Notes: generated by a model not told the origin, from the letters alone. DNA of 64,000 nucleotides from a virus (IMGVR_UViG_3300025648_000015:32001-96000); one strand, 5' to 3'; shown: positions 1 through 64,000, counted from the first letter of the stretch. Program-made: numbers and translations.

Positions 1-2
1 TT

Positions 3-482
3 AAAAATGGTTCTTTAAATTGGGCTCCACATTCTTATGTTGGAGAAAACATAAATGTTCCAGAAGTTAGAAAAGTAAAGCTTATGGGTATTTCCAATGA
101 TGGTATAAACGAAATAATAGATAGTATAAGAGAACATTTTGATAATGCTTATAAAGCATACGTAGACGATTATTGTGAAAGGTATCGTACCAATACTATT
201 GGATCTGATGCATACCAAATTCTAAAGTATGAAATAGGTCATCATTATAAAGCACATACTGATTGGGATCGTGGTGAGTGGTTTGAAAAAAGAACTTTTT
301 CTTTAACACATTATCTTAACGATGATTACGAGGGTGGAGAAATTAATTATGTTGAATTTGGTTTAAAAATTAAACCAAAGAAGGGGCAATTGATTATTTT
401 CCCTGCACACTTCCCTTATGCACACCAAGTAGAACCAGTTATCAGTGGAGTGCGCTGGGCAATAACAAAATTCTACCACTAA
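3..482 (+). CDS. 2OG-Fe(II) oxygenase, prolyl-4-hydroxylase-like (5' truncated by window edge)
   Basis: HxD motif (HYKAHTD), YLNDDYEGGE, distal His (YAHQVEPV) and 2OG-binding Arg (SGVRW); reading frame is open from base 3, so the true start is upstream of the window. Confidence 0.9.
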   Translation, partial: KNGSLNWAPHSYVGENINVPEVRKVKLMGISNDGINEIIDSIREHFDNAYKAYVDDYCERYRTNTIGSDAYQILKYEIGHHYKAHTDWDRGEWFEKRTFSLTHYLNDDYEGGEINYVEFGLKIKPKKGQLIIFPAHFPYAHQVEPVISGVRWAITKFYH

Positions 483-901
483 TGATTATCCAGATTATTG
501 GGCTTCCTGGATCAGGTAAGACCGCCCTAGCAAATGGTTTAAAAGAAAAAATACCTGTAATTCATTTAAATGCTGATGAGGTTAGGGCAACAATCAATTC
601 AGATCTTGGGTTCTCAAACGATGACAGGGTTGAACAAGCACGCAGGCTTGGTGAGATGGCAAGACTTTTAGAACGCCAAGGTCATAACATAATTGTGGAT
701 TTTGTTTGCCCTACGGAAGAGGCAAGAGAGGCTTTTGGCAAACCAGACATTCTTATCTGGATGGACCGTATCAAAAAAAGCCGTTTTGAGGACACCAATA
801 CCCTTTGGCAAGACCCAATAAATTACGTTGATTTTATAATCAAAAATGGCTTAACCGTTGAACAAGAAGTAGATTGCATCATTAGTAAATACGGCCTTTA
901 G
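482..901 (+). CDS. cysC: adenylylsulfate (APS) kinase-like P-loop kinase
   Basis: IIQIIGLPGSGKT P-loop, LNADEVR..INSDLGFSNDDRVEQARR matches the CysC D(G/A)D..R..L..DLGFS..DR signature; shorter than cellular CysC. Confidence 0.85.
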   Translation: MIIQIIGLPGSGKTALANGLKEKIPVIHLNADEVRATINSDLGFSNDDRVEQARRLGEMARLLERQGHNIIVDFVCPTEEAREAFGKPDILIWMDRIKKSRFEDTNTLWQDPINYVDFIIKNGLTVEQEVDCIISKYGL

Positions 902-911
902 ATCCTTACAA

Positions 912-944
912 TGTAAGACCCTCTATAACTCAACAGAGTATATA
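912..944 (+). promoter_or_regulatory. candidate phage late promoter (weaker copy)
   Basis: TGTAAGA...AACAGAGTATATA: TGTA, AG at offset +25, T-purine at offset +31/+32, same geometry as four other copies. Confidence 0.4.
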
Positions 945-1009
945 GTAATCCCTTTCTAGCTTGCTCTTCCCCAAGAATCTAACCATCAAAGATTGCGTAA
1001 TATAGCATA

Positions 1010-3229
1010 ATGGCCAATAAAAAACCCAAGAATAATATTACTAGAGGGTACCGTTCAACCAATAATAAGGTCATTGAAGGTTGGACTGGTGGTGAGGGTG
1101 GACCACACCCGCCAGAATATAGTAGTAATTATAAGACTATTCTATTTAGTTATTTTGCCACGAACAAAAATGGTAAAGTACCAGAAGGTTGGAGAGGTGG
1201 TCAAGGTCCACATGTCCCACCACCTTATGTAGGACCTAAGAGTAGCTTTACTAGAGCATTCTATTCACCCAATACTGAAGCGTATGAGCTTGGTTGGAGA
1301 GGTGGCTATGGATTCCAAAAACACCTTGATTACTTTAAGAATGCCATCGCTTTGGCCACAATATTGGTTAATAACCAGTCAAAAATCGGTAGAATTAAAC
1401 AAGCTTCATCTACGTCTACAAATTTAGCAAAAACCTCAAAAAGTTATATCCAATTAAGATTTGCCATTGCTCTACAAACCTCAGCAATTGTTACTAGATA
1501 CATTAAGTCAAAACTTAAATCTGCAATAGTTAATTATGTTGGTGTTATAAAGAATAGCAAGCGTTTTACAGGTATTCGTCGTGCTACCGCTAATAGCATT
1601 GGTTACGCAAAAGTTACTAAAATCACAAGACATTTTAGAGTTTCTATAGTTAATCTTGTAAACTTTGCATTCGAAGGCCGCATCGATCGATTCTTTAGAA
1701 AAGCGATTGCTGCCTATACACAATCAGTAATTATTGTCAAACGATCTAGATTCACCCGTACTGCTAAGGCATTGCAAACCTATTTAGCAACTAGTTTAAA
1801 GCCATTTGATCAATATTACAGAAGTGCGATCGCTACTTCAACCAGACTAGTAAATTCTAGTAAAACTTTTAATAGGTTTAGAAAAAGCACTATAACAAGT
1901 ATAAACATAGCAAATAGCTATAAAACAATCAAACGTATAAAACAAGCATTAGCTGAATCCACGTTCTTGGTTCGTAATATAAAATCCTACAATAATTTTA
2001 AAAGAGCGTTTGCCACCAGAGTTTCGCTTATTACATCTAAAAATTCTAACATTAGAAGCAAATTAGTTACCGTTACTAGGGTATCTCTTGTAAAGAGTAG
2101 CAGGACATATAATGCCAGAGTCCGTGCTATAGCTATCAATATTGTCAAAACTATTAAAATTGGTAGGTTTATAAGAACCGGTTCAGCTAATGCTATCAAC
2201 ATAGCAAATTCTTATAGAATTAATGTTCTTTTTAAAAAAGCCATTTCTATGGTTATCAACATAGCACGAGATGGAAAGATCGATCGATTCTACCGTTATG
2301 CCATAGCTAGAACAACCAATTTGGTTACCACTACTAAACAATCTAGATTTATTAGAGTAGCTAAATCAACCCAAGTAGGCATTACCATTGCAACAAGAAT
2401 TGTCGTAGCTAGACGCCTCGCAACAGCTAACCGTGCAATGCTCGTTAAAGTCAGCAAAAACTATGGCAAGAACATAAAAGTTATATTCACAGGGTTAACC
2501 AAAAATAACAAATTATTTAGATTCACAAGAAGAGCAACGGCAGCAGTCATTAATCTTGCTACTACCAGGAAATTTTCTAGGTTCATTAGAGTTGCTAAAG
2601 TAACTGCAACTAATATTGCATTCGATGGAAAAATTGATCAATTCTATCGTTATGCGATTGCTAGAACTACAGGGCTTATTAAAACCACTAAATTATCTAG
2701 GTTCAATAGGAATGCCAACGCTAATAGAATAAACCTTGCTAGAACCAATAAACGCCGTGCTACCTATATCAAGACTCTATCCACTAATTTGAGTTTTAAT
2801 ATCAAATCCCATGCATACCGTAAAATTGCCAAGAATATTGTTATATTCATTGGTAAAGTTGTAAGTGGTGGAAAAGTTACACATAAGAATGCTTCAGTAT
2901 TGCAGAGCGTATCAGCTACTGTAACCAAGGCAAACAACCGTAAAAAATACGCCACTGCCACGGTTAGCTATGAAATTGGTACTACCAAGGGTAGAACTTA
3001 TCTTAGAAGAGCAATTGCCACAACAGTCGGATTGGTTCGCTATGGACTCAGCCTAGTAATGAATGTAAGATCTATAGAATCTGCCAAGGTTGAGCCAGTC
3101 AACGAGGTCAATTTCTATGTTACACCTAACAACCCAGACGTTGTTGGGGAGTACACATCTGAAAATGACCAGCCTGGTGACTATTCAGAGCCTGTGAATA
3201 ACCTTGGTGAAGATGTAGTACCTACTTAA
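1010..3229 (+). CDS. highly basic protein with about 29 tandem 20-aa repeats, three N-terminal GWxGG repeats and an acidic C-terminal tail; function unknown
   Basis: 739-aa ORF; repeat register e.g. FKNAIALATILVNNQSKIGR / IKQASSTSTNLAKTSKSYIQ / LRFAIALQTSAIVTRYIKSK; duplicated blocks DGKIDRFYRYAIARTT / DGKIDQFYRYAIARTT differ mostly at synonymous positions. Confidence 0.85.
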   Translation: MANKKPKNNITRGYRSTNNKVIEGWTGGEGGPHPPEYSSNYKTILFSYFATNKNGKVPEGWRGGQGPHVPPPYVGPKSSFTRAFYSPNTEAYELGWRGGYGFQKHLDYFKNAIALATILVNNQSKIGRIKQASSTSTNLAKTSKSYIQLRFAIALQTSAIVTRYIKSKLKSAIVNYVGVIKNSKRFTGIRRATANSIGYAKVTKITRHFRVSIVNLVNFAFEGRIDRFFRKAIAAYTQSVIIVKRSRFTRTAKALQTYLATSLKPFDQYYRSAIATSTRLVNSSKTFNRFRKSTITSINIANSYKTIKRIKQALAESTFLVRNIKSYNNFKRAFATRVSLITSKNSNIRSKLVTVTRVSLVKSSRTYNARVRAIAINIVKTIKIGRFIRTGSANAINIANSYRINVLFKKAISMVINIARDGKIDRFYRYAIARTTNLVTTTKQSRFIRVAKSTQVGITIATRIVVARRLATANRAMLVKVSKNYGKNIKVIFTGLTKNNKLFRFTRRATAAVINLATTRKFSRFIRVAKVTATNIAFDGKIDQFYRYAIARTTGLIKTTKLSRFNRNANANRINLARTNKRRATYIKTLSTNLSFNIKSHAYRKIAKNIVIFIGKVVSGGKVTHKNASVLQSVSATVTKANNRKKYATATVSYEIGTTKGRTYLRRAIATTVGLVRYGLSLVMNVRSIESAKVEPVNEVNFYVTPNNPDVVGEYTSENDQPGDYSEPVNNLGEDVVPT

Positions 3230-3246
3230 AAACACCATAGATTATA
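3214..3246 (+). promoter_or_regulatory. candidate phage late promoter
   Basis: TGTAGTA-N13-ACCATAGATTATA upstream of 3264 ORF. Confidence 0.5.
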
Positions 3247-3263
3247 GGATAATTGAGGAAAAT

Positions 3264-3443
3264 ATGTTAACTTTTGCAGTTCTTGATGCTAATAACATAG
3301 TGGAGAACATCATAGTAGCCGATTCCCTTGAGACAGCAGAATCTGTTACTAGAACAACTTGTATCCAATATGACGAAACAAACCCAGCATATATTGGCTG
3401 GCAATATAACGGAACTACTTTTGTAGATCCAAATGCACAATAA
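3264..3443 (+). CDS. 59-aa small protein of the type found beside phage tail-fibre genes (not in ORF track)
   Basis: GAGGA SD then MLTFAVLDANNIVENIIVADSLETAESVTRTTCIQYDETNPAYIGWQYNGTTFVDPNAQ; V.NII ... IGW.Y.G..F..P pattern is typical of fibre-associated small proteins. Confidence 0.75.
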   Translation: MLTFAVLDANNIVENIIVADSLETAESVTRTTCIQYDETNPAYIGWQYNGTTFVDPNAQ

Positions 3444-3457
3444 GATAAGGAAAAATA

Positions 3458-3949
3458 ATGACTGACGTAAGACAAACAATTGTTGACTGGGCTAAGTGGT
3501 GCGCTGCTAATCACGACAAATTCACATACTCAGAAGGACCACAACGCATGTCCAGCATTGGACACCCAGGCAAACTGCCAGTTATCGCTGACTGCTCAGC
3601 CTTTGTGACATTGATGTACAACTGGGCTGGCGCTCCTGACCCAAATGCTCAGAGCTACAACCACACCGGCTACACCGGCACACTGCTTTCACATGGGACT
3701 AAGATTGCCCTCAAGGATGTTCTGCCAGGCGATGTAATTGTCTATGGCCCAGGAACCGGTTGGCACACAGCACTTGTAGTTGACGTTACCGGCGCTAACG
3801 CAAAGAACCCCCTCACGGTGTCCCATGGACAGGCCGGAGATCCGAGTTATTGCCACGTCAATCAAGATGGTCGTTTGCCACAAACCTACCTACGCTTCAA
3901 CACTTCTGCAATTAACGCTCAGTCAATCCACACACCACCTGCAAAGTAG
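3458..3949 (+). CDS. NlpC/P60 (papain-like) cell-wall peptidase, possible endolysin
   Basis: ADCSAFV catalytic Cys, GYTGTL, LPGDVIVYG, HTALVV catalytic His. Confidence 0.85.
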   Translation: MTDVRQTIVDWAKWCAANHDKFTYSEGPQRMSSIGHPGKLPVIADCSAFVTLMYNWAGAPDPNAQSYNHTGYTGTLLSHGTKIALKDVLPGDVIVYGPGTGWHTALVVDVTGANAKNPLTVSHGQAGDPSYCHVNQDGRLPQTYLRFNTSAINAQSIHTPPAK

Positions 3950-3954
3950 GATAA

Positions 3955-4701
3955 ATGGCACGTTATCGTCAAGACTTTGTTTATGGTGTGGCATCGGGTG
4001 TTCTTGCTAGTTCTGCACAAACTACTATTACCGGTACCAACTGGCCAACCACTATCCCAAGTGGTTCATACATGCCTATTGTGCTTAACCCAGGTTACTA
4101 TGGTGCTAGTGGTTCACCAGAAATTGTTTATATAACATCTGCTACAAGCACTGTTGCTACGGTAGTTAGAAACCAAGAAGGCACATCACCTACTAGCACG
4201 CCTAGCGGTGGAGTAACTCCATGGATTGCTGGACCACTTATTACTGATTTTGGTGTTGTTAACCAAATCGCCAATGGTGATTTCCCATCGCCGACTGCAA
4301 GTGGACAATTCTTTGTTTCAAGCGCATCAGGAAGCAATTCACCTTATTGGTCAAACGTTATCCCTGCTGGTGTAATTCAATATGTATATGATAGTAATGG
4401 TGGATCAGCTACATACATTGCAAACACCACAGACATTAATAACATTGTACAAATTAGTGGTAACTGCGTAATTCAATTACCTTCTGGTGGTATTACTTAT
4501 GGTCAACAGATCACGTTCATTCAACTTACTAGTGGCACCGTAACAGCATTCTCCGGTGGTGCAACCCTTATTTCTACGGGTGCTTTGAACGGTGGCGCCA
4601 ACCCACAACTTAGAGCACAATATAGTGCTGCTACTGCTATCTACTTGGGTACCACAATGAGTGCAAGCCCAACATGGATCATCACTGGAGACGTAATCTA
4701 A
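3955..4701 (+). CDS. virion structural / fibre-associated protein, Ser-Gly rich
   Basis: EIVYITS...TVVRNQEGT N-domain and C-terminal LRAQYSAAT...WIITGD domain typical of phage fibre proteins. Confidence 0.65.
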   Translation: MARYRQDFVYGVASGVLASSAQTTITGTNWPTTIPSGSYMPIVLNPGYYGASGSPEIVYITSATSTVATVVRNQEGTSPTSTPSGGVTPWIAGPLITDFGVVNQIANGDFPSPTASGQFFVSSASGSNSPYWSNVIPAGVIQYVYDSNGGSATYIANTTDINNIVQISGNCVIQLPSGGITYGQQITFIQLTSGTVTAFSGGATLISTGALNGGANPQLRAQYSAATAIYLGTTMSASPTWIITGDVI

Positions 4702-4703
4702 CA

Positions 4704-6959
4704 ATGCCTATCATCTTCGGTGTTATTGCTTCGGAGGAGTCTGGCCACTTACAGCCACAACCTCCATTTATCGATACCACCTCAGGTGCCGTAGTTATTT
4801 CAGGCGGAACAACTTCTGGTAGTAGTTCCACAGTCCAAGTCTATTTTACACCAAACCCTTATGGTCAAAGAGCAACTAATTATGCTATTACTGCTTTTAG
4901 TGGATCACCAATCGTTGCAGTTACCGGTACGACTGTTACCGGCACTACAAGCCCAATAACAATTACTTACCCATTTGCTCCTAATGGCCTTTATGAATTT
5001 AAAGGTTATGCACTTAATGCCAAAGGTGCTAGTTCTTATGGCAATCAGAGTAATCAAGTAGAACCTTTTGTTGCTACAGCTACGCCGTCTGGTTTATCTG
5101 TAAACACTTTATCTACATCTGGAGTACAATTCACATTCCTACCAGTATCTGGTTCTACAAGTTATTTGCTTTCTGCATATGGTTCGTACACAGACCCTAA
5201 TACACAAATAACAACTACCGATAGTGCTTCATTCACTCTTTCAGGGTCAGCAATGACATATCCAACGGTTACTGGTATTCTTAACCATGGTTATTTTGTA
5301 GGTATGACCTACGAATTTTATGTCCAATCACAAAACTTCGCTGGTACAAGTGCTAGTGGAGCAAACATACCTTTAACACCAAACCCATTTGGCTCACCAA
5401 AGGTGCCAGTATTTACTGCTACATTATCTGGATCTGTTAATGCTGGTATCAACATTGTTGTAACACCAGACACCAATACATTAGACAATTTGCCTACGGG
5501 TTACAATTATGCTGATAGCACTGGTGGTTTTAACAATAGCGTAAGTTATTCTGGAACAACATGGACATTGATCAATTCATCTAATCCAATTCTTCCAGTT
5601 AGTACAGTCAACGTTACTGCTAAAGCAAGATCACCATACCCAGATACTCCAGGTACCCCAGTGGTGTTTAAATTCCCACCACAGGCTTCTCCATCCGTTA
5701 TTTCAACAGTTACCGCATCTGGATCTGGATTTAATTCTTCAACTGCCAATGCAACAATTACAGTTAACTGGACACAACCAACTTTTAATACGCAATACAG
5801 TCAACCAACTAACTATAACGTAGTTCTTTCTGGTACAAATGGTGATGTTTATTCTGGTACAACTTCTTATGGCCTTAATAGCCTTGCTTTTAATAATAAC
5901 TATTATGTAAATACAAATTTCACTGCTACTGTTGTAGCTACTAACTCTGGTGGTAAAAGTCCTGTTGCAACTGCAGGCAGTGCTGTTCAACCTTACATAG
6001 TTGCTGTTCCAGGCGCTGTAACTGGAGTGACAGGCGGAGCAGCTGGAACCGCAGAGTTCGATTACCAATGGACTCCTCCAACCAGTGGTGGTCCATATTC
6101 AAATATACTTCTATACACTTCACCAGCAACTACTACTCAAACAGTACCTTCTGGTACAAGCCAAGCTTACTTTACTTATAATTTTGCACAAGGAACATCC
6201 TACACATTCTATGCTGCTCCATATAATGGAGCTGGTTACTCAGCACCAGTATCTTCAGTGACTGCAACACCTTATCCAGGCTTTGTACCAATAACAGTTT
6301 ACACTATTGGAGCTGGTGGTGGAGGTGGATGGTACACCGGAGGTGCTGCAGGAAACTTAGTTAATGGTGGATCAGCACAAGCAACAAAAGGACAAACTAT
6401 ATCATGCGTTATAGGAGCAGGTGGTAGTGCAACTGCTGTTTCAACTGCTACTGCTGGAACCGGTGGTAATAGTGGTGCAACTGATTACGGAGTTACTGTA
6501 TCCGTAATTGGCTTCGGTGGTAACGGTGGAGGACCTGGAACCACTAGCAATAGAGGAACTGGTGGTAGTAACAACTCATGGTCTGGTGGAACAGGTGTTG
6601 CTGGTGCTGGTGGTGGTGGTGCAGGATCTAATGGCAATGGTAGCGCAGGAGCTGGTACCACTGGTGGTAATGGTGGACCATCTACCCCTATTGGACCATT
6701 TGGAACTATGGGACCATATAACGTCGGTGGTGGTGGTGGTGGTCGAGGTACAGTTACTCAAGGTAATACTCCATCACAATATCTACCAGGAACTGGTGGT
6801 TTCTCAGAAAACGTTGGACAATCTGGTTATGTAGCCATACGATGGGCAATTGCTGATTACCCAGGCACTCCAACCATCGTAGGAAGCCACGCACAGTCTA
6901 CTGATGGAGTATACAACTATGCAGAATGGACCAGCACTGGTTCAATTACTTTTAACTAA
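4704..6959 (+). CDS. tail fibre / adhesin with fibronectin type III-like repeats and C-terminal glycine-rich domain
   Basis: FN3-like motifs (VNWTQP, YQWTPPTSGGP, YTFYAAPYNGAGYS, VVATNSGGKS) then IGAGGGGG...GGGGGG domain; ATG at 4704 just after upstream stop preferred over 4674. Confidence 0.75.
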   Translation: MPIIFGVIASEESGHLQPQPPFIDTTSGAVVISGGTTSGSSSTVQVYFTPNPYGQRATNYAITAFSGSPIVAVTGTTVTGTTSPITITYPFAPNGLYEFKGYALNAKGASSYGNQSNQVEPFVATATPSGLSVNTLSTSGVQFTFLPVSGSTSYLLSAYGSYTDPNTQITTTDSASFTLSGSAMTYPTVTGILNHGYFVGMTYEFYVQSQNFAGTSASGANIPLTPNPFGSPKVPVFTATLSGSVNAGINIVVTPDTNTLDNLPTGYNYADSTGGFNNSVSYSGTTWTLINSSNPILPVSTVNVTAKARSPYPDTPGTPVVFKFPPQASPSVISTVTASGSGFNSSTANATITVNWTQPTFNTQYSQPTNYNVVLSGTNGDVYSGTTSYGLNSLAFNNNYYVNTNFTATVVATNSGGKSPVATAGSAVQPYIVAVPGAVTGVTGGAAGTAEFDYQWTPPTSGGPYSNILLYTSPATTTQTVPSGTSQAYFTYNFAQGTSYTFYAAPYNGAGYSAPVSSVTATPYPGFVPITVYTIGAGGGGGWYTGGAAGNLVNGGSAQATKGQTISCVIGAGGSATAVSTATAGTGGNSGATDYGVTVSVIGFGGNGGGPGTTSNRGTGGSNNSWSGGTGVAGAGGGGAGSNGNGSAGAGTTGGNGGPSTPIGPFGTMGPYNVGGGGGGRGTVTQGNTPSQYLPGTGGFSENVGQSGYVAIRWAIADYPGTPTIVGSHAQSTDGVYNYAEWTSTGSITFN

Positions 6960-6967
6960 GGAAAAAT

Positions 6968-7834
6968 ATGAGAGTACGCCCCTTTCCACAATATGCAGTA
7001 GAGCCAGTAGGCATTATGACCTACTCACAAGGTGTTCTTACTGACCCTGACAATCAAAACGTTACGCTTAGCATTGTCAATTCTGATAACGGTACGGTTA
7101 TTGTTCCTGCAGGAACTACTGCTACATACGAAAGCACAGGAACTTACCAATATACGTTGACTGCTAATCAATCATCAATCCAAGGCAATTACAATGTTAC
7201 TTGGAATTACACAATTAGTGGATCACCAAGAGTATATACAGATAGTATTGTTATTACTGATCAGATGCCATATTGGAGCAACCTTAGCTACGATGAACGT
7301 CAAATGGTTACTGGGATTGTTCATAGGTTAGACAAGAGTTTTGACTCCACTGCTGGCGGACCTTACTTACAAGAACTTAATCAAAGTGGTTTTATCATGT
7401 ATGAAGAAGTTGCAATGATCATGCAAGATGAAGCAATTGACTACATTAACTACGAGTTTCAACCTATCTTTAGCCCAGCTTATGAAATTGGTTTAAATGC
7501 TCAAGTCCCATTCCCAAGCACTTATTACGGTGTACTAGCTAGCCAGACTTATGCTCACTTCTTAAAGCACATTGCTCGTAACTATATTGAACAACCTTCA
7601 CCACAAGGTATGAACGCTGCTTGGATGGATCGTAGAGATTACTACCAGAGATGGTGGCAATTGTACTTATTTGATAAAGAAATTGCTGACAAGCAACTAC
7701 GTCAAATGAAGCGTCAGTTCATGGTTGGTTCACGCAGAAGTCTCTTGGTTGCTGGTGGTCTTATCCCACGAATGTTTGTCAACCCAGCACGTCCTCACTT
7801 CCAATACGCTGCAGCTAACATGGGTGGAGCATAA
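6968..7834 (+). CDS. putative head-tail adaptor/neck protein with N-terminal Ig-like (BppU-like) domain
   Basis: position at start of neck-tail block; TGTYQY...GNYNVTWNY beta domain then helical domain. Confidence 0.5.
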   Translation: MRVRPFPQYAVEPVGIMTYSQGVLTDPDNQNVTLSIVNSDNGTVIVPAGTTATYESTGTYQYTLTANQSSIQGNYNVTWNYTISGSPRVYTDSIVITDQMPYWSNLSYDERQMVTGIVHRLDKSFDSTAGGPYLQELNQSGFIMYEEVAMIMQDEAIDYINYEFQPIFSPAYEIGLNAQVPFPSTYYGVLASQTYAHFLKHIARNYIEQPSPQGMNAAWMDRRDYYQRWWQLYLFDKEIADKQLRQMKRQFMVGSRRSLLVAGGLIPRMFVNPARPHFQYAAANMGGA

Positions 7835-7837
7835 TAA

Positions 7838-8524
7838 ATGTCTGGTATTGATCCACAGCCAGGGCCGGTTGTACCCGGTGCCGGTGGACTATCCACCCAG
7901 CAAGAAAGCCCTCTTCTCGTTGTAAAACAACGTGAAATATGGGCTCAGACTGACCAGCAACGTTTCCACGATGAAGCTTTGCAATGGTATGGAGAAGAAG
8001 TTATTGTACGTCAACTTTGGCGTGCAGAAGATGCTGCTCTTGGACTTGTAGGATACTGTCAACAATGCCAAGATAGCCCAAACCCATCACAACCTAATGC
8101 TGCTGTCCAATCACGAGTTAGCAAAGTATACCGTCAAACGGGTAATAGTTACTGTGGGACTTGTTATGGAACAACATTCAGTGGTGGATTTAAACCAACT
8201 TGTTATCACTTATATATGCTAGCTGCTGACACACCTCAAATTCGTATGAATCTAAGCACTGGTCAATTTTGGAAAGATAATCCAACTGTTCAGTTCAGCT
8301 GGTATCCAGAAATTAGAACTGGTGACTTAGTTGTTCGTGTAAACGAATGGTACGAAGAAACGCCAACATCGCTTGGAGATAGATTTCAAGTTAGTGCCGT
8401 AAGCCCACAAAGCATCCGCACTGGCCCAGGAACAAGTTATAGCCCAAGTGTTTATGTTAACCAAACTTGTACTTTAGAAAACGTATTCCCAAGTGCTCCA
8501 TACTACAATGTACCGGTGATTTAA
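7838..8524 (+). CDS. putative head closure / neck protein with Zn-binding motif
   Basis: CQQC...CGTCYGTTFSGGF motif seen in myovirus neck proteins; gene order. Confidence 0.55.
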   Translation: MSGIDPQPGPVVPGAGGLSTQQESPLLVVKQREIWAQTDQQRFHDEALQWYGEEVIVRQLWRAEDAALGLVGYCQQCQDSPNPSQPNAAVQSRVSKVYRQTGNSYCGTCYGTTFSGGFKPTCYHLYMLAADTPQIRMNLSTGQFWKDNPTVQFSWYPEIRTGDLVVRVNEWYEETPTSLGDRFQVSAVSPQSIRTGPGTSYSPSVYVNQTCTLENVFPSAPYYNVPVI

Positions 8525-9045
8525 TGTACGAAGGAATAGCAGCACCAGATGCATTGACACAACGTTTAGCTAGACGTGCAGTCGAGATTGCTCAAGTCAT
8601 TGGACCACGTAAAAGTGGTAAAGCACTAAACAGTTTGATCCCTTTTTATCAAACTGGTGTAATAGGTATTGAAGTTCCTGATGAAGTAGCTTATCTAATG
8701 GATCTAGACCAAGGTATTAAAGCTCACGCAATGGTTGATTTATCAGGAAGAGTTATACCAATTAGGAACACAGACGGAACTATTTCTTTTAGACGAGCTG
8801 GCGCTAACCAAATTGGCAATATCCCTATTATTACTAGATTAGCTAAAGATGGAAGAATTAAAGAAAGCAAGCCTGAATGGGTATATCCTAAGAAGCCTGC
8901 ATTGAAGGTATTAGAAAATTCATTAAACGCAAGCGTTGAAGAATGGAAAAGAACTGTTACTTCTAAAGAAGTATTAAATCTTTTGATGCAGACTGATGCA
9001 AAAGACGATTTAGGAGAAATCTTTTACGGAAAGAATATGATATAA
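8524..9045 (+). CDS. putative neck/tail completion protein
   Basis: P.KSG.A..S motif reminiscent of HK97 gp10-like proteins; TAATG overlap gives start 8524; gene order. Confidence 0.45.
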   Translation: MYEGIAAPDALTQRLARRAVEIAQVIGPRKSGKALNSLIPFYQTGVIGIEVPDEVAYLMDLDQGIKAHAMVDLSGRVIPIRNTDGTISFRRAGANQIGNIPIITRLAKDGRIKESKPEWVYPKKPALKVLENSLNASVEEWKRTVTSKEVLNLLMQTDAKDDLGEIFYGKNMI

Positions 9046-9046
9046 A

Positions 9047-9709
9047 ATGTTTACTACAGCCGTAAAAACCGCAATCGTTGAAGCACTTCAAGCCGGGTTC
9101 TCAGCTCTAGCATCTGCTCCAATTGATACTAGCCTCGATCTGGTTCCAAACAGCGTAACAATTGAGTATCCACTCGAACTAGTTGCATGGCCAGCAGTCT
9201 TTGTGCAGTTCAGACCAAGTAAAATTCAATGGTCAGGTCTTAACCCAGACATTTATACAGCTGCTTCAGGCGGTATAGTTATTAGTGGTACAACTTATTC
9301 TGGAACTCAAAGTTCAAGAACAGGCTACTTTGAAGGTAGCATAGATTTACAAATTATGGCTATGCACAGCGAAGAGCGAGACCGCCTATACGATAGCGTT
9401 GCTAATTTGATCCTTATGGGTCAGGGTAGCCCAGCTAGCACAGCGTTTTTTAATAGCATTGTTAACAACAATTTGCTGGGTATGACCTTACTTTTGGATA
9501 CTTTTACCCCATTAGGTGACAGCGTTAGCGTTGGGACCCCATGGAGTCCAGAAGAATTGACTTATGAGGCTAGCATAAGAGTCCAATGTATAGGTGACTT
9601 TTATGAGAATAAGTACAACTACGTACTACCTGAATTCACAATTGTTACCGCTAGCGGAACTATGGTTGCTAACCCTTATTCTACACCAAATGAAACAAAT
9701 ACCTTATAA
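9047..9709 (+). CDS. putative tail terminator
   Basis: immediately upstream of sheath; EYP...WPAVFV, IDLQIMA...ERDRLYD pattern. Confidence 0.55.
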   Translation: MFTTAVKTAIVEALQAGFSALASAPIDTSLDLVPNSVTIEYPLELVAWPAVFVQFRPSKIQWSGLNPDIYTAASGGIVISGTTYSGTQSSRTGYFEGSIDLQIMAMHSEERDRLYDSVANLILMGQGSPASTAFFNSIVNNNLLGMTLLLDTFTPLGDSVSVGTPWSPEELTYEASIRVQCIGDFYENKYNYVLPEFTIVTASGTMVANPYSTPNETNTL

Positions 9710-9730
9710 TAAAACTGGTAAAAGAAATAC

Positions 9731-9763
9731 TGTAAAACAATCGCGATTATGCATAAGGCATTG
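9731..9763 (+). promoter_or_regulatory. candidate phage late promoter for sheath operon
   Basis: TGTAAAA-N13-GCATAAGGCATTG followed by AAGGAG SD. Confidence 0.6.
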
Positions 9764-9774
9764 AAGGAGAATGT

Positions 9775-11322
9775 ATGCCCATTTCCAACTATCAGATTCC
9801 AGGTGTTTATGTCACGCAGTCTGGCACATCGCTGACAGCTATAAACCCTACAAATCTTAATATTCTATTGCTTGCTGACCAGCCTGTCGCTGGTAGCAAT
9901 ACTGACACGTTCTATAACATCACTGCTACATCCGGTGTAACAATCGGTCAACTTACTACCCCTATGGTCAACACGACTTCAACGGGTACTTACACTTCTT
10001 TCTCTGGTTACACTGTAACTTGGGTTAGTGGTAGCACAACTGTTACTGGTACTTACGGTGTTAACTTTACTGTCAGCACCGCCAGTGGTCAGCCTTTTAG
10101 TGCTATAACTACAGTTGGAACCACAACTGGCGTTGGACTTCCAAGTGGAACTGTTTCTGTTACATACGGTCACAACTGGGCAGCATACGGAACTTATTAC
10201 GATTTTAATACACTCACCAACACAATTGGTGCTGCTATCAGTGGAACAACAATTAATAATCCAGCTGTGCTTGCTGCACAATTTGCATTCCAAAATGGTG
10301 CAAATGTTGTACAAGTTCTTCCTGTAGCTCGTATTTCATCAAGCGGACAAAGTGCTGCTACTACTACCGACTGGAACCGTGCACTTGCAACTAACGGTAC
10401 AGGTAGTGACCCAACATACCTTTCATCATTCGCTGGCGTAGACGTAATTGTCCCACTCTATGGTTTTGTTACCAATGGGCAAGTTACTGCTTACGCAAAC
10501 GGTACGGTTGCTAGCACATTGGCTGCGTACCTTACTAGCCAAAATAGCAATGGTAATTACCAGCGTGCCTTCCTTGGTTTTGATGGAACCTCTAACCAGA
10601 TCACTACTTCAGGTGTGCAATCATTTGTTGGTGGAATTGGTGCAAGCAATGCAGGTACACGAGTCAGTGTTGTATTCCCAGGTTCTATTAACTACAACCC
10701 AGGATTGAATACTAATACTGGACTTACCAACGTTAACTTCAATATCCCTGGTTACTACCTTGCTGCTGCAATCGCTGGTACTTTTGTAGGACAGACTCAA
10801 GTTAGCACCCCTATTACAAATAAGATTGTTTATGGATTTAATTACATCCCTAACCAAATTAGCCTTACGGACGCAGCTACTAACTATCTACCTTATGGTG
10901 TTACTACAGTTTACCAAAAGCGTGACGGTAACCTCTGGATTCTACAGGGTCTTACAACTAATGTAAATAACTGGTTGACACAAGAAATATCAATCAATGC
11001 TGTTGGTGACCGCTTAGCTAACAACGTTCGACGTGACTTGGTCAATAGTGCACTTATTGGTGGTCCTTTGACACAGATTACTACTGGTGCTGCGCTTTCA
11101 ACAGTGCAAGGTACTTTGATCAATGCAAAGGCATCTGGACTTATCCAAAGTTACCAGAATATTAATTACACAGTTAACCCATCTAACCCAACGACTGTAA
11201 ATATTACTTTCCAATATTCTCCGACGTATCCGATTAATTACATCCAGACTACTTTGAGCCTAAATACTCAAACTGGTACCGTAATTACGAATAATACTCA
11301 GAGCAATCTTGTAGTCTACTAG
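9775..11322 (+). CDS. contractile tail sheath protein
   Basis: N-terminal Y.IPGVYV, YLAAAIAG, C-terminal EISI..VGD...VNITFQYSPTYPINYI typical of sheath. Confidence 0.9.
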   Translation: MPISNYQIPGVYVTQSGTSLTAINPTNLNILLLADQPVAGSNTDTFYNITATSGVTIGQLTTPMVNTTSTGTYTSFSGYTVTWVSGSTTVTGTYGVNFTVSTASGQPFSAITTVGTTTGVGLPSGTVSVTYGHNWAAYGTYYDFNTLTNTIGAAISGTTINNPAVLAAQFAFQNGANVVQVLPVARISSSGQSAATTTDWNRALATNGTGSDPTYLSSFAGVDVIVPLYGFVTNGQVTAYANGTVASTLAAYLTSQNSNGNYQRAFLGFDGTSNQITTSGVQSFVGGIGASNAGTRVSVVFPGSINYNPGLNTNTGLTNVNFNIPGYYLAAAIAGTFVGQTQVSTPITNKIVYGFNYIPNQISLTDAATNYLPYGVTTVYQKRDGNLWILQGLTTNVNNWLTQEISINAVGDRLANNVRRDLVNSALIGGPLTQITTGAALSTVQGTLINAKASGLIQSYQNINYTVNPSNPTTVNITFQYSPTYPINYIQTTLSLNTQTGTVITNNTQSNLVVY

Positions 11323-11334
11323 GAGCAATAAAAA

Positions 11335-11811
11335 ATGGCAACTTCACTATTTCGCGTAGGTGGACACTATACTGCGTTCACCTACAATGGACAGGCACTA
11401 GCCTATGCTCAGGTTATCAATGAGCGAGGCCCACAGCCTGTAGCACAACCACAGCCTATCCAACCTTTGGATAACGCTTACCCAATTGAGATTGCTTTGC
11501 CTGCTGCTTTGAATGCAGGATATCTCGAAATCACATTCCTAGAACAATGGAATGCTGAAGTATGGGCACAATTGGGTGCAAACTTTGCTAATGCAGCTGA
11601 CCTCCTTGACGTGTTCAAGGCTCAACTTGCTCAAGGCGAAGTCCAGTGCATAAAAGTCATCAATAAGCCAGACGGTACCCAGCGTAGAATTACTTACACT
11701 GGTTGTGTCGTAGTTAACGTCACAGTTGATGAATTAATCCAAATTGGAACAATGACTATTCCCAAGACGATTACAATCATGTACCGTCAAAGAACCGAAA
11801 CTCTAAATTAA
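11335..11811 (+). CDS. tail tube protein
   Basis: 158 aa directly after sheath; C-terminal ITYTGC...IPKTITIMY pattern. Confidence 0.75.
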   Translation: MATSLFRVGGHYTAFTYNGQALAYAQVINERGPQPVAQPQPIQPLDNAYPIEIALPAALNAGYLEITFLEQWNAEVWAQLGANFANAADLLDVFKAQLAQGEVQCIKVINKPDGTQRRITYTGCVVVNVTVDELIQIGTMTIPKTITIMYRQRTETLN

Positions 11812-11828
11812 GAAAGGCATGAAATAAA

Positions 11829-12812
11829 ATGTCCGTACGTTCATATGTAATTCAATTGCAGGCAGGAGTGGGTCAAGCCATTCTTCCTGATCACCGTAAG
11901 ATGGTCCCAGGTGTACAATACGTGGTAGATGCTGATACGTTCTCAAAGATTAGCCTAGGTGCTCGTCAGAATGTTATCAAAGTTGTCACTGTTAACACTG
12001 ACCTTACCACTGCTAGTGGTGGTTTTGTACCTGCCCAAGTATCAAATGGTGTAAATACCCAGTTGTTTGGTGGAAATGGTCCACTCAGCCTCCTCGGTAC
12101 TGTAAGCAACACTCTTAGCACATTCAGCATTGCTGGTTTTGCTGCTCAAGGAGCTGCTGCTGGTGGAACCACTGGTGCTGGTGCTGGTATTGGAACACCA
12201 CAAGACACACTACTAGGATCTTTCCAACCTTACTCACTAACTGGTCCTGATGGTGCTCGTTACCAACTCGTTTATAATGGAACTGCTACTACCATTTCAG
12301 GTGGTTGGGCAACGGTATGGCAAGACGAAAGCAATGGTTACGTATCAACTGCTTCTGGTATCACATACCAAGTCAAGCAAGATGGTCAAGGCGTTTCATA
12401 TGTTATTAGCGCCAATACAACTCTTAGCGGTGTAAACGGAAACGTTACTACTGTTGGTACTAAGCAAGGTGCTTTCTCAGGTGTTGCACTTGTTAACATT
12501 CCTGCTGGTTACTTTGGTTTCACTCAAATCGAAGGTATTTGCCCATCAGTTGCTGTCGTTAGCGGTACTGCCGTTGGAACTGCAGTTGGTGTTGTAGCAA
12601 CTAGCAACGCTGGTTACCTTGGAGTTCCTGCTTCAACTACCACAGCTGTTAGCTCACTTGGTGTTGTAACTGGTAGCCCACTTGCTAATAACATTGCTGG
12701 TACAACGCTTACTACTCCTGCTTCAGGTACTAACGGTCAGTTTTTTGCTCAAGTTGAACTCCGTAGCCGCAGAAGCAAGAAGCCTTACAACCGCTTCCTT
12801 AACAAAAACTAA
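11829..12812 (+). CDS. virion structural protein, Gly/Ser/Thr-rich, unknown function
   Basis: 327-aa ORF between tube and chaperone; GV ALVNIPAGYFGFTQIEG resembles decoration/cement-type beta domains. Confidence 0.5.
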   Translation: MSVRSYVIQLQAGVGQAILPDHRKMVPGVQYVVDADTFSKISLGARQNVIKVVTVNTDLTTASGGFVPAQVSNGVNTQLFGGNGPLSLLGTVSNTLSTFSIAGFAAQGAAAGGTTGAGAGIGTPQDTLLGSFQPYSLTGPDGARYQLVYNGTATTISGGWATVWQDESNGYVSTASGITYQVKQDGQGVSYVISANTTLSGVNGNVTTVGTKQGAFSGVALVNIPAGYFGFTQIEGICPSVAVVSGTAVGTAVGVVATSNAGYLGVPASTTTAVSSLGVVTGSPLANNIAGTTLTTPASGTNGQFFAQVELRSRRSKKPYNRFLNKN

Positions 12813-12862
12813 TTAAGCTAATGTGGTAGGCTTTGAATAGAAGCCCTAGATCCAAAGGAAAC

Positions 12863-13390
12863 ATGACAACGAAGAATGGAATCGGATGGGGGAGTGAAGA
12901 CCTCCCCCAGACCGAAACAAGTAAGAACATCGATAGCTTTCCAGAAGAATGGAAAGATGATTTCGAAGGCCTGCTCTTTTTAGGTTATTTACAACGTGAA
13001 GTCACAAAAGTGCCTTTCCACAAGTTTGTGGTTAGAACATTGACTATTAACGAAAAGCTAGAAATTAGTCTATTGACAAAGCCGTACCTAGATACTGTTG
13101 GGTACGCTCGTTCTTACAAATCTGCTATCGTTGCTGCCGGATTGGTTAGTGTTGATGGTAGGGATCTAATCCCTGGTAATAAAAATATTAACGTAGTTAG
13201 ACAAAAGTATGATTACGTAGTCAATAATTGGTATGATACTATTATTGATATTCTTTACGAAGAAATTGATTCTCTTGAAAACCGTGTAATTATGGTATTG
13301 CAAGAACTCGGTATTATTGAACCAGTTGTCCCTTTTGATATCTTTGAAAAGGTAGAAGAGGAACTGGATATCCCAAAAGATGGGAAGTAG
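12863..13390 (+). CDS. tail assembly chaperone (gpG-like)
   Basis: AAGGA SD before ATG 12863; position before tape measure; ends in slippery heptamer. Confidence 0.75.
   Translation: MTTKNGIGWGSEDLPQTETSKNIDSFPEEWKDDFEGLLFLGYLQREVTKVPFHKFVVRTLTINEKLEISLLTKPYLDTVGYARSYKSAIVAAGLVSVDGRDLIPGNKNINVVRQKYDYVVNNWYDTIIDILYEEIDSLENRVIMVLQELGIIEPVVPFDIFEKVEEELDIPKDGK
13372..13378 (+). other. programmed -1 ribosomal frameshift site C CCA AAA
   Basis: X XXY YYZ heptamer in frame 4 codons before stop; -1 frame reads PKRWEVDPYVIENSEIA... continuous with ORF 13399..13800. Confidence 0.8.
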
Positions 13391-13398
13391 ATCCGTAT

Positions 13399-13800
13399 GT
13401 GATCGAGAATAGTGAGATTGCCAATCTTACTGGTGTTTTTACCAGAGGCAACCTCAATGTAGTACAACAACAAATCCTTGTAACGCATACTATCCGTAAA
13501 CGTAGACAAGAAAATGAGTTAGAAGAACTTCGTTTTGAACAGAATCTGTTTATAAACAACCCAGAGTTCCATAGCATTTACATGAAGAAAAAACAAGAAG
13601 AGGAAGAGATGGGCGATGTCGTCTGGCTTACTCCTCAAAGTATTGAAGAACAACGTGAGCTCGATAAGGTATTCGCAGAAATGGCAAAACCTCAACAAAG
13701 AACACCTGAAGAAATCGCCGCTGACGCAGCTTTTGTCGAACAAATGACTTTAAACAACCCATTTGATGGCATAGATATAGACGAGATAGGAGGTGATTAA
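13399..13800 (+). CDS. tail assembly chaperone gpT-like segment (expressed as G-T fusion by frameshift)
   Basis: -1 frame relative to upstream ORF, no good SD, precedes tape measure. Confidence 0.7.
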   Translation: MIENSEIANLTGVFTRGNLNVVQQQILVTHTIRKRRQENELEELRFEQNLFINNPEFHSIYMKKKQEEEEMGDVVWLTPQSIEEQRELDKVFAEMAKPQQRTPEEIAADAAFVEQMTLNNPFDGIDIDEIGGD

Positions 13801-16217
13801 TGGCTACAGGTGATCCACTTGAGATACCGGTAAATTTTCAAGATAATACCGGTTCTACAGTACAAGGTTTTCAACAACTCGCTTCTGTAACAAAACAAAT
13901 ACGTGACGACGTAGAAGCCATTGATACCGCTATTTCTGGCGTTACTGATCGTGCAGACAAACTAAGAGGTTATTTCCAAGAAAACTTAGATGTTGTTACT
14001 GGAATTAAATCTATTTTAGAGATTGTATCAACACAAGCACAAGCTAACCAAGCTACATTTAGCAACCTTGTAATGCAATTGCAAGAAATGATGAATAGCG
14101 CAAGAGGCCTCGGCGGCAATGCCAATATGGGTCAAGCTATGCAGATGCTTGGTTTTGGTGGTAACACTGGTGCTGGTTACTTTGGTAACACTGGTTCTGG
14201 TGGATATAGTCAAAGCATCACTTCATCCGTAGACTTTTCTACTGACCCTAACGTACAAAGAACTTCCATTAATAACAGATTCGCTGGTAAGTCTAGAGAC
14301 TTTAGCGATCTTATGTCAGGAATATCTGGTGGCAATGGCAATAATATAGTACCACCAAACGCACCTCCATCTGGTGGATATGACGAAGAAGACGATGGTA
14401 GAAAAAGAGTCTTTGGCAATGCTCTAAGCCAAATAATTTCACCTACAGTTAATAATCAAGTGCCTAACGATTCTTTGCAAACAAGGCTTCAAGCGCAACT
14501 TAAAAATAATTATTCAAATATTGCTGATAGCATTATTGCTCAAAAAAAAGAAGGCAGAGCAGCAGAAGTTGCCTACAGACAATCTACTAATTTAATTACT
14601 AGAACACTTGGAAATAGAGCTGGTAGCTTTTACAAAAGTGTTCTTGGTAATCTTGGTATTGATAGAGAAACACTTAGACAAGCTCAAGCTGAAGCTAAAT
14701 ATGAAAATGTTCTTGATGCAAATGGTAACCCAACGTATTATCCTGGTAGTACCATACCAATTCAACAACGCACAAGCGAAATCGTTTCCGGTGGCACTGA
14801 AGATAAAATGCTTAAAATTGCTGACCACATTACAAGCATATTTGGATCTAAACTATTAACAAAATTTACTGAATTTGCTGGCTATGCAAATATTGCATCC
14901 GGAATTTACGGGGGTGCCGTTGCTATTGCTAACCAAGCACGACAAATTACTGGTTTTGCCCAAGCACAAGGACAAAACGTTGGTCAAGTAGATTATGGAC
15001 GTAGCGCTGGACAAGCCCTTAGTGCTTTTGTACAATCTGGATTTAATCTTAATCCATCTTTCAGTATGGCCGATGTTATGCAAGCTCAAAACAATGCTCA
15101 AGCTCTTGGTCTAAGAGGCGGAAACATACAACAATATGTTAATAATGCTTTGCAATTTAAGACACAATATGGTTTAAATGCACAACAAACTCAACAAATC
15201 ATTGGTGGTGGTTTAGCTGCCGGTGTAAACATGGGCGATACTGCTAACGCTTTTGCTTATGTACGTCAACTTGAAAATAATACTCAAACAAGTACAGCAT
15301 ATGGTAATCAAGCTTTTATGACTGGAATGTCTCAATATGCTGCTGGAGGAGCTACCGGCGTTGTAGCTGCGCAACTAGGTGCACAAGCTGCTCAATTTGG
15401 TGCAGGAAACTTTGTTTTGCAAGCACAAGGTGCAACTGGTACAGAGTTGTTAGGAACACAATTAGGCAATGCTTTGATGGCGCAAGCTCTTGGTACAAGT
15501 TACATGGGTCTATATGCAACAGAACGTAAATCTACTTCAGCACAATTGCAGACTGCTACATATACTTCTGATGAACAAATCCTACATTGGGCACAAATTG
15601 ATACAACAACTGATTATCAAGGTAGCCAAAAAAAGTTTGATGATAAAAACGCTGGTCAATATATGATCTTATCTGCTATCATGAGTCAACCTTCAATGGG
15701 TTCTGCTATAAATAAACAAGGTGACACACCACAACACGCAGGTAATTGGGCATGGGGCGTTGTAAAACAAGTACAAACTGCAAAAAAATATGGTGCACCT
15801 GTCGCATTCACTGATGCTACTGCTAGCGGTAATGTAAAGAAAATAGTTGATCAGACAAATCAAGCTGCTCCAGGCGGACAGCTTCGTATTAGAGGTGCTA
15901 GTTCAGAATATGTTTTTAAACAAGAACAAGAACATGCTCTAGAAGCACTTAATAAAGTAACTCAAGGTACAATCAATGTGCCAAAATCTGTTTACCAAGA
16001 AGCTTATAATGCCTATCAATCAGGAGATTATACGACTGCTACACAAGATATTTATGGATATAAAGCACCAAGCAATAACAATAATGCATCAACATCACAT
16101 GTTAGCCTTAGTTTTAATCCATCTACTGCACAAGCTCTTAGCTTTTCTATGCAAAACAATGCAGCTGGTTATACTACTGGCACTATACCACTTACTAAAA
16201 TACCAAAACATTTATGA
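13800..16217 (+). CDS. tape measure protein
   Basis: 805 aa, Ala/Gly/Gln-rich helical, follows chaperones. Confidence 0.8.
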   Translation: MATGDPLEIPVNFQDNTGSTVQGFQQLASVTKQIRDDVEAIDTAISGVTDRADKLRGYFQENLDVVTGIKSILEIVSTQAQANQATFSNLVMQLQEMMNSARGLGGNANMGQAMQMLGFGGNTGAGYFGNTGSGGYSQSITSSVDFSTDPNVQRTSINNRFAGKSRDFSDLMSGISGGNGNNIVPPNAPPSGGYDEEDDGRKRVFGNALSQIISPTVNNQVPNDSLQTRLQAQLKNNYSNIADSIIAQKKEGRAAEVAYRQSTNLITRTLGNRAGSFYKSVLGNLGIDRETLRQAQAEAKYENVLDANGNPTYYPGSTIPIQQRTSEIVSGGTEDKMLKIADHITSIFGSKLLTKFTEFAGYANIASGIYGGAVAIANQARQITGFAQAQGQNVGQVDYGRSAGQALSAFVQSGFNLNPSFSMADVMQAQNNAQALGLRGGNIQQYVNNALQFKTQYGLNAQQTQQIIGGGLAAGVNMGDTANAFAYVRQLENNTQTSTAYGNQAFMTGMSQYAAGGATGVVAAQLGAQAAQFGAGNFVLQAQGATGTELLGTQLGNALMAQALGTSYMGLYATERKSTSAQLQTATYTSDEQILHWAQIDTTTDYQGSQKKFDDKNAGQYMILSAIMSQPSMGSAINKQGDTPQHAGNWAWGVVKQVQTAKKYGAPVAFTDATASGNVKKIVDQTNQAAPGGQLRIRGASSEYVFKQEQEHALEALNKVTQGTINVPKSVYQEAYNAYQSGDYTTATQDIYGYKAPSNNNNASTSHVSLSFNPSTAQALSFSMQNNAAGYTTGTIPLTKIPKHL

Positions 16218-16223
16218 TAAATT

Positions 16224-16844
16224 ATGGCAGTTAATATCGTAGGAGGCAGTCAAAACTCATTAGACCAACCATTGTTGGTTAGTTCTGCCACGATCAAAGA
16301 CAATTATACTGGTAAAACTTATACTTTCCCTTTTAATGTTAATTCGTTAAATTGGTCGTACCAAGTAAACTCACAAAGCTACGATACTATTGGTGGCCGT
16401 GTAACTCAAATATTATCTGTAAGAATTAATACTATGCAAGTGCAAGGTGATGCTGGCAGTAGAGGCACTCTTATGGAATTATATGAAATCTTTAAAACTG
16501 TACAAGATAGCCAAAACCAGTCTAAAAAACCTATGACTTTTAGTATTCCTAGTAGAAATTTATCTTTTATGGTATTTTTACAAAACTTTCAAATGGGTTG
16601 GGATATCACTACAGTAACTTACCCATACTATCTTACTTTTGAAGTGCAACAAGATCTTACAAAAGTTGTTACGCAAAGCGCCACTTTAAAAGCTCTCAAT
16701 AGTTATTCAGCAACCGCTGGTGGCATTGGGTTTAATGAATTATGGACTGGTCTTAGCACAATTTCTCAAAGTACAAAAACCGCAAATATTCTTCAAGCAT
16801 TGGAAAACTCTAATGCTTCTCAACTTTTTACAACTGGTAGTTAA
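16224..16844 (+). CDS. putative baseplate/tube initiator protein
   Basis: FPFNVNSLNWSY...YDTIGGRV pattern; position after tape measure. Confidence 0.55.
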   Translation: MAVNIVGGSQNSLDQPLLVSSATIKDNYTGKTYTFPFNVNSLNWSYQVNSQSYDTIGGRVTQILSVRINTMQVQGDAGSRGTLMELYEIFKTVQDSQNQSKKPMTFSIPSRNLSFMVFLQNFQMGWDITTVTYPYYLTFEVQQDLTKVVTQSATLKALNSYSATAGGIGFNELWTGLSTISQSTKTANILQALENSNASQLFTTGS

Positions 16845-16846
16845 TT

Positions 16847-17044
16847 ATGGATAATAATACAAACATAAACAATGTTGAAGGTATGTATTCTGCTAATTGT
16901 AGGATATCAACACCTATTCTTTATCCACAAGCTAACGTAAAAAGTTTTAATGGATTTGCATGGAGTAATAGTATGGGGATGATACACGAAACATCTCCTA
17001 TAGTAGATGAAGGTTGGCAGCAATGGCTGGGAACGCAACAATAA
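16847..17044 (+). CDS. small hypothetical virion-module protein
   Basis: 65-aa ORF filling gap between flanking genes. Confidence 0.45.
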   Translation: MDNNTNINNVEGMYSANCRISTPILYPQANVKSFNGFAWSNSMGMIHETSPIVDEGWQQWLGTQQ

Positions 17045-17718
17045 CATTATTTGATGGTAAAAAATTAACTACATTTGAAGTATGGTTGCAAAGCATTAGT
17101 ACTAGTTCAACTAATCAATTTTTAACACAACAAACACGAGACGGGATATCTTGGCTCCCTATTAGACGTGCTGAAATGTTTGCTAATTTTACAATTGTTT
17201 GGTCATTGGTTAGTCTTAAGCCAAAAGGTACCGAACCAGATCTTGGTTTTGAAGATATTGATCCTACTGATGGTTTTTCAAAATTAAACAAATTTCAAGA
17301 TGCTATCAATGCTCATCAAATAGCTTATGTTAATGGTACGACTGCAGCAACAATGGAATTAAATTATTACAATAATTCTGATCCAACTTTACCTACATAT
17401 AATACTATTATTAGCAAGAACCCTTTACAACCGCTAAAATATAATGGTTGGATACAAATTGTAGAAAAACAATTTGTACGTTTTAAAAGTTATTTTGTTA
17501 CTAATTATACTATGAATATCTTAACAAAAAATATTGCAAACACCCCTTCATCTTCTTTGGAAGCTGGTTCTAAGATTACATATGCACCTTCTGCTTATGA
17601 TCAAGAAGCATACGGTGCTAGTTGGGTCGATCTTTATGCTACTGGCATTGTACAAGGAGCAATTAATACAAAAGCAAGTAGCATTAATAGTCAAAACGGT
17701 GGAGTGCCAAGCGCATGA
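17014..17718 (+). CDS. putative baseplate protein
   Basis: 234-aa ORF in baseplate block (start may be 17023). Confidence 0.5.
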   Translation: MAAMAGNATITLFDGKKLTTFEVWLQSISTSSTNQFLTQQTRDGISWLPIRRAEMFANFTIVWSLVSLKPKGTEPDLGFEDIDPTDGFSKLNKFQDAINAHQIAYVNGTTAATMELNYYNNSDPTLPTYNTIISKNPLQPLKYNGWIQIVEKQFVRFKSYFVTNYTMNILTKNIANTPSSSLEAGSKITYAPSAYDQEAYGASWVDLYATGIVQGAINTKASSINSQNGGVPSA

Positions 17719-20501
17719 GTATTGAAACTGGTCAATCCGGAACTTTCTTTTATACTCCTGATATTAGTGTTGTTGTTAATACTAGTTCAGGGCCTGTAGA
17801 TATATCAGCAGATGTTGTTGACTTTAATTTACAAAGACAAATTAATGCCGTAAGTACTTTTACTTGTACCCTTAATAACCCAGGGTTTAAATATAACTAT
17901 GATGGTGGTTCTACACCTATATCAACCATGGATCGTATTGTAGTGTTCTTAAAAAGAACTAGTTACGTACAAGTATTTACTGGTTTTGTAACATATGCAC
18001 CCCTTGTAACTTTAATTCCTACTCCAATCCAGATCCAAGCTACTTGTACGCTTAGAATATTGCAATCAACTTACTGGGATGACACGCTTATCCAATTTCA
18101 AAATCTTCTTCTTAACTATATGGACTCTGCTGCTCAAAGCAGCAACAGCACACTTAATGACGGTGGTATTGCGCAAGCAGTCGTCAATGTCCTTTATAAC
18201 GTATGCAACTGGAATCCAAATAATATCCACATCCAAGGTATTCCAAATAGCTTTATTAATTTTACAGCGCAAGTATATAGTAATTTGATTAGTTCAGCAA
18301 ATGGACTAGACCAGAACTCTGTGCAAGAATTAAGTAAAATTATTAGTGCTGCTGGTGTTTCTAGTGGGCAAAATGCAGTAACAACTAATTCTGCAGGCGT
18401 TGAAACACTTACAAACAACCAAGCACCTGATGGTGGTATTGGTACTAAAATTTCTGTTAGCCAAGCAAAACCATTTATTACAACAGGAATTGGTGGGAAT
18501 CCAGCTTATTTCCCAGGGCCTAACTCAATGAACCCAGTTAATTCTTCATTGATTACTGAAGACATTTATTATTGTTCAGCCCCATTTTCTTATTTAAATC
18601 TACAAAACCAAACTGAAATTAATAATGCCAAAACTTGGTTGGCACAAAACCACGTTACGGGTAAAAACGATGGAAGACTTTTACTATTAATCAATCAAAG
18701 ATATAATAAAGTTGTTGCTGTAAGAACAACTAGTGTTCCACAAAAAACTACAGGAAAAAACAACCAAGCAATTGTTGATAAAAGTGTTGATTATTTTCAA
18801 GTACACCCTGGTGTAATAGCATATCTTACAAATAACGCAAACGATCCTAAATCGTATGACCCTAAAAATGCTACAAGCAGTATGTACTCAGAAGTTACTT
18901 ACTTATGGGCAGATCAAACTGTAGTTAACGTTGGTCCACAGAATGGTCTTAATTCAAATCTTATTCAAACAAATGCTAGTGTTAATTCTCAAGATGTATT
19001 AAACAATACAGCAATCGTTAATTCAGTTATTAGTAATATGAGAACTCAAGTTGGTCATACTAAATATGTTTATGGTGGCAGAACTCCAGGGGTTGGTTTT
19101 GATTGTTCTGGTCTGGTTCAATGGGCATGGAATACAGAATTTAAAAAAAGAAACGTCAATGCTTCATTGAATGCTAATACAAATTCTCAATTTGGTTCTC
19201 TTGCGCCGAGTGACAAACAAATGGTCAACGGTCCAGTTCCTTTAAACAACCAAATTTTAGGAACATATTTTGGTGTGAATGCGCAACCACAAGCTGGTGA
19301 TGCTTTGTATTTTTATAATATGCCAAAAGCAGGTGGAGATAATACACCACCACCGAACCACGTGGCAACATTAAGCATTGACTTTGGTCAACCTGGACCA
19401 AATGGTGAAAAAGCTAACCCCGATCAAGGTTGGTACATTGCAGCACAAACAAGCTCAGGGCCATTAAAAGATCAAATTGTTGAACAACCAATATATTGGA
19501 GCCAAATTGTTGGCGGTTATAATAATAAAAAAGCTCAAAGCAATGGTTCTATTTATTTAGGAGCTAGACGACCTTTGTCATTGTTTGGTGGCGCTACTAC
19601 AACTTTAAATTCAAATAGTTCAAACAATGGTAGTTATTATAATGCTAATGACCCATCACAAAGGTCTGCTTTAAACCTTACCAACGCTTTTAATACTCTT
19701 TTTCAAGCTCCACAATTTGACGTAAGAGCAAGTGTTATCCAAGGTTCACCAAGAGCGTTTTTACTTGATAACCCAGTAATGCAAGACATTACACAAATTA
19801 TGGGTGCTGGTCTTCGTCTATACCAAAGTGCGCCAAATGGTGACTTTGTTGCCTGGTTCCCTGATTACTATGGTATTTATGGCACTGATCCAGTTATGGA
19901 TATTAGCCCAGTAGAAATTATGGATTTCCAAATTTATCATGATGACAACCAATTAGCTACTCACGTAGGTGTCATCGGTGATACTACCGGTATTGGTCAA
20001 CAAGTTAGTTTCCAAGATTATATTACAACAAATGGTATTGTTAGCATCCAAGATACAAGCACTATGGAAATTTTGTTTGGTACTTATTTGGTTCAAAACA
20101 ATACTAATAACAATACTACAGGAAATACTCCAACATCTACTAACTTAAAAAATGTCCTTACATTTTTGAATAGATATGGTATGCGACCAATGGTCCAAGA
20201 GCAAAGTGTTATTCACAGTCATGCTATTGAATATTTATATGCTTTACAACAATTTATGCTTCAATGGGTTAACCAATTTGTTAGCACTGTCCAACTTACA
20301 TTTATGCCTGAACTTTATCCAGGTATGAGAATAAAGATAAACATGGATCAAAATAACGTTTATCATTTTTATGTAATGGGTGTTACTCACCAGGGTAGCC
20401 GTTCTGGTGGATTTACTACACAAGTACAATTAACTGCTCCTATGAAGGGTAATAAGATTCTTCACTATGGGCTTGATCTAGTGCCGAATGTAATATCATG
20501 A
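17715..20501 (+). CDS. baseplate hub protein with inserted NlpC/P60 peptidoglycan hydrolase domain
   Basis: hub-like N- and C-termini (FMPELYPGMRI...FYVMGVTH); internal YVYGGRTPGVGFDCSGLVQWAW...GDALYF...NHVA. Confidence 0.85.
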   Translation: MSIETGQSGTFFYTPDISVVVNTSSGPVDISADVVDFNLQRQINAVSTFTCTLNNPGFKYNYDGGSTPISTMDRIVVFLKRTSYVQVFTGFVTYAPLVTLIPTPIQIQATCTLRILQSTYWDDTLIQFQNLLLNYMDSAAQSSNSTLNDGGIAQAVVNVLYNVCNWNPNNIHIQGIPNSFINFTAQVYSNLISSANGLDQNSVQELSKIISAAGVSSGQNAVTTNSAGVETLTNNQAPDGGIGTKISVSQAKPFITTGIGGNPAYFPGPNSMNPVNSSLITEDIYYCSAPFSYLNLQNQTEINNAKTWLAQNHVTGKNDGRLLLLINQRYNKVVAVRTTSVPQKTTGKNNQAIVDKSVDYFQVHPGVIAYLTNNANDPKSYDPKNATSSMYSEVTYLWADQTVVNVGPQNGLNSNLIQTNASVNSQDVLNNTAIVNSVISNMRTQVGHTKYVYGGRTPGVGFDCSGLVQWAWNTEFKKRNVNASLNANTNSQFGSLAPSDKQMVNGPVPLNNQILGTYFGVNAQPQAGDALYFYNMPKAGGDNTPPPNHVATLSIDFGQPGPNGEKANPDQGWYIAAQTSSGPLKDQIVEQPIYWSQIVGGYNNKKAQSNGSIYLGARRPLSLFGGATTTLNSNSSNNGSYYNANDPSQRSALNLTNAFNTLFQAPQFDVRASVIQGSPRAFLLDNPVMQDITQIMGAGLRLYQSAPNGDFVAWFPDYYGIYGTDPVMDISPVEIMDFQIYHDDNQLATHVGVIGDTTGIGQQVSFQDYITTNGIVSIQDTSTMEILFGTYLVQNNTNNNTTGNTPTSTNLKNVLTFLNRYGMRPMVQEQSVIHSHAIEYLYALQQFMLQWVNQFVSTVQLTFMPELYPGMRIKINMDQNNVYHFYVMGVTHQGSRSGGFTTQVQLTAPMKGNKILHYGLDLVPNVIS

Positions 20502-21766
20502 GTGTTACAGGAAATCCATATGATAAAAAAATGGGCGTTATTAAAGTACGCCTTACATCACTTCCACAACTTCATCCTTTTAGCCTAGCAAACAATGCTG
20601 CACAAAATTATTATTGTCTAGCTTTAGACACAAAAGGTTTTCAAGTTGAAATCGATCTCCAAGCTATGCCACCAGGAGTTACACTTGCTCAATTACAACC
20701 TAACCAAGTTTGGTGGGTAGAAAAAAGAACAACATTATATAGGTTATATCTATACGGTGGCATATTTGATAGCACAAAAAATCAAGTAGTTAGTACAACA
20801 CCTCTACCGAGCAGTGCAGCAACAGGAGGAGTACCTGCAGGAACGCTTCTTGATTTTGCTGGCCCTGTTGCACCATCTGGGTATCTTCTATGTGATGGAT
20901 CTAGTTATTCTACAACTACATATAGTGGTCTATTCAATGCCATTAGTTATACATGGGGTGGAACTGGATCTAGTTTTAACGTACCTGATCTTAGAGGTCG
21001 TACAACGATTGGTGCAGGCAGTGGTACAGGGCTTACCCTTAGAGCTTTAGCTACTTATAGCGGTGAAGAAACTCACGTATTGGTATCTGGAGAAACTCCT
21101 TTAGTAGCTCACTCCCATGGATTCTCAGTGCCTGCACAAACAGGCCTTACAACTAGTACAGGAACTAGCAATACTGTCAGTTTGAATACAGCCGGTGGAT
21201 CTACTGGTTCAGGATCTACAGGAACTGGTACTACCAATTCAACTACTACTGTGGCAGGTAGTGCTAGTATTAGTTCTGGTACTACAGGAACCGGTACTGC
21301 TAATATTAGTGCTAGTACAAGTGTAAGTATAACAGATCCTGGTCACACACATAGTGCTGGATCTTATGCTTTTATGGTATACAACACTACTGGTGGTGGA
21401 AACCTTTATGGTACCGGAACCCCTAGTAACCACTTTGGTACTGCTAACCCAACTCAATCTGCAACAACAGGTATTACTTCTAGTGCTACTACTTCTGGTA
21501 GTGACTCTGGTCACACTCACAGTCTATCTGGTGTTAGTGTTAGCATCCCTTCACTCACCGTTAATGGTGCTACTATACCTGCACTTTCGATTCCATCTCT
21601 TTCTATTGCTTCTCAAGCAGTTACCGGTAGCGTATCTATTCCTGGTCTTGCTTTTACAGTGCCTGCCCAAACGGGGCTTACAACCAGCGGAAACACCGCT
21701 ACAACAGCTTCTGGCCACAATAATATGCAGCCATATGCCGTAGTTACCAAGATCATCAAGTATTGA
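20498..21766 (+). CDS. spike-position protein fused to phage tail collar domain and HxH-containing fibre needle
   Basis: VPAGTLLDFAG..APSGYLLCDG...FNVPDLRGR collar domain; HSH/HTH motifs; HNNMQPYAVVTKIIKY terminus. Confidence 0.8.
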   Translation: MSVTGNPYDKKMGVIKVRLTSLPQLHPFSLANNAAQNYYCLALDTKGFQVEIDLQAMPPGVTLAQLQPNQVWWVEKRTTLYRLYLYGGIFDSTKNQVVSTTPLPSSAATGGVPAGTLLDFAGPVAPSGYLLCDGSSYSTTTYSGLFNAISYTWGGTGSSFNVPDLRGRTTIGAGSGTGLTLRALATYSGEETHVLVSGETPLVAHSHGFSVPAQTGLTTSTGTSNTVSLNTAGGSTGSGSTGTGTTNSTTTVAGSASISSGTTGTGTANISASTSVSITDPGHTHSAGSYAFMVYNTTGGGNLYGTGTPSNHFGTANPTQSATTGITSSATTSGSDSGHTHSLSGVSVSIPSLTVNGATIPALSIPSLSIASQAVTGSVSIPGLAFTVPAQTGLTTSGNTATTASGHNNMQPYAVVTKIIKY

Positions 21767-21799
21767 TGTATAAAAAGCCCTATTTTGCCTAAGATACTA
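21767..21799 (+). promoter_or_regulatory. candidate phage late promoter giving a leaderless mRNA
   Basis: TGTATAA-N13-GCCTAAGATACT followed directly by ATG 21799, which has no SD. Confidence 0.6.
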
Positions 21800-22251
21800 T
21801 GAAGACTATAACAGTTAGCAACGGTGATATTAAACTTAGTACAGGAAAAATACAGTTTTCCACAGGTAATGCTAAGTTAGTACAAGACATATCTTTATGG
21901 CTAAAAGAACCCATTGGCACTGGATTCACCACGCCTAACTTTGGTAGCCTATTGCCACAATTGGTTGGTGGGACACAATCTGCATCAACCATTAGTACAG
22001 TAACAAACGAAATCATTCGCGTATTACAACTATACCAGGGTCAACAAGCATTATATCTACAACAAGCACAAAATACAGCACAGCTTGCCAACTGGAATAA
22101 AAGTGAAATTATACAAAACATTGTATCGGTAAATGTATCGATACAGAATACAACAATATTTGCCGCTATTGCTTTAAACACTTTGAATAACAATACGGTA
22201 AATCTTAATCTGACGATCAATAGCAACGGAGTGAATATAACTAATGGCTGA
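21799..22251 (+). CDS. baseplate wedge protein, T4 gp25/P2 W-like
   Basis: KLVQDISLWLKEPIG...PNFGSLL motif; upstream of J-like gene. Confidence 0.8.
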   Translation: MKTITVSNGDIKLSTGKIQFSTGNAKLVQDISLWLKEPIGTGFTTPNFGSLLPQLVGGTQSASTISTVTNEIIRVLQLYQGQQALYLQQAQNTAQLANWNKSEIIQNIVSVNVSIQNTTIFAAIALNTLNNNTVNLNLTINSNGVNITNG

Positions 22252-24712
22252 TACCTCAGGAGTTCTCGCTAGGCTACAAGCCGCCCTTTCAGTATACGAC
22301 CCCACCTGGGACGTCAGCGTTGGTACAGCCACGTATAAAATCCTAGAATCTGTTGCAAAAGAAATTGCTCTTGCTAACAATAACTCTGTTCTTCAAACAT
22401 ATAGTTATGATGTTAACACAAAGAATGGTATTGAATTAGATACATTTTGTAACTTGTTTGGTGTTTATCGCCAATTTGGTAAAAGAGCTTCTGGGCTTGC
22501 AACTTTTTCTGTTAATACTCCATCAACTAACATTATTGATATCCCACTAGGTACACAAATTGCTGTACCAATTGGCACTAATTATACGTCTGCAATTTAC
22601 TACGCAACTTCTGCACCAGCAATTATTGGCGTTGGTAGCACATCCGTTGACGTTCCAATCATTGCAACACTACCTGGAGCTTATGGCAATGTACCAACTG
22701 GTGCAATTACTACAAAAGTTAGTTCACTTGTTGGTATTACATCAGTAGTTAACAATAGTGCAATAACTGGTGGTCTTGACCCAGAAAGTGATGCTTCTTT
22801 ACGAGCTAGATGGCAAAGCACAGCTTTTAACAACAACATTGGTACACAAGGTAAGTATATTCTTACTGCTCTTCAAGATCCAAACGTAACTCTTGCTAAC
22901 ACAGTTAGTCAACAGACTTTCTATAGCGAACAACTACAAATTAATTCATCAATCAGTGGAACAGGCAATGCATTTACCATGCTGCTTGTAGCTTATTCTG
23001 GTATGACTAGCGTAATTAGTGGTACTACTTTTAGTGGGACCACAGTCGTTGCAAGCAGTGGATTTACCGGTTCAGTTACTGGTAGTGCGTTAGCTTCTGG
23101 AATAACTGCAATGATCAGTGGTGTTGCACCAAACTATCAAATTGTTGCATCACCTAACTCAAATACTAATACAGTCAATGGAACAGGTGTTTTAATTAAT
23201 TATAGCGCAGGTTTACCATATCGTATAATGATTGGTAGCGGTACTTCTATCCCAGGTGCAAGCGTTACTACCAGTGGCGTTACCACTGTAAGTGGTGTTA
23301 GTTACTATAGTTATATTCAAAGTGCAAACCCTGACATTGGTACTAGCGGTACATTGTCATATAATGGTACTTTTGGTGGATATGTCTACCCGCAGGGTAA
23401 TGAATTAATTGGTTCAAACCTTAATACGCCTTCACAAATAGTATACGCAAACAACACTGATTATTACTATCCTACAAACCCAACTGCCCCTCTAGTAGTA
23501 ACTATTGCAAACAATGCCAACCAAACTGCACTATTTGCTGGCAACCAAATACAATTAATTTCAGAATATTGCCCAGCATCAAGTAGGTCTATAACACTTG
23601 CTAGTGGTAATTTTATTGATATCTTTATTAATGGTACGTCAGCTTCTTCAGCAACTGAACAAGTTGTTTTTAATCCATCATTTACTTTAAGTTCAGGCAA
23701 CGCGATTGCTAGTCTAAACACTGTTAACTACACATTGGCTAGTGGTGCTGTAGCAACTACAAACTCAACAATTGCTAATGATATTTATATCCCATTAAAC
23801 CAACAACCTGTTATCAACTTCCCATCTCAGTTGTCTACATCAACTAGTGGAATAGCAGACAATATTTATCTTTACAATGTTGGCACAAGTAGTGGTACTA
23901 CTTACCCAATTGCTTTAAATAAATATCCATGGGTAACGTTTACAGGTACGGTTGTATCAGGAGCAACTACGAATGGAACAACATTTATTCCAGTAACAAA
24001 TGCCAATGGTCTATCACAGTTATACCCAGGTTTAGCACTCGCTAATAGTGCAATTGCATCAGGATCTGGTTACTATATTACACAAGTAACATCCAGTGGT
24101 GTTTATGTAAATCAAAATATTACTGCACCATCAGGTACTGCAACTACAGCAGCAATTAGCGGTAAAACTTTAGTTTACCCAATTTATGACACAACAGACA
24201 ATAAAAATAGTGTACTACAAACAACTGGCCTTGCATTTGATGTAACAACGCCACCAAGTGGTTGGCCTGCATTGCCAACACTTATGTCATGGTTGAAATA
24301 CAACCATAATTATAATAGCGATGTAGTTTCTGTAGAAACGTTGGTACAACAAAGTAGACCATTAGGAACAAACACTCTTGTTCACCAAGCAAACTATATC
24401 AACCTGGTTCTTAACCTTAGAATTGTGTTCTCATCTGGGTTTACTCCAACTTCAGTTGAAACAAATATTGCTAATAACCTTGCTACTTATTTTAGTAGTT
24501 TTTATTATCTTGGAAGTATTTCTTTCTCGACTCTTGCAGCTCAAATCCTATCAGTGCCAGGGGTATCAAACGTTAAAGTAACAAGTATTAATACTGTTGC
24601 TTTAGATGGAACAATACTCACTACACAATCTAGTGATTTTAACCTTGCAAGCAACCAATTACCATTGCTTAACGCAATTAACTTTACAGTTAAGGGAAAT
24701 AGTAATTTCTAA
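22244..24712 (+). CDS. baseplate J-like wedge protein with large Ser-Gly-rich insertion
   Basis: LDTFCNLFGVYR...ASG.ATF, GAYGNV..GAIT, GGLDPESDASLRAR, C-terminal ILSVPGVSNV. Confidence 0.9.
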   Translation: MADTSGVLARLQAALSVYDPTWDVSVGTATYKILESVAKEIALANNNSVLQTYSYDVNTKNGIELDTFCNLFGVYRQFGKRASGLATFSVNTPSTNIIDIPLGTQIAVPIGTNYTSAIYYATSAPAIIGVGSTSVDVPIIATLPGAYGNVPTGAITTKVSSLVGITSVVNNSAITGGLDPESDASLRARWQSTAFNNNIGTQGKYILTALQDPNVTLANTVSQQTFYSEQLQINSSISGTGNAFTMLLVAYSGMTSVISGTTFSGTTVVASSGFTGSVTGSALASGITAMISGVAPNYQIVASPNSNTNTVNGTGVLINYSAGLPYRIMIGSGTSIPGASVTTSGVTTVSGVSYYSYIQSANPDIGTSGTLSYNGTFGGYVYPQGNELIGSNLNTPSQIVYANNTDYYYPTNPTAPLVVTIANNANQTALFAGNQIQLISEYCPASSRSITLASGNFIDIFINGTSASSATEQVVFNPSFTLSSGNAIASLNTVNYTLASGAVATTNSTIANDIYIPLNQQPVINFPSQLSTSTSGIADNIYLYNVGTSSGTTYPIALNKYPWVTFTGTVVSGATTNGTTFIPVTNANGLSQLYPGLALANSAIASGSGYYITQVTSSGVYVNQNITAPSGTATTAAISGKTLVYPIYDTTDNKNSVLQTTGLAFDVTTPPSGWPALPTLMSWLKYNHNYNSDVVSVETLVQQSRPLGTNTLVHQANYINLVLNLRIVFSSGFTPTSVETNIANNLATYFSSFYYLGSISFSTLAAQILSVPGVSNVKVTSINTVALDGTILTTQSSDFNLASNQLPLLNAINFTVKGNSNF

Positions 24713-25668
24713 TGGCTGGTAATCTTTTCCCCACTGCTTTGCACTCTACCTTTATACAAAAGGTAAGTAATTTTCCAGATGATATTTATGATTTTAATAG
24801 TGGTGATGACCTCACCACGTTAATGAATATTTTGCTTGGCAACAGTGGTACTGGACAACTTAACAACCTACAGCTTGCTGCAAGGCTTGGTCAGCAAAAT
24901 ATAGAATTTAATAATTTAGATACAATACTTGGATTAATTCTTAATGTAAAAAGAACTGCTCCTGAAATCTATAGTTTTGCTACAAATCCTTTTATTGATC
25001 AATTGACTGATGCTCAATGGCAAGAAATCAGTACAAAAGATGCAAGTTATCGTGAAAGACTTATGGGAGCTGCAGAAGCTTTTCAAATAGGTTCAACGCT
25101 GTGGGGCGTTCTCACTATGTGTGAAGCATTAACACAAACAAAGTTTTATGTTGTAGAAAGTTGGAGAACACCCGGTTATGGAAGATCGGGCGTTAACCCA
25201 GCCCAAGAAATAGTTCTTATTCCTTTAATGGATTCTACTAACAATAGTGGTTTCTTTACTTGGGATCAAAGCAAAGTTAATACAATTTTGAATACTATAA
25301 AGTATTTTACATTTAATAATTTTGTAATTAGCTTTGGTTCGCCTATTAATACACTTACTCAAATTTCTGGAAACTACGTAGCAACTAACGGTGGTTATTC
25401 AGAATACTTTCATTTGCAAACATCTGTGAATGCAAACGGTTTGAACTCACCTGGAAATATACAACCAGGTGCTAACACAAGATATTGGGTAAAGAATAAT
25501 ACAAGCAGCGTAGCTCCACATTTTGCTCACTTGCAAACACAAGAAATAATTATTGACTTAACAGGGAATATTAATTTTGTTAGCAGTACTGATCCAACTG
25601 GTTTCCCAGAAAACAGCGTTGCTCTTCCTTCTATCCAAGTTACATCAACAGTCTATGGTGCACAATAA
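24712..25668 (+). CDS. baseplate wedge protein (P2 I / gp7-like)
   Basis: LDTILG...R, DASYRERL...GST..GV pattern; follows J. Confidence 0.65.
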   Translation: MAGNLFPTALHSTFIQKVSNFPDDIYDFNSGDDLTTLMNILLGNSGTGQLNNLQLAARLGQQNIEFNNLDTILGLILNVKRTAPEIYSFATNPFIDQLTDAQWQEISTKDASYRERLMGAAEAFQIGSTLWGVLTMCEALTQTKFYVVESWRTPGYGRSGVNPAQEIVLIPLMDSTNNSGFFTWDQSKVNTILNTIKYFTFNNFVISFGSPINTLTQISGNYVATNGGYSEYFHLQTSVNANGLNSPGNIQPGANTRYWVKNNTSSVAPHFAHLQTQEIIIDLTGNINFVSSTDPTGFPENSVALPSIQVTSTVYGAQ

Positions 25669-28600
25669 TGCCAATTTTACCAAACAATACAGACCCCTCA
25701 AAAGAATACGTAACGCAATCGGTTAATCCGCCTTTAACTATTGACGGTGTTGTCTATAATAAAATTTATTCACACACTGGTGTAATTGATACTTTATCAA
25801 ATATTCAAAGCACTGGATATTCAGATCCCAATGTAAACATTTTTAATCAATCAAATAGTATTATTAGTTTTGATCCACAACTACAAAAATCATGGATCTC
25901 AAGTACTGATTTTGGTGGACCTACAAGTAATCCTGTAGTAATTACTTACGATATTGTAAATACTACTTATTACAACAATATTGTTTTTGATGTGCTTAAC
26001 GTACCTTGTTTTGTTGAGATACTAGACGAGAATGATAATCCATTGCCCGGTTCCTCAACATTCTCAATTGCCGGTGGTGGAGACATTTACACAACTACTA
26101 ATTGGTTGCGTTTAGAATACAATGCACCAACTAACCCAACACCAGCTACAGTATCAGGTACAAATGGAACAAGTAATTTTACTTATCCATTAACTGGTGT
26201 AAGCGAAATATCTATTCGCATTACAAGGAATAAAACTGTTCAATCTAACTCGGGTAATGGAAATACTTTAACAAATATTGCTTATTCAGTAGGTGTACAA
26301 AACTTTAGTATCAAATTAATTGTTAAAAATAATTCTGATATTCCTGCCGCGGTTGTTAGTGGTTCTAATTCTATTATTACACAAAATCGTTTTAATTTTG
26401 TAGAAACATATTCTTATTCAGTTAATAGTGTTTCTAATATGTTTGTTAATGATTCAACATATTGGAAATGTGCTCCACAACCTGTAAAAGACTCAATCGT
26501 ATATTTTTATATGAAAGTTAGCGATCCAACGCCAAAAACAATTAATAGACTATACATTGATCCATTGTACAGTGGTTGCAAATTTAATGTCTATTACACT
26601 ATTCAATCAACAATTAGTGGTACAGTAGATCCAAGCACTTTCTCTTGGACGCCTATTCAAAGAGATTTTTCTTTAAGAAAAGGTTTATACGATTTACCAA
26701 CCGTAAGCTGCACGTATTTAAAAATTGAATTTATAAAACTTATACCAGAAGTATATGACCTGCCATTGGATTCAATTAATAAAACTATTAATGTTTTTCC
26801 TTATGATGTTGAAAATTACTTCTCTCAACTAGAAGCAAATATTATTGACGGTAATGCAGTAAAATATGCAATTACTAACCCAGGTGCTATTGGTGTTTCA
26901 ACTATCTTAAACCAACAGATTAGTAACTCAACTATCCTGGGTAATGCAACTGCAAATATTGGTAATAATTCTACTTTTCCAAGTCTTGCAAATCTTAACT
27001 CAACACAGATTAATAATCCTACTACACAATCTATAAATACAAGTTCATATATCATTGACCCAAGTATTAGTTACAAACTATTAGATTCTAATGGTAATTA
27101 TAACTATAGTTCATATAATGAATTCCTTCAAAGAAGATTTCCAGACAATCGTGTCCATGTTTATAATCAAGTAAACATTAATCAAACTTGGCACCAAGCC
27201 TACTTTACTGGTATTAGATACATTACTTCATTTTTTGAAAATAATTTTGATGATCTACGTGGAACACCACAAAATTTTATTTCAAGCAATGGATCAAACA
27301 CAGGATTCTCTAGCCAAGGTGTTGATTACATTAACCTTAATGTTGACGAAATTGCAGTAACACCATGGTTCTCTACCATTGATAGTTTTAACGCATTTAA
27401 TATTGGTGGTTTAACTACTGACTGGCAAAGTTTTTTAACTCAAGGCAATACAATTAGCAATGATAATACATTGATGAATAACATTAGTGCTGCAACTTTA
27501 AGCACCATGCTCATTAATGCTAGCGGTACAAAAATAGGTACGCTTGGTACAAGTACTATTTATGCAATATCTGGTCAACCTAATACTCAATATGGTATCC
27601 AATCAGCAGCGTATTCTTTTGGCAATAATATTCTTAATTACTACAACGCTAATTTCCTACCATACTCTGGATCAATTTTAAATTGGTCAGGTCTTGGTGG
27701 TACTACAATAACTGGTACATCTGTAAATTATTATAATCCATCAACGGGTCTTAGTGGCACTGCTAGCGGACTAAGTGTTAGCGGTGGGAACTATACAGCA
27801 GCATTTAACTTTACTATACCAAACGTCAATGCAAGTGGTATCCAAACTTGGCAATTGCAATTTGGTGCACCATCGTTTGGTGTAGTTGGTTATGCAAGCT
27901 ATACACAAGCCGGTGGGTTTAATTACTACTTTTTAACCAATGTCCAAGCTTCTGGTTCTACTAATATTAGTCTAAAAACTAGATTTATTAATCCAACAAC
28001 TAATAATGTAATCTCTGGAACTACTGTGAGTGGTAGTACAGTTGCTGTAACTTCTGGATTTAATATAGCTACTGTTACTGGAACTAATTATAGCACTTCA
28101 ATACCATCAAATACAATTCAATTAGTGATTAGTGGTAGCGCAAGCGTACCATATTCACTATATCAATTAGGTGTTTTCACTCAACCAACTAATAAATGGA
28201 TTGGGCCATCCGACCATAGCAATATGAGAGTTAGTGGAACAGTACGTGTACTATTGCCAAAAAATAATGCAGGAACTTATAGAGCAAGTCTTATTGGCAC
28301 TGATGTATTAGGTAACTTATCTGAACTAGCTTATAAAATTTATACACCAGGAACTATGCCAATAAATACTTGGTTCGATGTAGAACTAGAAGGATTTACC
28401 GGTAGCAATTACGTATCATTCGTAATGGTTATAAGGCAGATTGTACCAACAATTAACGAAATTTTTTATGTAAGTATGCTTGCACCATTCTATCACCCAG
28501 TGCGTTATGAATTTACTAATACACAAAACAACAATATTACTGGAAAAACAGGTTGGTATCCAATCACTCTTGGTGTAAATGATGCAAATAGTTTTATAAG

Positions 28601-28880
28601 TACTGCATCTGGATTACCAGCCAGTGGAATACAAATACGTATGACAGCTCTAGACCCTAATGTTTATGTAACTGGAGTAAGTATTATTCCACAATATAAA
28701 CAAAACTCATATTACTCTAATCTTGATATAAATTACATTGGAGTGAGTAAAACCAATGAAATTAGTTCACGACGTAGTATTAGTAGTAAACCTTATTTTC
28801 AGTTGAATTCTGAATATCATCCAGCTATTTTTAATATAAATAGGATCTCAAGCAATGTAAATCTTTACAACGTAGATTGA
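25668..28880 (+). CDS. large baseplate/virion protein, beta-rich, Ser-Gly enriched
   Basis: 1070-aa ORF at end of tail module. Confidence 0.6.
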   Translation: MPILPNNTDPSKEYVTQSVNPPLTIDGVVYNKIYSHTGVIDTLSNIQSTGYSDPNVNIFNQSNSIISFDPQLQKSWISSTDFGGPTSNPVVITYDIVNTTYYNNIVFDVLNVPCFVEILDENDNPLPGSSTFSIAGGGDIYTTTNWLRLEYNAPTNPTPATVSGTNGTSNFTYPLTGVSEISIRITRNKTVQSNSGNGNTLTNIAYSVGVQNFSIKLIVKNNSDIPAAVVSGSNSIITQNRFNFVETYSYSVNSVSNMFVNDSTYWKCAPQPVKDSIVYFYMKVSDPTPKTINRLYIDPLYSGCKFNVYYTIQSTISGTVDPSTFSWTPIQRDFSLRKGLYDLPTVSCTYLKIEFIKLIPEVYDLPLDSINKTINVFPYDVENYFSQLEANIIDGNAVKYAITNPGAIGVSTILNQQISNSTILGNATANIGNNSTFPSLANLNSTQINNPTTQSINTSSYIIDPSISYKLLDSNGNYNYSSYNEFLQRRFPDNRVHVYNQVNINQTWHQAYFTGIRYITSFFENNFDDLRGTPQNFISSNGSNTGFSSQGVDYINLNVDEIAVTPWFSTIDSFNAFNIGGLTTDWQSFLTQGNTISNDNTLMNNISAATLSTMLINASGTKIGTLGTSTIYAISGQPNTQYGIQSAAYSFGNNILNYYNANFLPYSGSILNWSGLGGTTITGTSVNYYNPSTGLSGTASGLSVSGGNYTAAFNFTIPNVNASGIQTWQLQFGAPSFGVVGYASYTQAGGFNYYFLTNVQASGSTNISLKTRFINPTTNNVISGTTVSGSTVAVTSGFNIATVTGTNYSTSIPSNTIQLVISGSASVPYSLYQLGVFTQPTNKWIGPSDHSNMRVSGTVRVLLPKNNAGTYRASLIGTDVLGNLSELAYKIYTPGTMPINTWFDVELEGFTGSNYVSFVMVIRQIVPTINEIFYVSMLAPFYHPVRYEFTNTQNNNITGKTGWYPITLGVNDANSFISTASGLPASGIQIRMTALDPNVYVTGVSIIPQYKQNSYYSNLDINYIGVSKTNEISSRRSISSKPYFQLNSEYHPAIFNINRISSNVNLYNVD

Positions 28881-28905
28881 TTTTCTCTGTTGTTTATGGT
28901 AATAT
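28877..28905 (+). promoter_or_regulatory. sigma70/SigA-type promoter
   Basis: TTGATT-N17-TAATAT with TG extension; ATG at 28912 is 6 nt downstream (leaderless). Confidence 0.7.
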
Positions 28906-28911
28906 TTACTC

Positions 28912-30771
28912 ATGCCTTCAGAGAAGACTATATATGTTCAAAAGAGTAAATTACTCAATGGAGTACTAAGATACAGCTCCTTGGACCCTGAAGTCAAGAA
29001 AAAACTTTTGATGCTTGATAATTACGGTACTTTAAAAAACCGTGACAGGATTGATGAGTTTGCTCAGCTTGTAGAAAATAATGATTATTCTTTAATTTTT
29101 GAGGATAAAGAAGCTGAAAACGATTTTATAGATTTACAGATGTGCAGTTCTGAACCATATGAAGTTAATAGCCCTTTTTTGGTTGAGAACCATTTATTCC
29201 CTTTTCAGCATGTTGGACTTAATTATGTCTGGAAGCAAATGCTCTCAGAAAACCCACAAGTATTAGTCCAGTGGGATACAGGTGCAGGCAAAACTTTATT
29301 GAGTTGCCTCACTAGCCAGAAACTGTTTGATCATGGTGCCATTGACAAGGTGCTGGTCTTTTCAAAGAAGATCAAACAATACGACTGGGAACAGGAGTTT
29401 AAGCGGATGACACACTTAACTGTTGAACGTGTAACAGAAAAGATGACTCGCAAAGCTCGCCACGCCATGTACGAAAAAAACACTAACCAAGTATTAGTTC
29501 TTAACTACGAAAAAGTACGTGAAGGCAATATGGCTAAAGTGCCAGGCCAGAGAAAGAAAGTTAAGTCCTACGACCGTACAGATTTATTGCAAATTCTGAA
29601 CATGATCAAGGGGCAACGTGTACTTATCATTATTGATGAAGCACAAAAAATCAACAGCGGAGAAAGTCTGTTGGGAGAAGGTTTTCATACTCTTATTAAC
29701 ACACCGGATAGCGAAACAAAAGCTCTAGCATTAACGGCTACACCATATACGACTAGCCCATTGAACATCCGTAATATTTTTTCTGTAGTAGCCCCTGGTA
29801 TTCCTGACGTTAGTGACATGAAACGTGATGTTTTTAAACGTTTTTACGGTAAAGAGTTCAGCATGTATAGCAATGGTTTTGTACAAGAACTATATGTAAA
29901 AGAATGGGATCGTGCAAAACTTTCTTTATTAGGTAAGAAACACGAAAATTGGACTCACATTGCAATGAAAAGCGATCCCATTATTGCTGCACAGTTCCCT
30001 GAAAGCACTCCAAAAAAGCTTGTATATGAACTTTCTGATATTGACCGTGCTATTTATGATTGGGCTGAAGAACAAGCTCGTGAACGTTATAATCCAGATA
30101 ACCAAGTTGCTAACTGGAGCTATATTGACGTACTCCGTATGATTTGCAATACCACTGAAGGTCTTAAAAACAGTAATGGTAAGTTTGCTAAAGAAATTGT
30201 TGCAGAGTTTGGTAATGACATCAGCATCCAGAATAGTGCAAAATATCAGTTGATTATAAATAATCTTGACGTTTATTTTGAAAAAAATGAAAAAGTTGTT
30301 TTGTTTACATATTGGACAAACGGCACTCTATTTCCATATTACGAAGCGTTAAAAGCACAATACCCAGATGTTCTTATTTTGCCTATCTGGGGAGTTGGAA
30401 TGAGCACTGATCAGTCAGCAGAAAACATGAAACTATTTAATGCTGCTAAAGGTCCAGCTGTATTAATTACAAGTGATGTACTCCAAGAAGGTGCAAACCT
30501 TTATGCACCATACCTTTGGAACATTGAAGTACCACGTACATATGCAGATTACAAACAACGTAAAGATCGTATCAATCGTGCCGATTCTCGCTCAAAAGGA
30601 GTTGACAAAACATGGGTATATCGTCCAGTAGCTGTAAATACTATTGAAGAAAGAGTAGATGCAAAAGTTTTGAGACGGAGAGCGGAAGCAGAAGCAATTC
30701 GTGGTATTATAGACGAGCATGCTGACATGGAAGACACTATTGATGTAACACCGTTTGGATTTTTGTTTTAA
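28912..30771 (+). CDS. SNF2-like superfamily 2 helicase/ATPase
   Basis: LFPFQ Q-motif, WDTGAGKT, IIIDEAQK, LTATP, EGANL, QRKDRINR. Confidence 0.9.
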   Translation: MPSEKTIYVQKSKLLNGVLRYSSLDPEVKKKLLMLDNYGTLKNRDRIDEFAQLVENNDYSLIFEDKEAENDFIDLQMCSSEPYEVNSPFLVENHLFPFQHVGLNYVWKQMLSENPQVLVQWDTGAGKTLLSCLTSQKLFDHGAIDKVLVFSKKIKQYDWEQEFKRMTHLTVERVTEKMTRKARHAMYEKNTNQVLVLNYEKVREGNMAKVPGQRKKVKSYDRTDLLQILNMIKGQRVLIIIDEAQKINSGESLLGEGFHTLINTPDSETKALALTATPYTTSPLNIRNIFSVVAPGIPDVSDMKRDVFKRFYGKEFSMYSNGFVQELYVKEWDRAKLSLLGKKHENWTHIAMKSDPIIAAQFPESTPKKLVYELSDIDRAIYDWAEEQARERYNPDNQVANWSYIDVLRMICNTTEGLKNSNGKFAKEIVAEFGNDISIQNSAKYQLIINNLDVYFEKNEKVVLFTYWTNGTLFPYYEALKAQYPDVLILPIWGVGMSTDQSAENMKLFNAAKGPAVLITSDVLQEGANLYAPYLWNIEVPRTYADYKQRKDRINRADSRSKGVDKTWVYRPVAVNTIEERVDAKVLRRRAEAEAIRGIIDEHADMEDTIDVTPFGFLF

Positions 30772-30772
30772 T

Positions 30773-30801
30773 TTGACTCTGGTCCCATATCGTGATATGT
30801 T
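30773..30801 (+). promoter_or_regulatory. sigma70/SigA-type promoter
   Basis: TTGACT-N17-TATGTT with TG extension. Confidence 0.6.
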
Positions 30802-30869
30802 TTATAAACTTAAAGAAGGGAGATCTATTGAAAACTAACTGACCTTATTGTTAGAGAGATAGGATAATC

Positions 30870-31262
30870 TTGAGACGTTTAATTACAATCTCAGTATTAG
30901 CTGTCAGTATGGTTATTAATCATGTTGGAGCTAGCACCCCAAAAGTATTAACAAACAAAGAAACACCAAAAGTGGTTCAAAAGATTAAAAAAGTAGTATA
31001 TCCAGTGATATTGTTTTCTAGGCCAATTATGTTGGCTTGGGAAAAAGTTAACATCTGTGAAATGGGTGGTAACTGGCATTACATAGGCCCCTACTACAGT
31101 GGTGGACTAGGAATGACTAATATTAACTGGATTAAATTTGGCGGTTTAAAATTTGCCAAGAATGCAGGATTAGCAACACCAGAAGAGCAGGTAACAATTG
31201 CTCGTGAGATCGAAAAAAGTGGCTACGTTCCTGACCAATATGGTTGCGGACAAGGCTGGTAG
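30870..31262 (+). CDS. secreted resuscitation-promoting-factor (Rpf)-type transglycosylase
   Basis: signal-peptide-like N-terminus; WEKVNICEMGGNW..YSGGLG...W..FGG...A..ATPEEQV.IA matches Rpf W..(L/V)A.CESGGNW..YGGLQF...ATREEQI. Confidence 0.85.
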   Translation: MRRLITISVLAVSMVINHVGASTPKVLTNKETPKVVQKIKKVVYPVILFSRPIMLAWEKVNICEMGGNWHYIGPYYSGGLGMTNINWIKFGGLKFAKNAGLATPEEQVTIAREIEKSGYVPDQYGCGQGW

Positions 31263-31277
31263 AGGAGAAAATAATAA

Positions 31278-31493
31278 ATGGCAATTAATAAGTATGATCA
31301 GATCCAACGAGACATGATGGACATGATCACCAGTGGTCAGATGCATAGTACCTTGATTGGTAAGACCATTGCTGTGGGCGGAAATAGCCCACGATCACTC
31401 CAAGAAATTGAAGATTTTGTAGAATATATCATAAATTTGCTTAAAAAAGCAGAGCAATTCCGAAAGGATAATGTAAAAAAGAGCAAAAGATAG
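31278..31493 (+). CDS. hypothetical protein
   Basis: 71-aa ORF with GAGGAG SD. Confidence 0.6.
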   Translation: MAINKYDQIQRDMMDMITSGQMHSTLIGKTIAVGGNSPRSLQEIEDFVEYIINLLKKAEQFRKDNVKKSKR

Positions 31494-31503
31494 CTAATGA
31501 AGT

Positions 31504-31592
31504 GAGAGAGCTTTACAGCCTCTCCAGAAGGGCCTGGTCTTCCTCGGGAGTTGCAGTCGGTGTTCATACCTTGACTCCTCCCGAGGCCCTTC
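31504..31592. ncRNA. GC-rich structured intergenic element (two hairpins) upstream of whiB
   Basis: GAGAGAGCT/AGCCTCTC hairpin; GAAGGGCCT/AGGCCCTTC, CCTCGGGAG/CTCCCGAGG, AGTC/GACT nested pairings. Confidence 0.45.
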
Positions 31593-31616
31593 CAGCTATC
31601 AATCTTTCCAATAATT

Positions 31617-32102
31617 ATGGATACTAAAATTGATTATAAATGGCAAAAAGAGTCTGCCTGTAAAGGAATGGATATTGAGTTGTTCTATCCATCGCATGGT
31701 AAAGCTCCATCAAAACAACTATCAGACAAATGCGATGGTTGTCCAGTATCCACACAATGCCTTGATCATGCACTCAAATATGAAGAATATGGGCATTGGG
31801 CTAATACAGGACCAACTGAACGTAGAGAATTACGTAATAAACTTGGCATAGAATTGGTTAATATTAATATTGCGTTTCTAAATAATCAATATATTGAAGA
31901 AGAAGAAAAAGTTGAATCTACTTCTATAAAAATTAAAGGACGTGGTCGTAGACCAGCAGATTGTGGGACACGTTCTGGTTATGGTGCACACAGGCGAAAA
32001 AAAGAAATCCCATGCGAAGCATGCCGTGCTGCACAGAATGCAAGCGTTAAAGAGTTTAATAAAAATAAAAAAGACAAAGAAAGTGATCCATTTTATCAAT
32101 GA
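31617..32102 (+). CDS. whiB: WhiB-family Fe-S transcription factor with extra C-terminal Cys/His domain
   Basis: W...SAC...D.ELFYP...C..CPV..QCL.HAL...EYGHW....ER; second domain CGTRSGY.AH.....PCEAC. Confidence 0.9.
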   Translation: MDTKIDYKWQKESACKGMDIELFYPSHGKAPSKQLSDKCDGCPVSTQCLDHALKYEEYGHWANTGPTERRELRNKLGIELVNINIAFLNNQYIEEEEKVESTSIKIKGRGRRPADCGTRSGYGAHRRKKEIPCEACRAAQNASVKEFNKNKKDKESDPFYQ

Positions 32103-32794
32103 AAATTGGCTTAGTAATTCCTGTTCTTAATAATTTTGATCAAGCAATAGATATGATCTATAGTGCTAATAGTGAGCATAATGTAAAGTTTTATATCCAA
32201 CCACAATACCGTTATCAAGTTCCATTAGCTAAAGCATGGAATACTGGTATCAAGAATGCAATTACTGATGGGTGTGATGTAATCATTGTAAGCAATGATG
32301 ATGTTCTATTTTCTGAAAAGACTATAGATTATTTAGCTCGTGAAACTAAAGCAATGCCCGATGATTATGTAATGGCATTCCCAGTAGACATGTTTGATGC
32401 TTTAAGTGACCCATCACAAATCTTATGGGATGATGAAATAGTTGGCGATGTTTCATACGCTGTTGAAGATCAAAGTTACGCTTGTTTTGCAATACGACCA
32501 GACTTTTTTGAAAAGTGTGGAACGTTTGATGAGAATTTTGATCCAGCTTGGTGGGAAGATACTGATATGAAATATCGTATCAAGTTGCTTGGATACAAAA
32601 CTATACAAACAAGCATCCCTTACGTGCATATTAGACACCAGACTACAAAAAAACTCACTCAACCTCTTAATTCGTTGAAGAGCGGTCAGTATTATGAAAA
32701 AAAGTGGGGAAGTACTCGTAAAGACTTGAAAGAGGTCTATGCTAAGCCCTATAATGATCCTAATATGAGTCCAAGAGAATGGAAGAATTCATGA
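32099..32794 (+). CDS. glycosyltransferase family 2 (GT-A)
   Basis: LVIPVLN, AKAWNTGI, SNDD, GTFDENFDPAWWEDTD. Confidence 0.9.
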   Translation: MKIGLVIPVLNNFDQAIDMIYSANSEHNVKFYIQPQYRYQVPLAKAWNTGIKNAITDGCDVIIVSNDDVLFSEKTIDYLARETKAMPDDYVMAFPVDMFDALSDPSQILWDDEIVGDVSYAVEDQSYACFAIRPDFFEKCGTFDENFDPAWWEDTDMKYRIKLLGYKTIQTSIPYVHIRHQTTKKLTQPLNSLKSGQYYEKKWGSTRKDLKEVYAKPYNDPNMSPREWKNS

Positions 32795-34065
32795 GCAAGA
32801 TTAAGGTACTAGCGTGGGGTGACTATGCTTGTAGCACAGGGTTTGGTACCGTGATGAAAAATATCATGGGAGAACTGTACAAGACTGGCAGCTATGACAT
32901 TGACGTAGTTGGTGTTAATTATGATGGTGGGCCTTACGATACAACTCTTTGGCCTGGTCGCCTATGGCCTGCTATTAGTGCTTTACGTACACAAGGACCA
33001 TACGGAGATGTTTTTGGTCGTCAAGTGTTCCTAGACCTCCTTGCTCAAGGCGATTATGACATCGTATTTATTGTTCAAGATACGTTTATTGTATTGGATA
33101 TTGTTCCTCAAATTCTTGAATTGCAACGTACTAAGCCAAATACGTTCTCGACTATTTACTACTATCCATTCGATTGTGCTCCACGTGAAGAATGGGTCAA
33201 CCAATGTGTATCTAGTTTTGACTTCCCTGTTGCTTATACTGAGTACGCAAAGAACGAAAGCCGTAAAGTAATTGGTAACATTGCTGATAAGCAAGATGTT
33301 ATTTACCATGGAACCAATACTAAAGACTTCTTTCCACTATCACCAGAAGAAAAGAAACAAGCTAAAAGCATGATCTTCCCTATGCTTCAAGATAAATTTT
33401 TGATTACGAATGTTAATCGTAACCAAGGTCGCAAAGATGTTTCAAGAAGTCTTATGATCCTTAAAGAATTACGCAATATGGGAGTAGAGGATGCGTTCCT
33501 TTACATGCATATGCAAGAAAAAGACTTTGGTGGAAGTATTCTTGAAATGGCTCGTGCACTTGGGCTAGATCCAAATAAAGATTTTACTGTACCAGACCCA
33601 AGGCAATTTGGTGCACACAGCGGATTCCCAATTGAATTCCTTAACCAAATCTACAACGCTAGCGATGTTTACCTTACCACTACTCACGGTGAAGGTTGGG
33701 GCCTAAGTATCACAGAAGCAATGTCTACTAAGACACCTGTTGTTGCTCCTGATAATACATCAGTCCCTGAAATTCTTGGCGATGACCGTGGTTGGAGAAT
33801 CCCTAGTGGGCACACCCCATCTCATTGGATTATTAAAGATAATGATAATGAACGTATGCGTCCATTAATGAGCGTTGAAGATGCTGCTAAGACTATTAAG
33901 CACATTATGGATAATCCAAAGGAAGCTGCAGAACGTGCAGAGAAAGCCTATGAATGGGCATCTACAAACACTTGGGAAGCCATTGGTAAGCAATGGATGA
34001 ATGTATTTAATCGTGCTACCAATAAAGCTAAGATGGCACGAAAACTTAAGGAACAGGCAAAGTGA
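32791..34065 (+). CDS. glycosyltransferase family 4 (GT-B)
   Basis: STGFGTV, NVNRNQGRKD, YNASDVYLTTTHGEGWGLSITEAM (EX7E). Confidence 0.9.
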   Translation: MSKIKVLAWGDYACSTGFGTVMKNIMGELYKTGSYDIDVVGVNYDGGPYDTTLWPGRLWPAISALRTQGPYGDVFGRQVFLDLLAQGDYDIVFIVQDTFIVLDIVPQILELQRTKPNTFSTIYYYPFDCAPREEWVNQCVSSFDFPVAYTEYAKNESRKVIGNIADKQDVIYHGTNTKDFFPLSPEEKKQAKSMIFPMLQDKFLITNVNRNQGRKDVSRSLMILKELRNMGVEDAFLYMHMQEKDFGGSILEMARALGLDPNKDFTVPDPRQFGAHSGFPIEFLNQIYNASDVYLTTTHGEGWGLSITEAMSTKTPVVAPDNTSVPEILGDDRGWRIPSGHTPSHWIIKDNDNERMRPLMSVEDAAKTIKHIMDNPKEAAERAEKAYEWASTNTWEAIGKQWMNVFNRATNKAKMARKLKEQAK

Positions 34066-34826
34066 CTCGACGTGTAGTTAGCATTACCCCATTTTATAAC
34101 GAGACGCATATCCTTGAATTGCGGCTTGGCATTTTAGAAAATGTGGTTGATCGCTTCTACACGATTGAAGCTAACAAAACTTTTACTGGTCTTGATAAAC
34201 CAATGCTTGCTAATACCATCAAGCACCCAAAACACACAGTTGTAGAGATTGAGTTTCCTGAGGGCCTTAGTGAGTGGGGCAAAGAAAATTATCAACGGGA
34301 TGTTATTCTAGATTTATCAGAATATAATGATGATGATATTGTTCTTATTAATGACTTAGATGAAATTCCTAACCCTAAAACTATTGAATTTCTTATTGAG
34401 AACTTTGATCCTGATTTCACATATTCATTTGAAATGGTTATTCATCAATATTATTTAAATAACCAAAACCTTGGTGAAGGTATATGGTGGAAGGCTAAGG
34501 CTTGCAGCGTAGGCGAATACCGTCGAGCTGGGTTTAATGCTACTCAACTTAGGTTAGGTGTAAACTCTTTAAATATCCCCAATGGTGGATGGCACTGGAC
34601 TTTTTGTGGAGATACTACATTCATTAAAAACAAGATTGAAGCTTTTGCTCATACAGAATGTAATACTGACCAAATTAAATCAAACCTTGATTTGAATTTT
34701 GAGAACAATGCTGATACACTTGGTCGTGGATACGAACTAAAACTAGTAGATATAGATTCAGATTTTTATCCAGATTATCTAAAAGATAACAAGAAAAAAT
34801 ACAGTAAGTATATCAAGGAGCTATAA
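34062..34826 (+). CDS. glycosyltransferase family 17-like (beta-1,4-GlcNAc transferase)
   Basis: FYNE..LELRL..L..VVD.F..IEAN.TFTG..KP, E.YQR, DLDEIP, GGWHW...KIEAFAH. Confidence 0.85.
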   Translation: MTRRVVSITPFYNETHILELRLGILENVVDRFYTIEANKTFTGLDKPMLANTIKHPKHTVVEIEFPEGLSEWGKENYQRDVILDLSEYNDDDIVLINDLDEIPNPKTIEFLIENFDPDFTYSFEMVIHQYYLNNQNLGEGIWWKAKACSVGEYRRAGFNATQLRLGVNSLNIPNGGWHWTFCGDTTFIKNKIEAFAHTECNTDQIKSNLDLNFENNADTLGRGYELKLVDIDSDFYPDYLKDNKKKYSKYIKEL

Positions 34827-35008
34827 TGGATTTTGATGAGTGGTTAAAATATGGAGTAGATAATGGTTTCTGCTCAGAACAGTTCTGCAGTACCCATGAT
34901 GGTTTTCCTATGCATGATAGCGAAGAAAAGTCATGGGAAGACGGTGGAGACCCTTGTGCACATGTTGTGCGCTTGGGATCATATAATGATTGGAACATAG
35001 GAGAATAA
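34826..35008 (+). CDS. small Cys/His hypothetical protein
   Basis: MDFDEWLKYG..C...C.THDG...GDPC.HVVRL. Confidence 0.7.
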   Translation: MDFDEWLKYGVDNGFCSEQFCSTHDGFPMHDSEEKSWEDGGDPCAHVVRLGSYNDWNIGE

Positions 35009-35010
35009 TA

Positions 35011-35196
35011 ATGGGTGCAGGACAAAACTTTTTGAATTGGTTGCAAGGAACTTTTGGTGGTAATAATGGACCCGGCATTCCAGACCTTCCACTTCCAATG
35101 GGAGATAAAGCTCCAACAGCAAAGCCAAAGAAAGATAAACCAGCAGTGAAGAAAGCAGCACCTAAGAAGGCTGCACCAAAGAAAAAGGAACAATAA
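35011..35196 (+). CDS. small basic protein with histone-H1/HupB-like KKAAPKK tail
   Basis: AGGAG SD before ATG 35011; KPAVKKAAPKKAAPKKK. Confidence 0.65.
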   Translation: MGAGQNFLNWLQGTFGGNNGPGIPDLPLPMGDKAPTAKPKKDKPAVKKAAPKKAAPKKKEQ

Positions 35197-35363
35197 TGCA
35201 CGTAATGTTAGTACTAATTTTACCAGCATTGTTTTTTATGGGTGTTGGCGCTTTTATTCATATGTTTAGCCAAGGTGTAAAGAATGGTATTTATCAAAAG
35301 ACCAAAGCACCTGAGAAGAAAAACTCATGTGGTGGCAACTGTAATTGTAAATGTAAGAAGTAA
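35196..35363 (+). CDS. 55-aa membrane protein with C-terminal CGGNCNCKC motif (not in ORF track)
   Basis: TAATG overlaps on both sides; N-terminal hydrophobic helix. Confidence 0.6.
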   Translation: MHVMLVLILPALFFMGVGAFIHMFSQGVKNGIYQKTKAPEKKNSCGGNCNCKCKK

Positions 35364-35599
35364 TGGCTAAAGATTTAAATTGGGCAGCAAAGACTATGCT
35401 AGAATTAGCACAGATCCCAGCTCAGCCAAAACTTATTGCTGCGTTTAGTAATTATAGTGCTAATACAATGTGGGTTAAAGGTGTTATCAAGTCTGCATCG
35501 CGTAGGGTTGTTAATGATATGAGCAACCCTTATTTTGAACAAGCAATGGATATTTTACGTGAAAATGGCATAGACGTAAATATCTATGATACTAATTAA
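35363..35599 (+). CDS. hypothetical protein
   Basis: 78-aa ORF, TAATG-coupled. Confidence 0.6.
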   Translation: MAKDLNWAAKTMLELAQIPAQPKLIAAFSNYSANTMWVKGVIKSASRRVVNDMSNPYFEQAMDILRENGIDVNIYDTN

Positions 35600-35605
35600 A
35601 GTATT

Positions 35606-35681
35606 GCCCTAGTAGCTCAACGGATAGAGCATCGGAGTTCTAACCCGCAGGTTGCAAGTTCGAGTCTTGCCTGGGGCACCA
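35606..35681 (+). tRNA. tRNA-Arg(UCU) with encoded CCA and irregular anticodon stem
   Basis: 76 nt; acceptor GCCCTAG/CTGGGGC, D-arm GCTC/GAGC with A20 (Arg identity), T-arm GCAAG-TTCGAGT-CTTGC, loop GTTCTAA, 3' ACCA. Confidence 0.9.
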
Positions 35682-35683
35682 AT

Positions 35684-35712
35684 TTGACTTTTATAGTAGT
35701 CAACAGTAAAGT
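35684..35712 (+). promoter_or_regulatory. sigma70/SigA-type promoter
   Basis: TTGACT-N17-TAAAGT then AAGGAG SD. Confidence 0.65.
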
Positions 35713-35732
35713 ATTAAAAAGTAAGGAGTTAT

Positions 35733-36086
35733 ATGAGAACCAAAACAAGGTTGCTTAGAAGTGGTTTACAAATAGCACTAGGTGCTGAGCTTGTTTCAGT
35801 TAGTAAAAGGATGAAACAATATCAGAATGAGACTCAGCTTGCAAAAGCTACTCCCATAGAAGTGCCTGTAGCACCGCCAGTAAATAAAGAGTATCAGTAT
35901 GTCATGCGTGAAAAAGCAATTAAGCAAATTAATACTGTACTTAATGAACTAATTAATGCTACTATGATGAATGATATTTATATTGAACCAAACATCTTAA
36001 ACCAGGCAAAAGAACTTATGGACTTGTTTGCTTGGATTATTGAAAGTAGTCCCGAAGAAAAGGAAGCATATGGAACTCAAGCTTAG
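35733..36086 (+). CDS. hypothetical protein
   Basis: 117-aa ORF with AAGGAG SD. Confidence 0.65.
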   Translation: MRTKTRLLRSGLQIALGAELVSVSKRMKQYQNETQLAKATPIEVPVAPPVNKEYQYVMREKAIKQINTVLNELINATMMNDIYIEPNILNQAKELMDLFAWIIESSPEEKEAYGTQA

Positions 36087-36375
36087 TGTAAGCATTGGAG
36101 GCACTCTCCAAGTAAAGAACGCCAAAGGCGAATGGGATTGGATCAAGCCAGAAGTTGGTTGTGAGATTATACTTCATCATGGTGAGATCACAGAACAATT
36201 GCAAGAGCAATTTGCTGCTATGTGGGATCAAGTCGTTGGTCCTCAATTTAAGAATGTAGTCAGCGAACTTATTGCTGAACCAGTCGCTGTTGTAGAAGAA
36301 ACTACAGAAGAAGAATCTACAGAAACGTCAGAGGAGAACGAAAAGCCTAATGTAGATGAGGATGATTACTACTAA
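36070..36375 (+). CDS. hypothetical protein with acidic tail
   Basis: AAGGA SD before ATG 36070. Confidence 0.65.
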   Translation: MELKLSVSIGGTLQVKNAKGEWDWIKPEVGCEIILHHGEITEQLQEQFAAMWDQVVGPQFKNVVSELIAEPVAVVEETTEEESTETSEENEKPNVDEDDYY

Positions 36376-36530
36376 TGACTGAATGTAAACATTGTGGCAT
36401 GCCAATCGTTAAGTATCTAAACCCAGGTAGCTGGGACATTATTGGCGAAGACGACAATTGGGTCCACTTAGAAGATCAAAATACTATAACTAAACATACT
36501 GCTAAACCTGATTGGGATACTAAGTCATGA
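36375..36530 (+). CDS. 51-aa CxxC...WVH microprotein (not in ORF track)
   Basis: MTECKHCGMPIVKY...DNWVHLED...HTAKP; TAATG and ATGA overlaps. Confidence 0.7.
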   Translation: MTECKHCGMPIVKYLNPGSWDIIGEDDNWVHLEDQNTITKHTAKPDWDTKS

Positions 36531-37093
36531 CCGTGCTATCTGCAGCTATTACAAAAATGGATGGCATTGTCATCGCTGCTGACTCTCAAATCTCCTTTGA
36601 TTATTCTAAGAGCGATGAAGGCCCAGGTAAATTATGGATGGACAAAGACCGTAGGTATATATTCGGTGGCTGTGGAAGCATTAGAGCTATGCAAGTTATA
36701 CAATATTGGACTGAATGGCCCGAGTTCCGTGAATTTCATGAAGTAGATAAATTTGCTGTAAAAGATATTGTTCCTGCTATGCGTGAAGCTTTGAATGAAC
36801 ACGGTGCTCTTGAAAGCTCAAAAAAAGTAGAGACTTTTGGTGCTGGCATTATTATGGCATGGGATAGCAATCTTTTAATTATTGATGAAGATTTCAGCGT
36901 TACTATTCCAGTTAGTGGAAGATGGGCAATGGGATCAGGAGCAAGCGAAGCATTTGGCAGTTTGGGTGATCAAGGCCCATGGACTAAAACAGATGTTATT
37001 AAAGCAGCACGCACTGCAGCAAAAACAGCTCAAGGTGTTGGTGGAGATATTTACTACATCACAACAAAGAGCATGGAAATCAGAAAGGCTTAA
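36527..37093 (+). CDS. proteasome beta / HslV-like Ntn-hydrolase protease
   Basis: N-terminal Thr after Met, IAADSQ, K, GGCGS, AMGSG. Confidence 0.8.
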   Translation: MTVLSAAITKMDGIVIAADSQISFDYSKSDEGPGKLWMDKDRRYIFGGCGSIRAMQVIQYWTEWPEFREFHEVDKFAVKDIVPAMREALNEHGALESSKKVETFGAGIIMAWDSNLLIIDEDFSVTIPVSGRWAMGSGASEAFGSLGDQGPWTKTDVIKAARTAAKTAQGVGGDIYYITTKSMEIRKA

Positions 37094-37099
37094 GCCAGT

Positions 37100-37128
37100 T
37101 TGATTCCTTTCAACTATTATGTTAATAT
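37100..37128 (+). promoter_or_regulatory. sigma70/SigA-type promoter
   Basis: TTGATT-N17-TAATAT with TG extension, AAGGAG SD downstream. Confidence 0.7.
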
Positions 37129-37157
37129 AAATACAAACACAAGTAAGGAGAATAATA

Positions 37158-37847
37158 ATGGGTCAACCAATCATGCCAAAGCGCAAGGGACTATCAACTG
37201 GGAACCTACAGGAGGTTACAGAACCTTTGTATGGAGAATCACCCAAAGCTGCTACCCGAGCTGAAGTCCGTAGAAATAGTGCAACCGATGTTAACTTAGT
37301 TAACCTTGATGAAGTTATGGGTTCTGTGTTGGAAGAGCTAGGCAAAACAGACATTAGTCAACCACACCCTGAAATCACACCTTTTCAAATTGATACACTT
37401 GCTACAGAGCTTGTAGCTGTACGCAATGCTAAAGACGTTATTGAAGGCCGTGAGAGTGCTCTTAAAGCATATGCAACAGAAGTAATTAATATGCGCATTG
37501 CATCTACAGGTAAAGATTACGCCACAGAAAGTGGTTACCTTGTAAGCCCTGAGAATGGCGTTAAATTATCCAAAGAAGTATCTGGTGGCAAACTTAATAT
37601 TGATGTTGATCTTTTGTTTGATGTATTAGACCACGATCAATTTATTTCAGTCGTTAACATTGTTGAGACAATTACAAAAACTCAAAAGCCTGATGGTGGT
37701 GTAAGCACAGTCGAGTCACGTGTCTATGAACTCAATGAAGAGTGTTTAGAAAAACAACTCAAGCTTGGCAATATTGGCATGGAGCAAATTGTAAAGGCAA
37801 CAACCCCAGGCAAGGTGCGTTCAGCCTTTTATGTCAGAAGCATCTAA
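37158..37847 (+). CDS. hypothetical protein
   Basis: 229-aa ORF with AAGGAG SD. Confidence 0.7.
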   Translation: MGQPIMPKRKGLSTGNLQEVTEPLYGESPKAATRAEVRRNSATDVNLVNLDEVMGSVLEELGKTDISQPHPEITPFQIDTLATELVAVRNAKDVIEGRESALKAYATEVINMRIASTGKDYATESGYLVSPENGVKLSKEVSGGKLNIDVDLLFDVLDHDQFISVVNIVETITKTQKPDGGVSTVESRVYELNEECLEKQLKLGNIGMEQIVKATTPGKVRSAFYVRSI

Positions 37848-38178
37848 TAAACCAAAAAGATTAATAAAACTACGTGACGATGATCAAATCTACACGCAGA
37901 CTATGGCTGCAGCATTTTTTGATTTAACTCCAAGAGCTTTTAAGAAAAAAGAAAAATATTTTATTGATTCAATGGGCAACCCTATTGAGATCGCTAGAAC
38001 ACCTGGTGGTTATCGTCATTACAGTCTAAATGACATTCTTAAAATTGCTCATTCATTGCGTAGGGCAAATAAGATGACAGATAGGCAACTACGTTTAATA
38101 GTATTAAGAGTAGACGCTTTTAAAGAACCAATAAAGAAACATCGTCTAAGATATCGAAAAGGCAACAATCCAACATGA
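37831..38178 (+). CDS. MerR/BldC-like helix-turn-helix DNA-binding protein
   Basis: YT...AA.FF...RTPGGYRHYSLNDI wing motif. Confidence 0.75.
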   Translation: MSEASNKPKRLIKLRDDDQIYTQTMAAAFFDLTPRAFKKKEKYFIDSMGNPIEIARTPGGYRHYSLNDILKIAHSLRRANKMTDRQLRLIVLRVDAFKEPIKKHRLRYRKGNNPT

Positions 38179-39122
38179 ACAAGAAAACATTATTACTGTT
38201 TGATGGGCATAATGTGTTCATTAGATCATTTAGTGGTTTGATGAGGCAGGGGCTGAGCGCTCCAGATGGTTCAGGCACTTGGGGAATCTATGGTGCTTTT
38301 AATGTAATTGCTAGTATGGTTAGAAAACATAAACCTACGCATGTTCTTATTGCTTTTGATAAAGGCCGTAGTGCCAAACGTTTAGCCATTGATCCTGAAT
38401 ACAAAGCTAATCGTGATAAGAAACGTGATCCAAAAAACACAATGGATAACGCATTCTCTTTAGAGTTTAAACCGCAATTAGAAACATTTAAATTTCTTTG
38501 TTCTAAAAGCGGCATACCTTTTATGAGCATAGAAGACGTAGAAGCAGACGATATTATTTCTACTGCGGCATTGGGTAATGCTGGTATTTTTGATAAGATT
38601 GTAATCGTCAGTGCAGACCATGATTTACATCAATTGATACGACCAAATATAACTGTTATAAAACCTAGCATTAGCTACAAAGATATTGATGAAGAAGTCA
38701 ATGACATGGAATCTATCATGTTAGAGTGGGGCGTAGAACCTTGGAGGCTTCCTGAGATCTGGGCTTTGATGGGTGACAAGGGTGACAATGTTAAAGGTAT
38801 TCCTGGCATTGGACCTAAGAAGGCTACAAAACTTATTGCTGATTATGGCAATTTAGAAGAAGTTCTTGAAAAAGAATCTAAAGTTAAAGATCATATAAAT
38901 ATAGTGCGCAAAGCAAAATCATTGATTGAGCTTAGCCATGATGAAGATTTACCATTCCCACCATTGGGGGATCTACAGTTTACGCCTGTACAACCTAAAA
39001 CTGAAAACGCTGATGAATTAGAACAATTGTTTGATGAACTTGGGTTTATTCAGGTAAAAGATAGATGGAGACATTTCACTTTATGGAATGATGTGATCCC
39101 TTTTGGTAGGAAACTGCGATGA
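38175..39122 (+). CDS. 5'-3' exonuclease / flap endonuclease (PolA N-terminal-like)
   Basis: LLFDGHN, FD, YKANR, EADDII, SADHD, LMGDKGDNVKGIPGIGPKKA. Confidence 0.95.
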   Translation: MNKKTLLLFDGHNVFIRSFSGLMRQGLSAPDGSGTWGIYGAFNVIASMVRKHKPTHVLIAFDKGRSAKRLAIDPEYKANRDKKRDPKNTMDNAFSLEFKPQLETFKFLCSKSGIPFMSIEDVEADDIISTAALGNAGIFDKIVIVSADHDLHQLIRPNITVIKPSISYKDIDEEVNDMESIMLEWGVEPWRLPEIWALMGDKGDNVKGIPGIGPKKATKLIADYGNLEEVLEKESKVKDHINIVRKAKSLIELSHDEDLPFPPLGDLQFTPVQPKTENADELEQLFDELGFIQVKDRWRHFTLWNDVIPFGRKLR

Positions 39123-40183
39123 TTAATGAATGGATTATTAATCCATCGGTGGATATGGTTGCTGTTTTAGCACAATATGGCAGGTTTCTAGAAACTGACT
39201 ATCGTATGCTAATCGAAAGTATGGGAGTACCTTCTACTTTTGAAGAATATACAGAAAAGACAGGTAGGCGGTTTCTTATTGTTGGCGCCAAAGAAACACC
39301 AGGTCTAATAGCAAAAAGTGCATACTTATGCCTCAAGCTAGCTGGTCCTGATAGTGTTGTCGTAAAAGTACCAACACTTGATGAAAGTTTTTTGTTGCAA
39401 AATGTATTTGAGCATCACGCTGGTGATGTACGAAATAAGATATTTGTATCGCATGGTGATGAATTAAAGCTTAGTAGCGAATGGCGAGATGAGATTGAAA
39501 ATGCAACTGATATAATTGTATTTGGTAGCCAAAACGCTATGGAAGCATTTCGTGAGTACGAGACAGTTGATCGACGTGTATGGGAACATGGTTTTAAATT
39601 TAGTTTTGGTTTAGTGCGTGCTGAGTATTTGACTCCAAGCATTATTAACGAAATATGTTTTGATTTTTTCAGTTACTACGGTGAAGGTTGTTTAGCACCA
39701 AAATTCTATTTTATTGTTGGTAAGCTAAGCAAAAAAATTGCTAAACAATTTAGTGAAAACATGTCTTCATTCTATGGAGAGTACATCGAAGAATATAGAG
39801 AAAAGCTACCTTTAACAAGAAAAAGCGAACTCGTACAGGTAACTCTTGATTCAAAGTATGCATATGATTATGTTCGCCTTGGCGACTTGAATTCTGATGA
39901 TATCTTTGATACTCTTTATGGTGATGTAAGATTAATTGTAGTAGATGATTTAGATGAAGTCAGTTATTTCATTCATGAATGGAGTGACAATATCAGTACT
40001 GTTGCTATAAATATGCAAGATGATCCAGCTATGATGGATTTATTGGATGACCATATGGTTATCCGTATTTGTAATATTGGTGAGATGCAGTTCCCTGAAT
40101 TCTTTGAACAATATGACAGCGTAGATGACTTTAATATTTATGTTGGTGACGAGATCGAAAATGATCCCTACGACAGTCTTTAG
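39119..40183 (+). CDS. LuxC-like acyl-CoA reductase (ALDH fold)
   Basis: VVVKVPT.D, DIIVFGS..A, HG.KFSFG, DFFSYYGEGCLAP (catalytic Cys), ISTVA...RICNIGEMQFP. Confidence 0.7.
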   Translation: MINEWIINPSVDMVAVLAQYGRFLETDYRMLIESMGVPSTFEEYTEKTGRRFLIVGAKETPGLIAKSAYLCLKLAGPDSVVVKVPTLDESFLLQNVFEHHAGDVRNKIFVSHGDELKLSSEWRDEIENATDIIVFGSQNAMEAFREYETVDRRVWEHGFKFSFGLVRAEYLTPSIINEICFDFFSYYGEGCLAPKFYFIVGKLSKKIAKQFSENMSSFYGEYIEEYREKLPLTRKSELVQVTLDSKYAYDYVRLGDLNSDDIFDTLYGDVRLIVVDDLDEVSYFIHEWSDNISTVAINMQDDPAMMDLLDDHMVIRICNIGEMQFPEFFEQYDSVDDFNIYVGDEIENDPYDSL

Positions 40184-40217
40184 AACTTACAAAAGTAAGA
40201 AATAAAAGGAAGGTAAT

Positions 40218-40493
40218 ATGACAGTTTCTTCAAAACGAAGAAAAAAGATTAGAGTAATAATTAATAGTTATTCTCAATCAAAATTATTTAAAACAATGTT
40301 AACTATTGGTTTTGGCATTGCAACGATTATAATGCTACCATTGTTTATTGTTGCTATACCATTCATATTTGCATGGGATGTAGCAGGTATTTTTATGGAA
40401 AATAATATTATTAAGGAAGAAAGCATGGATGCTGTTAAAAGTAAGTGGGGAGAATTTTCTCTTGATTTCGATAGCTGGAAGAAGAACGTTTAA
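40218..40493 (+). CDS. small membrane protein
   Basis: long hydrophobic stretch; AAGGAAGG SD. Confidence 0.6.
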   Translation: MTVSSKRRKKIRVIINSYSQSKLFKTMLTIGFGIATIIMLPLFIVAIPFIFAWDVAGIFMENNIIKEESMDAVKSKWGEFSLDFDSWKKNV

Positions 40494-40870
40494 TGGAAAA
40501 TTTAGCTCAGCAAACTGAAACAATGTTTGAACGCAACATAGCTATTATTGCAAGTAGAAAACAAGAAGTTCAGGTCTTTAGTGATGGTTTCGTTTATGTC
40601 GGGTATCTATGTGGGCTTGATGAAAAATGGGTACAATTATATGGCCACGAAGAGAATGACAAGAATAATGTTGATACCATGTGGCGTTTCCTGTTAATCA
40701 ATAAGAATAATATCTCAGCAATTGGACCGAATGGTAATGGGCTATACGACATTGATCAAGTGACACGCGAATGGATTAGCAAGAAGATTCAGATGTTTTC
40801 AGATGTATGTGATAAGTTTCTATCAGTTAGAGGAATAAAGAAAAATGACGATCGAAAAGAAAAGTTTTGA
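40493..40870 (+). CDS. hypothetical protein (possible Sm-like beta fold)
   Basis: V.VF..G..YVG.L.G.D...V.L ... LINKNNISAI pattern. Confidence 0.55.
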   Translation: MENLAQQTETMFERNIAIIASRKQEVQVFSDGFVYVGYLCGLDEKWVQLYGHEENDKNNVDTMWRFLLINKNNISAIGPNGNGLYDIDQVTREWISKKIQMFSDVCDKFLSVRGIKKNDDRKEKF

Positions 40871-41312
40871 TGGGCCTTTGGCCAATTACGACGACAATAG
40901 CTACGACGATGTTGTAGAAGTAGTCCCAGTAGAAAGCAAGAATGAGCTTGTAAAAGAGATTGATCTTGCTAATGCAGAACCACGTGAGCTTTTGATATAT
41001 TTTGCATCCCGTTATAAAGAAGTGCATGGCTACGAATATGTGGTTGAATGGATTAAGGAAGTTGCTATCTTTAAAAGCTTTAAAGAGCGTTACAAAGTTG
41101 ATGCAGGCCCTATGGTTGCTTTGCTATTCGATAAGCACAAAGGCAAAATCAACGACATGGTGATGACCGTAACAGCCTTTAGTAAAGGCAGTAAATGGAT
41201 TCAGGACACCTTATACATTCAGTTACAACAAGATAAGATAAAAGAAGAAAACCGACCAAGTTCAGAAGGGTTAATGAATACAGATGACTTCCTTAAACGA
41301 TTCGCTGTTTGA
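40845..41312 (+). CDS. hypothetical protein, possible replication initiator/loader partner
   Basis: directly upstream of and overlapping DnaC-like gene. Confidence 0.5.
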   Translation: MTIEKKSFDGPLANYDDNSYDDVVEVVPVESKNELVKEIDLANAEPRELLIYFASRYKEVHGYEYVVEWIKEVAIFKSFKERYKVDAGPMVALLFDKHKGKINDMVMTVTAFSKGSKWIQDTLYIQLQQDKIKEENRPSSEGLMNTDDFLKRFAV

Positions 41313-42084
41313 TTGGCAAAACGACTACGTAAATATTAAGTTTGATTTCTTGTCAGACGATGAGATTGATTATTTAGAGCTTAAGTATCCTCAGTTTGAA
41401 ACGTTTAATAAACGAGGCTGCCCAACGTGTGAAGGCCATAATTGTGGTGACTGTAAAGCGCAGTTGCAACTTTATAAGCATTACCTACGTGCAGGCATTG
41501 GACTAAATTATCAACGACTTGGTTTTGAAGACTTCCATGGCGATGCTAAAGCATTAGACCTTGCTAACGTTTATCTAAGCCAACACAAACAGTTTGTTAA
41601 GGGTGGCATGGGTCTGATGTACCACGGCTCATGGGGTACTGGTAAGACTCTTCTTACTAGCCTTATTGCTAAAGAACTAGTAAAGCTTGGCTACACAGTT
41701 TACTTTGCTACGTTTACCCAAATGGTTGATGAATTTACCCGAGGGTGGGGTAGTAATGAAGACAAGGCACGATTCGAGAGCAAGGTTGTTAAGAGCGATG
41801 TGTTCTTTTTAGATGACATCGGTAAAGAGTTTCGTACCAAGAATAACTTGAGTGAAGCTACATTTGACCACGTGCTCCGTCAACGTGCATTGGACAATCG
41901 TCCTACTTTTATCACCACGAACATGACAATTGAGGAATTGAATGAGGGTTACGGTAGTGCTATATTTTCTCTCCTAAAGGAAAGAATGATTGTCCACAAC
42001 ATGGAGGGCGTTGATTACCGAGAGTTTGCTCGTAACCGTACGCTTGATGAAATTAAGAACGACACAGTACGCAAAATTATCTAA
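41284..42084 (+). CDS. DnaC/IstB-like AAA+ helicase loader
   Basis: CPTC...C..C, GSWGTGKT, FLDDIGKE, ITTN. Confidence 0.9.
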   Translation: MTSLNDSLFDWQNDYVNIKFDFLSDDEIDYLELKYPQFETFNKRGCPTCEGHNCGDCKAQLQLYKHYLRAGIGLNYQRLGFEDFHGDAKALDLANVYLSQHKQFVKGGMGLMYHGSWGTGKTLLTSLIAKELVKLGYTVYFATFTQMVDEFTRGWGSNEDKARFESKVVKSDVFFLDDIGKEFRTKNNLSEATFDHVLRQRALDNRPTFITTNMTIEELNEGYGSAIFSLLKERMIVHNMEGVDYREFARNRTLDEIKNDTVRKII

Positions 42085-42098
42085 TAGAAAGTAAGAAG

Positions 42099-43379
42099 AT
42101 GGACATTGAAAAGTCGATAGTAAAGCATTTTGACAAGTTAGAAAGTTTCAACACAATTTGGGATAAGGGGGTACGTAGCGAACACTTCTTTGATGATGGT
42201 GTACGTGAACTGTTTGATTACAGCCTTGACTATTACGTTCGTAGTGAGTTCAAGAGTACAGTAACTCGTGACTTCCTAGAGACTAAATTTGAAGACTATT
42301 TTGTTCGTAATGAGTGGCCAGAAGAAGAATACTTAGTTGGTGTTCTTATCGAGGAACTTATGACTAAGTACCGCAAGGCAACCACCCAGAGCGCACTGCT
42401 TAAGGCAGCTAATGCGCTTGAGGAAGATCCTGAAGTCGGTATTAGTATGGCACTTAATAGCCTTACACGTATCCAAAGTGACACAAGTACACGTGAGCGT
42501 ATTGAAATTTATGGTGATGGTTACGAACGTCGTGTTAATGAATACATGGACGAAGTATCTAACCCAACCAAAGATAAGAAGGGAATCTATCTTGGTTGGG
42601 ATGCATTGAATGACCATATGTACGGCATCCAGAAAGGTGAACTTGCGGTTGTCGTAGGTATTCCTAACGTTGGTAAGTCATGGGTTGGATCGGTTATTGC
42701 TCTTGAAGCAGCACGACGTAAAACTAAAGTTTACTTTGCATCATTAGAGCTTCGTAAAGAACTAACTCTAATGCGTCTTGATTGTCTTGTTAGTGGTGTG
42801 CCGTATGCTCGCTACGAACGTGGACAACTAACTCCTAATGAGTTAAAACGTCTTAAGGAAGCTCGTGAAGAAGTTATGGAGTTTGGTGAATATCTTCTTA
42901 TTGACTCACCTAGTCGTAAGTCTGAACGTAGCGTTATGGAGTTGTACTCAAAAGCTAAGCACTGGGGTGCTGAACTAATGGTTGGGGACCAATTGTCATG
43001 GATCTCAACCGAGAAGAGTTATGGTTCAGCAAGTAACTTCCAAACTCTACAGATGTCTGAAGTGATCACTGACGTAGCTTCTACTAACCGAGAGATGGGT
43101 ATGGCTTCTGTATGGCTTGCTCAGTTCAACCGTGAAGCTATGAAGAAGAAGAATGGTCGTGGTGGTCTAGCTCAGATTGGTCTTAGTAGTACCATTGAAC
43201 AAATTGTGGACATGGCTATTGGTATCGGTGCTACCAAAGAAATGAAGCAGCAAGAAGCACTTGTTATGGATATCCTTAAAAGCCGTCGTAGTGACCTAAA
43301 ATCATGGATGATGGGTTTTGAGCTAAAGGATCGTACATCACTCCAAGTTGTTCGTGAATACGAGGATAATAATGATTGA
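42099..43379 (+). CDS. dnaB: replicative DnaB-like helicase
   Basis: GIPNVGKS Walker A, SLE, AQFNR, IEQIVD, KSR. Confidence 0.9.
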   Translation: MDIEKSIVKHFDKLESFNTIWDKGVRSEHFFDDGVRELFDYSLDYYVRSEFKSTVTRDFLETKFEDYFVRNEWPEEEYLVGVLIEELMTKYRKATTQSALLKAANALEEDPEVGISMALNSLTRIQSDTSTRERIEIYGDGYERRVNEYMDEVSNPTKDKKGIYLGWDALNDHMYGIQKGELAVVVGIPNVGKSWVGSVIALEAARRKTKVYFASLELRKELTLMRLDCLVSGVPYARYERGQLTPNELKRLKEAREEVMEFGEYLLIDSPSRKSERSVMELYSKAKHWGAELMVGDQLSWISTEKSYGSASNFQTLQMSEVITDVASTNREMGMASVWLAQFNREAMKKKNGRGGLAQIGLSSTIEQIVDMAIGIGATKEMKQQEALVMDILKSRRSDLKSWMMGFELKDRTSLQVVREYEDNND

Positions 43380-43509
43380 GAAAACTCCTAAAGAAATGGG
43401 CGAAGATGCCCTTAGAGATTTAAGCCCAGAAGATAAAGCATTTTTAGAGAAGGTCAAAAAAGATAATAAAGACTTTTTAGAACATTTGAAGAATGATAAG
43501 TTTATCTGA
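43372..43509 (+). CDS. 45-aa hypothetical protein (not in ORF track)
   Basis: GAGGA SD; fills gap between helicase and primase. Confidence 0.5.
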   Translation: MIEKTPKEMGEDALRDLSPEDKAFLEKVKKDNKDFLEHLKNDKFI

Positions 43510-44500
43510 TATCTTCACTAACTTAGACGCCAGGGTTGTTCTCCAAGACATTATTGGGGTAGGAGAACTAATAGAGAACGGTGATGAATATATTCACTCA
43601 TGCCCACTCCCATTTGGCATGCATAAGAATGGTGACTCCAACCCAAGTGCTAGTTTAAATAAGGATACCCTACTTTTTAACTGCTTTACTTGTGGTGGAG
43701 GTAGCGTCATTTGGCTAGTCCAGAACTGCCTAAATGTCACTAAAGATGAGGCTATTTCTGTCCTAAAGAATGAGGTAACAGAACTCAAGGTTATCTCGAT
43801 TGAGGACTTCACCAAGAAGCTAGAGGGTGTTTTTGGTACCGCTCAGCAGAGCAAGACAGAAATCCCTATTTATAGCGAAAACCTCCTTAACAGATGGCAA
43901 GGAACTTGCGATTATTTGACCGTTAGAGGGGTCTCAGAGGCCGTTCAGCGGGAGATGCGCACAGGGGTAGAGAGAGCACGGCCCGAAATATCTAAAGTCC
44001 AAGGAGAAGAGCATATGGTGACCCTAGATAGGGTCGTACTGCCACACTTTATGAAGGGCAAGCTTATTGGCTGGGTAGCCAGAAAGATCGAAGATGTGCC
44101 AGGTGTTCCCAAGTATAGGAATTCCAAAGGGTTCCCTCGTGGGTCATGGTTATACAACCTTGATAATAACCTTAACAGCGACCACGTGTATGTTGTGGAG
44201 AGTCCTATGAGCGTCCTTGTGCTCAAATCCAGGGGTATTGACAATGTCGTTGCGACCTTCGGCGCAAAAGTAGACAATCAACAGATTAATCTGCTTCGCA
44301 GGTTTTCTAAGGTGACTATCTTTATGGATGGTGATGCACCTGGAAGAGCTGCTACGCAACATCTTGTAGACGAGTTGAGTTGTTACACAAAACTTGCTAT
44401 CATTGAAACACCGGACGACGAAGATCCTGCTACACTGCTGGAGATTCCTAGTTCAATGAACTCAATGGAATGGCAGTTAACACATCAAGGAGTATCATGA
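43493..44500 (+). CDS. dnaG: DNA primase (CHC2 Zn finger + TOPRIM)
   Basis: CP....H...D..PS...CFTCG, KY.NS, VVES, DGDAPG, DP. Confidence 0.9.
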   Translation: MISLSDIFTNLDARVVLQDIIGVGELIENGDEYIHSCPLPFGMHKNGDSNPSASLNKDTLLFNCFTCGGGSVIWLVQNCLNVTKDEAISVLKNEVTELKVISIEDFTKKLEGVFGTAQQSKTEIPIYSENLLNRWQGTCDYLTVRGVSEAVQREMRTGVERARPEISKVQGEEHMVTLDRVVLPHFMKGKLIGWVARKIEDVPGVPKYRNSKGFPRGSWLYNLDNNLNSDHVYVVESPMSVLVLKSRGIDNVVATFGAKVDNQQINLLRRFSKVTIFMDGDAPGRAATQHLVDELSCYTKLAIIETPDDEDPATLLEIPSSMNSMEWQLTHQGVS

Positions 44501-44595
44501 GTTTTATTACTAGCATTCATCACTGGCTTAATAGCCACGTTTTTGATATGGTACTGGCCTATTGGTTTTATGCTTGGGCTAGAAGAATTTTTTAA
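44497..44595 (+). CDS. 32-aa hypothetical peptide (not in ORF track)
   Basis: AAGGAG SD, ATGA overlap with primase stop. Confidence 0.45.
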   Translation: MSFITSIHHWLNSHVFDMVLAYWFYAWARRIF

Positions 44596-44600
44596 GTAAT

Positions 44601-44630
44601 TTGATTTATGGTGGAGACATGTGGTACCGT
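44601..44630 (+). promoter_or_regulatory. sigma70/SigA-type promoter for SSB gene
   Basis: TTGATT-N18-TACCGT with TG extension. Confidence 0.55.
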
Positions 44631-44635
44631 AGTAA

Positions 44636-44694
44636 TTGTCCTAGGACAACTGAATTAATAAACTAAAATATAAACCAAAGGAATAAACTAAAAT
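44636..44694 (+). promoter_or_regulatory. SSB leader: 14-bp palindrome plus three ATAAACYAAA repeats
   Basis: TTGTCCTAGGACAA at 44636-44649; ATAAAC(T/C)AAA at 44658, 44670, 44683. Confidence 0.5.
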
Positions 44695-45517
44695 GGCACT
44701 AAAAAAAGGAATGGCTGCAGTACGTGAAAGCATCGAGCGTTCACAGAAGAGTAGTGGTCCTCGTACATACGAGACAACCAACTGGTTCTACTGGTCCGCT
44801 GGTGAGAGCAAAGCTCTTCGTTTTCTAACTGACTCAGCTGATATTTATGTTGTACCTGTTCACGAGAATGTACCATCGCATGATGGTAAGAAGAAGACAT
44901 TTGTATGCCGTGAAGCATTCGATGCTAAGTGCGAACTTTGTGCACGCGAAGTTGGCGCACCTGGTCGTTACCGTCGTGATGTAGGCTACGGTATAGCTAT
45001 TCTGCGTGAAGAAGTGCGTGAAGACGGCAAGATTACCGGATACCGTGACGTTACTTCTGAGTACACTGAGACTGTTGATGGCAAGGTTGTTACTAAGAAG
45101 AAGCCATACGTGGGTATTGTATCCCAGGGTATGCGTAATTTCTGGAATCAGATTGCTGTTATCTCAGAGAAGTATGGTTCACTCCGTGACCGTGAAATTG
45201 AAATCATGCGTCAAGGTGCTGGAACCGATACTACATACATGGCATTCGCTCTACCTGAGAAGGAGATCGAAAACATGGATTCACGTTACGCTAAGTTCGT
45301 CCCTGATGTTGAGGCGTTCCTAAACCGTATCGGTAGCCAAGAGTACTACGATGCTCAGCTACACGGTGTTGTCAAGGAAAAGGAGACTGGTGATAAACCA
45401 GCTTCTACTCCAGTTGCTACAAGCGACGATGATGAGTACGGTGACGAAGAATACGTCGCAATTGAAGAGGAGACCACTGCTGAGCGACTCCGTCGAAAGA
45501 TGGCTAACCAGCAGTAA
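44693..45517 (+). CDS. single-stranded DNA-binding protein, T4 gp32-like
   Basis: LRFL, H...C......CELC Zn site, R.G.G.DTTY, acidic C-terminal tail; in replication block. Confidence 0.8.
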   Translation: MALKKGMAAVRESIERSQKSSGPRTYETTNWFYWSAGESKALRFLTDSADIYVVPVHENVPSHDGKKKTFVCREAFDAKCELCAREVGAPGRYRRDVGYGIAILREEVREDGKITGYRDVTSEYTETVDGKVVTKKKPYVGIVSQGMRNFWNQIAVISEKYGSLRDREIEIMRQGAGTDTTYMAFALPEKEIENMDSRYAKFVPDVEAFLNRIGSQEYYDAQLHGVVKEKETGDKPASTPVATSDDDEYGDEEYVAIEEETTAERLRRKMANQQ

Positions 45518-45521
45518 GGTT

Positions 45522-45580
45522 TGATTACCTGGTAGGGTGGGGGCTAACCCGACACGGCTTACTACTCTACCAGGTATTCA
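45522..45580 (+). other. long RNA hairpin after SSB gene
   Basis: TACCTGGTAGGGTGG (45526-45540) pairs with CTACTCTACCAGGTA (45562-45576), two G-U; no U-tract. Confidence 0.6.
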
Positions 45581-45670
45581 TTACACATGAAAAATTTTAT
45601 TATTGATTTAGGTGACTACTTTCATATCAAAGAAGGCTTACCAATATTCCTCAAACACGAAAGAGATGCT

Positions 45671-45961
45671 ATGCCATTTAATGCATTAGAAAACAAAGTA
45701 ATTATTAAAGTCGCCGTTGTGGAAGAAAAAACCGAAAGCGGTCTATTCATTCCTGACACTGCCACTGCCATGCCAGAGACTGGTACCGTTGTATCTGTAG
45801 GCCCAGGTCGAACGGCTGCCAATGGTCAAACTATCCCAACTGGAATTAATGTAGGGGATACAGTATTGTTTGAACGACGCGCTGCACAAAAAGTAGAGAT
45901 CGAGGAAGAAGAATATCTTGTGTTCCTTACGGATCACATCCTTGCTATTGTAGGAGAATAA
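45671..45961 (+). CDS. groES: co-chaperonin GroES
   Basis: EEKTESGLFIPD mobile loop, GTVVSVGPG, VGDTVLF, ILAIV; ATG 45671 gives canonical length. Confidence 0.95.
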   Translation: MPFNALENKVIIKVAVVEEKTESGLFIPDTATAMPETGTVVSVGPGRTAANGQTIPTGINVGDTVLFERRAAQKVEIEEEEYLVFLTDHILAIVGE

Positions 45962-45963
45962 CT

Positions 45964-46137
45964 ATGAAGTTGTTTCTTCAAATACTTGTACCTATTCTAG
46001 CTTACCTAGGTATTGGCGCCATGGGAGCTAAAAATAAAGATGATTGGAAATACATTATCTTTTTACCATTCTACTTGGCTATATTTTTAGGAATCTTTTG
46101 CCTACTAGTTCTATTTCTCAAATGGTTGTATGCATGA
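45964..46137 (+). CDS. 57-aa two-TM membrane protein (not in ORF track)
   Basis: AGGAG SD; MKLFLQILVPILAYLGIGAMG...YIIFLPFYLAIFLGIFCLLVLFL. Confidence 0.6.
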   Translation: MKLFLQILVPILAYLGIGAMGAKNKDDWKYIIFLPFYLAIFLGIFCLLVLFLKWLYA

Positions 46138-46364
46138 ACACTGAATGGTTTACCAATTATGATGGTAAACACATACACATAGTTGGTGCTAAACGGTTGC
46201 CACGTAAACGTAAAAAGTTAGTCACAATAATTTATCAATGTTTGCCAAACGATAAATCTAGGGAATATTTTGTAACTAGTCCCAAATATATTGATAGAGT
46301 AGAAAAACAATTAGTAGAAAAGAATAGCAATGACAGATCGGTTAGTACACTTACACACGCATAG
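46134..46364 (+). CDS. hypothetical protein
   Basis: ATGA overlap start at 46134 preferred over 46044. Confidence 0.5.
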   Translation: MNTEWFTNYDGKHIHIVGAKRLPRKRKKLVTIIYQCLPNDKSREYFVTSPKYIDRVEKQLVEKNSNDRSVSTLTHA

Positions 46365-49300
46365 TGAGCATAGTTTTTTAGATGGTCTTTCAACGATTGA
46401 CCAGGTAGTGAACCGCGTTGTAGATCTTGGGCAAGAAGCTGTTGCTATCACTGATCATGGTGAATGCAGCGGTCACCTTCGTCTTCAAAAAGCAGCTGAC
46501 AAAGCTGGCATCAAACCTATCTTTGGTATGGAAGGTTATTTCACCGAAGATCGTTTTGAGAAGAGTGGTCGAAAAGGTGAAAACTATGACCACATGACTA
46601 TTGTTGCTATGAATAACAAGGGACTCGAGAACCTTTGGGCATTGAGTAGCCTTGCTTATATTGAAGGTAGTTACTACACTAATGCACGTTTTGACTGGGA
46701 ATTGTTAGAGCGTTACAACGAAGGTCTCATTGTTACTGGTGGTTGCATGGGTGGTTGCATTGGTAAACACCTTAAAGATGGTGAGAACCATGAGAAGGCT
46801 ATTGAACGCATTGCTAGATACCAAGCTATTTTCGGTGACCGTTTCCATCTAGAATTGCATACTTATCTTGACCCTGAAAGCAATGAATGGAATCTTCGTG
46901 TTGCTGAAGCAGCATTAGACTACAGCGTTCCTCTTTTATCTGTTAGTGATTCTCACTACGCTGAGCCTGAGCAATGGTTTGCTCATGAACTCATGACTGC
47001 GGTGCAGATGGGTAAAACCATTCATGATCCTTCACGTTTTTCTTATGGGCCTAATCAACTATGTATTTTTTCTGAGGAAGACACTCGCAGCAGGCTTAGC
47101 TATCTTCCTGAATCAATTGTTGACCAAGCTATCAATCGTACTAATGAAGTTGCACAGATGTGTGACGCACGTATTCCTGGCTCACGTAAAATGCCAGTAT
47201 TTTATTCATCACCTGCTATGGACGAGCGTAAGTTTCGTGAGACTGTAGAAGAAGGATTCAACCGTAAGATTGTTGGTCATGTAGCAGAAGATATGCTACA
47301 GACATACCGTGATCGTCTTGATTTTGAGATCGATGTTATTGTTACTCGTGGTTTTCCTGGGTACTTCTTGACCGTTCAAGAAATTATTAATTGGAGTAAA
47401 GAAAATGAATTCTTGGTTGGTCCTAGCCGTGGCTCTGTGGGAGGTAGTCTTCTTGCTTATTGTATGGATATCACAACGGTAGACCCTATTCCTGCAAACC
47501 TTATCTTTGAACGTTTTCTAAATCCTGAGCGTGTGAGTATGCCCGATATTGATATTGACATGCCTAAGAATGAACGATACCTTGTTCGACAGCACTTAGA
47601 AGAGCGTTACGGTAAACATAACATTGCAAGCATTGGCACTTTGAATACTCTTGGGCCAAAGCAATCTTTGCGTGATATCTGTCGCGGCCTTGGTATTGAC
47701 AAAGATGATACACAAAAGATGATCGATATCATTGATGATGACTGGAATATTAAAAACCGTGGAGCTACGTGGGAAGACGTAGAAAAACAATACGCTAAAG
47801 AGTATGCACCTTATATTATTAAATATCCAAAGCTATTTGAGAACTTACCTGAGTTTGTTAATCACATCCGGCATACTAGTGCACACGCTGCAGGTATTGT
47901 AATCAGTAAAGAATCTCTTCTAGGGGTTATGCCACTGCGTTATAGCCCACAGAATGATGATATCCGTACACAGTTTGACATGAATGAGATAGATGAGTTG
48001 GGTTTTGTAAAGATTGACTTGCTCGGTCTACGCACTCTCAGCACACTAATGGTTGCGCTAGATCTTATCAAACGTAATAATGGTGGAACATTGCCTTTCA
48101 AGCATTTCTACGAATGGGACCATGACTGGGAAACCTATTACGATGACCCAGCAGTATGGGATGCTATTTGCACAGGCCACAACATTGGTTTATTCCAGAT
48201 TGAAACAGGTCAGCTACGCTCTTTGGTAAAACGTTTTCAACCACGCAGTATTGAAGACCTTTGTACAATGATTGCTATTTATCGTCCTGGCATTACTCGT
48301 TCTGTGGATAGCGAGACTGGTTTAAATCTACTTGAAATGTATATGCAAAAGCGTGAAGGCAAGCGTCCTGTCAAATACAAGCACCCAATGTTAGAGAAGA
48401 TCCTTGGGGTGTCATACGGTTCATTCGTATACCAGGAACAGATTATGGAAACTTGCCACATCCTTGCTGGTTATACCATTCCAGAAACTGACCGTGTTCG
48501 CAAGGCTGTTTCTAAGTCTAACTATGAAGACATGAAAGATGAAGCTGAGATCTTTGTACAAAAATGCATAGACAATGGTATTGATAAAAAGACTGCAGAA
48601 TCTATCTTTGATGACATGCGTGCATTTGGTATGTATGGTTTTAACAAGAGCCACGGTTACGGATACTCTATGCTATCTTACTGGACTGCTTGGGTTAAGT
48701 ATTACTACCCACGTGAGTTTATGACTGCTCTATTCCGTACTAACCCATCTGACAGTGTTACCTACACTCGTGAAGCACGACGCATGGGCATCCAGGTTCT
48801 TGGGCCTGACATCAACGAAAGTGAAGGAAACTTTACACTCACATCATCTGGTATTATCCGTTATGGACTTAGTAGTGTTAAATATGTTGCTAATGCTGCA
48901 GCGGAGTTACAGAAACTTGGTCCGTACAAAGACATGGAGGATTTCCTTGCCCGTGTACCTACCAGAAAAGTAAACAAACGTGCTGTTATGTCTATGATTA
49001 AGTGTGGCGTATTTGATAGCGTTTGTGGTGATACTAAGCAGGCATTATATGAGTACTGCAAAACAAGGAAAGAGTTTAGGAAATTAGATGATAGTTGCAA
49101 CGTTGACTGTACTTATTGTGCTGGTCGTTTTACTTTATTTGAGTGCTTCGCAGAGAACCAGGAATATATCACGCTACGGGGGCAACACGAGCAGGAGCTA
49201 TTGGGAACTATGGTTAGTATTGATCCTCTTGCTGCTTATATTGATGTAATCGAAGAGGAGCAGACTTATCCAGGAGAGAAACGTATGTTCCAGGGTGAGA

Positions 49301-49620
49301 AAGCTATGCTAGGTGGCATGGTTACTCAGATTAAACCATTGATTACTAAAAAGGGTAAGAACCCTGGTGCTGAGATGTGCCAATTATGGATTGAATTACC
49401 GATTAATAATTTTGATGAGGATGGTTTGCTTGAAGAGGAAGATGAAGAAAGCTCTACGAAAGATGAAAGCGTTCAAATCGTGGCCTTCCCAACAACGTAC
49501 GCAAGAGTCAAAAAAGATCTTGAGATCGGCACGCCGGTTTTGGTGGAAGTAGAAAAACTACAAGATGGGTTGAGCCTAAGAAGTTTATTTCGACTTGACT
49601 TATTAAAACCGGCAGTGTAA
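46330..49620 (+). CDS. dnaE: DNA polymerase III alpha subunit (C-family)
   Basis: PHP HLHTHSEHSFLDG, RGSVGGSL, FERFLNPERVSMPDIDID, HAAG, KIDLLGL, YGFNKSH. Confidence 0.98.
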   Translation: MTDRLVHLHTHSEHSFLDGLSTIDQVVNRVVDLGQEAVAITDHGECSGHLRLQKAADKAGIKPIFGMEGYFTEDRFEKSGRKGENYDHMTIVAMNNKGLENLWALSSLAYIEGSYYTNARFDWELLERYNEGLIVTGGCMGGCIGKHLKDGENHEKAIERIARYQAIFGDRFHLELHTYLDPESNEWNLRVAEAALDYSVPLLSVSDSHYAEPEQWFAHELMTAVQMGKTIHDPSRFSYGPNQLCIFSEEDTRSRLSYLPESIVDQAINRTNEVAQMCDARIPGSRKMPVFYSSPAMDERKFRETVEEGFNRKIVGHVAEDMLQTYRDRLDFEIDVIVTRGFPGYFLTVQEIINWSKENEFLVGPSRGSVGGSLLAYCMDITTVDPIPANLIFERFLNPERVSMPDIDIDMPKNERYLVRQHLEERYGKHNIASIGTLNTLGPKQSLRDICRGLGIDKDDTQKMIDIIDDDWNIKNRGATWEDVEKQYAKEYAPYIIKYPKLFENLPEFVNHIRHTSAHAAGIVISKESLLGVMPLRYSPQNDDIRTQFDMNEIDELGFVKIDLLGLRTLSTLMVALDLIKRNNGGTLPFKHFYEWDHDWETYYDDPAVWDAICTGHNIGLFQIETGQLRSLVKRFQPRSIEDLCTMIAIYRPGITRSVDSETGLNLLEMYMQKREGKRPVKYKHPMLEKILGVSYGSFVYQEQIMETCHILAGYTIPETDRVRKAVSKSNYEDMKDEAEIFVQKCIDNGIDKKTAESIFDDMRAFGMYGFNKSHGYGYSMLSYWTAWVKYYYPREFMTALFRTNPSDSVTYTREARRMGIQVLGPDINESEGNFTLTSSGIIRYGLSSVKYVANAAAELQKLGPYKDMEDFLARVPTRKVNKRAVMSMIKCGVFDSVCGDTKQALYEYCKTRKEFRKLDDSCNVDCTYCAGRFTLFECFAENQEYITLRGQHEQELLGTMVSIDPLAAYIDVIEEEQTYPGEKRMFQGEKAMLGGMVTQIKPLITKKGKNPGAEMCQLWIELPINNFDEDGLLEEEDEESSTKDESVQIVAFPTTYARVKKDLEIGTPVLVEVEKLQDGLSLRSLFRLDLLKPAV

Positions 49621-49647
49621 TCTGATAACAGTAAGAAAGGAAAATAT

Positions 49648-49782
49648 ATGTCAAAACTATCAGTGTGGCGTTGCCCTAAATGCAAGCAAGAGATACAAGC
49701 TCTTGCAACTGAGGTAACACACAAATGCCCAAGCAACAAAAATCTTCTTGTTCAATGGGAAAGTGCAGGCAAAGATGAATGA
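49648..49782 (+). CDS. 44-aa Zn-ribbon microprotein (not in ORF track)
   Basis: AAGGA SD; WRCPKC...THKCP. Confidence 0.6.
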   Translation: MSKLSVWRCPKCKQEIQALATEVTHKCPSNKNLLVQWESAGKDE

Positions 49783-49942
49783 GATAATCATCAATGCTAA
49801 TCTTAAATTGAGTCCAATAGCTTTAATCCGTTATGGTAAAGCTCTTAGAAAGTCAGGTTTAACGCCTGATGACTTTATTTTGCAAGCAGTAGCTACTATG
49901 ATTTACGAGACTTTAGGAGAAGATGAGTATGAAGTACAATGA
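49775..49942 (+). CDS. small protein, ribbon-helix-helix-like
   Basis: ANLKLSP....YGKALRKSGLTPDDFILQAV. Confidence 0.45.
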   Translation: MNEIIINANLKLSPIALIRYGKALRKSGLTPDDFILQAVATMIYETLGEDEYEVQ

Positions 49943-50225
49943 GTTAGAACACAGCCATATTAGCCTCCGTACACATGAGGATGGCGAATGTTTAGGTGAT
50001 GTATGCACTATCCATATGCGTAGTGATCACCATATGCGTGGCTTCCCACAATTTTATCGATTCGATCGTGGGATTATGGAACGCAAATGCACTCATGGAA
50101 TTGGTCACCCAGACCCAGATGATATTAATATTATCAATGGTGCTGACGATGGTGCACATGCTTGTGATGGTTGTTGCCTAAGATTTGCAACTGAAGAAGA
50201 ATACAAAAGTGCTAAGGTAAAGTAA
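49923..50225 (+). CDS. His/Cys-rich hypothetical protein
   Basis: H...C....C.IH..SDHHM...ERKCTHGIGHPDPD...HACDGCC. Confidence 0.7.
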   Translation: MSMKYNELEHSHISLRTHEDGECLGDVCTIHMRSDHHMRGFPQFYRFDRGIMERKCTHGIGHPDPDDINIINGADDGAHACDGCCLRFATEEEYKSAKVK

Positions 50226-50647
50226 TGCAAACATTTTTACCATACGAAAGTTTTACTAAATCTGCTTCTGTGCTTGACCGTCAACGTTTAGGGAAACAAC
50301 GTGTAGAAAATCTACAAGTAATCAAAGCATTAATTACTCCTGGATATGGTTGGCAAAATCATCCAGCAGTAAAGATGTGGCGTGGTCACGAATACACACT
50401 TCTTAAATACCAAGAAGCTATCTGCAATGAATGGACTGGTCGTGGCTACAAAGATACATGCCTTGAAAAATCCATAGATTTACTTGCTGGTTATCCTATT
50501 GGCATAACCAAACCAGAATGGTTAGGTGACGTAGAGTTTCATGAATCTCACCAAAGCAATCTTTTACGTAAATTCCCAGAACACTATTCACAATATTTTA
50601 CAAATGTACCAGATAATCTTGAATACGTCTGGCCAATAGGAGCATAA
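50225..50647 (+). CDS. MSMEG_6728-family / pyrimidine-dimer glycosylase-like protein
   Basis: MQTFLPY, LDRQRLGKQRVE, HPAVKMWRG, PEWLG...HESH.SNLLRK, Y.WP. Confidence 0.85.
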   Translation: MQTFLPYESFTKSASVLDRQRLGKQRVENLQVIKALITPGYGWQNHPAVKMWRGHEYTLLKYQEAICNEWTGRGYKDTCLEKSIDLLAGYPIGITKPEWLGDVEFHESHQSNLLRKFPEHYSQYFTNVPDNLEYVWPIGA

Positions 50648-50820
50648 TGAGTTACAACAGTAGAGAACGATACCACCAAATGATGCGTCGCAAAGAACGA
50701 GAAACTCAGCTATACATGGAAATGCATCCACCAAAGAATAATATGAGTGCAACTGAAGCGATGAGTCGTATTGTATTCCCAGAATATTACGAAAAGGAAG
50801 ATGATGCAAATAACAATTGA
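50647..50820 (+). CDS. 57-aa hypothetical protein (not in ORF track)
   Basis: AGGAG SD, TAATG overlap. Confidence 0.5.
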   Translation: MSYNSRERYHQMMRRKERETQLYMEMHPPKNNMSATEAMSRIVFPEYYEKEDDANNN

Positions 50821-50923
50821 TATTGATCAACGTACATATAACCACTTGAAATCAATGGCAGAAATTGATAGAATGACCGTTGAAGAATTTATTCAAGAAC
50901 TTGTAGAGGAAAACTATGGCTAA
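50801..50923 (+). CDS. 40-aa ribbon-helix-helix-like microprotein (not in ORF track)
   Basis: AAGGA SD; MQITIDIDQRTYNHLKSMAEIDRMTVEEFIQELV. Confidence 0.6.
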   Translation: MMQITIDIDQRTYNHLKSMAEIDRMTVEEFIQELVEENYG

Positions 50924-52025
50924 AGATGCTATTGAATCATTAATTAAAGAACTTAATAAGTTCACTCCTGAAGGTAGCACTAAGCCCATTGCTTTCCGTG
51001 GTAATAACATTGAGCGCATTAATGCTATCCCTACATTCACTCCAGCATTGTCTTACTTGCTTGCAGTTGGTGGATGGCCAGAAGGTAAACTAATCGAGTT
51101 CTTTGGCAAGGAACACTCAGGTAAAAGTTCATTCGCTTTGATGGCATTGAAAGATTGCTATGACTACTACAAGGGTGAGAAGCTTGTTGCTTATGTAGAC
51201 CTAGAACACCGTTTTAATCCTGAATGGGCTGAGAAGCTTGGGCTAAAGGTAGACGAAAGCCTTATCGTTGTGCAACCACCAGATGCTGAAACAGGAACTG
51301 ACATGATGGTTAGCCTAATTAAGTCAAAAGAAGTTTGTGCAATCGTATGGGATTCGACTGGTGCTGCAGCTACAAAACATAGCATGCAACAACTTACTGA
51401 TAAAAATGATCGCATGGGTGGCAACGCTGCAGTGATGAAACGCAACGTCCAAACTGTTGCTCCATTAGCTAACCTTTATGGTGTGACTTGTTTCTACCTT
51501 AACCAACTTCGTGCAGACATGGATGGATACAACCGACCTATGACTCCAGGTGGCCACGCAGTAAAACACGCTATGTCAGTACGTATATATTTACGCCCTG
51601 GTAGTGACAAATACTTTGACAAAATTAATGGTGAGAATGTACAAGTTGGTTTCCCTGTTGTTATGAAGACAGTAAAAAATAGTTACGGTCCTCCATTCCG
51701 TGAAGGTTGGACTGATTTCTATAATCAGCCAAATGTATTTCTAGATCACCCAGGTGTTGACACTAAACGTGATCTTGCTCGTATGGGTATCCTTTTAGGT
51801 GTAGCACAACGTGCCGGTGCATGGTTTTCTTGGAAAGATATCAAGGCACAGGGTCGTGACTCATTTTTTGATCAGATTTGGGAAAGTGGACGTGGTGCAG
51901 AGTTTGAAGCAGAAATCGTTGCTGCTATCAAAAAGGGTTCAAGTTTTGCTGAGGTAGAACAAGATGAATTCTTTGGTCGACCTTTGACCGTAGACAGCGA
52001 TGACGTTAACGATCCGGACGTGTGA
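50916..52025 (+). CDS. recA: RecA-like recombinase
   Basis: GGWPEGKLIEFFGKEHSGKS, YVDLEH, VWDS, NQLR, TPGGHAVKH, KN. Confidence 0.95.
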   Translation: MAKDAIESLIKELNKFTPEGSTKPIAFRGNNIERINAIPTFTPALSYLLAVGGWPEGKLIEFFGKEHSGKSSFALMALKDCYDYYKGEKLVAYVDLEHRFNPEWAEKLGLKVDESLIVVQPPDAETGTDMMVSLIKSKEVCAIVWDSTGAAATKHSMQQLTDKNDRMGGNAAVMKRNVQTVAPLANLYGVTCFYLNQLRADMDGYNRPMTPGGHAVKHAMSVRIYLRPGSDKYFDKINGENVQVGFPVVMKTVKNSYGPPFREGWTDFYNQPNVFLDHPGVDTKRDLARMGILLGVAQRAGAWFSWKDIKAQGRDSFFDQIWESGRGAEFEAEIVAAIKKGSSFAEVEQDEFFGRPLTVDSDDVNDPDV

Positions 52026-52204
52026 TGATGACTGAAGAATACGAAGAAGAACAAGGTGTATCTATTGAGATTGATCCAGAAGGTTGGCCAGAAGATCTGG
52101 CTGGTATTCTAATCAATGGCAAAGCTTTCTATATTGTTGATGGAGTAGTAACGATTACAGGCGATCCTATTTGGAAGTTTGGGGTTATTGCCGATGACGA
52201 TTAA
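52022..52204 (+). CDS. small acidic hypothetical protein
   Basis: 60-aa ORF coupled to recA stop. Confidence 0.55.
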   Translation: MMMTEEYEEEQGVSIEIDPEGWPEDLAGILINGKAFYIVDGVVTITGDPIWKFGVIADDD

Positions 52205-52307
52205 ACATTTTTGCCATAAATGCAATTTATATTTTTATCGTGCTGTAGACTTTATACTCCATAGACAAGAGCATATGAAAGAAGAACAAAATGAAATTGC
52301 GAAATGA
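52194..52307 (+). CDS. 37-aa classical C2H2 zinc-finger microprotein (not in ORF track)
   Basis: MTIKHFCHKCNLYFYRAVDFILHRQEHMKEEQNEIAK = C-x2-C-x3-F-x5-F-x2-H-x3-H. Confidence 0.6.
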   Translation: MTIKHFCHKCNLYFYRAVDFILHRQEHMKEEQNEIAK

Positions 52308-52434
52308 AAAATCGTTTACCTATACCGATGAAAGCTTTCACATTGAAGCTACCGGTATTTCTTCAAAAGACTTTTTTAGAATTGTTAATGAATTAAAGAA
52401 TAACCACGTCGAGGATGAAGAGAATGACAACTGA
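52291..52434 (+). CDS. 47-aa hypothetical protein (not in ORF track)
   Basis: fills gap, overlaps neighbours by a few codons. Confidence 0.45.
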   Translation: MKLRNEKSFTYTDESFHIEATGISSKDFFRIVNELKNNHVEDEENDN

Positions 52435-52594
52435 ATGGGAAACCGCTAAGTGTAAAAACTGCAGGCGTAAGCTTGGAGATGATCGAGAAATTATTAAGAG
52501 TGGTAGTGGTGTTTGGGTACACAATAACCCCATTAATTATGATCTTAAATGCCATCCGTTTCACCAATACGTAGCAGAACCATTGGAAGATTAA
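52424..52594 (+). CDS. 56-aa CxxC...WVH...C microprotein (not in ORF track)
   Basis: AKCKNCRRKL...GVWVHNN...KCHP...AEP. Confidence 0.65.
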   Translation: MTTEWETAKCKNCRRKLGDDREIIKSGSGVWVHNNPINYDLKCHPFHQYVAEPLED

Positions 52595-52610
52595 GAAGAG
52601 AGAAAAGATA

Positions 52611-52934
52611 ATGACAACTCCTAAGAAAGCACAAGATGTAACACCATTTGAACAAGTGGTTGCTGAGATTATGGCTATGCATACAAAGAAGCAGGCTGAT
52701 TATGGTCGTGCAGATGTTGGCGACCCATTCGCTAACGTACGTGCTAGTGAAGATTTTGGGATACCGGGGTGGATAGGTGCTGTAGTTAGAGCTAACGATA
52801 AAGTTAGGCGTCTACAAAAAGCTGCCCGTGGTGGTAAATTAGTTAATGAATCTATTGAAGATTCATTGCTTGATGCAGCTGTTTATTTTATGATTGCTCT
52901 TTGTTTGTTTAGGGAAGAAAATGGGAATAAATAA
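52611..52934 (+). CDS. DUF1599-like (nucleotide-modification-associated) protein
   Basis: KKQADYG...PFAN...RANDKVRRL...NESIEDSLLDAAVY. Confidence 0.8.
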   Translation: MTTPKKAQDVTPFEQVVAEIMAMHTKKQADYGRADVGDPFANVRASEDFGIPGWIGAVVRANDKVRRLQKAARGGKLVNESIEDSLLDAAVYFMIALCLFREENGNK

Positions 52935-53055
52935 GTGCCCCGAATGCAATGAAGATCTTCGTCTTATCACCGAAGGAAGCGATGCTTATTGGATCCATGA
53001 TGATGCTGACTTAGCAAACAATCCAGAATGTTTTTTAAGGAACGTTGCAGAATGA
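52921..53055 (+). CDS. 44-aa CxxC...WIH...C microprotein (not in ORF track)
   Basis: NKCPECNEDL...YWIHDD...PECF. Confidence 0.6.
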   Translation: MGINKCPECNEDLRLITEGSDAYWIHDDADLANNPECFLRNVAE

Positions 53056-53303
53056 TTGATGCTCAACAATGGTTAAAAGAATTTCGTAATAAAGATAAAG
53101 CCAATTGGGAAACTTTTGAAGTTGAATTGGAAGATGACGAGTTTGTAAAAGTCAAGCAAGCTGCATCTATTCTTGGTATGAATGTTGAAGAATACTGCAA
53201 TTATGCTTTAGTAAAAGCTTTGGATGGGTATAAATGCCCTACATGCAATAAATTAAGGTTGGATATGTCTCAAAGTTGTAGTAATTGTGGGGAAATAGAC
53301 TAA
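53052..53303 (+). CDS. RHH-like protein with C-terminal Zn ribbon
   Basis: FEVELEDDEF..VKQAA..LGMNVEEY; CPTC...CSNC; ATGA-overlap start at 53052. Confidence 0.6.
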   Translation: MIDAQQWLKEFRNKDKANWETFEVELEDDEFVKVKQAASILGMNVEEYCNYALVKALDGYKCPTCNKLRLDMSQSCSNCGEID

Positions 53304-53452
53304 TGATTTGTGATAAATGCAAAGAACCTGTGCATGTCGGTGAAGTTTGGTGGGTGCACGATAAGACAAATGATACATGGTGTGACCCCTTGCAAAGTCA
53401 GTTCTCTATCGAGTATAATACAATTAAACCTGTGTTTGAAGAAGAGGATTAA
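53303..53452 (+). CDS. 49-aa CxxC...WVH...C microprotein (not in ORF track)
   Basis: MICDKCKEPV...WWVHDKTNDTWCDP. Confidence 0.65.
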   Translation: MICDKCKEPVHVGEVWWVHDKTNDTWCDPLQSQFSIEYNTIKPVFEEED

Positions 53453-53454
53453 TA

Positions 53455-53589
53455 ATGGATGTCTGTAAGCACGGCAAGACTAATGAGTTTGGCACTTTCA
53501 TGCCTTATTATTCATATTTCTGTCCTGACTGCAATAACCGTATTATCCCACAAGAAATGAATCCATGCGACCATCCAAAGAGACGTGAT
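53455..53589 (+). CDS. 44-aa CxH...CxxC microprotein (not in ORF track)
   Basis: GAGGA SD; MDVCKHG...FCPDCNN. Confidence 0.5.
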
Positions 53590-53627
53590 GGAAGCTGCGT
53601 AAAGAAAGGCTGTAACGGTAAAGCATA

Positions 53628-53873
53628 ATGAACGTTGGAGATCGTGTAGCACACGTTAACTTACTAGGAACTATTGTTGGAGTATCTGCAAAAGGACTAC
53701 CAGTCATTGAATGGAATGATAGTGAATTCACTGAAGAAGATCCAGACACACTCTTGGTAGTTGAATTGCCAGAAGAACTAAATCCAGAAAACGAAGTAGC
53801 CGAACCTACGGAGAATAATAATGGAACCACTGAACAAACCACTGAACAAACCACTGAAACAACTAATAGTTGA
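53628..53873 (+). CDS. small SH3/KOW-like acidic protein
   Basis: MNVGDRV...GTIVG....PVIEW. Confidence 0.55.
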   Translation: MNVGDRVAHVNLLGTIVGVSAKGLPVIEWNDSEFTEEDPDTLLVVELPEELNPENEVAEPTENNNGTTEQTTEQTTETTNS

Positions 53874-54024
53874 AGCTCTAAAGAGCCTAGAAGGGTTCAT
53901 GGAGACTGGCGCTGATAGTTCTTATCACAGTTACGATAGAGGGCGCTATGATACATATCATGTTGTGCTTGGGTGGATTAACCAATTAGAAAGAGAAAAT
54001 GGGGAAGTTCCAACAGAAGTTTAG
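53821..54024 (+). CDS. hypothetical protein
   Basis: GGAG SD; 67 aa. Confidence 0.5.
   Translation: MEPLNKPLNKPLKQLIVEALKSLEGFMETGADSSYHSYDRGRYDTYHVVLGWINQLERENGEVPTEV
53826..53858 (+). repeat. 12-bp tandem repeat ACCACTGAACAA x2.75 in the overlap of two ORFs
   Basis: reads TTEQ repeats in one frame and PLNK repeats in the other. Confidence 0.8.
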
Positions 54025-54412
54025 CCAACGTCAAGAACGTGAGCTAGAAGAGCAATGGCCAATGGCCAAGAGAACTATTGGTTCAGGTGCTAAGTGGGAG
54101 AAGGCAGACCTTCAAACACAAGAGTACCAGAACATAGAGTTCATGATTGAATGCAAGAGCACACAAAGCTCAAGCTTTTCCATTACTAAAACTATTTGGA
54201 ACACTGTTAAAAGCCATGCTCAGAACAAGAGTTGGCTTAGTCGTCCGGTACTTGCTGTACGTTTGTACGGTCCTACTATTGAAATGACTGAGTGGGGGGA
54301 AAGAGAAAACACTCCTGAAACTTTACCAGTCGAGCTTGACCTTATCGTAATAGATAAGGATGATTTTCTTGAATTATACGAAGATTACATAAGACTAAAA
54401 GAGAATGAATAA
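53999..54412 (+). CDS. PD-(D/E)xK nuclease, Holliday-junction-resolvase-like
   Basis: SQRQE, GSGA..EKAD, IECKST. Confidence 0.75.
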   Translation: MGKFQQKFSQRQERELEEQWPMAKRTIGSGAKWEKADLQTQEYQNIEFMIECKSTQSSSFSITKTIWNTVKSHAQNKSWLSRPVLAVRLYGPTIEMTEWGERENTPETLPVELDLIVIDKDDFLELYEDYIRLKENE

Positions 54413-54627
54413 TGTGGTCGTGGATCCTAGCAGTTGTCGGAAGCTTTGGTGTTTTTACTATAGGTAGTAAAAATATCTATGGATGGGTTGTTCTATTCTT
54501 GAATGAATGTTTATGGGTTGCTTATGCTTTGCATACACATCAATATGGTTTTATTTTTGCTTCTGCTTTATACATGGGTACATACATTAGAAACTATTTG
54601 AACTGGAAAAAAGATGATAAAGAATAG
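54412..54627 (+). CDS. small PnuC-like membrane protein
   Basis: WSWIL..G..G...K..YGW....E.LW..YA...QYGF three-helix pattern. Confidence 0.55.
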   Translation: MWSWILAVVGSFGVFTIGSKNIYGWVVLFLNECLWVAYALHTHQYGFIFASALYMGTYIRNYLNWKKDDKE

Positions 54628-54699
54628 AATTGTTGATCTAATTTTTATGGTGCTGGGAACGGTACTTGTGACTGAAATTACTATGAGAAAGAAAAATAA

Positions 54700-55449
54700 G
54701 TGAGTTTTTTAGAACGCACTCTGGCTACATACCAGAACAATGAGCCTATTACTCCTCATATTGAGGAGGCTTTGATCCATGCAGATTGGCCTGAAGAATA
54801 CCCTGTAAAGGTATTTAATAAAGAACGTAAGTTTGATAACATGTATCATCCCTCATCAGACGTAACAGCTGGTGAGTTGCAATTATATTATAAATTCCAT
54901 CCAGAATTGAGGTTACAATGTCAAGAAGAAAGAATAAGTCCAACACTGCAAATGACCTTTCAAGTGGGTTCAGCTTTTCACAGTATTATTCAGAGCATGT
55001 TAATCCATTTAGGTTTTACGACTATGGAAGAAGTAGAAGTAAAGTTCAAAAACGAAGAAAGAATGTGCGCTGGCGCAGTAGATATCTTGAAACTACAAAC
55101 TCCAGATGGAGAACAATTCTTAGTAGATATAAAAAGTTGTAATCAACTACCTAAAGAAGCTAGTTACCAATACCAGATGCAATTGCGTACATACCAGGAT
55201 AATTGTCCCGGTGCTCCAGATCGTATGGCATTGCTATTCATTCAAAAGTCTTACCCACATAAGATTAAAACCATTGAAGTATTTAAGGATCAAAATGAAC
55301 TCGATAAACTCTACGATAAGTGGGATAGAGTTCGAGTGGCCATCAGAAATAATGATACCACTGGACTCAAACACTGCTGTAACGGCCCTACAGATGAAGT
55401 TTTTCTCAGCTGCCCTGCAAGGAAAATTTGCGAATATTGGAATAAATGA
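54700..55449 (+). CDS. Cas4/RecB-like PD-(D/E)xK exonuclease
   Basis: HPSS, G.AFH, E, GAVD, VDIKS, QLRTY, C-terminal CC...CP....C. Confidence 0.85.
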   Translation: MSFLERTLATYQNNEPITPHIEEALIHADWPEEYPVKVFNKERKFDNMYHPSSDVTAGELQLYYKFHPELRLQCQEERISPTLQMTFQVGSAFHSIIQSMLIHLGFTTMEEVEVKFKNEERMCAGAVDILKLQTPDGEQFLVDIKSCNQLPKEASYQYQMQLRTYQDNCPGAPDRMALLFIQKSYPHKIKTIEVFKDQNELDKLYDKWDRVRVAIRNNDTTGLKHCCNGPTDEVFLSCPARKICEYWNK

Positions 55450-55470
55450 GTACATGTTTGGGAAATTGTT

Positions 55471-55812
55471 TTGACATCACCACAAAAGGCTAAAGGCTCC
55501 CAATGGGAGAGAGACATTGCAAAATACTTTAACGAACGTGGCTACCCAGATGTAGAACGTCGCTATGGTGCTGGAGCTACCCTGGATAAGGGTGACATCA
55601 ATGGCGTTAAAGATACCGTGATTGAGGCTAAGAATGTAGCCAAGATCACGCTTGCATCCATCATGGATGAAGCACTTGTTGAGCAGAAGAATGCCAAGAA
55701 ACGATTTGGTATTAGTATCATTAAGCGTCGTAATAAAAGTGCTAAGGAAGCATATGTTGTTATGACGTTAGAACAATGGATTGATCTTTACTCATATTAC
55801 GTAAATAATTAA
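55471..55812 (+). CDS. Holliday junction resolvase (Hjc-type)
   Basis: KAKGSQWER, DKGDI, VIEAKN. Confidence 0.85.
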   Translation: MTSPQKAKGSQWERDIAKYFNERGYPDVERRYGAGATLDKGDINGVKDTVIEAKNVAKITLASIMDEALVEQKNAKKRFGISIIKRRNKSAKEAYVVMTLEQWIDLYSYYVNN

Positions 55813-55858
55813 TGATTAACCTTTACAAATGCTATTATAAAATGGTATTTTTGTAAGG

Positions 55859-56419
55859 ATGAATAATAACAGATCGTTACGTAAGGGACTAAGTGGGCTT
55901 ACAGAGCCCGAGCTTGGCATGGAGCACAACGATAAATTCAATGAACTTCATTCGTTTGCAGTCCGTGCATTTGATTGGAAAGATCGTCCAGAAGAAAAAG
56001 AGATGCTCGACAGTATTGAAGTTCTCGTAGAGAAATTCTTGTATGATTACCTAAATCCTGCTGAAGTTATCATAGCTAAATTCAACACTGATGCTAACAT
56101 GGGTGAGGTAGAAGCTGAACGTTTATTTCTCAATCTACAGAGTACAATCGTATCGATTGAAGAAGAAGTTACCCGTAGGTATCTTAAGGCACAATTTAGC
56201 TATTATATGCTAGATGATAAGTACTGGGAGAATTACCGAAAAGGTAATGGAACTACTAATGATCTAACTGCTCGTGCACGTATGGAGACTCGTGACGATC
56301 GTTATTTTTATTTTGTTCAATACGCTGCATGGCGTATCATCAATGACAAAGTGCAAAGTCTAAAAGCTACGCAGAGGCATATACAAAACAAGATCTATCG
56401 TTCTGGGTACAGAACATGA
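55859..56419 (+). CDS. hypothetical helical protein
   Basis: 186-aa ORF. Confidence 0.65.
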   Translation: MNNNRSLRKGLSGLTEPELGMEHNDKFNELHSFAVRAFDWKDRPEEKEMLDSIEVLVEKFLYDYLNPAEVIIAKFNTDANMGEVEAERLFLNLQSTIVSIEEEVTRRYLKAQFSYYMLDDKYWENYRKGNGTTNDLTARARMETRDDRYFYFVQYAAWRIINDKVQSLKATQRHIQNKIYRSGYRT

Positions 56420-56784
56420 GCGACACGCCACCTCAAAGAAAAAGTCGTAAACAAGAAGTTATCAGAGGAAAGATGACATGGCAAATTCTTGAACGACTCT
56501 TGAATAATTATTGGGAGTGGTATGAAGTTTATCAAACAACAGGTAACCCTGAGTTGCAACTGTTGAATGGAATTACCGTCAACATCTATGACATTTTGAA
56601 AGGAATAGATCGTTTGCCTCCTCGCCAGAAGCAAGCAGTCGTACTATCATGTTTGGAAAACAGAAAAGAAGTAGAAGTAGCGAGGATAATGGGATTCACG
56701 AAGTGGAGCTCCCAGGTGGGGATGTACAAGAGGAAAGCACTGAAGACGTTGTGCGAGACAGTGTGGAAGTCAGAAGTAGACTAA
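56416..56784 (+). CDS. sigma70 region-4-like HTH protein
   Basis: IDRLPPRQKQAVVL..LE.....EVARIMG....SQV..Y..KALKTL. Confidence 0.8.
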   Translation: MSDTPPQRKSRKQEVIRGKMTWQILERLLNNYWEWYEVYQTTGNPELQLLNGITVNIYDILKGIDRLPPRQKQAVVLSCLENRKEVEVARIMGFTKWSSQVGMYKRKALKTLCETVWKSEVD

Positions 56785-57143
56785 GCACTGACGATCAGTT
56801 CTCTGCTTTAGAAGAGAAATATTTTGAACGTTTACCACAAAATTGGGATGAAATGAACATGGGTGCTAAACTAGATTGGTTTGGTCACCGTATCCTGCTT
56901 GATCTTCGTGAAGAAACTGGTCGTGATGCCACTAGAGACTGGGGATTCCTCAGTGATTACCAATTAGAGCGTCGCAGAAGACGAGAAGTACAAAGCAAAC
57001 TTATTGGTGGGTGGGATGATCTACCACCAAGACAAGGTGTATTCCGTAGAGTACACGTAGACAAGAATAACTTTTTGACAGGCGATAATAAAACAAAGCC
57101 AGAAGATAAGAGGCCAGAGGGTAACAATGGACAGAAGAACTAA
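56763..57143 (+). CDS. hypothetical protein (start uncertain)
   Basis: open frame 56649..57143; GTG 56763 minimises overlap with sigma-like gene. Confidence 0.5.
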   Translation: MEVRSRLSTDDQFSALEEKYFERLPQNWDEMNMGAKLDWFGHRILLDLREETGRDATRDWGFLSDYQLERRRRREVQSKLIGGWDDLPPRQGVFRRVHVDKNNFLTGDNKTKPEDKRPEGNNGQKN

Positions 57144-57855
57144 AGAATACAAAGAGCTAGTCCACATGACTCCCACCACTCAGGAGTTGTTGAGCGAAGA
57201 AATTGATGGTGAACTATATCTGTATAAATATTCACCACAATGCAAGATTTGTAATACCAGTGAAGACCTCAGAAATATCATCGATTCACTCCTATTGTTT
57301 CCAAAGACCTATAAAGAAGTTCTTCAGTCAATCCAGTCGTTACAGGATAAATTAGGCATCGTAGGTGATGACCGTATAAATTATGAGAATATTCGTAACC
57401 ACCAGAAGCGGCACCTTCCTTTTGATAAAGCGATGGTCAGAGAAACTGTTGAGCGGCGTGCTCGTGAAAAGAATCGTAGTATTTTAGATACTAGTGAAAG
57501 ATTACTCACTGCTGAAGCTTTCTATGAAGTTATTGTAGCCAAAGGATGGGAAGAGATTGCCAAGGGTCACACTCAACCTACTTTGAACCAAACCATGGAA
57601 GCCATGGAGAGGTTACAAAAGCTTGAGAAAGAAGGACAAGAAGACTATCGTCCAGAAGAGCTTATTAATCAATTGGATATTATTCTTATGGCTGTTCGTG
57701 AAGTATTGCCTCCAGATATGAAAGAAGCACTTTTTCGTAAAATTGAAGAGTTCCAAACTGCTGATAAGAAACATAAGAACCCACAGGCTCTCAGGGAAGC
57801 TGATATCGATATAGATGATTATGTCGATGAAGATCTTTTAGAAGAAGATCTATAA
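57127..57855 (+). CDS. Zn-binding HTH/coiled-coil protein, possible terminase small subunit
   Basis: CKIC...IRNHQKRH then helical region and acidic tail. Confidence 0.4.
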   Translation: MDRRTKEYKELVHMTPTTQELLSEEIDGELYLYKYSPQCKICNTSEDLRNIIDSLLLFPKTYKEVLQSIQSLQDKLGIVGDDRINYENIRNHQKRHLPFDKAMVRETVERRAREKNRSILDTSERLLTAEAFYEVIVAKGWEEIAKGHTQPTLNQTMEAMERLQKLEKEGQEDYRPEELINQLDIILMAVREVLPPDMKEALFRKIEEFQTADKKHKNPQALREADIDIDDYVDEDLLEEDL

Positions 57856-57878
57856 ACCCTCCATTTTCCATGTTTTAA

Positions 57879-57911
57879 TGTAAAAACTCCGTTAAAACGC
57901 TAAAGATATTG
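57879..57911 (+). promoter_or_regulatory. candidate phage late promoter
   Basis: TGTAAAA-N13-GCTAAAGATATTG then AGGGG SD. Confidence 0.6.
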
Positions 57912-57928
57912 TAGACGTAGGGGTATAT

Positions 57929-58411
57929 ATGGCTGAAAATCAACCAAAAAAGTGGTCTAGACAAAAGAATGTCGTAGAAACTGCTATTGAACCACGTCGT
58001 CTAAGCTATTCTGACCGTATTTTTGACCCATATGATCCAGATCATCCAGATCCAGAAATGCGTTCTGGCGGTGGTGGCATCCAAATTAGCGATTATGCTG
58101 AGGATGCTGACCGTCAAAAATACAATAGAAACACTGGACATGCTTTATTTGATCGTCAAAACGAAGGTACTGGAACAGGTACTCCTAGCCTTTACTCATT
58201 CCAACGTGGTGTAAGAATCGCTGCAGGTTTATTGTCACGTCGTTCTAGAAACGATGCTTGTGTTAGGTGTGGTGTTGGGAAAAAACCACGAAAGATGAAG
58301 CAAGTAGAAATATCAGTCCCACCTTATTTTGCTTACGCTTGCAAAAGTAATTGCAGAGACTGGAATACTGAAAAGAATCCTTACGGCGCTAGACTTAGAA
58401 AAAACATGTAA
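57929..58411 (+). CDS. hypothetical protein with C-terminal Zn finger
   Basis: CVRC...C...C. Confidence 0.65.
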   Translation: MAENQPKKWSRQKNVVETAIEPRRLSYSDRIFDPYDPDHPDPEMRSGGGGIQISDYAEDADRQKYNRNTGHALFDRQNEGTGTGTPSLYSFQRGVRIAAGLLSRRSRNDACVRCGVGKKPRKMKQVEISVPPYFAYACKSNCRDWNTEKNPYGARLRKNM

Positions 58412-59238
58412 TGCTTAACGAACCAGAAATAAGTAAGGTAGGTCAAGACTATGCTGTTAAAGCAGGTCGACTTTTGCCGCTCGTAAAAGATACTGGTAAA
58501 TACAACATCACTTATCTTTATAAGAACCTTCACAAGAATGCTGACAAAGTAACTAATCGTGGAGAGTTCAACTACCCAGTACTCCAACACAGTTTTGATG
58601 GCCAAAATCATTCATTCAGTAATTCACCAGAGTTTTCTGAACAATTTAATAAATATATCCCACAATTAAAAACATTGTACGAGATGAATCTAGAAAATCA
58701 GAAGCCGGACGGCACAAGGGTTACAGCACCATGCGTGTCTTTGAATAAGACACACGGCGATGATGAAACTTTAAATGATTACATGAAGCGTAAGTTACCA
58801 CTTGATGATATTAAAGGTTTAAGAACACCTCAAATTAATGAAGAGGCTATCATTCCATGCCAAGAATTTCACTGCAATAAATGCAGTTCTTGCAAACCAC
58901 ACCAGGAAGAATTTGTTAAGTCTATGCAAGGTATCCTTTCACATGATGCTAATACTGGCGATGGTATGAGAAACTTTCACGTAAAAAACCTTTTAACTAC
59001 GTTAAATAGCTGGGCAGCTCACCAAGATGAGCGTGGGCATAATGATGAAACTGTTGGTGACCATAAATTTGATCATGATCATTATGGGCATAGCTTATTT
59101 TCTACTGCATTGAGAGAGATGTCTAACAATCTACACAGAGCATATGAAAATGACTGGATTAAATCAGGTGGTAAGGGCGGTGGCACTCATCGAGACCACC
59201 TTGGTCAAGAATACGGTAAGAAAACGGAAGCCTACTAA
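58411..59238 (+). CDS. His/Cys-rich hypothetical protein
   Basis: 275-aa ORF, TAATG-coupled. Confidence 0.65.
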   Translation: MLNEPEISKVGQDYAVKAGRLLPLVKDTGKYNITYLYKNLHKNADKVTNRGEFNYPVLQHSFDGQNHSFSNSPEFSEQFNKYIPQLKTLYEMNLENQKPDGTRVTAPCVSLNKTHGDDETLNDYMKRKLPLDDIKGLRTPQINEEAIIPCQEFHCNKCSSCKPHQEEFVKSMQGILSHDANTGDGMRNFHVKNLLTTLNSWAAHQDERGHNDETVGDHKFDHDHYGHSLFSTALREMSNNLHRAYENDWIKSGGKGGGTHRDHLGQEYGKKTEAY

Positions 59239-61985
59239 TGAAGATAAGTGAAATCTTTAAACGTCGCAATACACGTGAATCTGCAGGGCAATCAACTGAA
59301 CCCAACCCATTCGGTATGGGTACTACAGTTGAACGTAAGAACCTATTAGACGATAACCAAACAGTTGTACGTAATGAAATAACAACACCAGGTAGTCTAA
59401 AACCTATTGCTCTTGCTAGCCCAGAAGAATGCAACTGCGCTCAAAAACTAAACGTTTTGAGCTCTTCACCAAAACTTAGAATACCAAGTGATGCAAGTTC
59501 ACAATCAATCAATGAACAATTGGAAAGTATTAAGAATACTCCTAAGGATAAAAAAGATTTCCATAAGCAAGTAGTTAACAAGTGGTTGGGAATGATGAAT
59601 GAAACTGATGATAAGAAACGTCATGAGAATGTCAATGTTCTTCAAAGTCTAAAAAGAACCAACCCAACTGCAGATAATCGTTATGAATTCCAAAACCACT
59701 TACTCATGCATCTTTACAATGCTGGCATGTCTCATAGAGATCTTGGTATAAAAGACAGTGAACTTGGTGAACAATTTAAACAGACACAAGGTCTATCACA
59801 AGTTGAACAGAATGTTGCTAAGTCTACACACCAATATAATCAAAATAACTGTGGTGTTTGCCAACAATATTTAGACTCTTTCAAAAACCATGTACGAAAG
59901 TATAAAGATGGTATTGACAATATTTCTATGATGACTACAAAAAATAAACCAGAGGATTCTGGTAAGTCTGCTGATGAACTTGTTAAGTCACTTTATGATG
60001 ATTACCAAACGGGTAACAAGTCAAGAACAAAAGATTCAAGCGCGGCATCTGCTATAGATACGTTATCTAACTGGGATGAACACAGTAAGAATGCACATGG
60101 TTATTCATTTAATAGCGATTATGATAAGTACACACCTGTTGCTAGAGACAAGTCATTTATTCGTAGTACATACGATAGGTTAAAGGGTTACTCTGGTGGT
60201 TGGTCAAGAGGAAAAAATGTACCACTAACAGGCAACCCATTCGAAGAGCGTAAGCCAGGTGGTGAATTAAGAACAGAGGAAGAACTTTCTACTAAAGAAA
60301 AAAAGAAAGTTGATATCATAAAGACTCGTCAAAAGTTCCAAGAACCTTCTGCTATATCTACTAGAGAAACACTTTACCCATTACCACCTGTAGAAACTAA
60401 GGGTATGACTGCTGATGAAGCAGAAGCTGCCTATGAGAATAGAAGAAGCCTGTTAGAAAAAGACGAGCAAGGGCAAAGCATTCTTACTCCTATTCAAAAG
60501 AGAAAAGATACCGGTGGCACTCTTAGAACAGTTATAGAATTGCCTAATAAAACAATTACATATTTTCCGCAACAGAAAAAATACAATCAAGATTTTTCAG
60601 AAAACACTGTGGGTGGTCCATTTTCTGTAACACCAAAACCGCCTGTTCAAACATACAATGCTGCTGATGATCCACGCAATAAACTATTTCAAGATGTTGT
60701 TAGCGCTGGAGAACACCCAGAGATCATCAAGCCTAGCCTGCGTGAAGGTATAAATGCTACACTTCCACGTCAGCACAAGTACTTGTTCCAAAAGGCTGGC
60801 ATTGAACCAGAGACTGCTGGTCTAAAGGAATACTCAGAAAAACTGCAAGCTTACAAGAATCAACCCACACACTACAGCGTTGATACAGGTAAGAAAGAAA
60901 CAGTCGAAGAGCCACAGACCGAGAAGCGCAACTTAATTGAAAGAAATGGTGAGCTTCTTCCATACGAAGAAACGTATCACAAAGAACACAAAGAATTCTT
61001 GCAAAAATTAAATACTGAAGGCAATGAATACTTACCCTTGCGAAGTGATGGCAAACCAGCAAAGCTCAAAAACATAGCACACGATTGGACTAGCGAAGAA
61101 GACGATAAGTGGATAAAAGATTGGCACTCAAAGAATTCAAAGACTGAAGTATCGTACTCAGCACCTTCAGATAAATTTTCTCCTCCTGTTAAGAATGAAA
61201 AACTCGTAGCACCAGTACGACAAGAAATTCCTAAGCTAGATAACAGTGGTAAGCAGATCACGAAGACTGTAACTAAATCAATCTACGAGGAACGTCCTAT
61301 CCCTGCTGAACAAATGATCCCAGAACCATCACAGGAATCTTTAGCAAATGCTCAATCTAAATACAATGAATCATTTGATAATGCTTTGAGCAAGGTTTAC
61401 CCAAACTATACCAAAGAACAAGCAATGAATGCTCTACAAAATGAGCACGAAGGCGTCGTAAATAACCTAGAAAAGCAACACCAACGCAGTCTGCAAACCC
61501 GTAACCGTCGTATTAACGCAAGCAAGGAAACAATTATGTTTAATTCAAAGAATAAGAAAGAATCACACATCGATCTGTCAGTCATTCCTGGCATGGTAGA
61601 ACATGGTATAAAGGATGTTGGTCATATGCTCAACACCGTACGTAACCAATGGGACCAAGCACGCCAGAATACTAACCAATCAATGAAAGGTGATGCAACC
61701 GTTCAACTTTTAGGTGAAGCTGCTGCTGCTGGTTTTGGTGGCAAAAAGTTGCTTGACAAGTACAAGAACTGGGTAAACACACCAGGCAAGCGTAAGGATG
61801 ACGAAGAAGACGGTGAAGCACCACGTCAAGCTAGCCTACGCAATGCTAAAGCAAAGCTCGAAGCTGCAAAAAAGTCAAAAACTTGCGAAAAGTGTGGCAA
61901 GAAGTGTAGCGATGATAAGGAATGTAAGGCTAACATTGAAGAACGTAGACGTTCACAGTCAGCTGACAACGCTTACAACGATTAA
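59238..61985 (+). CDS. large hydrophilic hypothetical protein (possible internal virion protein; possible internal start at 61536)
   Basis: 915-aa ORF; C-terminal CEKC...C......C. Confidence 0.7.
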   Translation: MKISEIFKRRNTRESAGQSTEPNPFGMGTTVERKNLLDDNQTVVRNEITTPGSLKPIALASPEECNCAQKLNVLSSSPKLRIPSDASSQSINEQLESIKNTPKDKKDFHKQVVNKWLGMMNETDDKKRHENVNVLQSLKRTNPTADNRYEFQNHLLMHLYNAGMSHRDLGIKDSELGEQFKQTQGLSQVEQNVAKSTHQYNQNNCGVCQQYLDSFKNHVRKYKDGIDNISMMTTKNKPEDSGKSADELVKSLYDDYQTGNKSRTKDSSAASAIDTLSNWDEHSKNAHGYSFNSDYDKYTPVARDKSFIRSTYDRLKGYSGGWSRGKNVPLTGNPFEERKPGGELRTEEELSTKEKKKVDIIKTRQKFQEPSAISTRETLYPLPPVETKGMTADEAEAAYENRRSLLEKDEQGQSILTPIQKRKDTGGTLRTVIELPNKTITYFPQQKKYNQDFSENTVGGPFSVTPKPPVQTYNAADDPRNKLFQDVVSAGEHPEIIKPSLREGINATLPRQHKYLFQKAGIEPETAGLKEYSEKLQAYKNQPTHYSVDTGKKETVEEPQTEKRNLIERNGELLPYEETYHKEHKEFLQKLNTEGNEYLPLRSDGKPAKLKNIAHDWTSEEDDKWIKDWHSKNSKTEVSYSAPSDKFSPPVKNEKLVAPVRQEIPKLDNSGKQITKTVTKSIYEERPIPAEQMIPEPSQESLANAQSKYNESFDNALSKVYPNYTKEQAMNALQNEHEGVVNNLEKQHQRSLQTRNRRINASKETIMFNSKNKKESHIDLSVIPGMVEHGIKDVGHMLNTVRNQWDQARQNTNQSMKGDATVQLLGEAAAAGFGGKKLLDKYKNWVNTPGKRKDDEEDGEAPRQASLRNAKAKLEAAKKSKTCEKCGKKCSDDKECKANIEERRRSQSADNAYND

Positions 61986-62004
61986 TAAATAAAGAAAGAA
62001 GACA

Positions 62005-62493
62005 ATGGCCATTACAGACCCAAATGAAATTGGTGGTATCCGCCCTGAAGATGTAAAGCAGACGCCTGAGCAGATTGCTCAAGTCAATGCATTCCTTGCA
62101 CAACAGAAGCGTGAAGAAGAAGAGCTTGGTAAAGAACAACCTATCGAGCTTATGGAATCTGAACTCATGGGAGTATGGAAGCTACTTCAAGAACTACAGG
62201 CTAAGTATGGTAACCGTAAAGGTAGCTTTGAAAACCTCACGTCTCTAAAGAGTGAAGCAGACGAGAAGTTCCATGCTCTTGGATTTCAGGTCGTTGTCGA
62301 CTGGGTTCTCCCAGGTATTAGTCAAAAGCCTACACCTCCAACGATTACTATTGTAGGTCGTATTGATGGCAGCGAGTTCAACAATGAGCAAAACCGTTAC
62401 GAGACTGGTAAGGGTGTTGCTGACGATTACTACGACATGAAGCGTAAGGCATTGAAGCTGCCTAACAAAAAGCTTATTCTTCCAGGACAGTAA
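62005..62493 (+). CDS. hypothetical protein
   Basis: 162-aa ORF ending in LILPG. Confidence 0.7.
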   Translation: MAITDPNEIGGIRPEDVKQTPEQIAQVNAFLAQQKREEEELGKEQPIELMESELMGVWKLLQELQAKYGNRKGSFENLTSLKSEADEKFHALGFQVVVDWVLPGISQKPTPPTITIVGRIDGSEFNNEQNRYETGKGVADDYYDMKRKALKLPNKKLILPGQ

Positions 62494-62499
62494 ACTATC

Positions 62500-63705
62500 A
62501 TGGCAGACAAGATCAGTGGCTCTCACAATGAGAATAATGAAGAGGACTTCGAATACCCGAAGCACGTCTACATGTCTCCTGCTGAGAAAATTAAAGATCT
62601 TGGCATGTCTGGTAGCGAAGTCAATGACATTAACGAAACTAAGAATTTAAACTCTAACGATTATTTTAATGCTAGATACCAAGGTGCTACTCACAATGAA
62701 GTAATGGATGCTAGCTCATGGGATAGAGGATCTGTCAAGCCAGTCCCTGTAGAAGAAATGGTATACAACCCTGTAAAAAAGGTTCATATTAAATCTACAT
62801 ACATGTGGGACCCACACGTTTCTAATTATGCTAATGCAAGAGGCAATGGTGCTTCTCACGAAGAAGCTAATGAGGTCCACTCAAAGGGACTTAACCTAAG
62901 TGATTACTCCATGGGTAGAAAAAGAGGATTGTCTCACGTTGATGCAATGGATTCTATCAGGCCAACGTTCAATTCAGTTGGAGAAACGGTTAGCGTAGAA
63001 CCAACCACAGACGAGTATGCTGAAGCTAGAAGCCTAGATATTGATCCAGATACATTTGATAAGGCCACATACAAGCGTGTACGAAACGCTGGTGCTCCTC
63101 ACAAAAATGTAATTGATGCATCTAACCGTGGCATACCAGTTGAAGATTATGAAGCTGCTCTAAAAAACAACGGTGGTAACCACTTGAAAGCAGTTGATGA
63201 AGCACTGCGTTATCAAGATGATTACAAAGAGAACATGTCTAACAACTCTACTATCGTTGCTCACAATACAGAACAGATGAGCAATAACAAAAAATTGATC
63301 GATGACAACTCTGAAGCATTCAATGGATTAGTTTCAGAACTGTTTGGCCATCACATGTCATTGAAAGCTAAGCCATCGTTTGATAATGGTGGTGATGGGT
63401 ACGTTGATGCTCCATGGCGTCGTCGTGCTAATGAATGGGTAATGAACGAATGTTCTAAGCTAGATCCATCGCTTAAACCACACGTAGGCAAAAGCATCCA
63501 TGACCCAGAAGCAATTCTTTCTCCTGATGATTACAGTCAAAAAGTAAATCACTTGCTCACAAAGAATCAATATGGCCATATGTTTGCAAATACTTTGAAA
63601 GATTATGTGTCACAAAGAAGGAAGCAGAATGCTCTTATCAATATTGGTGAGAGTCATTTCATTCCATCTGGATACAAGCACGAATTATATGAAGAGGAAA
63701 ACTAA
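62500..63705 (+). CDS. hypothetical protein with five Y..AR..G..H helical repeats
   Basis: DYFNARYQGATHNEV, NYANARGNGASHEEA, DYSMGRKRGLSHVDA, TYKRVRNAGAPHKNV, DYEAALKNNGGNHLKA. Confidence 0.7.
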   Translation: MADKISGSHNENNEEDFEYPKHVYMSPAEKIKDLGMSGSEVNDINETKNLNSNDYFNARYQGATHNEVMDASSWDRGSVKPVPVEEMVYNPVKKVHIKSTYMWDPHVSNYANARGNGASHEEANEVHSKGLNLSDYSMGRKRGLSHVDAMDSIRPTFNSVGETVSVEPTTDEYAEARSLDIDPDTFDKATYKRVRNAGAPHKNVIDASNRGIPVEDYEAALKNNGGNHLKAVDEALRYQDDYKENMSNNSTIVAHNTEQMSNNKKLIDDNSEAFNGLVSELFGHHMSLKAKPSFDNGGDGYVDAPWRRRANEWVMNECSKLDPSLKPHVGKSIHDPEAILSPDDYSQKVNHLLTKNQYGHMFANTLKDYVSQRRKQNALINIGESHFIPSGYKHELYEEEN

Positions 63706-64000
63706 TGTTTAATTCTAAACTAAAAAGTTTTTTCCGTATTGGATCGCTTGATACACCTAAAGATCTAACTAAGCACTTCGAAGTACCTAAGCTGATGGTT
63801 GCATTCGATACTGAATCAACTGGCCTTAATACTAAAATAGGTTATGATAAATATCAAAAGAGAGATATTAAAAAAGAAGATTTAGATGAACCGATTTCTT
63901 ATGGTCTTGTTGTTTATCGTGATGGTGTACACCGACCAGAAGAGAATCAACACTTTCTTGTAAAGCCTCAACAAAAAATAAACCCTGCTGCACAAGCAGT
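63705..64000 (+). CDS. DEDDh 3'-5' exonuclease, DnaQ-like (3' truncated by window edge; not in ORF track)
   Basis: MFNSKLK...MVAFDTESTGL (ExoI)...FLVKPQQKINPAAQA. Confidence 0.8.
   Translation, partial: MFNSKLKSFFRIGSLDTPKDLTKHFEVPKLMVAFDTESTGLNTKIGYDKYQKRDIKKEDLDEPISYGLVVYRDGVHRPEENQHFLVKPQQKINPAAQA

Follow-up and report, generated by a model that had tools for sequence, protein, structure and literature searches.

Phage particles tend to be regarded as naked protein, and to our knowledge only a few mycobacteriophages are firmly established as having glycosylated virions. The chlorovirus PBCV-1 encodes soluble enzymes that assemble a glycan at non-canonical sites of its structural protein. 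The glycosylation islands of flagellins and serine-rich-repeat adhesins (Maf, GtfA/GtfB, SdgA/B) combine a conserved initiating enzyme with strain-variable glycosyltransferases (GTs), sugar-synthesis genes and methyltransferases, all acting on repetitive surface proteins. In the mycobacteriophages Che8, Corndog and Myrna, virions are reported to be glycosylated by phage GTs (Freeman et al. 2023, as cited in PMC12363180), and the soluble enzyme TibC glycosylates serines and not threonines, including the serine of an N-S-G-G sequence (PMC4358343).

An uncultured lake phage, represented by a 116-kb record that is 79% complete, may provide a further case. From the analysis of a 64,000-nucleotide stretch of this record (the window; Table 1) and of related genomes, we put at about one half the probability that a soluble GT4 enzyme starts O-glycosylation at the serines of a T-x-S-G motif on outer virion proteins, with neighbouring variable enzymes elaborating the glycan. 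What is directly established are the statistics of the motif, its conservation, its two secondary-structure contexts, the gene content with its variation, and the co-occurrence of motif and enzyme in two unrelated families.

Table 1. Features of the window, with observed Ser-Gly (SG) and Gly-Ser (GS) counts and the SG count expected
Feature	Coordinates	Strand	Match or remark	SG / GS (expected SG)
2OG-Fe(II) oxygenase and APS kinase, last two genes of a possible second tailoring cassette	84..901	+	PF13640, PF01583	
248-aa virion protein, SG-rich, family unassigned	3955..4701	+		10 / 4 (3.6)
761-aa Gly/Thr-rich virion protein	4674..6959	+	fn3 PF00041	22 / 16 (13.4)
220-aa protein, gene directly before sheath	9047..9709	+	phrog_2748	5 / 2 (1.6)
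Tail sheath	9775..11322	+	phrog_2839 tail sheath	10 / 4 (4.3)
327-aa virion protein, SG-rich, after tube gene	11829..12812	+		7 / 2 (4.3)
Tail-collar-domain fibre protein, mild bias	20498..21766	+	PF07484 Collar	12 / 10 (7.3)
Baseplate J-like wedge protein	22244..24712	+	PF04865	26 / 7 (8.4), z 6.7
DUF7297 virion structural protein	24712..25668	+	PF23970	5 / 2 (2.0)
1070-aa minor tail / fibre protein, SG-rich	25668..28880	+	phrog_2840	21 / 8 (9.0), z 4.5
WhiB-like regulator, first gene of coupled whiB-GT operon	31617..32102	+	PF02467; overlaps next gene by 4 bp	
GT-A fold glycosyltransferase ('GT2-like')	32099..32794	+	phrog_29879 E 1e-13; PF00535 below cut-off	
GT4 (GT-B) glycosyltransferase, soluble	32779..34065	+	PF00534 41.4 bits	
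GT17-family glycosyltransferase, variable, putative elaborating enzyme	34062..34826	+	PF04724 67.7 bits	

Ser-Gly occurs 141 times in the virion module of the window against 78.8 expected (z 7.9), ranking first among the 400 dipeptides, whereas the reverse dipeptide GS is flat (77, z -0.2). A directional excess of this kind had been claimed in the original prediction on the basis of hand counts, all of which proved exact on recount, and the excess is larger than first stated. It is found in structural genes only, the non-structural genes carrying 34 SG against 37 expected. TG is barely enriched in the virion module (z 2.1), and the constraint is therefore serine-specific. The residues flanking SG are rich in T, A, I and V and are not acidic, and the outer proteins are generally very rich in threonine and serine. 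Since serine codons of both families occur and the encoding hexamers lie almost exclusively in frame, the excess is not a DNA-level effect, a cause also ruled out by the differing codons of the four copies of a ten-residue motif described below. Local composition is ruled out as well, because it would be expected to inflate GS equally. Spread of a shared domain by shuffling was rejected after an all-against-all BLAST of the SG-rich proteins, which found no domain homology and only local similarity over about 30 residues. The major head protein (2 SG), the portal and the tail tube (one serine in total) show no SG enrichment, so that a glycan shield over the whole virion is not supported. The SG bias is directional, acts at the protein level, is confined to outer virion proteins and is held by purifying selection.

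In the virion proteins of the window the bias extends to T-x-S-G, with 40 occurrences against 9.3 expected (4.3x, z 10.4), and 4 against 1.9 in non-structural proteins. Just beyond the window lies the gene for a fibre of 1997 residues with 103 SG, in which the dipeptide recurs once per heptad, at an unvarying position, in what is predicted to be an alpha-helical coiled coil. T-x-S-G is found 36 times against 1.9 expected (z 25) in the helical repeats of this fibre, 15 times against 2.7 in its remainder, and 8 times against 1.0 in three small proteins beside it. A model of the fibre, a monomer built from 4 sequences, predicts a long alpha-helix (pLDDT 70-93) with the motif at the e/f positions of heptads of the form S-G-x-phi-x-x-phi. 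A model of the J-like protein places the motif at beta-strand edges, in loops and in helix, at low to moderate confidence (pLDDT 58) that leaves exposure site by site unquantified. Going by these models, no single fold appears to account for a motif that occurs both in coiled-coil helix and in beta-rich or loop contexts. Because the SG of the fibre sits in a predicted coiled-coil helix, and because the classic turn dipeptides NG and DG show no enrichment in the virion module, a generic beta-turn preference is ruled out as the sole cause; neither this nor composition, the two explanations against which the original prediction was to be judged, accounts for the excess alone.

Serines within SG are better conserved than other serines, both in the J-like protein (0.71 vs 0.49) and in the 1070-aa protein (0.62 vs 0.42). 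Of the SG columns, 18 in the former protein and 13 in the latter are shared by 5 or more of the 7 orthologs, against 1 and 0 of the GS columns, and among lineage-specific singletons SG and GS are equal. The orthologs carry 23-31 SG each for the J-like protein and 15-28 for the 1070-aa protein, and the excess sites keep their position, as those of a structural motif likewise would. A short candidate acceptor motif is thus both over-represented and conserved, and this on outer virion proteins only.

The tail module is syntenic with that of cluster C phages such as Myrna. Half of the SG in the sheath (5 of 10) fall in its N-terminal ~122 residues, a region unaligned to the sheath of Myrna. Most sites of the J-like protein lie in inserted sequence relative to Myrna J, as had been predicted, except that the insertions number two (~aa 219-380 and 530-674, both clade-specific) and not one. 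The 220-aa protein, a homolog of Myrna gp121 by BLAST for which terminator is a putative label only, has an insert with SGGIVISGTTYSGT. The 248-aa protein has no Pfam or PHROG match. A near-identical decapeptide had been noticed in several tail proteins; in the form [VI][VI]SG[TG]TxSG[ST] it is present in four non-homologous proteins (genes at 4674, 9047, 22244 and 25668), was never recovered in 3000 shuffles and has a different codon spelling at each copy. The copy in the 761-aa protein is VISGGTTSGS (aa 41-50) and that in the 1070-aa protein VISGTTVSGS.

The three GT genes are adjacent and translationally coupled as described originally, overlapping by 16 and 4 bp, with the whiB gene overlapping the first of them in turn. 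A scan for promoters and terminators around the operon gave nothing above shuffles, and no clear membrane span was found in the GTs. The family labels GT2-GT4-GT17 stand for the second and third enzymes, which pass their Pfam cut-offs. The first has a GT-A fold and scores 17.5 bits for Glycos_transf_2 against a cut-off of 23.3, so that its GT2 label stays tentative; it is a relative of phage 'galactosyl transferase' PHROGs and a homolog of S-CBS4 gp015. Attempts to identify the GTs by sequence search of solved structures and NCBIfam returned only weak, non-diagnostic matches. Among named families the GT4 enzyme comes closest to MshA, glycogen synthase and EPS-type enzymes, with very low scores throughout; these are small-molecule and polysaccharide enzymes, and such matches would say nothing about a protein acceptor.

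The GT4 gene is present in all 24 clade loci, which were themselves found via GT4, at 62-83% identity, and its product is the one enzyme that all motif-bearing genomes share. The GT-A gene is absent from 5 clade contigs and GT17 is missing or replaced in many relatives, and the enrichment of the motif is undiminished in clade members without GT17 and the GT2-like enzyme and is still seen where no GT other than GT4 was found. The three-GT cassette originally put forward is therefore not a unit; judging by gene content, GT4 appears to be invariant in the clade and the GT2-like and GT17 enzymes dispensable. Beside GT4, relatives carry a hypervariable glycan island with genes for a GT10 fucosyltransferase, a GT25-like enzyme, GDP-mannose-dehydratase/reductase-type enzymes and sugar methyltransferases. 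The fucosyltransferase, GDP-mannose-dehydratase-type and methyltransferase genes are typical of oligosaccharide building and not of single-sugar DNA marks, which bears on whether the GTs might glycosylate phage DNA in the T-even style and have no role on proteins. DNA-modifying phage GTs are well known and the whiB-GT operon adjoins replication genes, but a base hydroxymethylase of the thymidylate-synthase family (PF00303) had no match in the 116-kb record (79% complete), in a search that matched control genomes, and we regard a DNA target as most improbable.

A second family of 36-39 kb phages (G006-G010) shares with the clade only the GT-A and GT4 pair, plus a weak Rpf-like match in G006. 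Its GT4 is 48-52% identical, and the GT-A gene adjoins that of GT4 in G006, G008 and G010; in G007 and G009 the two lie no more than 1.7 kb apart. In the virion block of this family T-x-S-G reaches 3.7-5.4x (z 5.1-8.6), on non-homologous proteins, and the mirror motif GS.T stays flat in every one of the five members but G006 (z 2.8). In eleven lineages that lack this GT4, T-x-S-G stands at 0.5-2.2x, about 1x overall; the upper values come from G002 and HRTV-9, in which GT4 was undetected, and the motif is approximately at expectation in G004 and 8 cultured phages. Most of the GT4-negative metagenomic controls, which include contigs sharing the C-terminal domain of the fibre, are fragments (9-24% complete). 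The two GT4-positive families (~4.3x) and the 11 negative lineages compare at Mann-Whitney p = 0.013, on only two independent positives and with several negatives that are fragments. Host or habitat is a confounder here, since with so few positive lineages the hosts of the two may be alike. Loci of +-10 kb round distant GT4 homologs (L093-L112) seldom reach tail genes, and whole contigs were scored instead; with such homologs (TJE1, S-CBS4) the enrichment of T-x-S-G is weak, only 2.0x. In the Tetrasphaera phage TJE1, whose GT4 is 38% identical, SG comes to 2.2x once the distal tail is included.

Plain SG behaves differently from the longer motif. The distal tails of phages without GTs reach about 1.5x (lambda 1.48x, HRTV-9 1.48x, BCP01 1.41x) and the GT-less relative G004 has z 3.9, and SG alone was dropped as a marker of co-occurrence. 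The expected co-occurrence of SG enrichment and GTs thus appears in two families for T-x-S-G with the GT-A and GT4 pair and fails for the dipeptide, and T-x-S-G discriminates better than SG between phages with and without GT4. The mild directional excess in GT-less tails, together with the positional conservation of the excess sites and the fixed heptad position of SG in the fibre, suits an explanation in which the motif reflects nothing more than the structure or folding of fibrous and beta-rich outer proteins (helix flexibility, strand capping) and the GT island acts on a small molecule or on host envelope glycans or lipids, for superinfection exclusion or for receptor masking on lysed cells. 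The named matches of GT4, weak as they are, point the same way. However, this explanation has to place one four-residue motif both in a coiled-coil helix, where glycine is normally disfavoured, and in beta-rich or loop contexts, with NG and DG unenriched, and it leaves a motif at expectation in G004 and the cultured phages and at ~4x in two unrelated families that share the GT pair only. The phage is moreover a large myovirus in which no lysogeny gene was recognised, so that conversion of the host surface would be less obviously useful. We consider the structural explanation unlikely, though deserving of serious weight.

It is also conceivable that the GT4-anchored island does glycosylate the virion, at other serine or threonine residues or in other regions, and that T-x-S-G merely travels with it. 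The abundance of threonine and serine in the outer proteins would allow this, and the sole established phage system is not known to follow this motif, Myrna having no SG bias. Two coincidences would be needed, however, namely a motif that converged on non-homologous proteins in two families and the GTs that these families share, and the near absence of TG enrichment speaks for a constraint on serine specifically; this reading is quite improbable.

Directly behind the fibre-tip gene is a possible second tailoring cassette, whose last two genes open the window and which continues upstream of it with a carbohydrate-type sulfotransferase (PF03567) and an Asp/Asn hydroxylase fold (PF05118). The presence of the sulfotransferase, APS kinase, hydroxylase and 2OG oxygenase at this position raises the question of whether the motif serine bears another modification (sulfation, phosphorylation or one tied to these genes) or serves to dock some factor of phage or host origin. 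Since the substrates of PF03567 enzymes are sugars, sulfation would follow glycosylation and not replace it; in addition, an ATP sulfurylase was looked for and not found, and among the BLAST matches of family G006-G010 none fell on the cassette, which makes such alternatives very improbable. A combined scheme may be imagined in which GT4 primes the T-x-S-G serines of fibres and baseplate with an O-glycan, the other GTs extend it, the sulfotransferase fed by APS kinase sulfates it and the two hydroxylases modify the same fibre, giving a sulfated, proteoglycan-like coat, with T-x-S-G and GT4 forming a portable module of writer and address swapped between unrelated families; in this full form it is speculative and has a low probability.

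Returning to GT4-initiated glycosylation of T-x-S-G, the acceptor proteins would be the giant fibre and the three small proteins beside it, the outer part of the sheath, the J insertions, the 1070-aa minor tail protein and several unnamed proteins, the motif being clearest in the form [T/S]-x-S-G. Its serine would serve as the O-glycosylation acceptor in the cytoplasm during virion assembly, where the invariant soluble GT4 would read the motif and attach the first sugar. Variable neighbouring enzymes, in this phage GT-A and GT17 and in relatives the products of the island genes listed above (GT10, GT25-like, GDP-mannose-dehydratase/reductase-type enzymes and sugar methyltransferases), may then extend and decorate the glycan. 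Since the elaborating enzymes differ between relatives, related phages would show different sugars on the same protein sites. The original proposal of a multi-sugar O-glycan on an SG sequon is thus partly supported, in a sharpened form, in that T-x-S-G co-occurs with the GT-A and GT4 pair in two families and plain SG is unspecific. Such glycans could hide outer proteins from proteases or antibody-like binders, guard them against non-productive adsorption, or tune host recognition. If T-x-S-G is read by a mobile GT4, phage glycosylation would have a defined acceptor motif, and glycosylated phages and their target sites would become predictable from sequence alone. This would also explain the fast variation of glycan-gene islands beside a conserved enzyme, bear on the ways in which abundant actinobacterial lake phages shield or camouflage their receptor-binding apparatus, and possibly yield a compact tool, one soluble enzyme and a four-residue tag, for attaching sugars to proteins in the bacterial cytoplasm.

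Compared with known systems, the locus most resembles that of Che8, Corndog and Myrna, as far as these are described in the source cited above: all are actinobacteriophages with soluble GT genes of their own and virion proteins as the proposed target, and the tail module is syntenic with that of Myrna. The differences are nonetheless considerable. None of the three GTs has a detectable homolog in any mycobacteriophage record searched (tblastn, 50,697 phage records, E 1e-5), the proposed targets are fibres, baseplate periphery and sheath and not capsid and tube, and the known description mentions neither a short motif of defined sequence nor a hypervariable island of glycan genes. Myrna virions are reported to be glycosylated and its virion proteins have no SG or T-x-S-G bias, suggesting that the known system, as so far described, does not use this motif. 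TibC and Aah, which act on TibA and AIDA-I, offer a closer parallel in mode of action, as soluble cytoplasmic enzymes that hyper-glycosylate many serines of repetitive fibrous surface proteins (PMC4358343), but the enzyme proposed here is placed in GT4 / Glycos_transf_1 (GT-B, PF00534), has no heptosyltransferase (GT9-type) match in Pfam or NCBIfam, and would act on phage proteins. PBCV-1 likewise directs virus-encoded cytoplasmic GTs to its own structural protein, and its B736L is the best solved-structure match of GT4 by sequence (E 3.6e-4, too weak for family assignment); its glycans, unlike the O-linkage proposed here on many tail and fibre proteins, are N-linked to one capsid protein of a eukaryotic virus. 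With animal proteoglycans the likeness is that of Ser-Gly as an O-glycan acceptor in a genome with a carbohydrate-type sulfotransferase and APS kinase, but GT14, GT7, GT31 and GT43 were not found among the three GTs and the flanks are T/A/I/V and not acidic, so that the link drawn originally is an analogy only. The Maf, GtfA/GtfB and SdgA/B islands differ in that their acceptors are Ser-rich low-complexity tracts or flagellin surfaces and not a T-x-S-G word, and the GtfA and SdgA profiles match GT4 very weakly (18 and 17 bits against curated cut-offs of 575 and 800); what these islands have in common with the present locus is the arrangement of a conserved enzyme beside a variable elaborating set.

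The window (64 kb, bases 32001-96000 of a 116-kb IMG/VR virus record estimated to be 79% complete) has a single coding strand and a GC content of about 38%, and the WhiB regulator and Rpf-like transglycosylase that it encodes point to an actinobacterial host. Its tail module (sheath, tube, chaperone, tape measure, hub with NlpC/P60, collar fibre, baseplate J, DUF7297, 1070-aa minor tail protein and SNF2 helicase, in this order) is syntenic with those of the cluster C mycobacteriophages Myrna and CharlieB and of Rhodococcus phage Finch, at 24-44% identity. Across the 22 virion proteins of the window, Ser-Gly (SG) occurs 141 times versus 78.8 expected from shuffling each protein (z 7.9), ranking first among the 400 dipeptides by over-representation. 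The reverse dipeptide Gly-Ser (GS) is flat (77, z -0.2), which rules out regional clustering of serine and glycine as the cause. Neither NG nor DG, the classic turn dipeptides, is enriched in these proteins, and the 40 non-structural proteins hold 34 SG where 37 are expected. The hand counts in the original prediction were all exact on recount, and the directional bias that it described is restricted to virion proteins. Both AGY and TCN serine codons are used alike in SG and the corresponding hexamers occur almost only in frame, indicating a constraint at the protein level. The word [VI][VI]SG[TG]TxSG[ST], chosen post hoc from the same data, has one copy with differing codons in each of four non-homologous proteins (0/3000 shuffles), and all-against-all BLAST among the SG-rich proteins found no common domain.

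Within the virion the bias is limited to proteins expected on the outside, namely the J insertions, the 1070-aa protein, the sheath and the proteins starting at 3955, 4674, 9047 and 11829; in the sheath, half of the SG sites lie in an N-terminal part outside the alignment with the Myrna sheath. SG is at or below expectation in the portal, major head protein (2 SG), tube, chaperone, tape-measure-like protein, hub and inner baseplate proteins. A glycan shield of the kind originally proposed would therefore not cover the whole particle. Just upstream of the window the bias is found again in a giant fibre, which has coiled-coil blocks at about aa 200-700 and 1270-1440. This fibre also has four to five copies of a linker word, GGDL(T/A)GTYPNPT, and a YadA-head-like repeat region near aa 1640-1760 (weak Pfam match).

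Coordinates of the features discussed (L030, locus reaching upstream of the window; L071 and L073, loci of distant relatives; other L numbers, loci of the phages named)
Feature	Coordinates	Content
Tail tube protein	window 11335-11811	158 aa with one serine; neighbouring proteins 9-12% serine
Baseplate J-like protein (J)	window 22244-24712	
1070-aa protein	window 25668-28880	
GT-A ('GT2-like')	window 32099-32794	
GT4	window 32779-34065	
GT17	window 34062-34826	
LuxC-type acyl-CoA reductase match	window 39119-40183	PF05893, E 7e-10; amid replication genes; unusual in a phage
Three small proteins (234, 219, 179 aa)	whole record 18266-20230 (L030:4266-6230)	between head gene and giant fibre; no family match; 8, 7 and 8 SG versus about 2 expected each
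Giant fibre (1997 aa)	whole record 20279-26272 (L030:6279-12272)	103 SG versus 29 GS; SG expected 30
Gene run behind fibre-tip gene	L030:14239-17890 and window 84-901	two proteins without family, Sulfotransfer_2 (PF03567), Asp/Asn beta-hydroxylase fold, weak methyltransferase match, 2OG-Fe(II) oxygenase, APS kinase
Oxygenases of most distant clade members	L071:11274-12410, likewise L073	two 2OG-Fe(II) oxygenase paralogs, homologous to window 84-482, directly 3' of GT4, replacing GT17
Myrna and CharlieB baseplate J	L025:19968-21710; L026:19983-21722	bias reversed, GS 9 and 7 versus SG 2 and 2 (z 3.1, 2.3)
TJE1 GT4 homolog	L013:5388-10731	adjoins nucleotidyl-transferase, nucleotide-sugar epimerase and methyltransferase genes, upstream of terminase
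TJE1 distal tail genes	L080:113-4652	SG 24 versus 10.9
G009 chaperonin gene	L120:9036-10622	Cpn60/GroEL family; directly upstream of glycan island

The virion modules first used as controls (Myrna, CharlieB, Finch, HRTV-9, BCP01, TJE1 and S-CBS4) gave SG z values of -0.4 to 2.4, in a set that omitted some distal tails. Restricted to distal tail proteins, the observed/expected ratio is 2.32 in this window, 2.20 in Tetrasphaera phage TJE1 (whose GT4 homolog is the closest among cultured phages), 1.48 in both lambda and HRTV-9, 1.44 in S-CBS4, 1.41 in BCP01, 1.30 in Finch, 1.08 in L5, 0.96 in T4, 0.93 in CharlieB and 0.83 in Myrna. Tail proteins thus have a mild general tendency of SG over GS. 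An SG excess is also present (z 3.9) in G004, a 33.6-kb, 80% complete relative which has a fibre domain in common with this phage and in which no GT1- or GT2-family gene was detected. Since phages without glycosyltransferases show it too, SG alone cannot carry the argument.

The flanks of SG are non-random, with enrichment of T-x-S-G (4.3-fold, z 10.4), A-S-G (4.4-fold, z 8.1) and S-G-x-T (3.5-fold, z 7.8), and G-x-T without a preceding S or T at 0.84-fold (z -1.5). T-x-S-G is the element common to all contexts, being found 36 times versus 1.9 expected in the helical fibre blocks, 15 versus 2.7 in the rest of the fibre and 8 versus 1.0 in the three small proteins; non-structural proteins have 4 versus 1.9. 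Having been defined on the window, this motif was tested out of sample on five whole contigs of 36-39 kb (G006-G010), recovered among further lineages by an alignment-based search with GT4. These form one divergent family (15-24 ORFs in common at 44-67% identity), two members of which are probably complete, given their terminal repeats. They share with this phage only GT-A (38-42%) and GT4 (48-52%), plus one weak Rpf-like match in G006, and none of their virion proteins matches this phage at E 1e-5. In the complete 39-kb genome G009, the island that holds the GT-A and GT4 pair also encodes a GT2, a GDP-mannose-dehydratase-type enzyme and two methyltransferases, one of them of FkbM type. T-x-S-G is enriched in all five (12 versus 3.0, 18 versus 4.0, 22 versus 6.0, 19 versus 5.0 and 19 versus 3.5; z 5.1-8.6), almost all sites falling in one block after the portal gene, and G-S-x-T, the mirror word, stays flat in all but G006 (z 2.8).

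Without this GT4, the T-x-S-G ratio is 1.0 in G004, 0.5 in lambda, 0.6 in L5, 0.95 in T4 fibres, 0.9 in the cluster C group, 1.4 in BCP01, 2.2 in HRTV-9 and 0.9-2.2 in four fragmentary contigs; phages with distant GT4 homologs (TJE1 38%, S-CBS4 31%) reach 2.0. At the level of lineages, 4.3 and 4.3 compare with 0.5-2.2 (Mann-Whitney p = 0.013, as low as two positives allow), where the two independent positive lineages may have similar hosts, several negative controls are incomplete and the ORFs of metagenomic contigs were called mechanically. In the comparison with other phages that was originally suggested, plain SG is therefore unsuitable as a marker of glycosyltransferases, given the excess in G004; T-x-S-G accompanies this GT4 in one further family.

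The whiB, GT-A, GT4 and GT17 genes overlap successively by 4, 16 and 4 bp. GT4 and GT17 pass Pfam thresholds and the 'GT2' falls below (17.5 < 23.3 bits); this GT-A matches phage galactosyl-transferase PHROGs and is a homolog of cyanophage S-CBS4 gp015, which likewise adjoins a GT4 homolog, within the head module. None of the three has a clear membrane span. GT4 is found at the same place in 24 loci of the clade (retrieved with GT4 as query) at 62-83% identity, which exceeds the conservation of J and of the 1070-aa protein, and its neighbours vary: GT-A, GT4 and GT17 together; GT4 with no second glycosyltransferase detected in the locus; a variable island (GT10 fucosyltransferase, GT25-like protein, GDP-mannose-4,6-dehydratase-type and RmlD-type enzymes, sugar C-methyltransferase); or two 2OG oxygenases. 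Five contigs, including one that is 82% complete, have no detectable GT-A gene. Whatever the accessory genes, clade tail ORFs show T-x-S-G at 3-9 times expectation (z 2.0-12.2; weakest in the distant L069, 3 versus 1.0), and non-virion ORFs of the same loci are at background. An invariant GT4 beside fast-changing sugar genes is what one would expect if one transferase initiates a glycan that other enzymes then elaborate and diversify. Glycosylation of DNA is a minor alternative: the record lacks a thymidylate-synthase-type hydroxymethylase, a nucleotide-sugar epimerase and an ATP sulfurylase (116 kb, 79% complete), so that nothing supports a DNA-sugar route of the T-even style, and the nucleotide sugars would come from the host. 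The carbohydrate-type sulfotransferase, APS kinase, hydroxylase fold and 2OG oxygenase behind the fibre-tip gene leave room for a sulfated glycan, which we consider improbable; the fibre YPNP linkers are, speculatively, conceivable hydroxylase targets.

The main rival, clearly the less probable, holds that T-x-S-G is a purely structural motif and that the glycosyltransferases act elsewhere. It is best supported by the generic SG background of tail proteins and the positional conservation of the sites. Among seven J orthologs (57-70% identical), serine before glycine is 71% conserved versus 49% for other serines (62% versus 42% in the 1070-aa protein), and among columns shared by five or more of the seven sequences SG outnumbers GS (18 versus 1 in J, 13 versus 0 in the 1070-aa protein). 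Singletons confined to one lineage are equally frequent (24 versus 21 and 38 versus 33), indicating that the excess comes from retention by selection and not from faster birth, which also counts in favour of the glycosylation account below; SG counts are stable over 21 clade members (J, 23-31 SG). In the giant fibre, SG is the invariant anchor of a repeat, S-G-x-phi-x-x-phi, in four orthologs only 50% identical, with spacings of exactly 7 in 29 cases and exactly 14 in 19. However, the structural contexts are both helical and beta. An AlphaFold model of the fibre repeat, shallow like that of J, is one continuous alpha-helix (segment residues 8-163, pLDDT 70-93), and the hydrophobics at repeat positions 4 and 7 place S and G at coiled-coil e and f. 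In the J model, whose low pLDDT (58) calls for caution, SG sits where strands end, in loops and short turns, and within a helix as well. The dipeptide is therefore conserved in two or more unrelated structural settings, and glycine is normally disfavoured in one of these, the helix. The co-occurrence of T-x-S-G with the GT-A and GT4 pair across families also weakens the structural reading.

The most economical account, to which we assign a probability of about 0.5, is that T-x-S-G marks serines which the soluble GT4 would glycosylate during virion assembly, with the variable neighbouring enzymes building lineage-specific glycans on top. Virion glycosylation at other residues, or a modification different from glycosylation, are lesser alternatives. 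A system of this kind would not be new, as phage-encoded virion glycosylation has been described in mycobacteriophages (PMC12363180), but the enzymes, motif and targets proposed here differ: the glycosyltransferases are unrelated to the mycobacteriophage ones by sequence search, Myrna lacks the motif and the candidate targets are not those described there. The Ser-Gly site of animal proteoglycans, to which the dipeptide was originally likened, is a resemblance only. The closest precedent in mechanism is TibC/Aah, a soluble enzyme of a different family from GT4 which glycosylates serines, and not threonines, of repetitive surface proteins, including the serine of N-S-G-G (PMC4358343).
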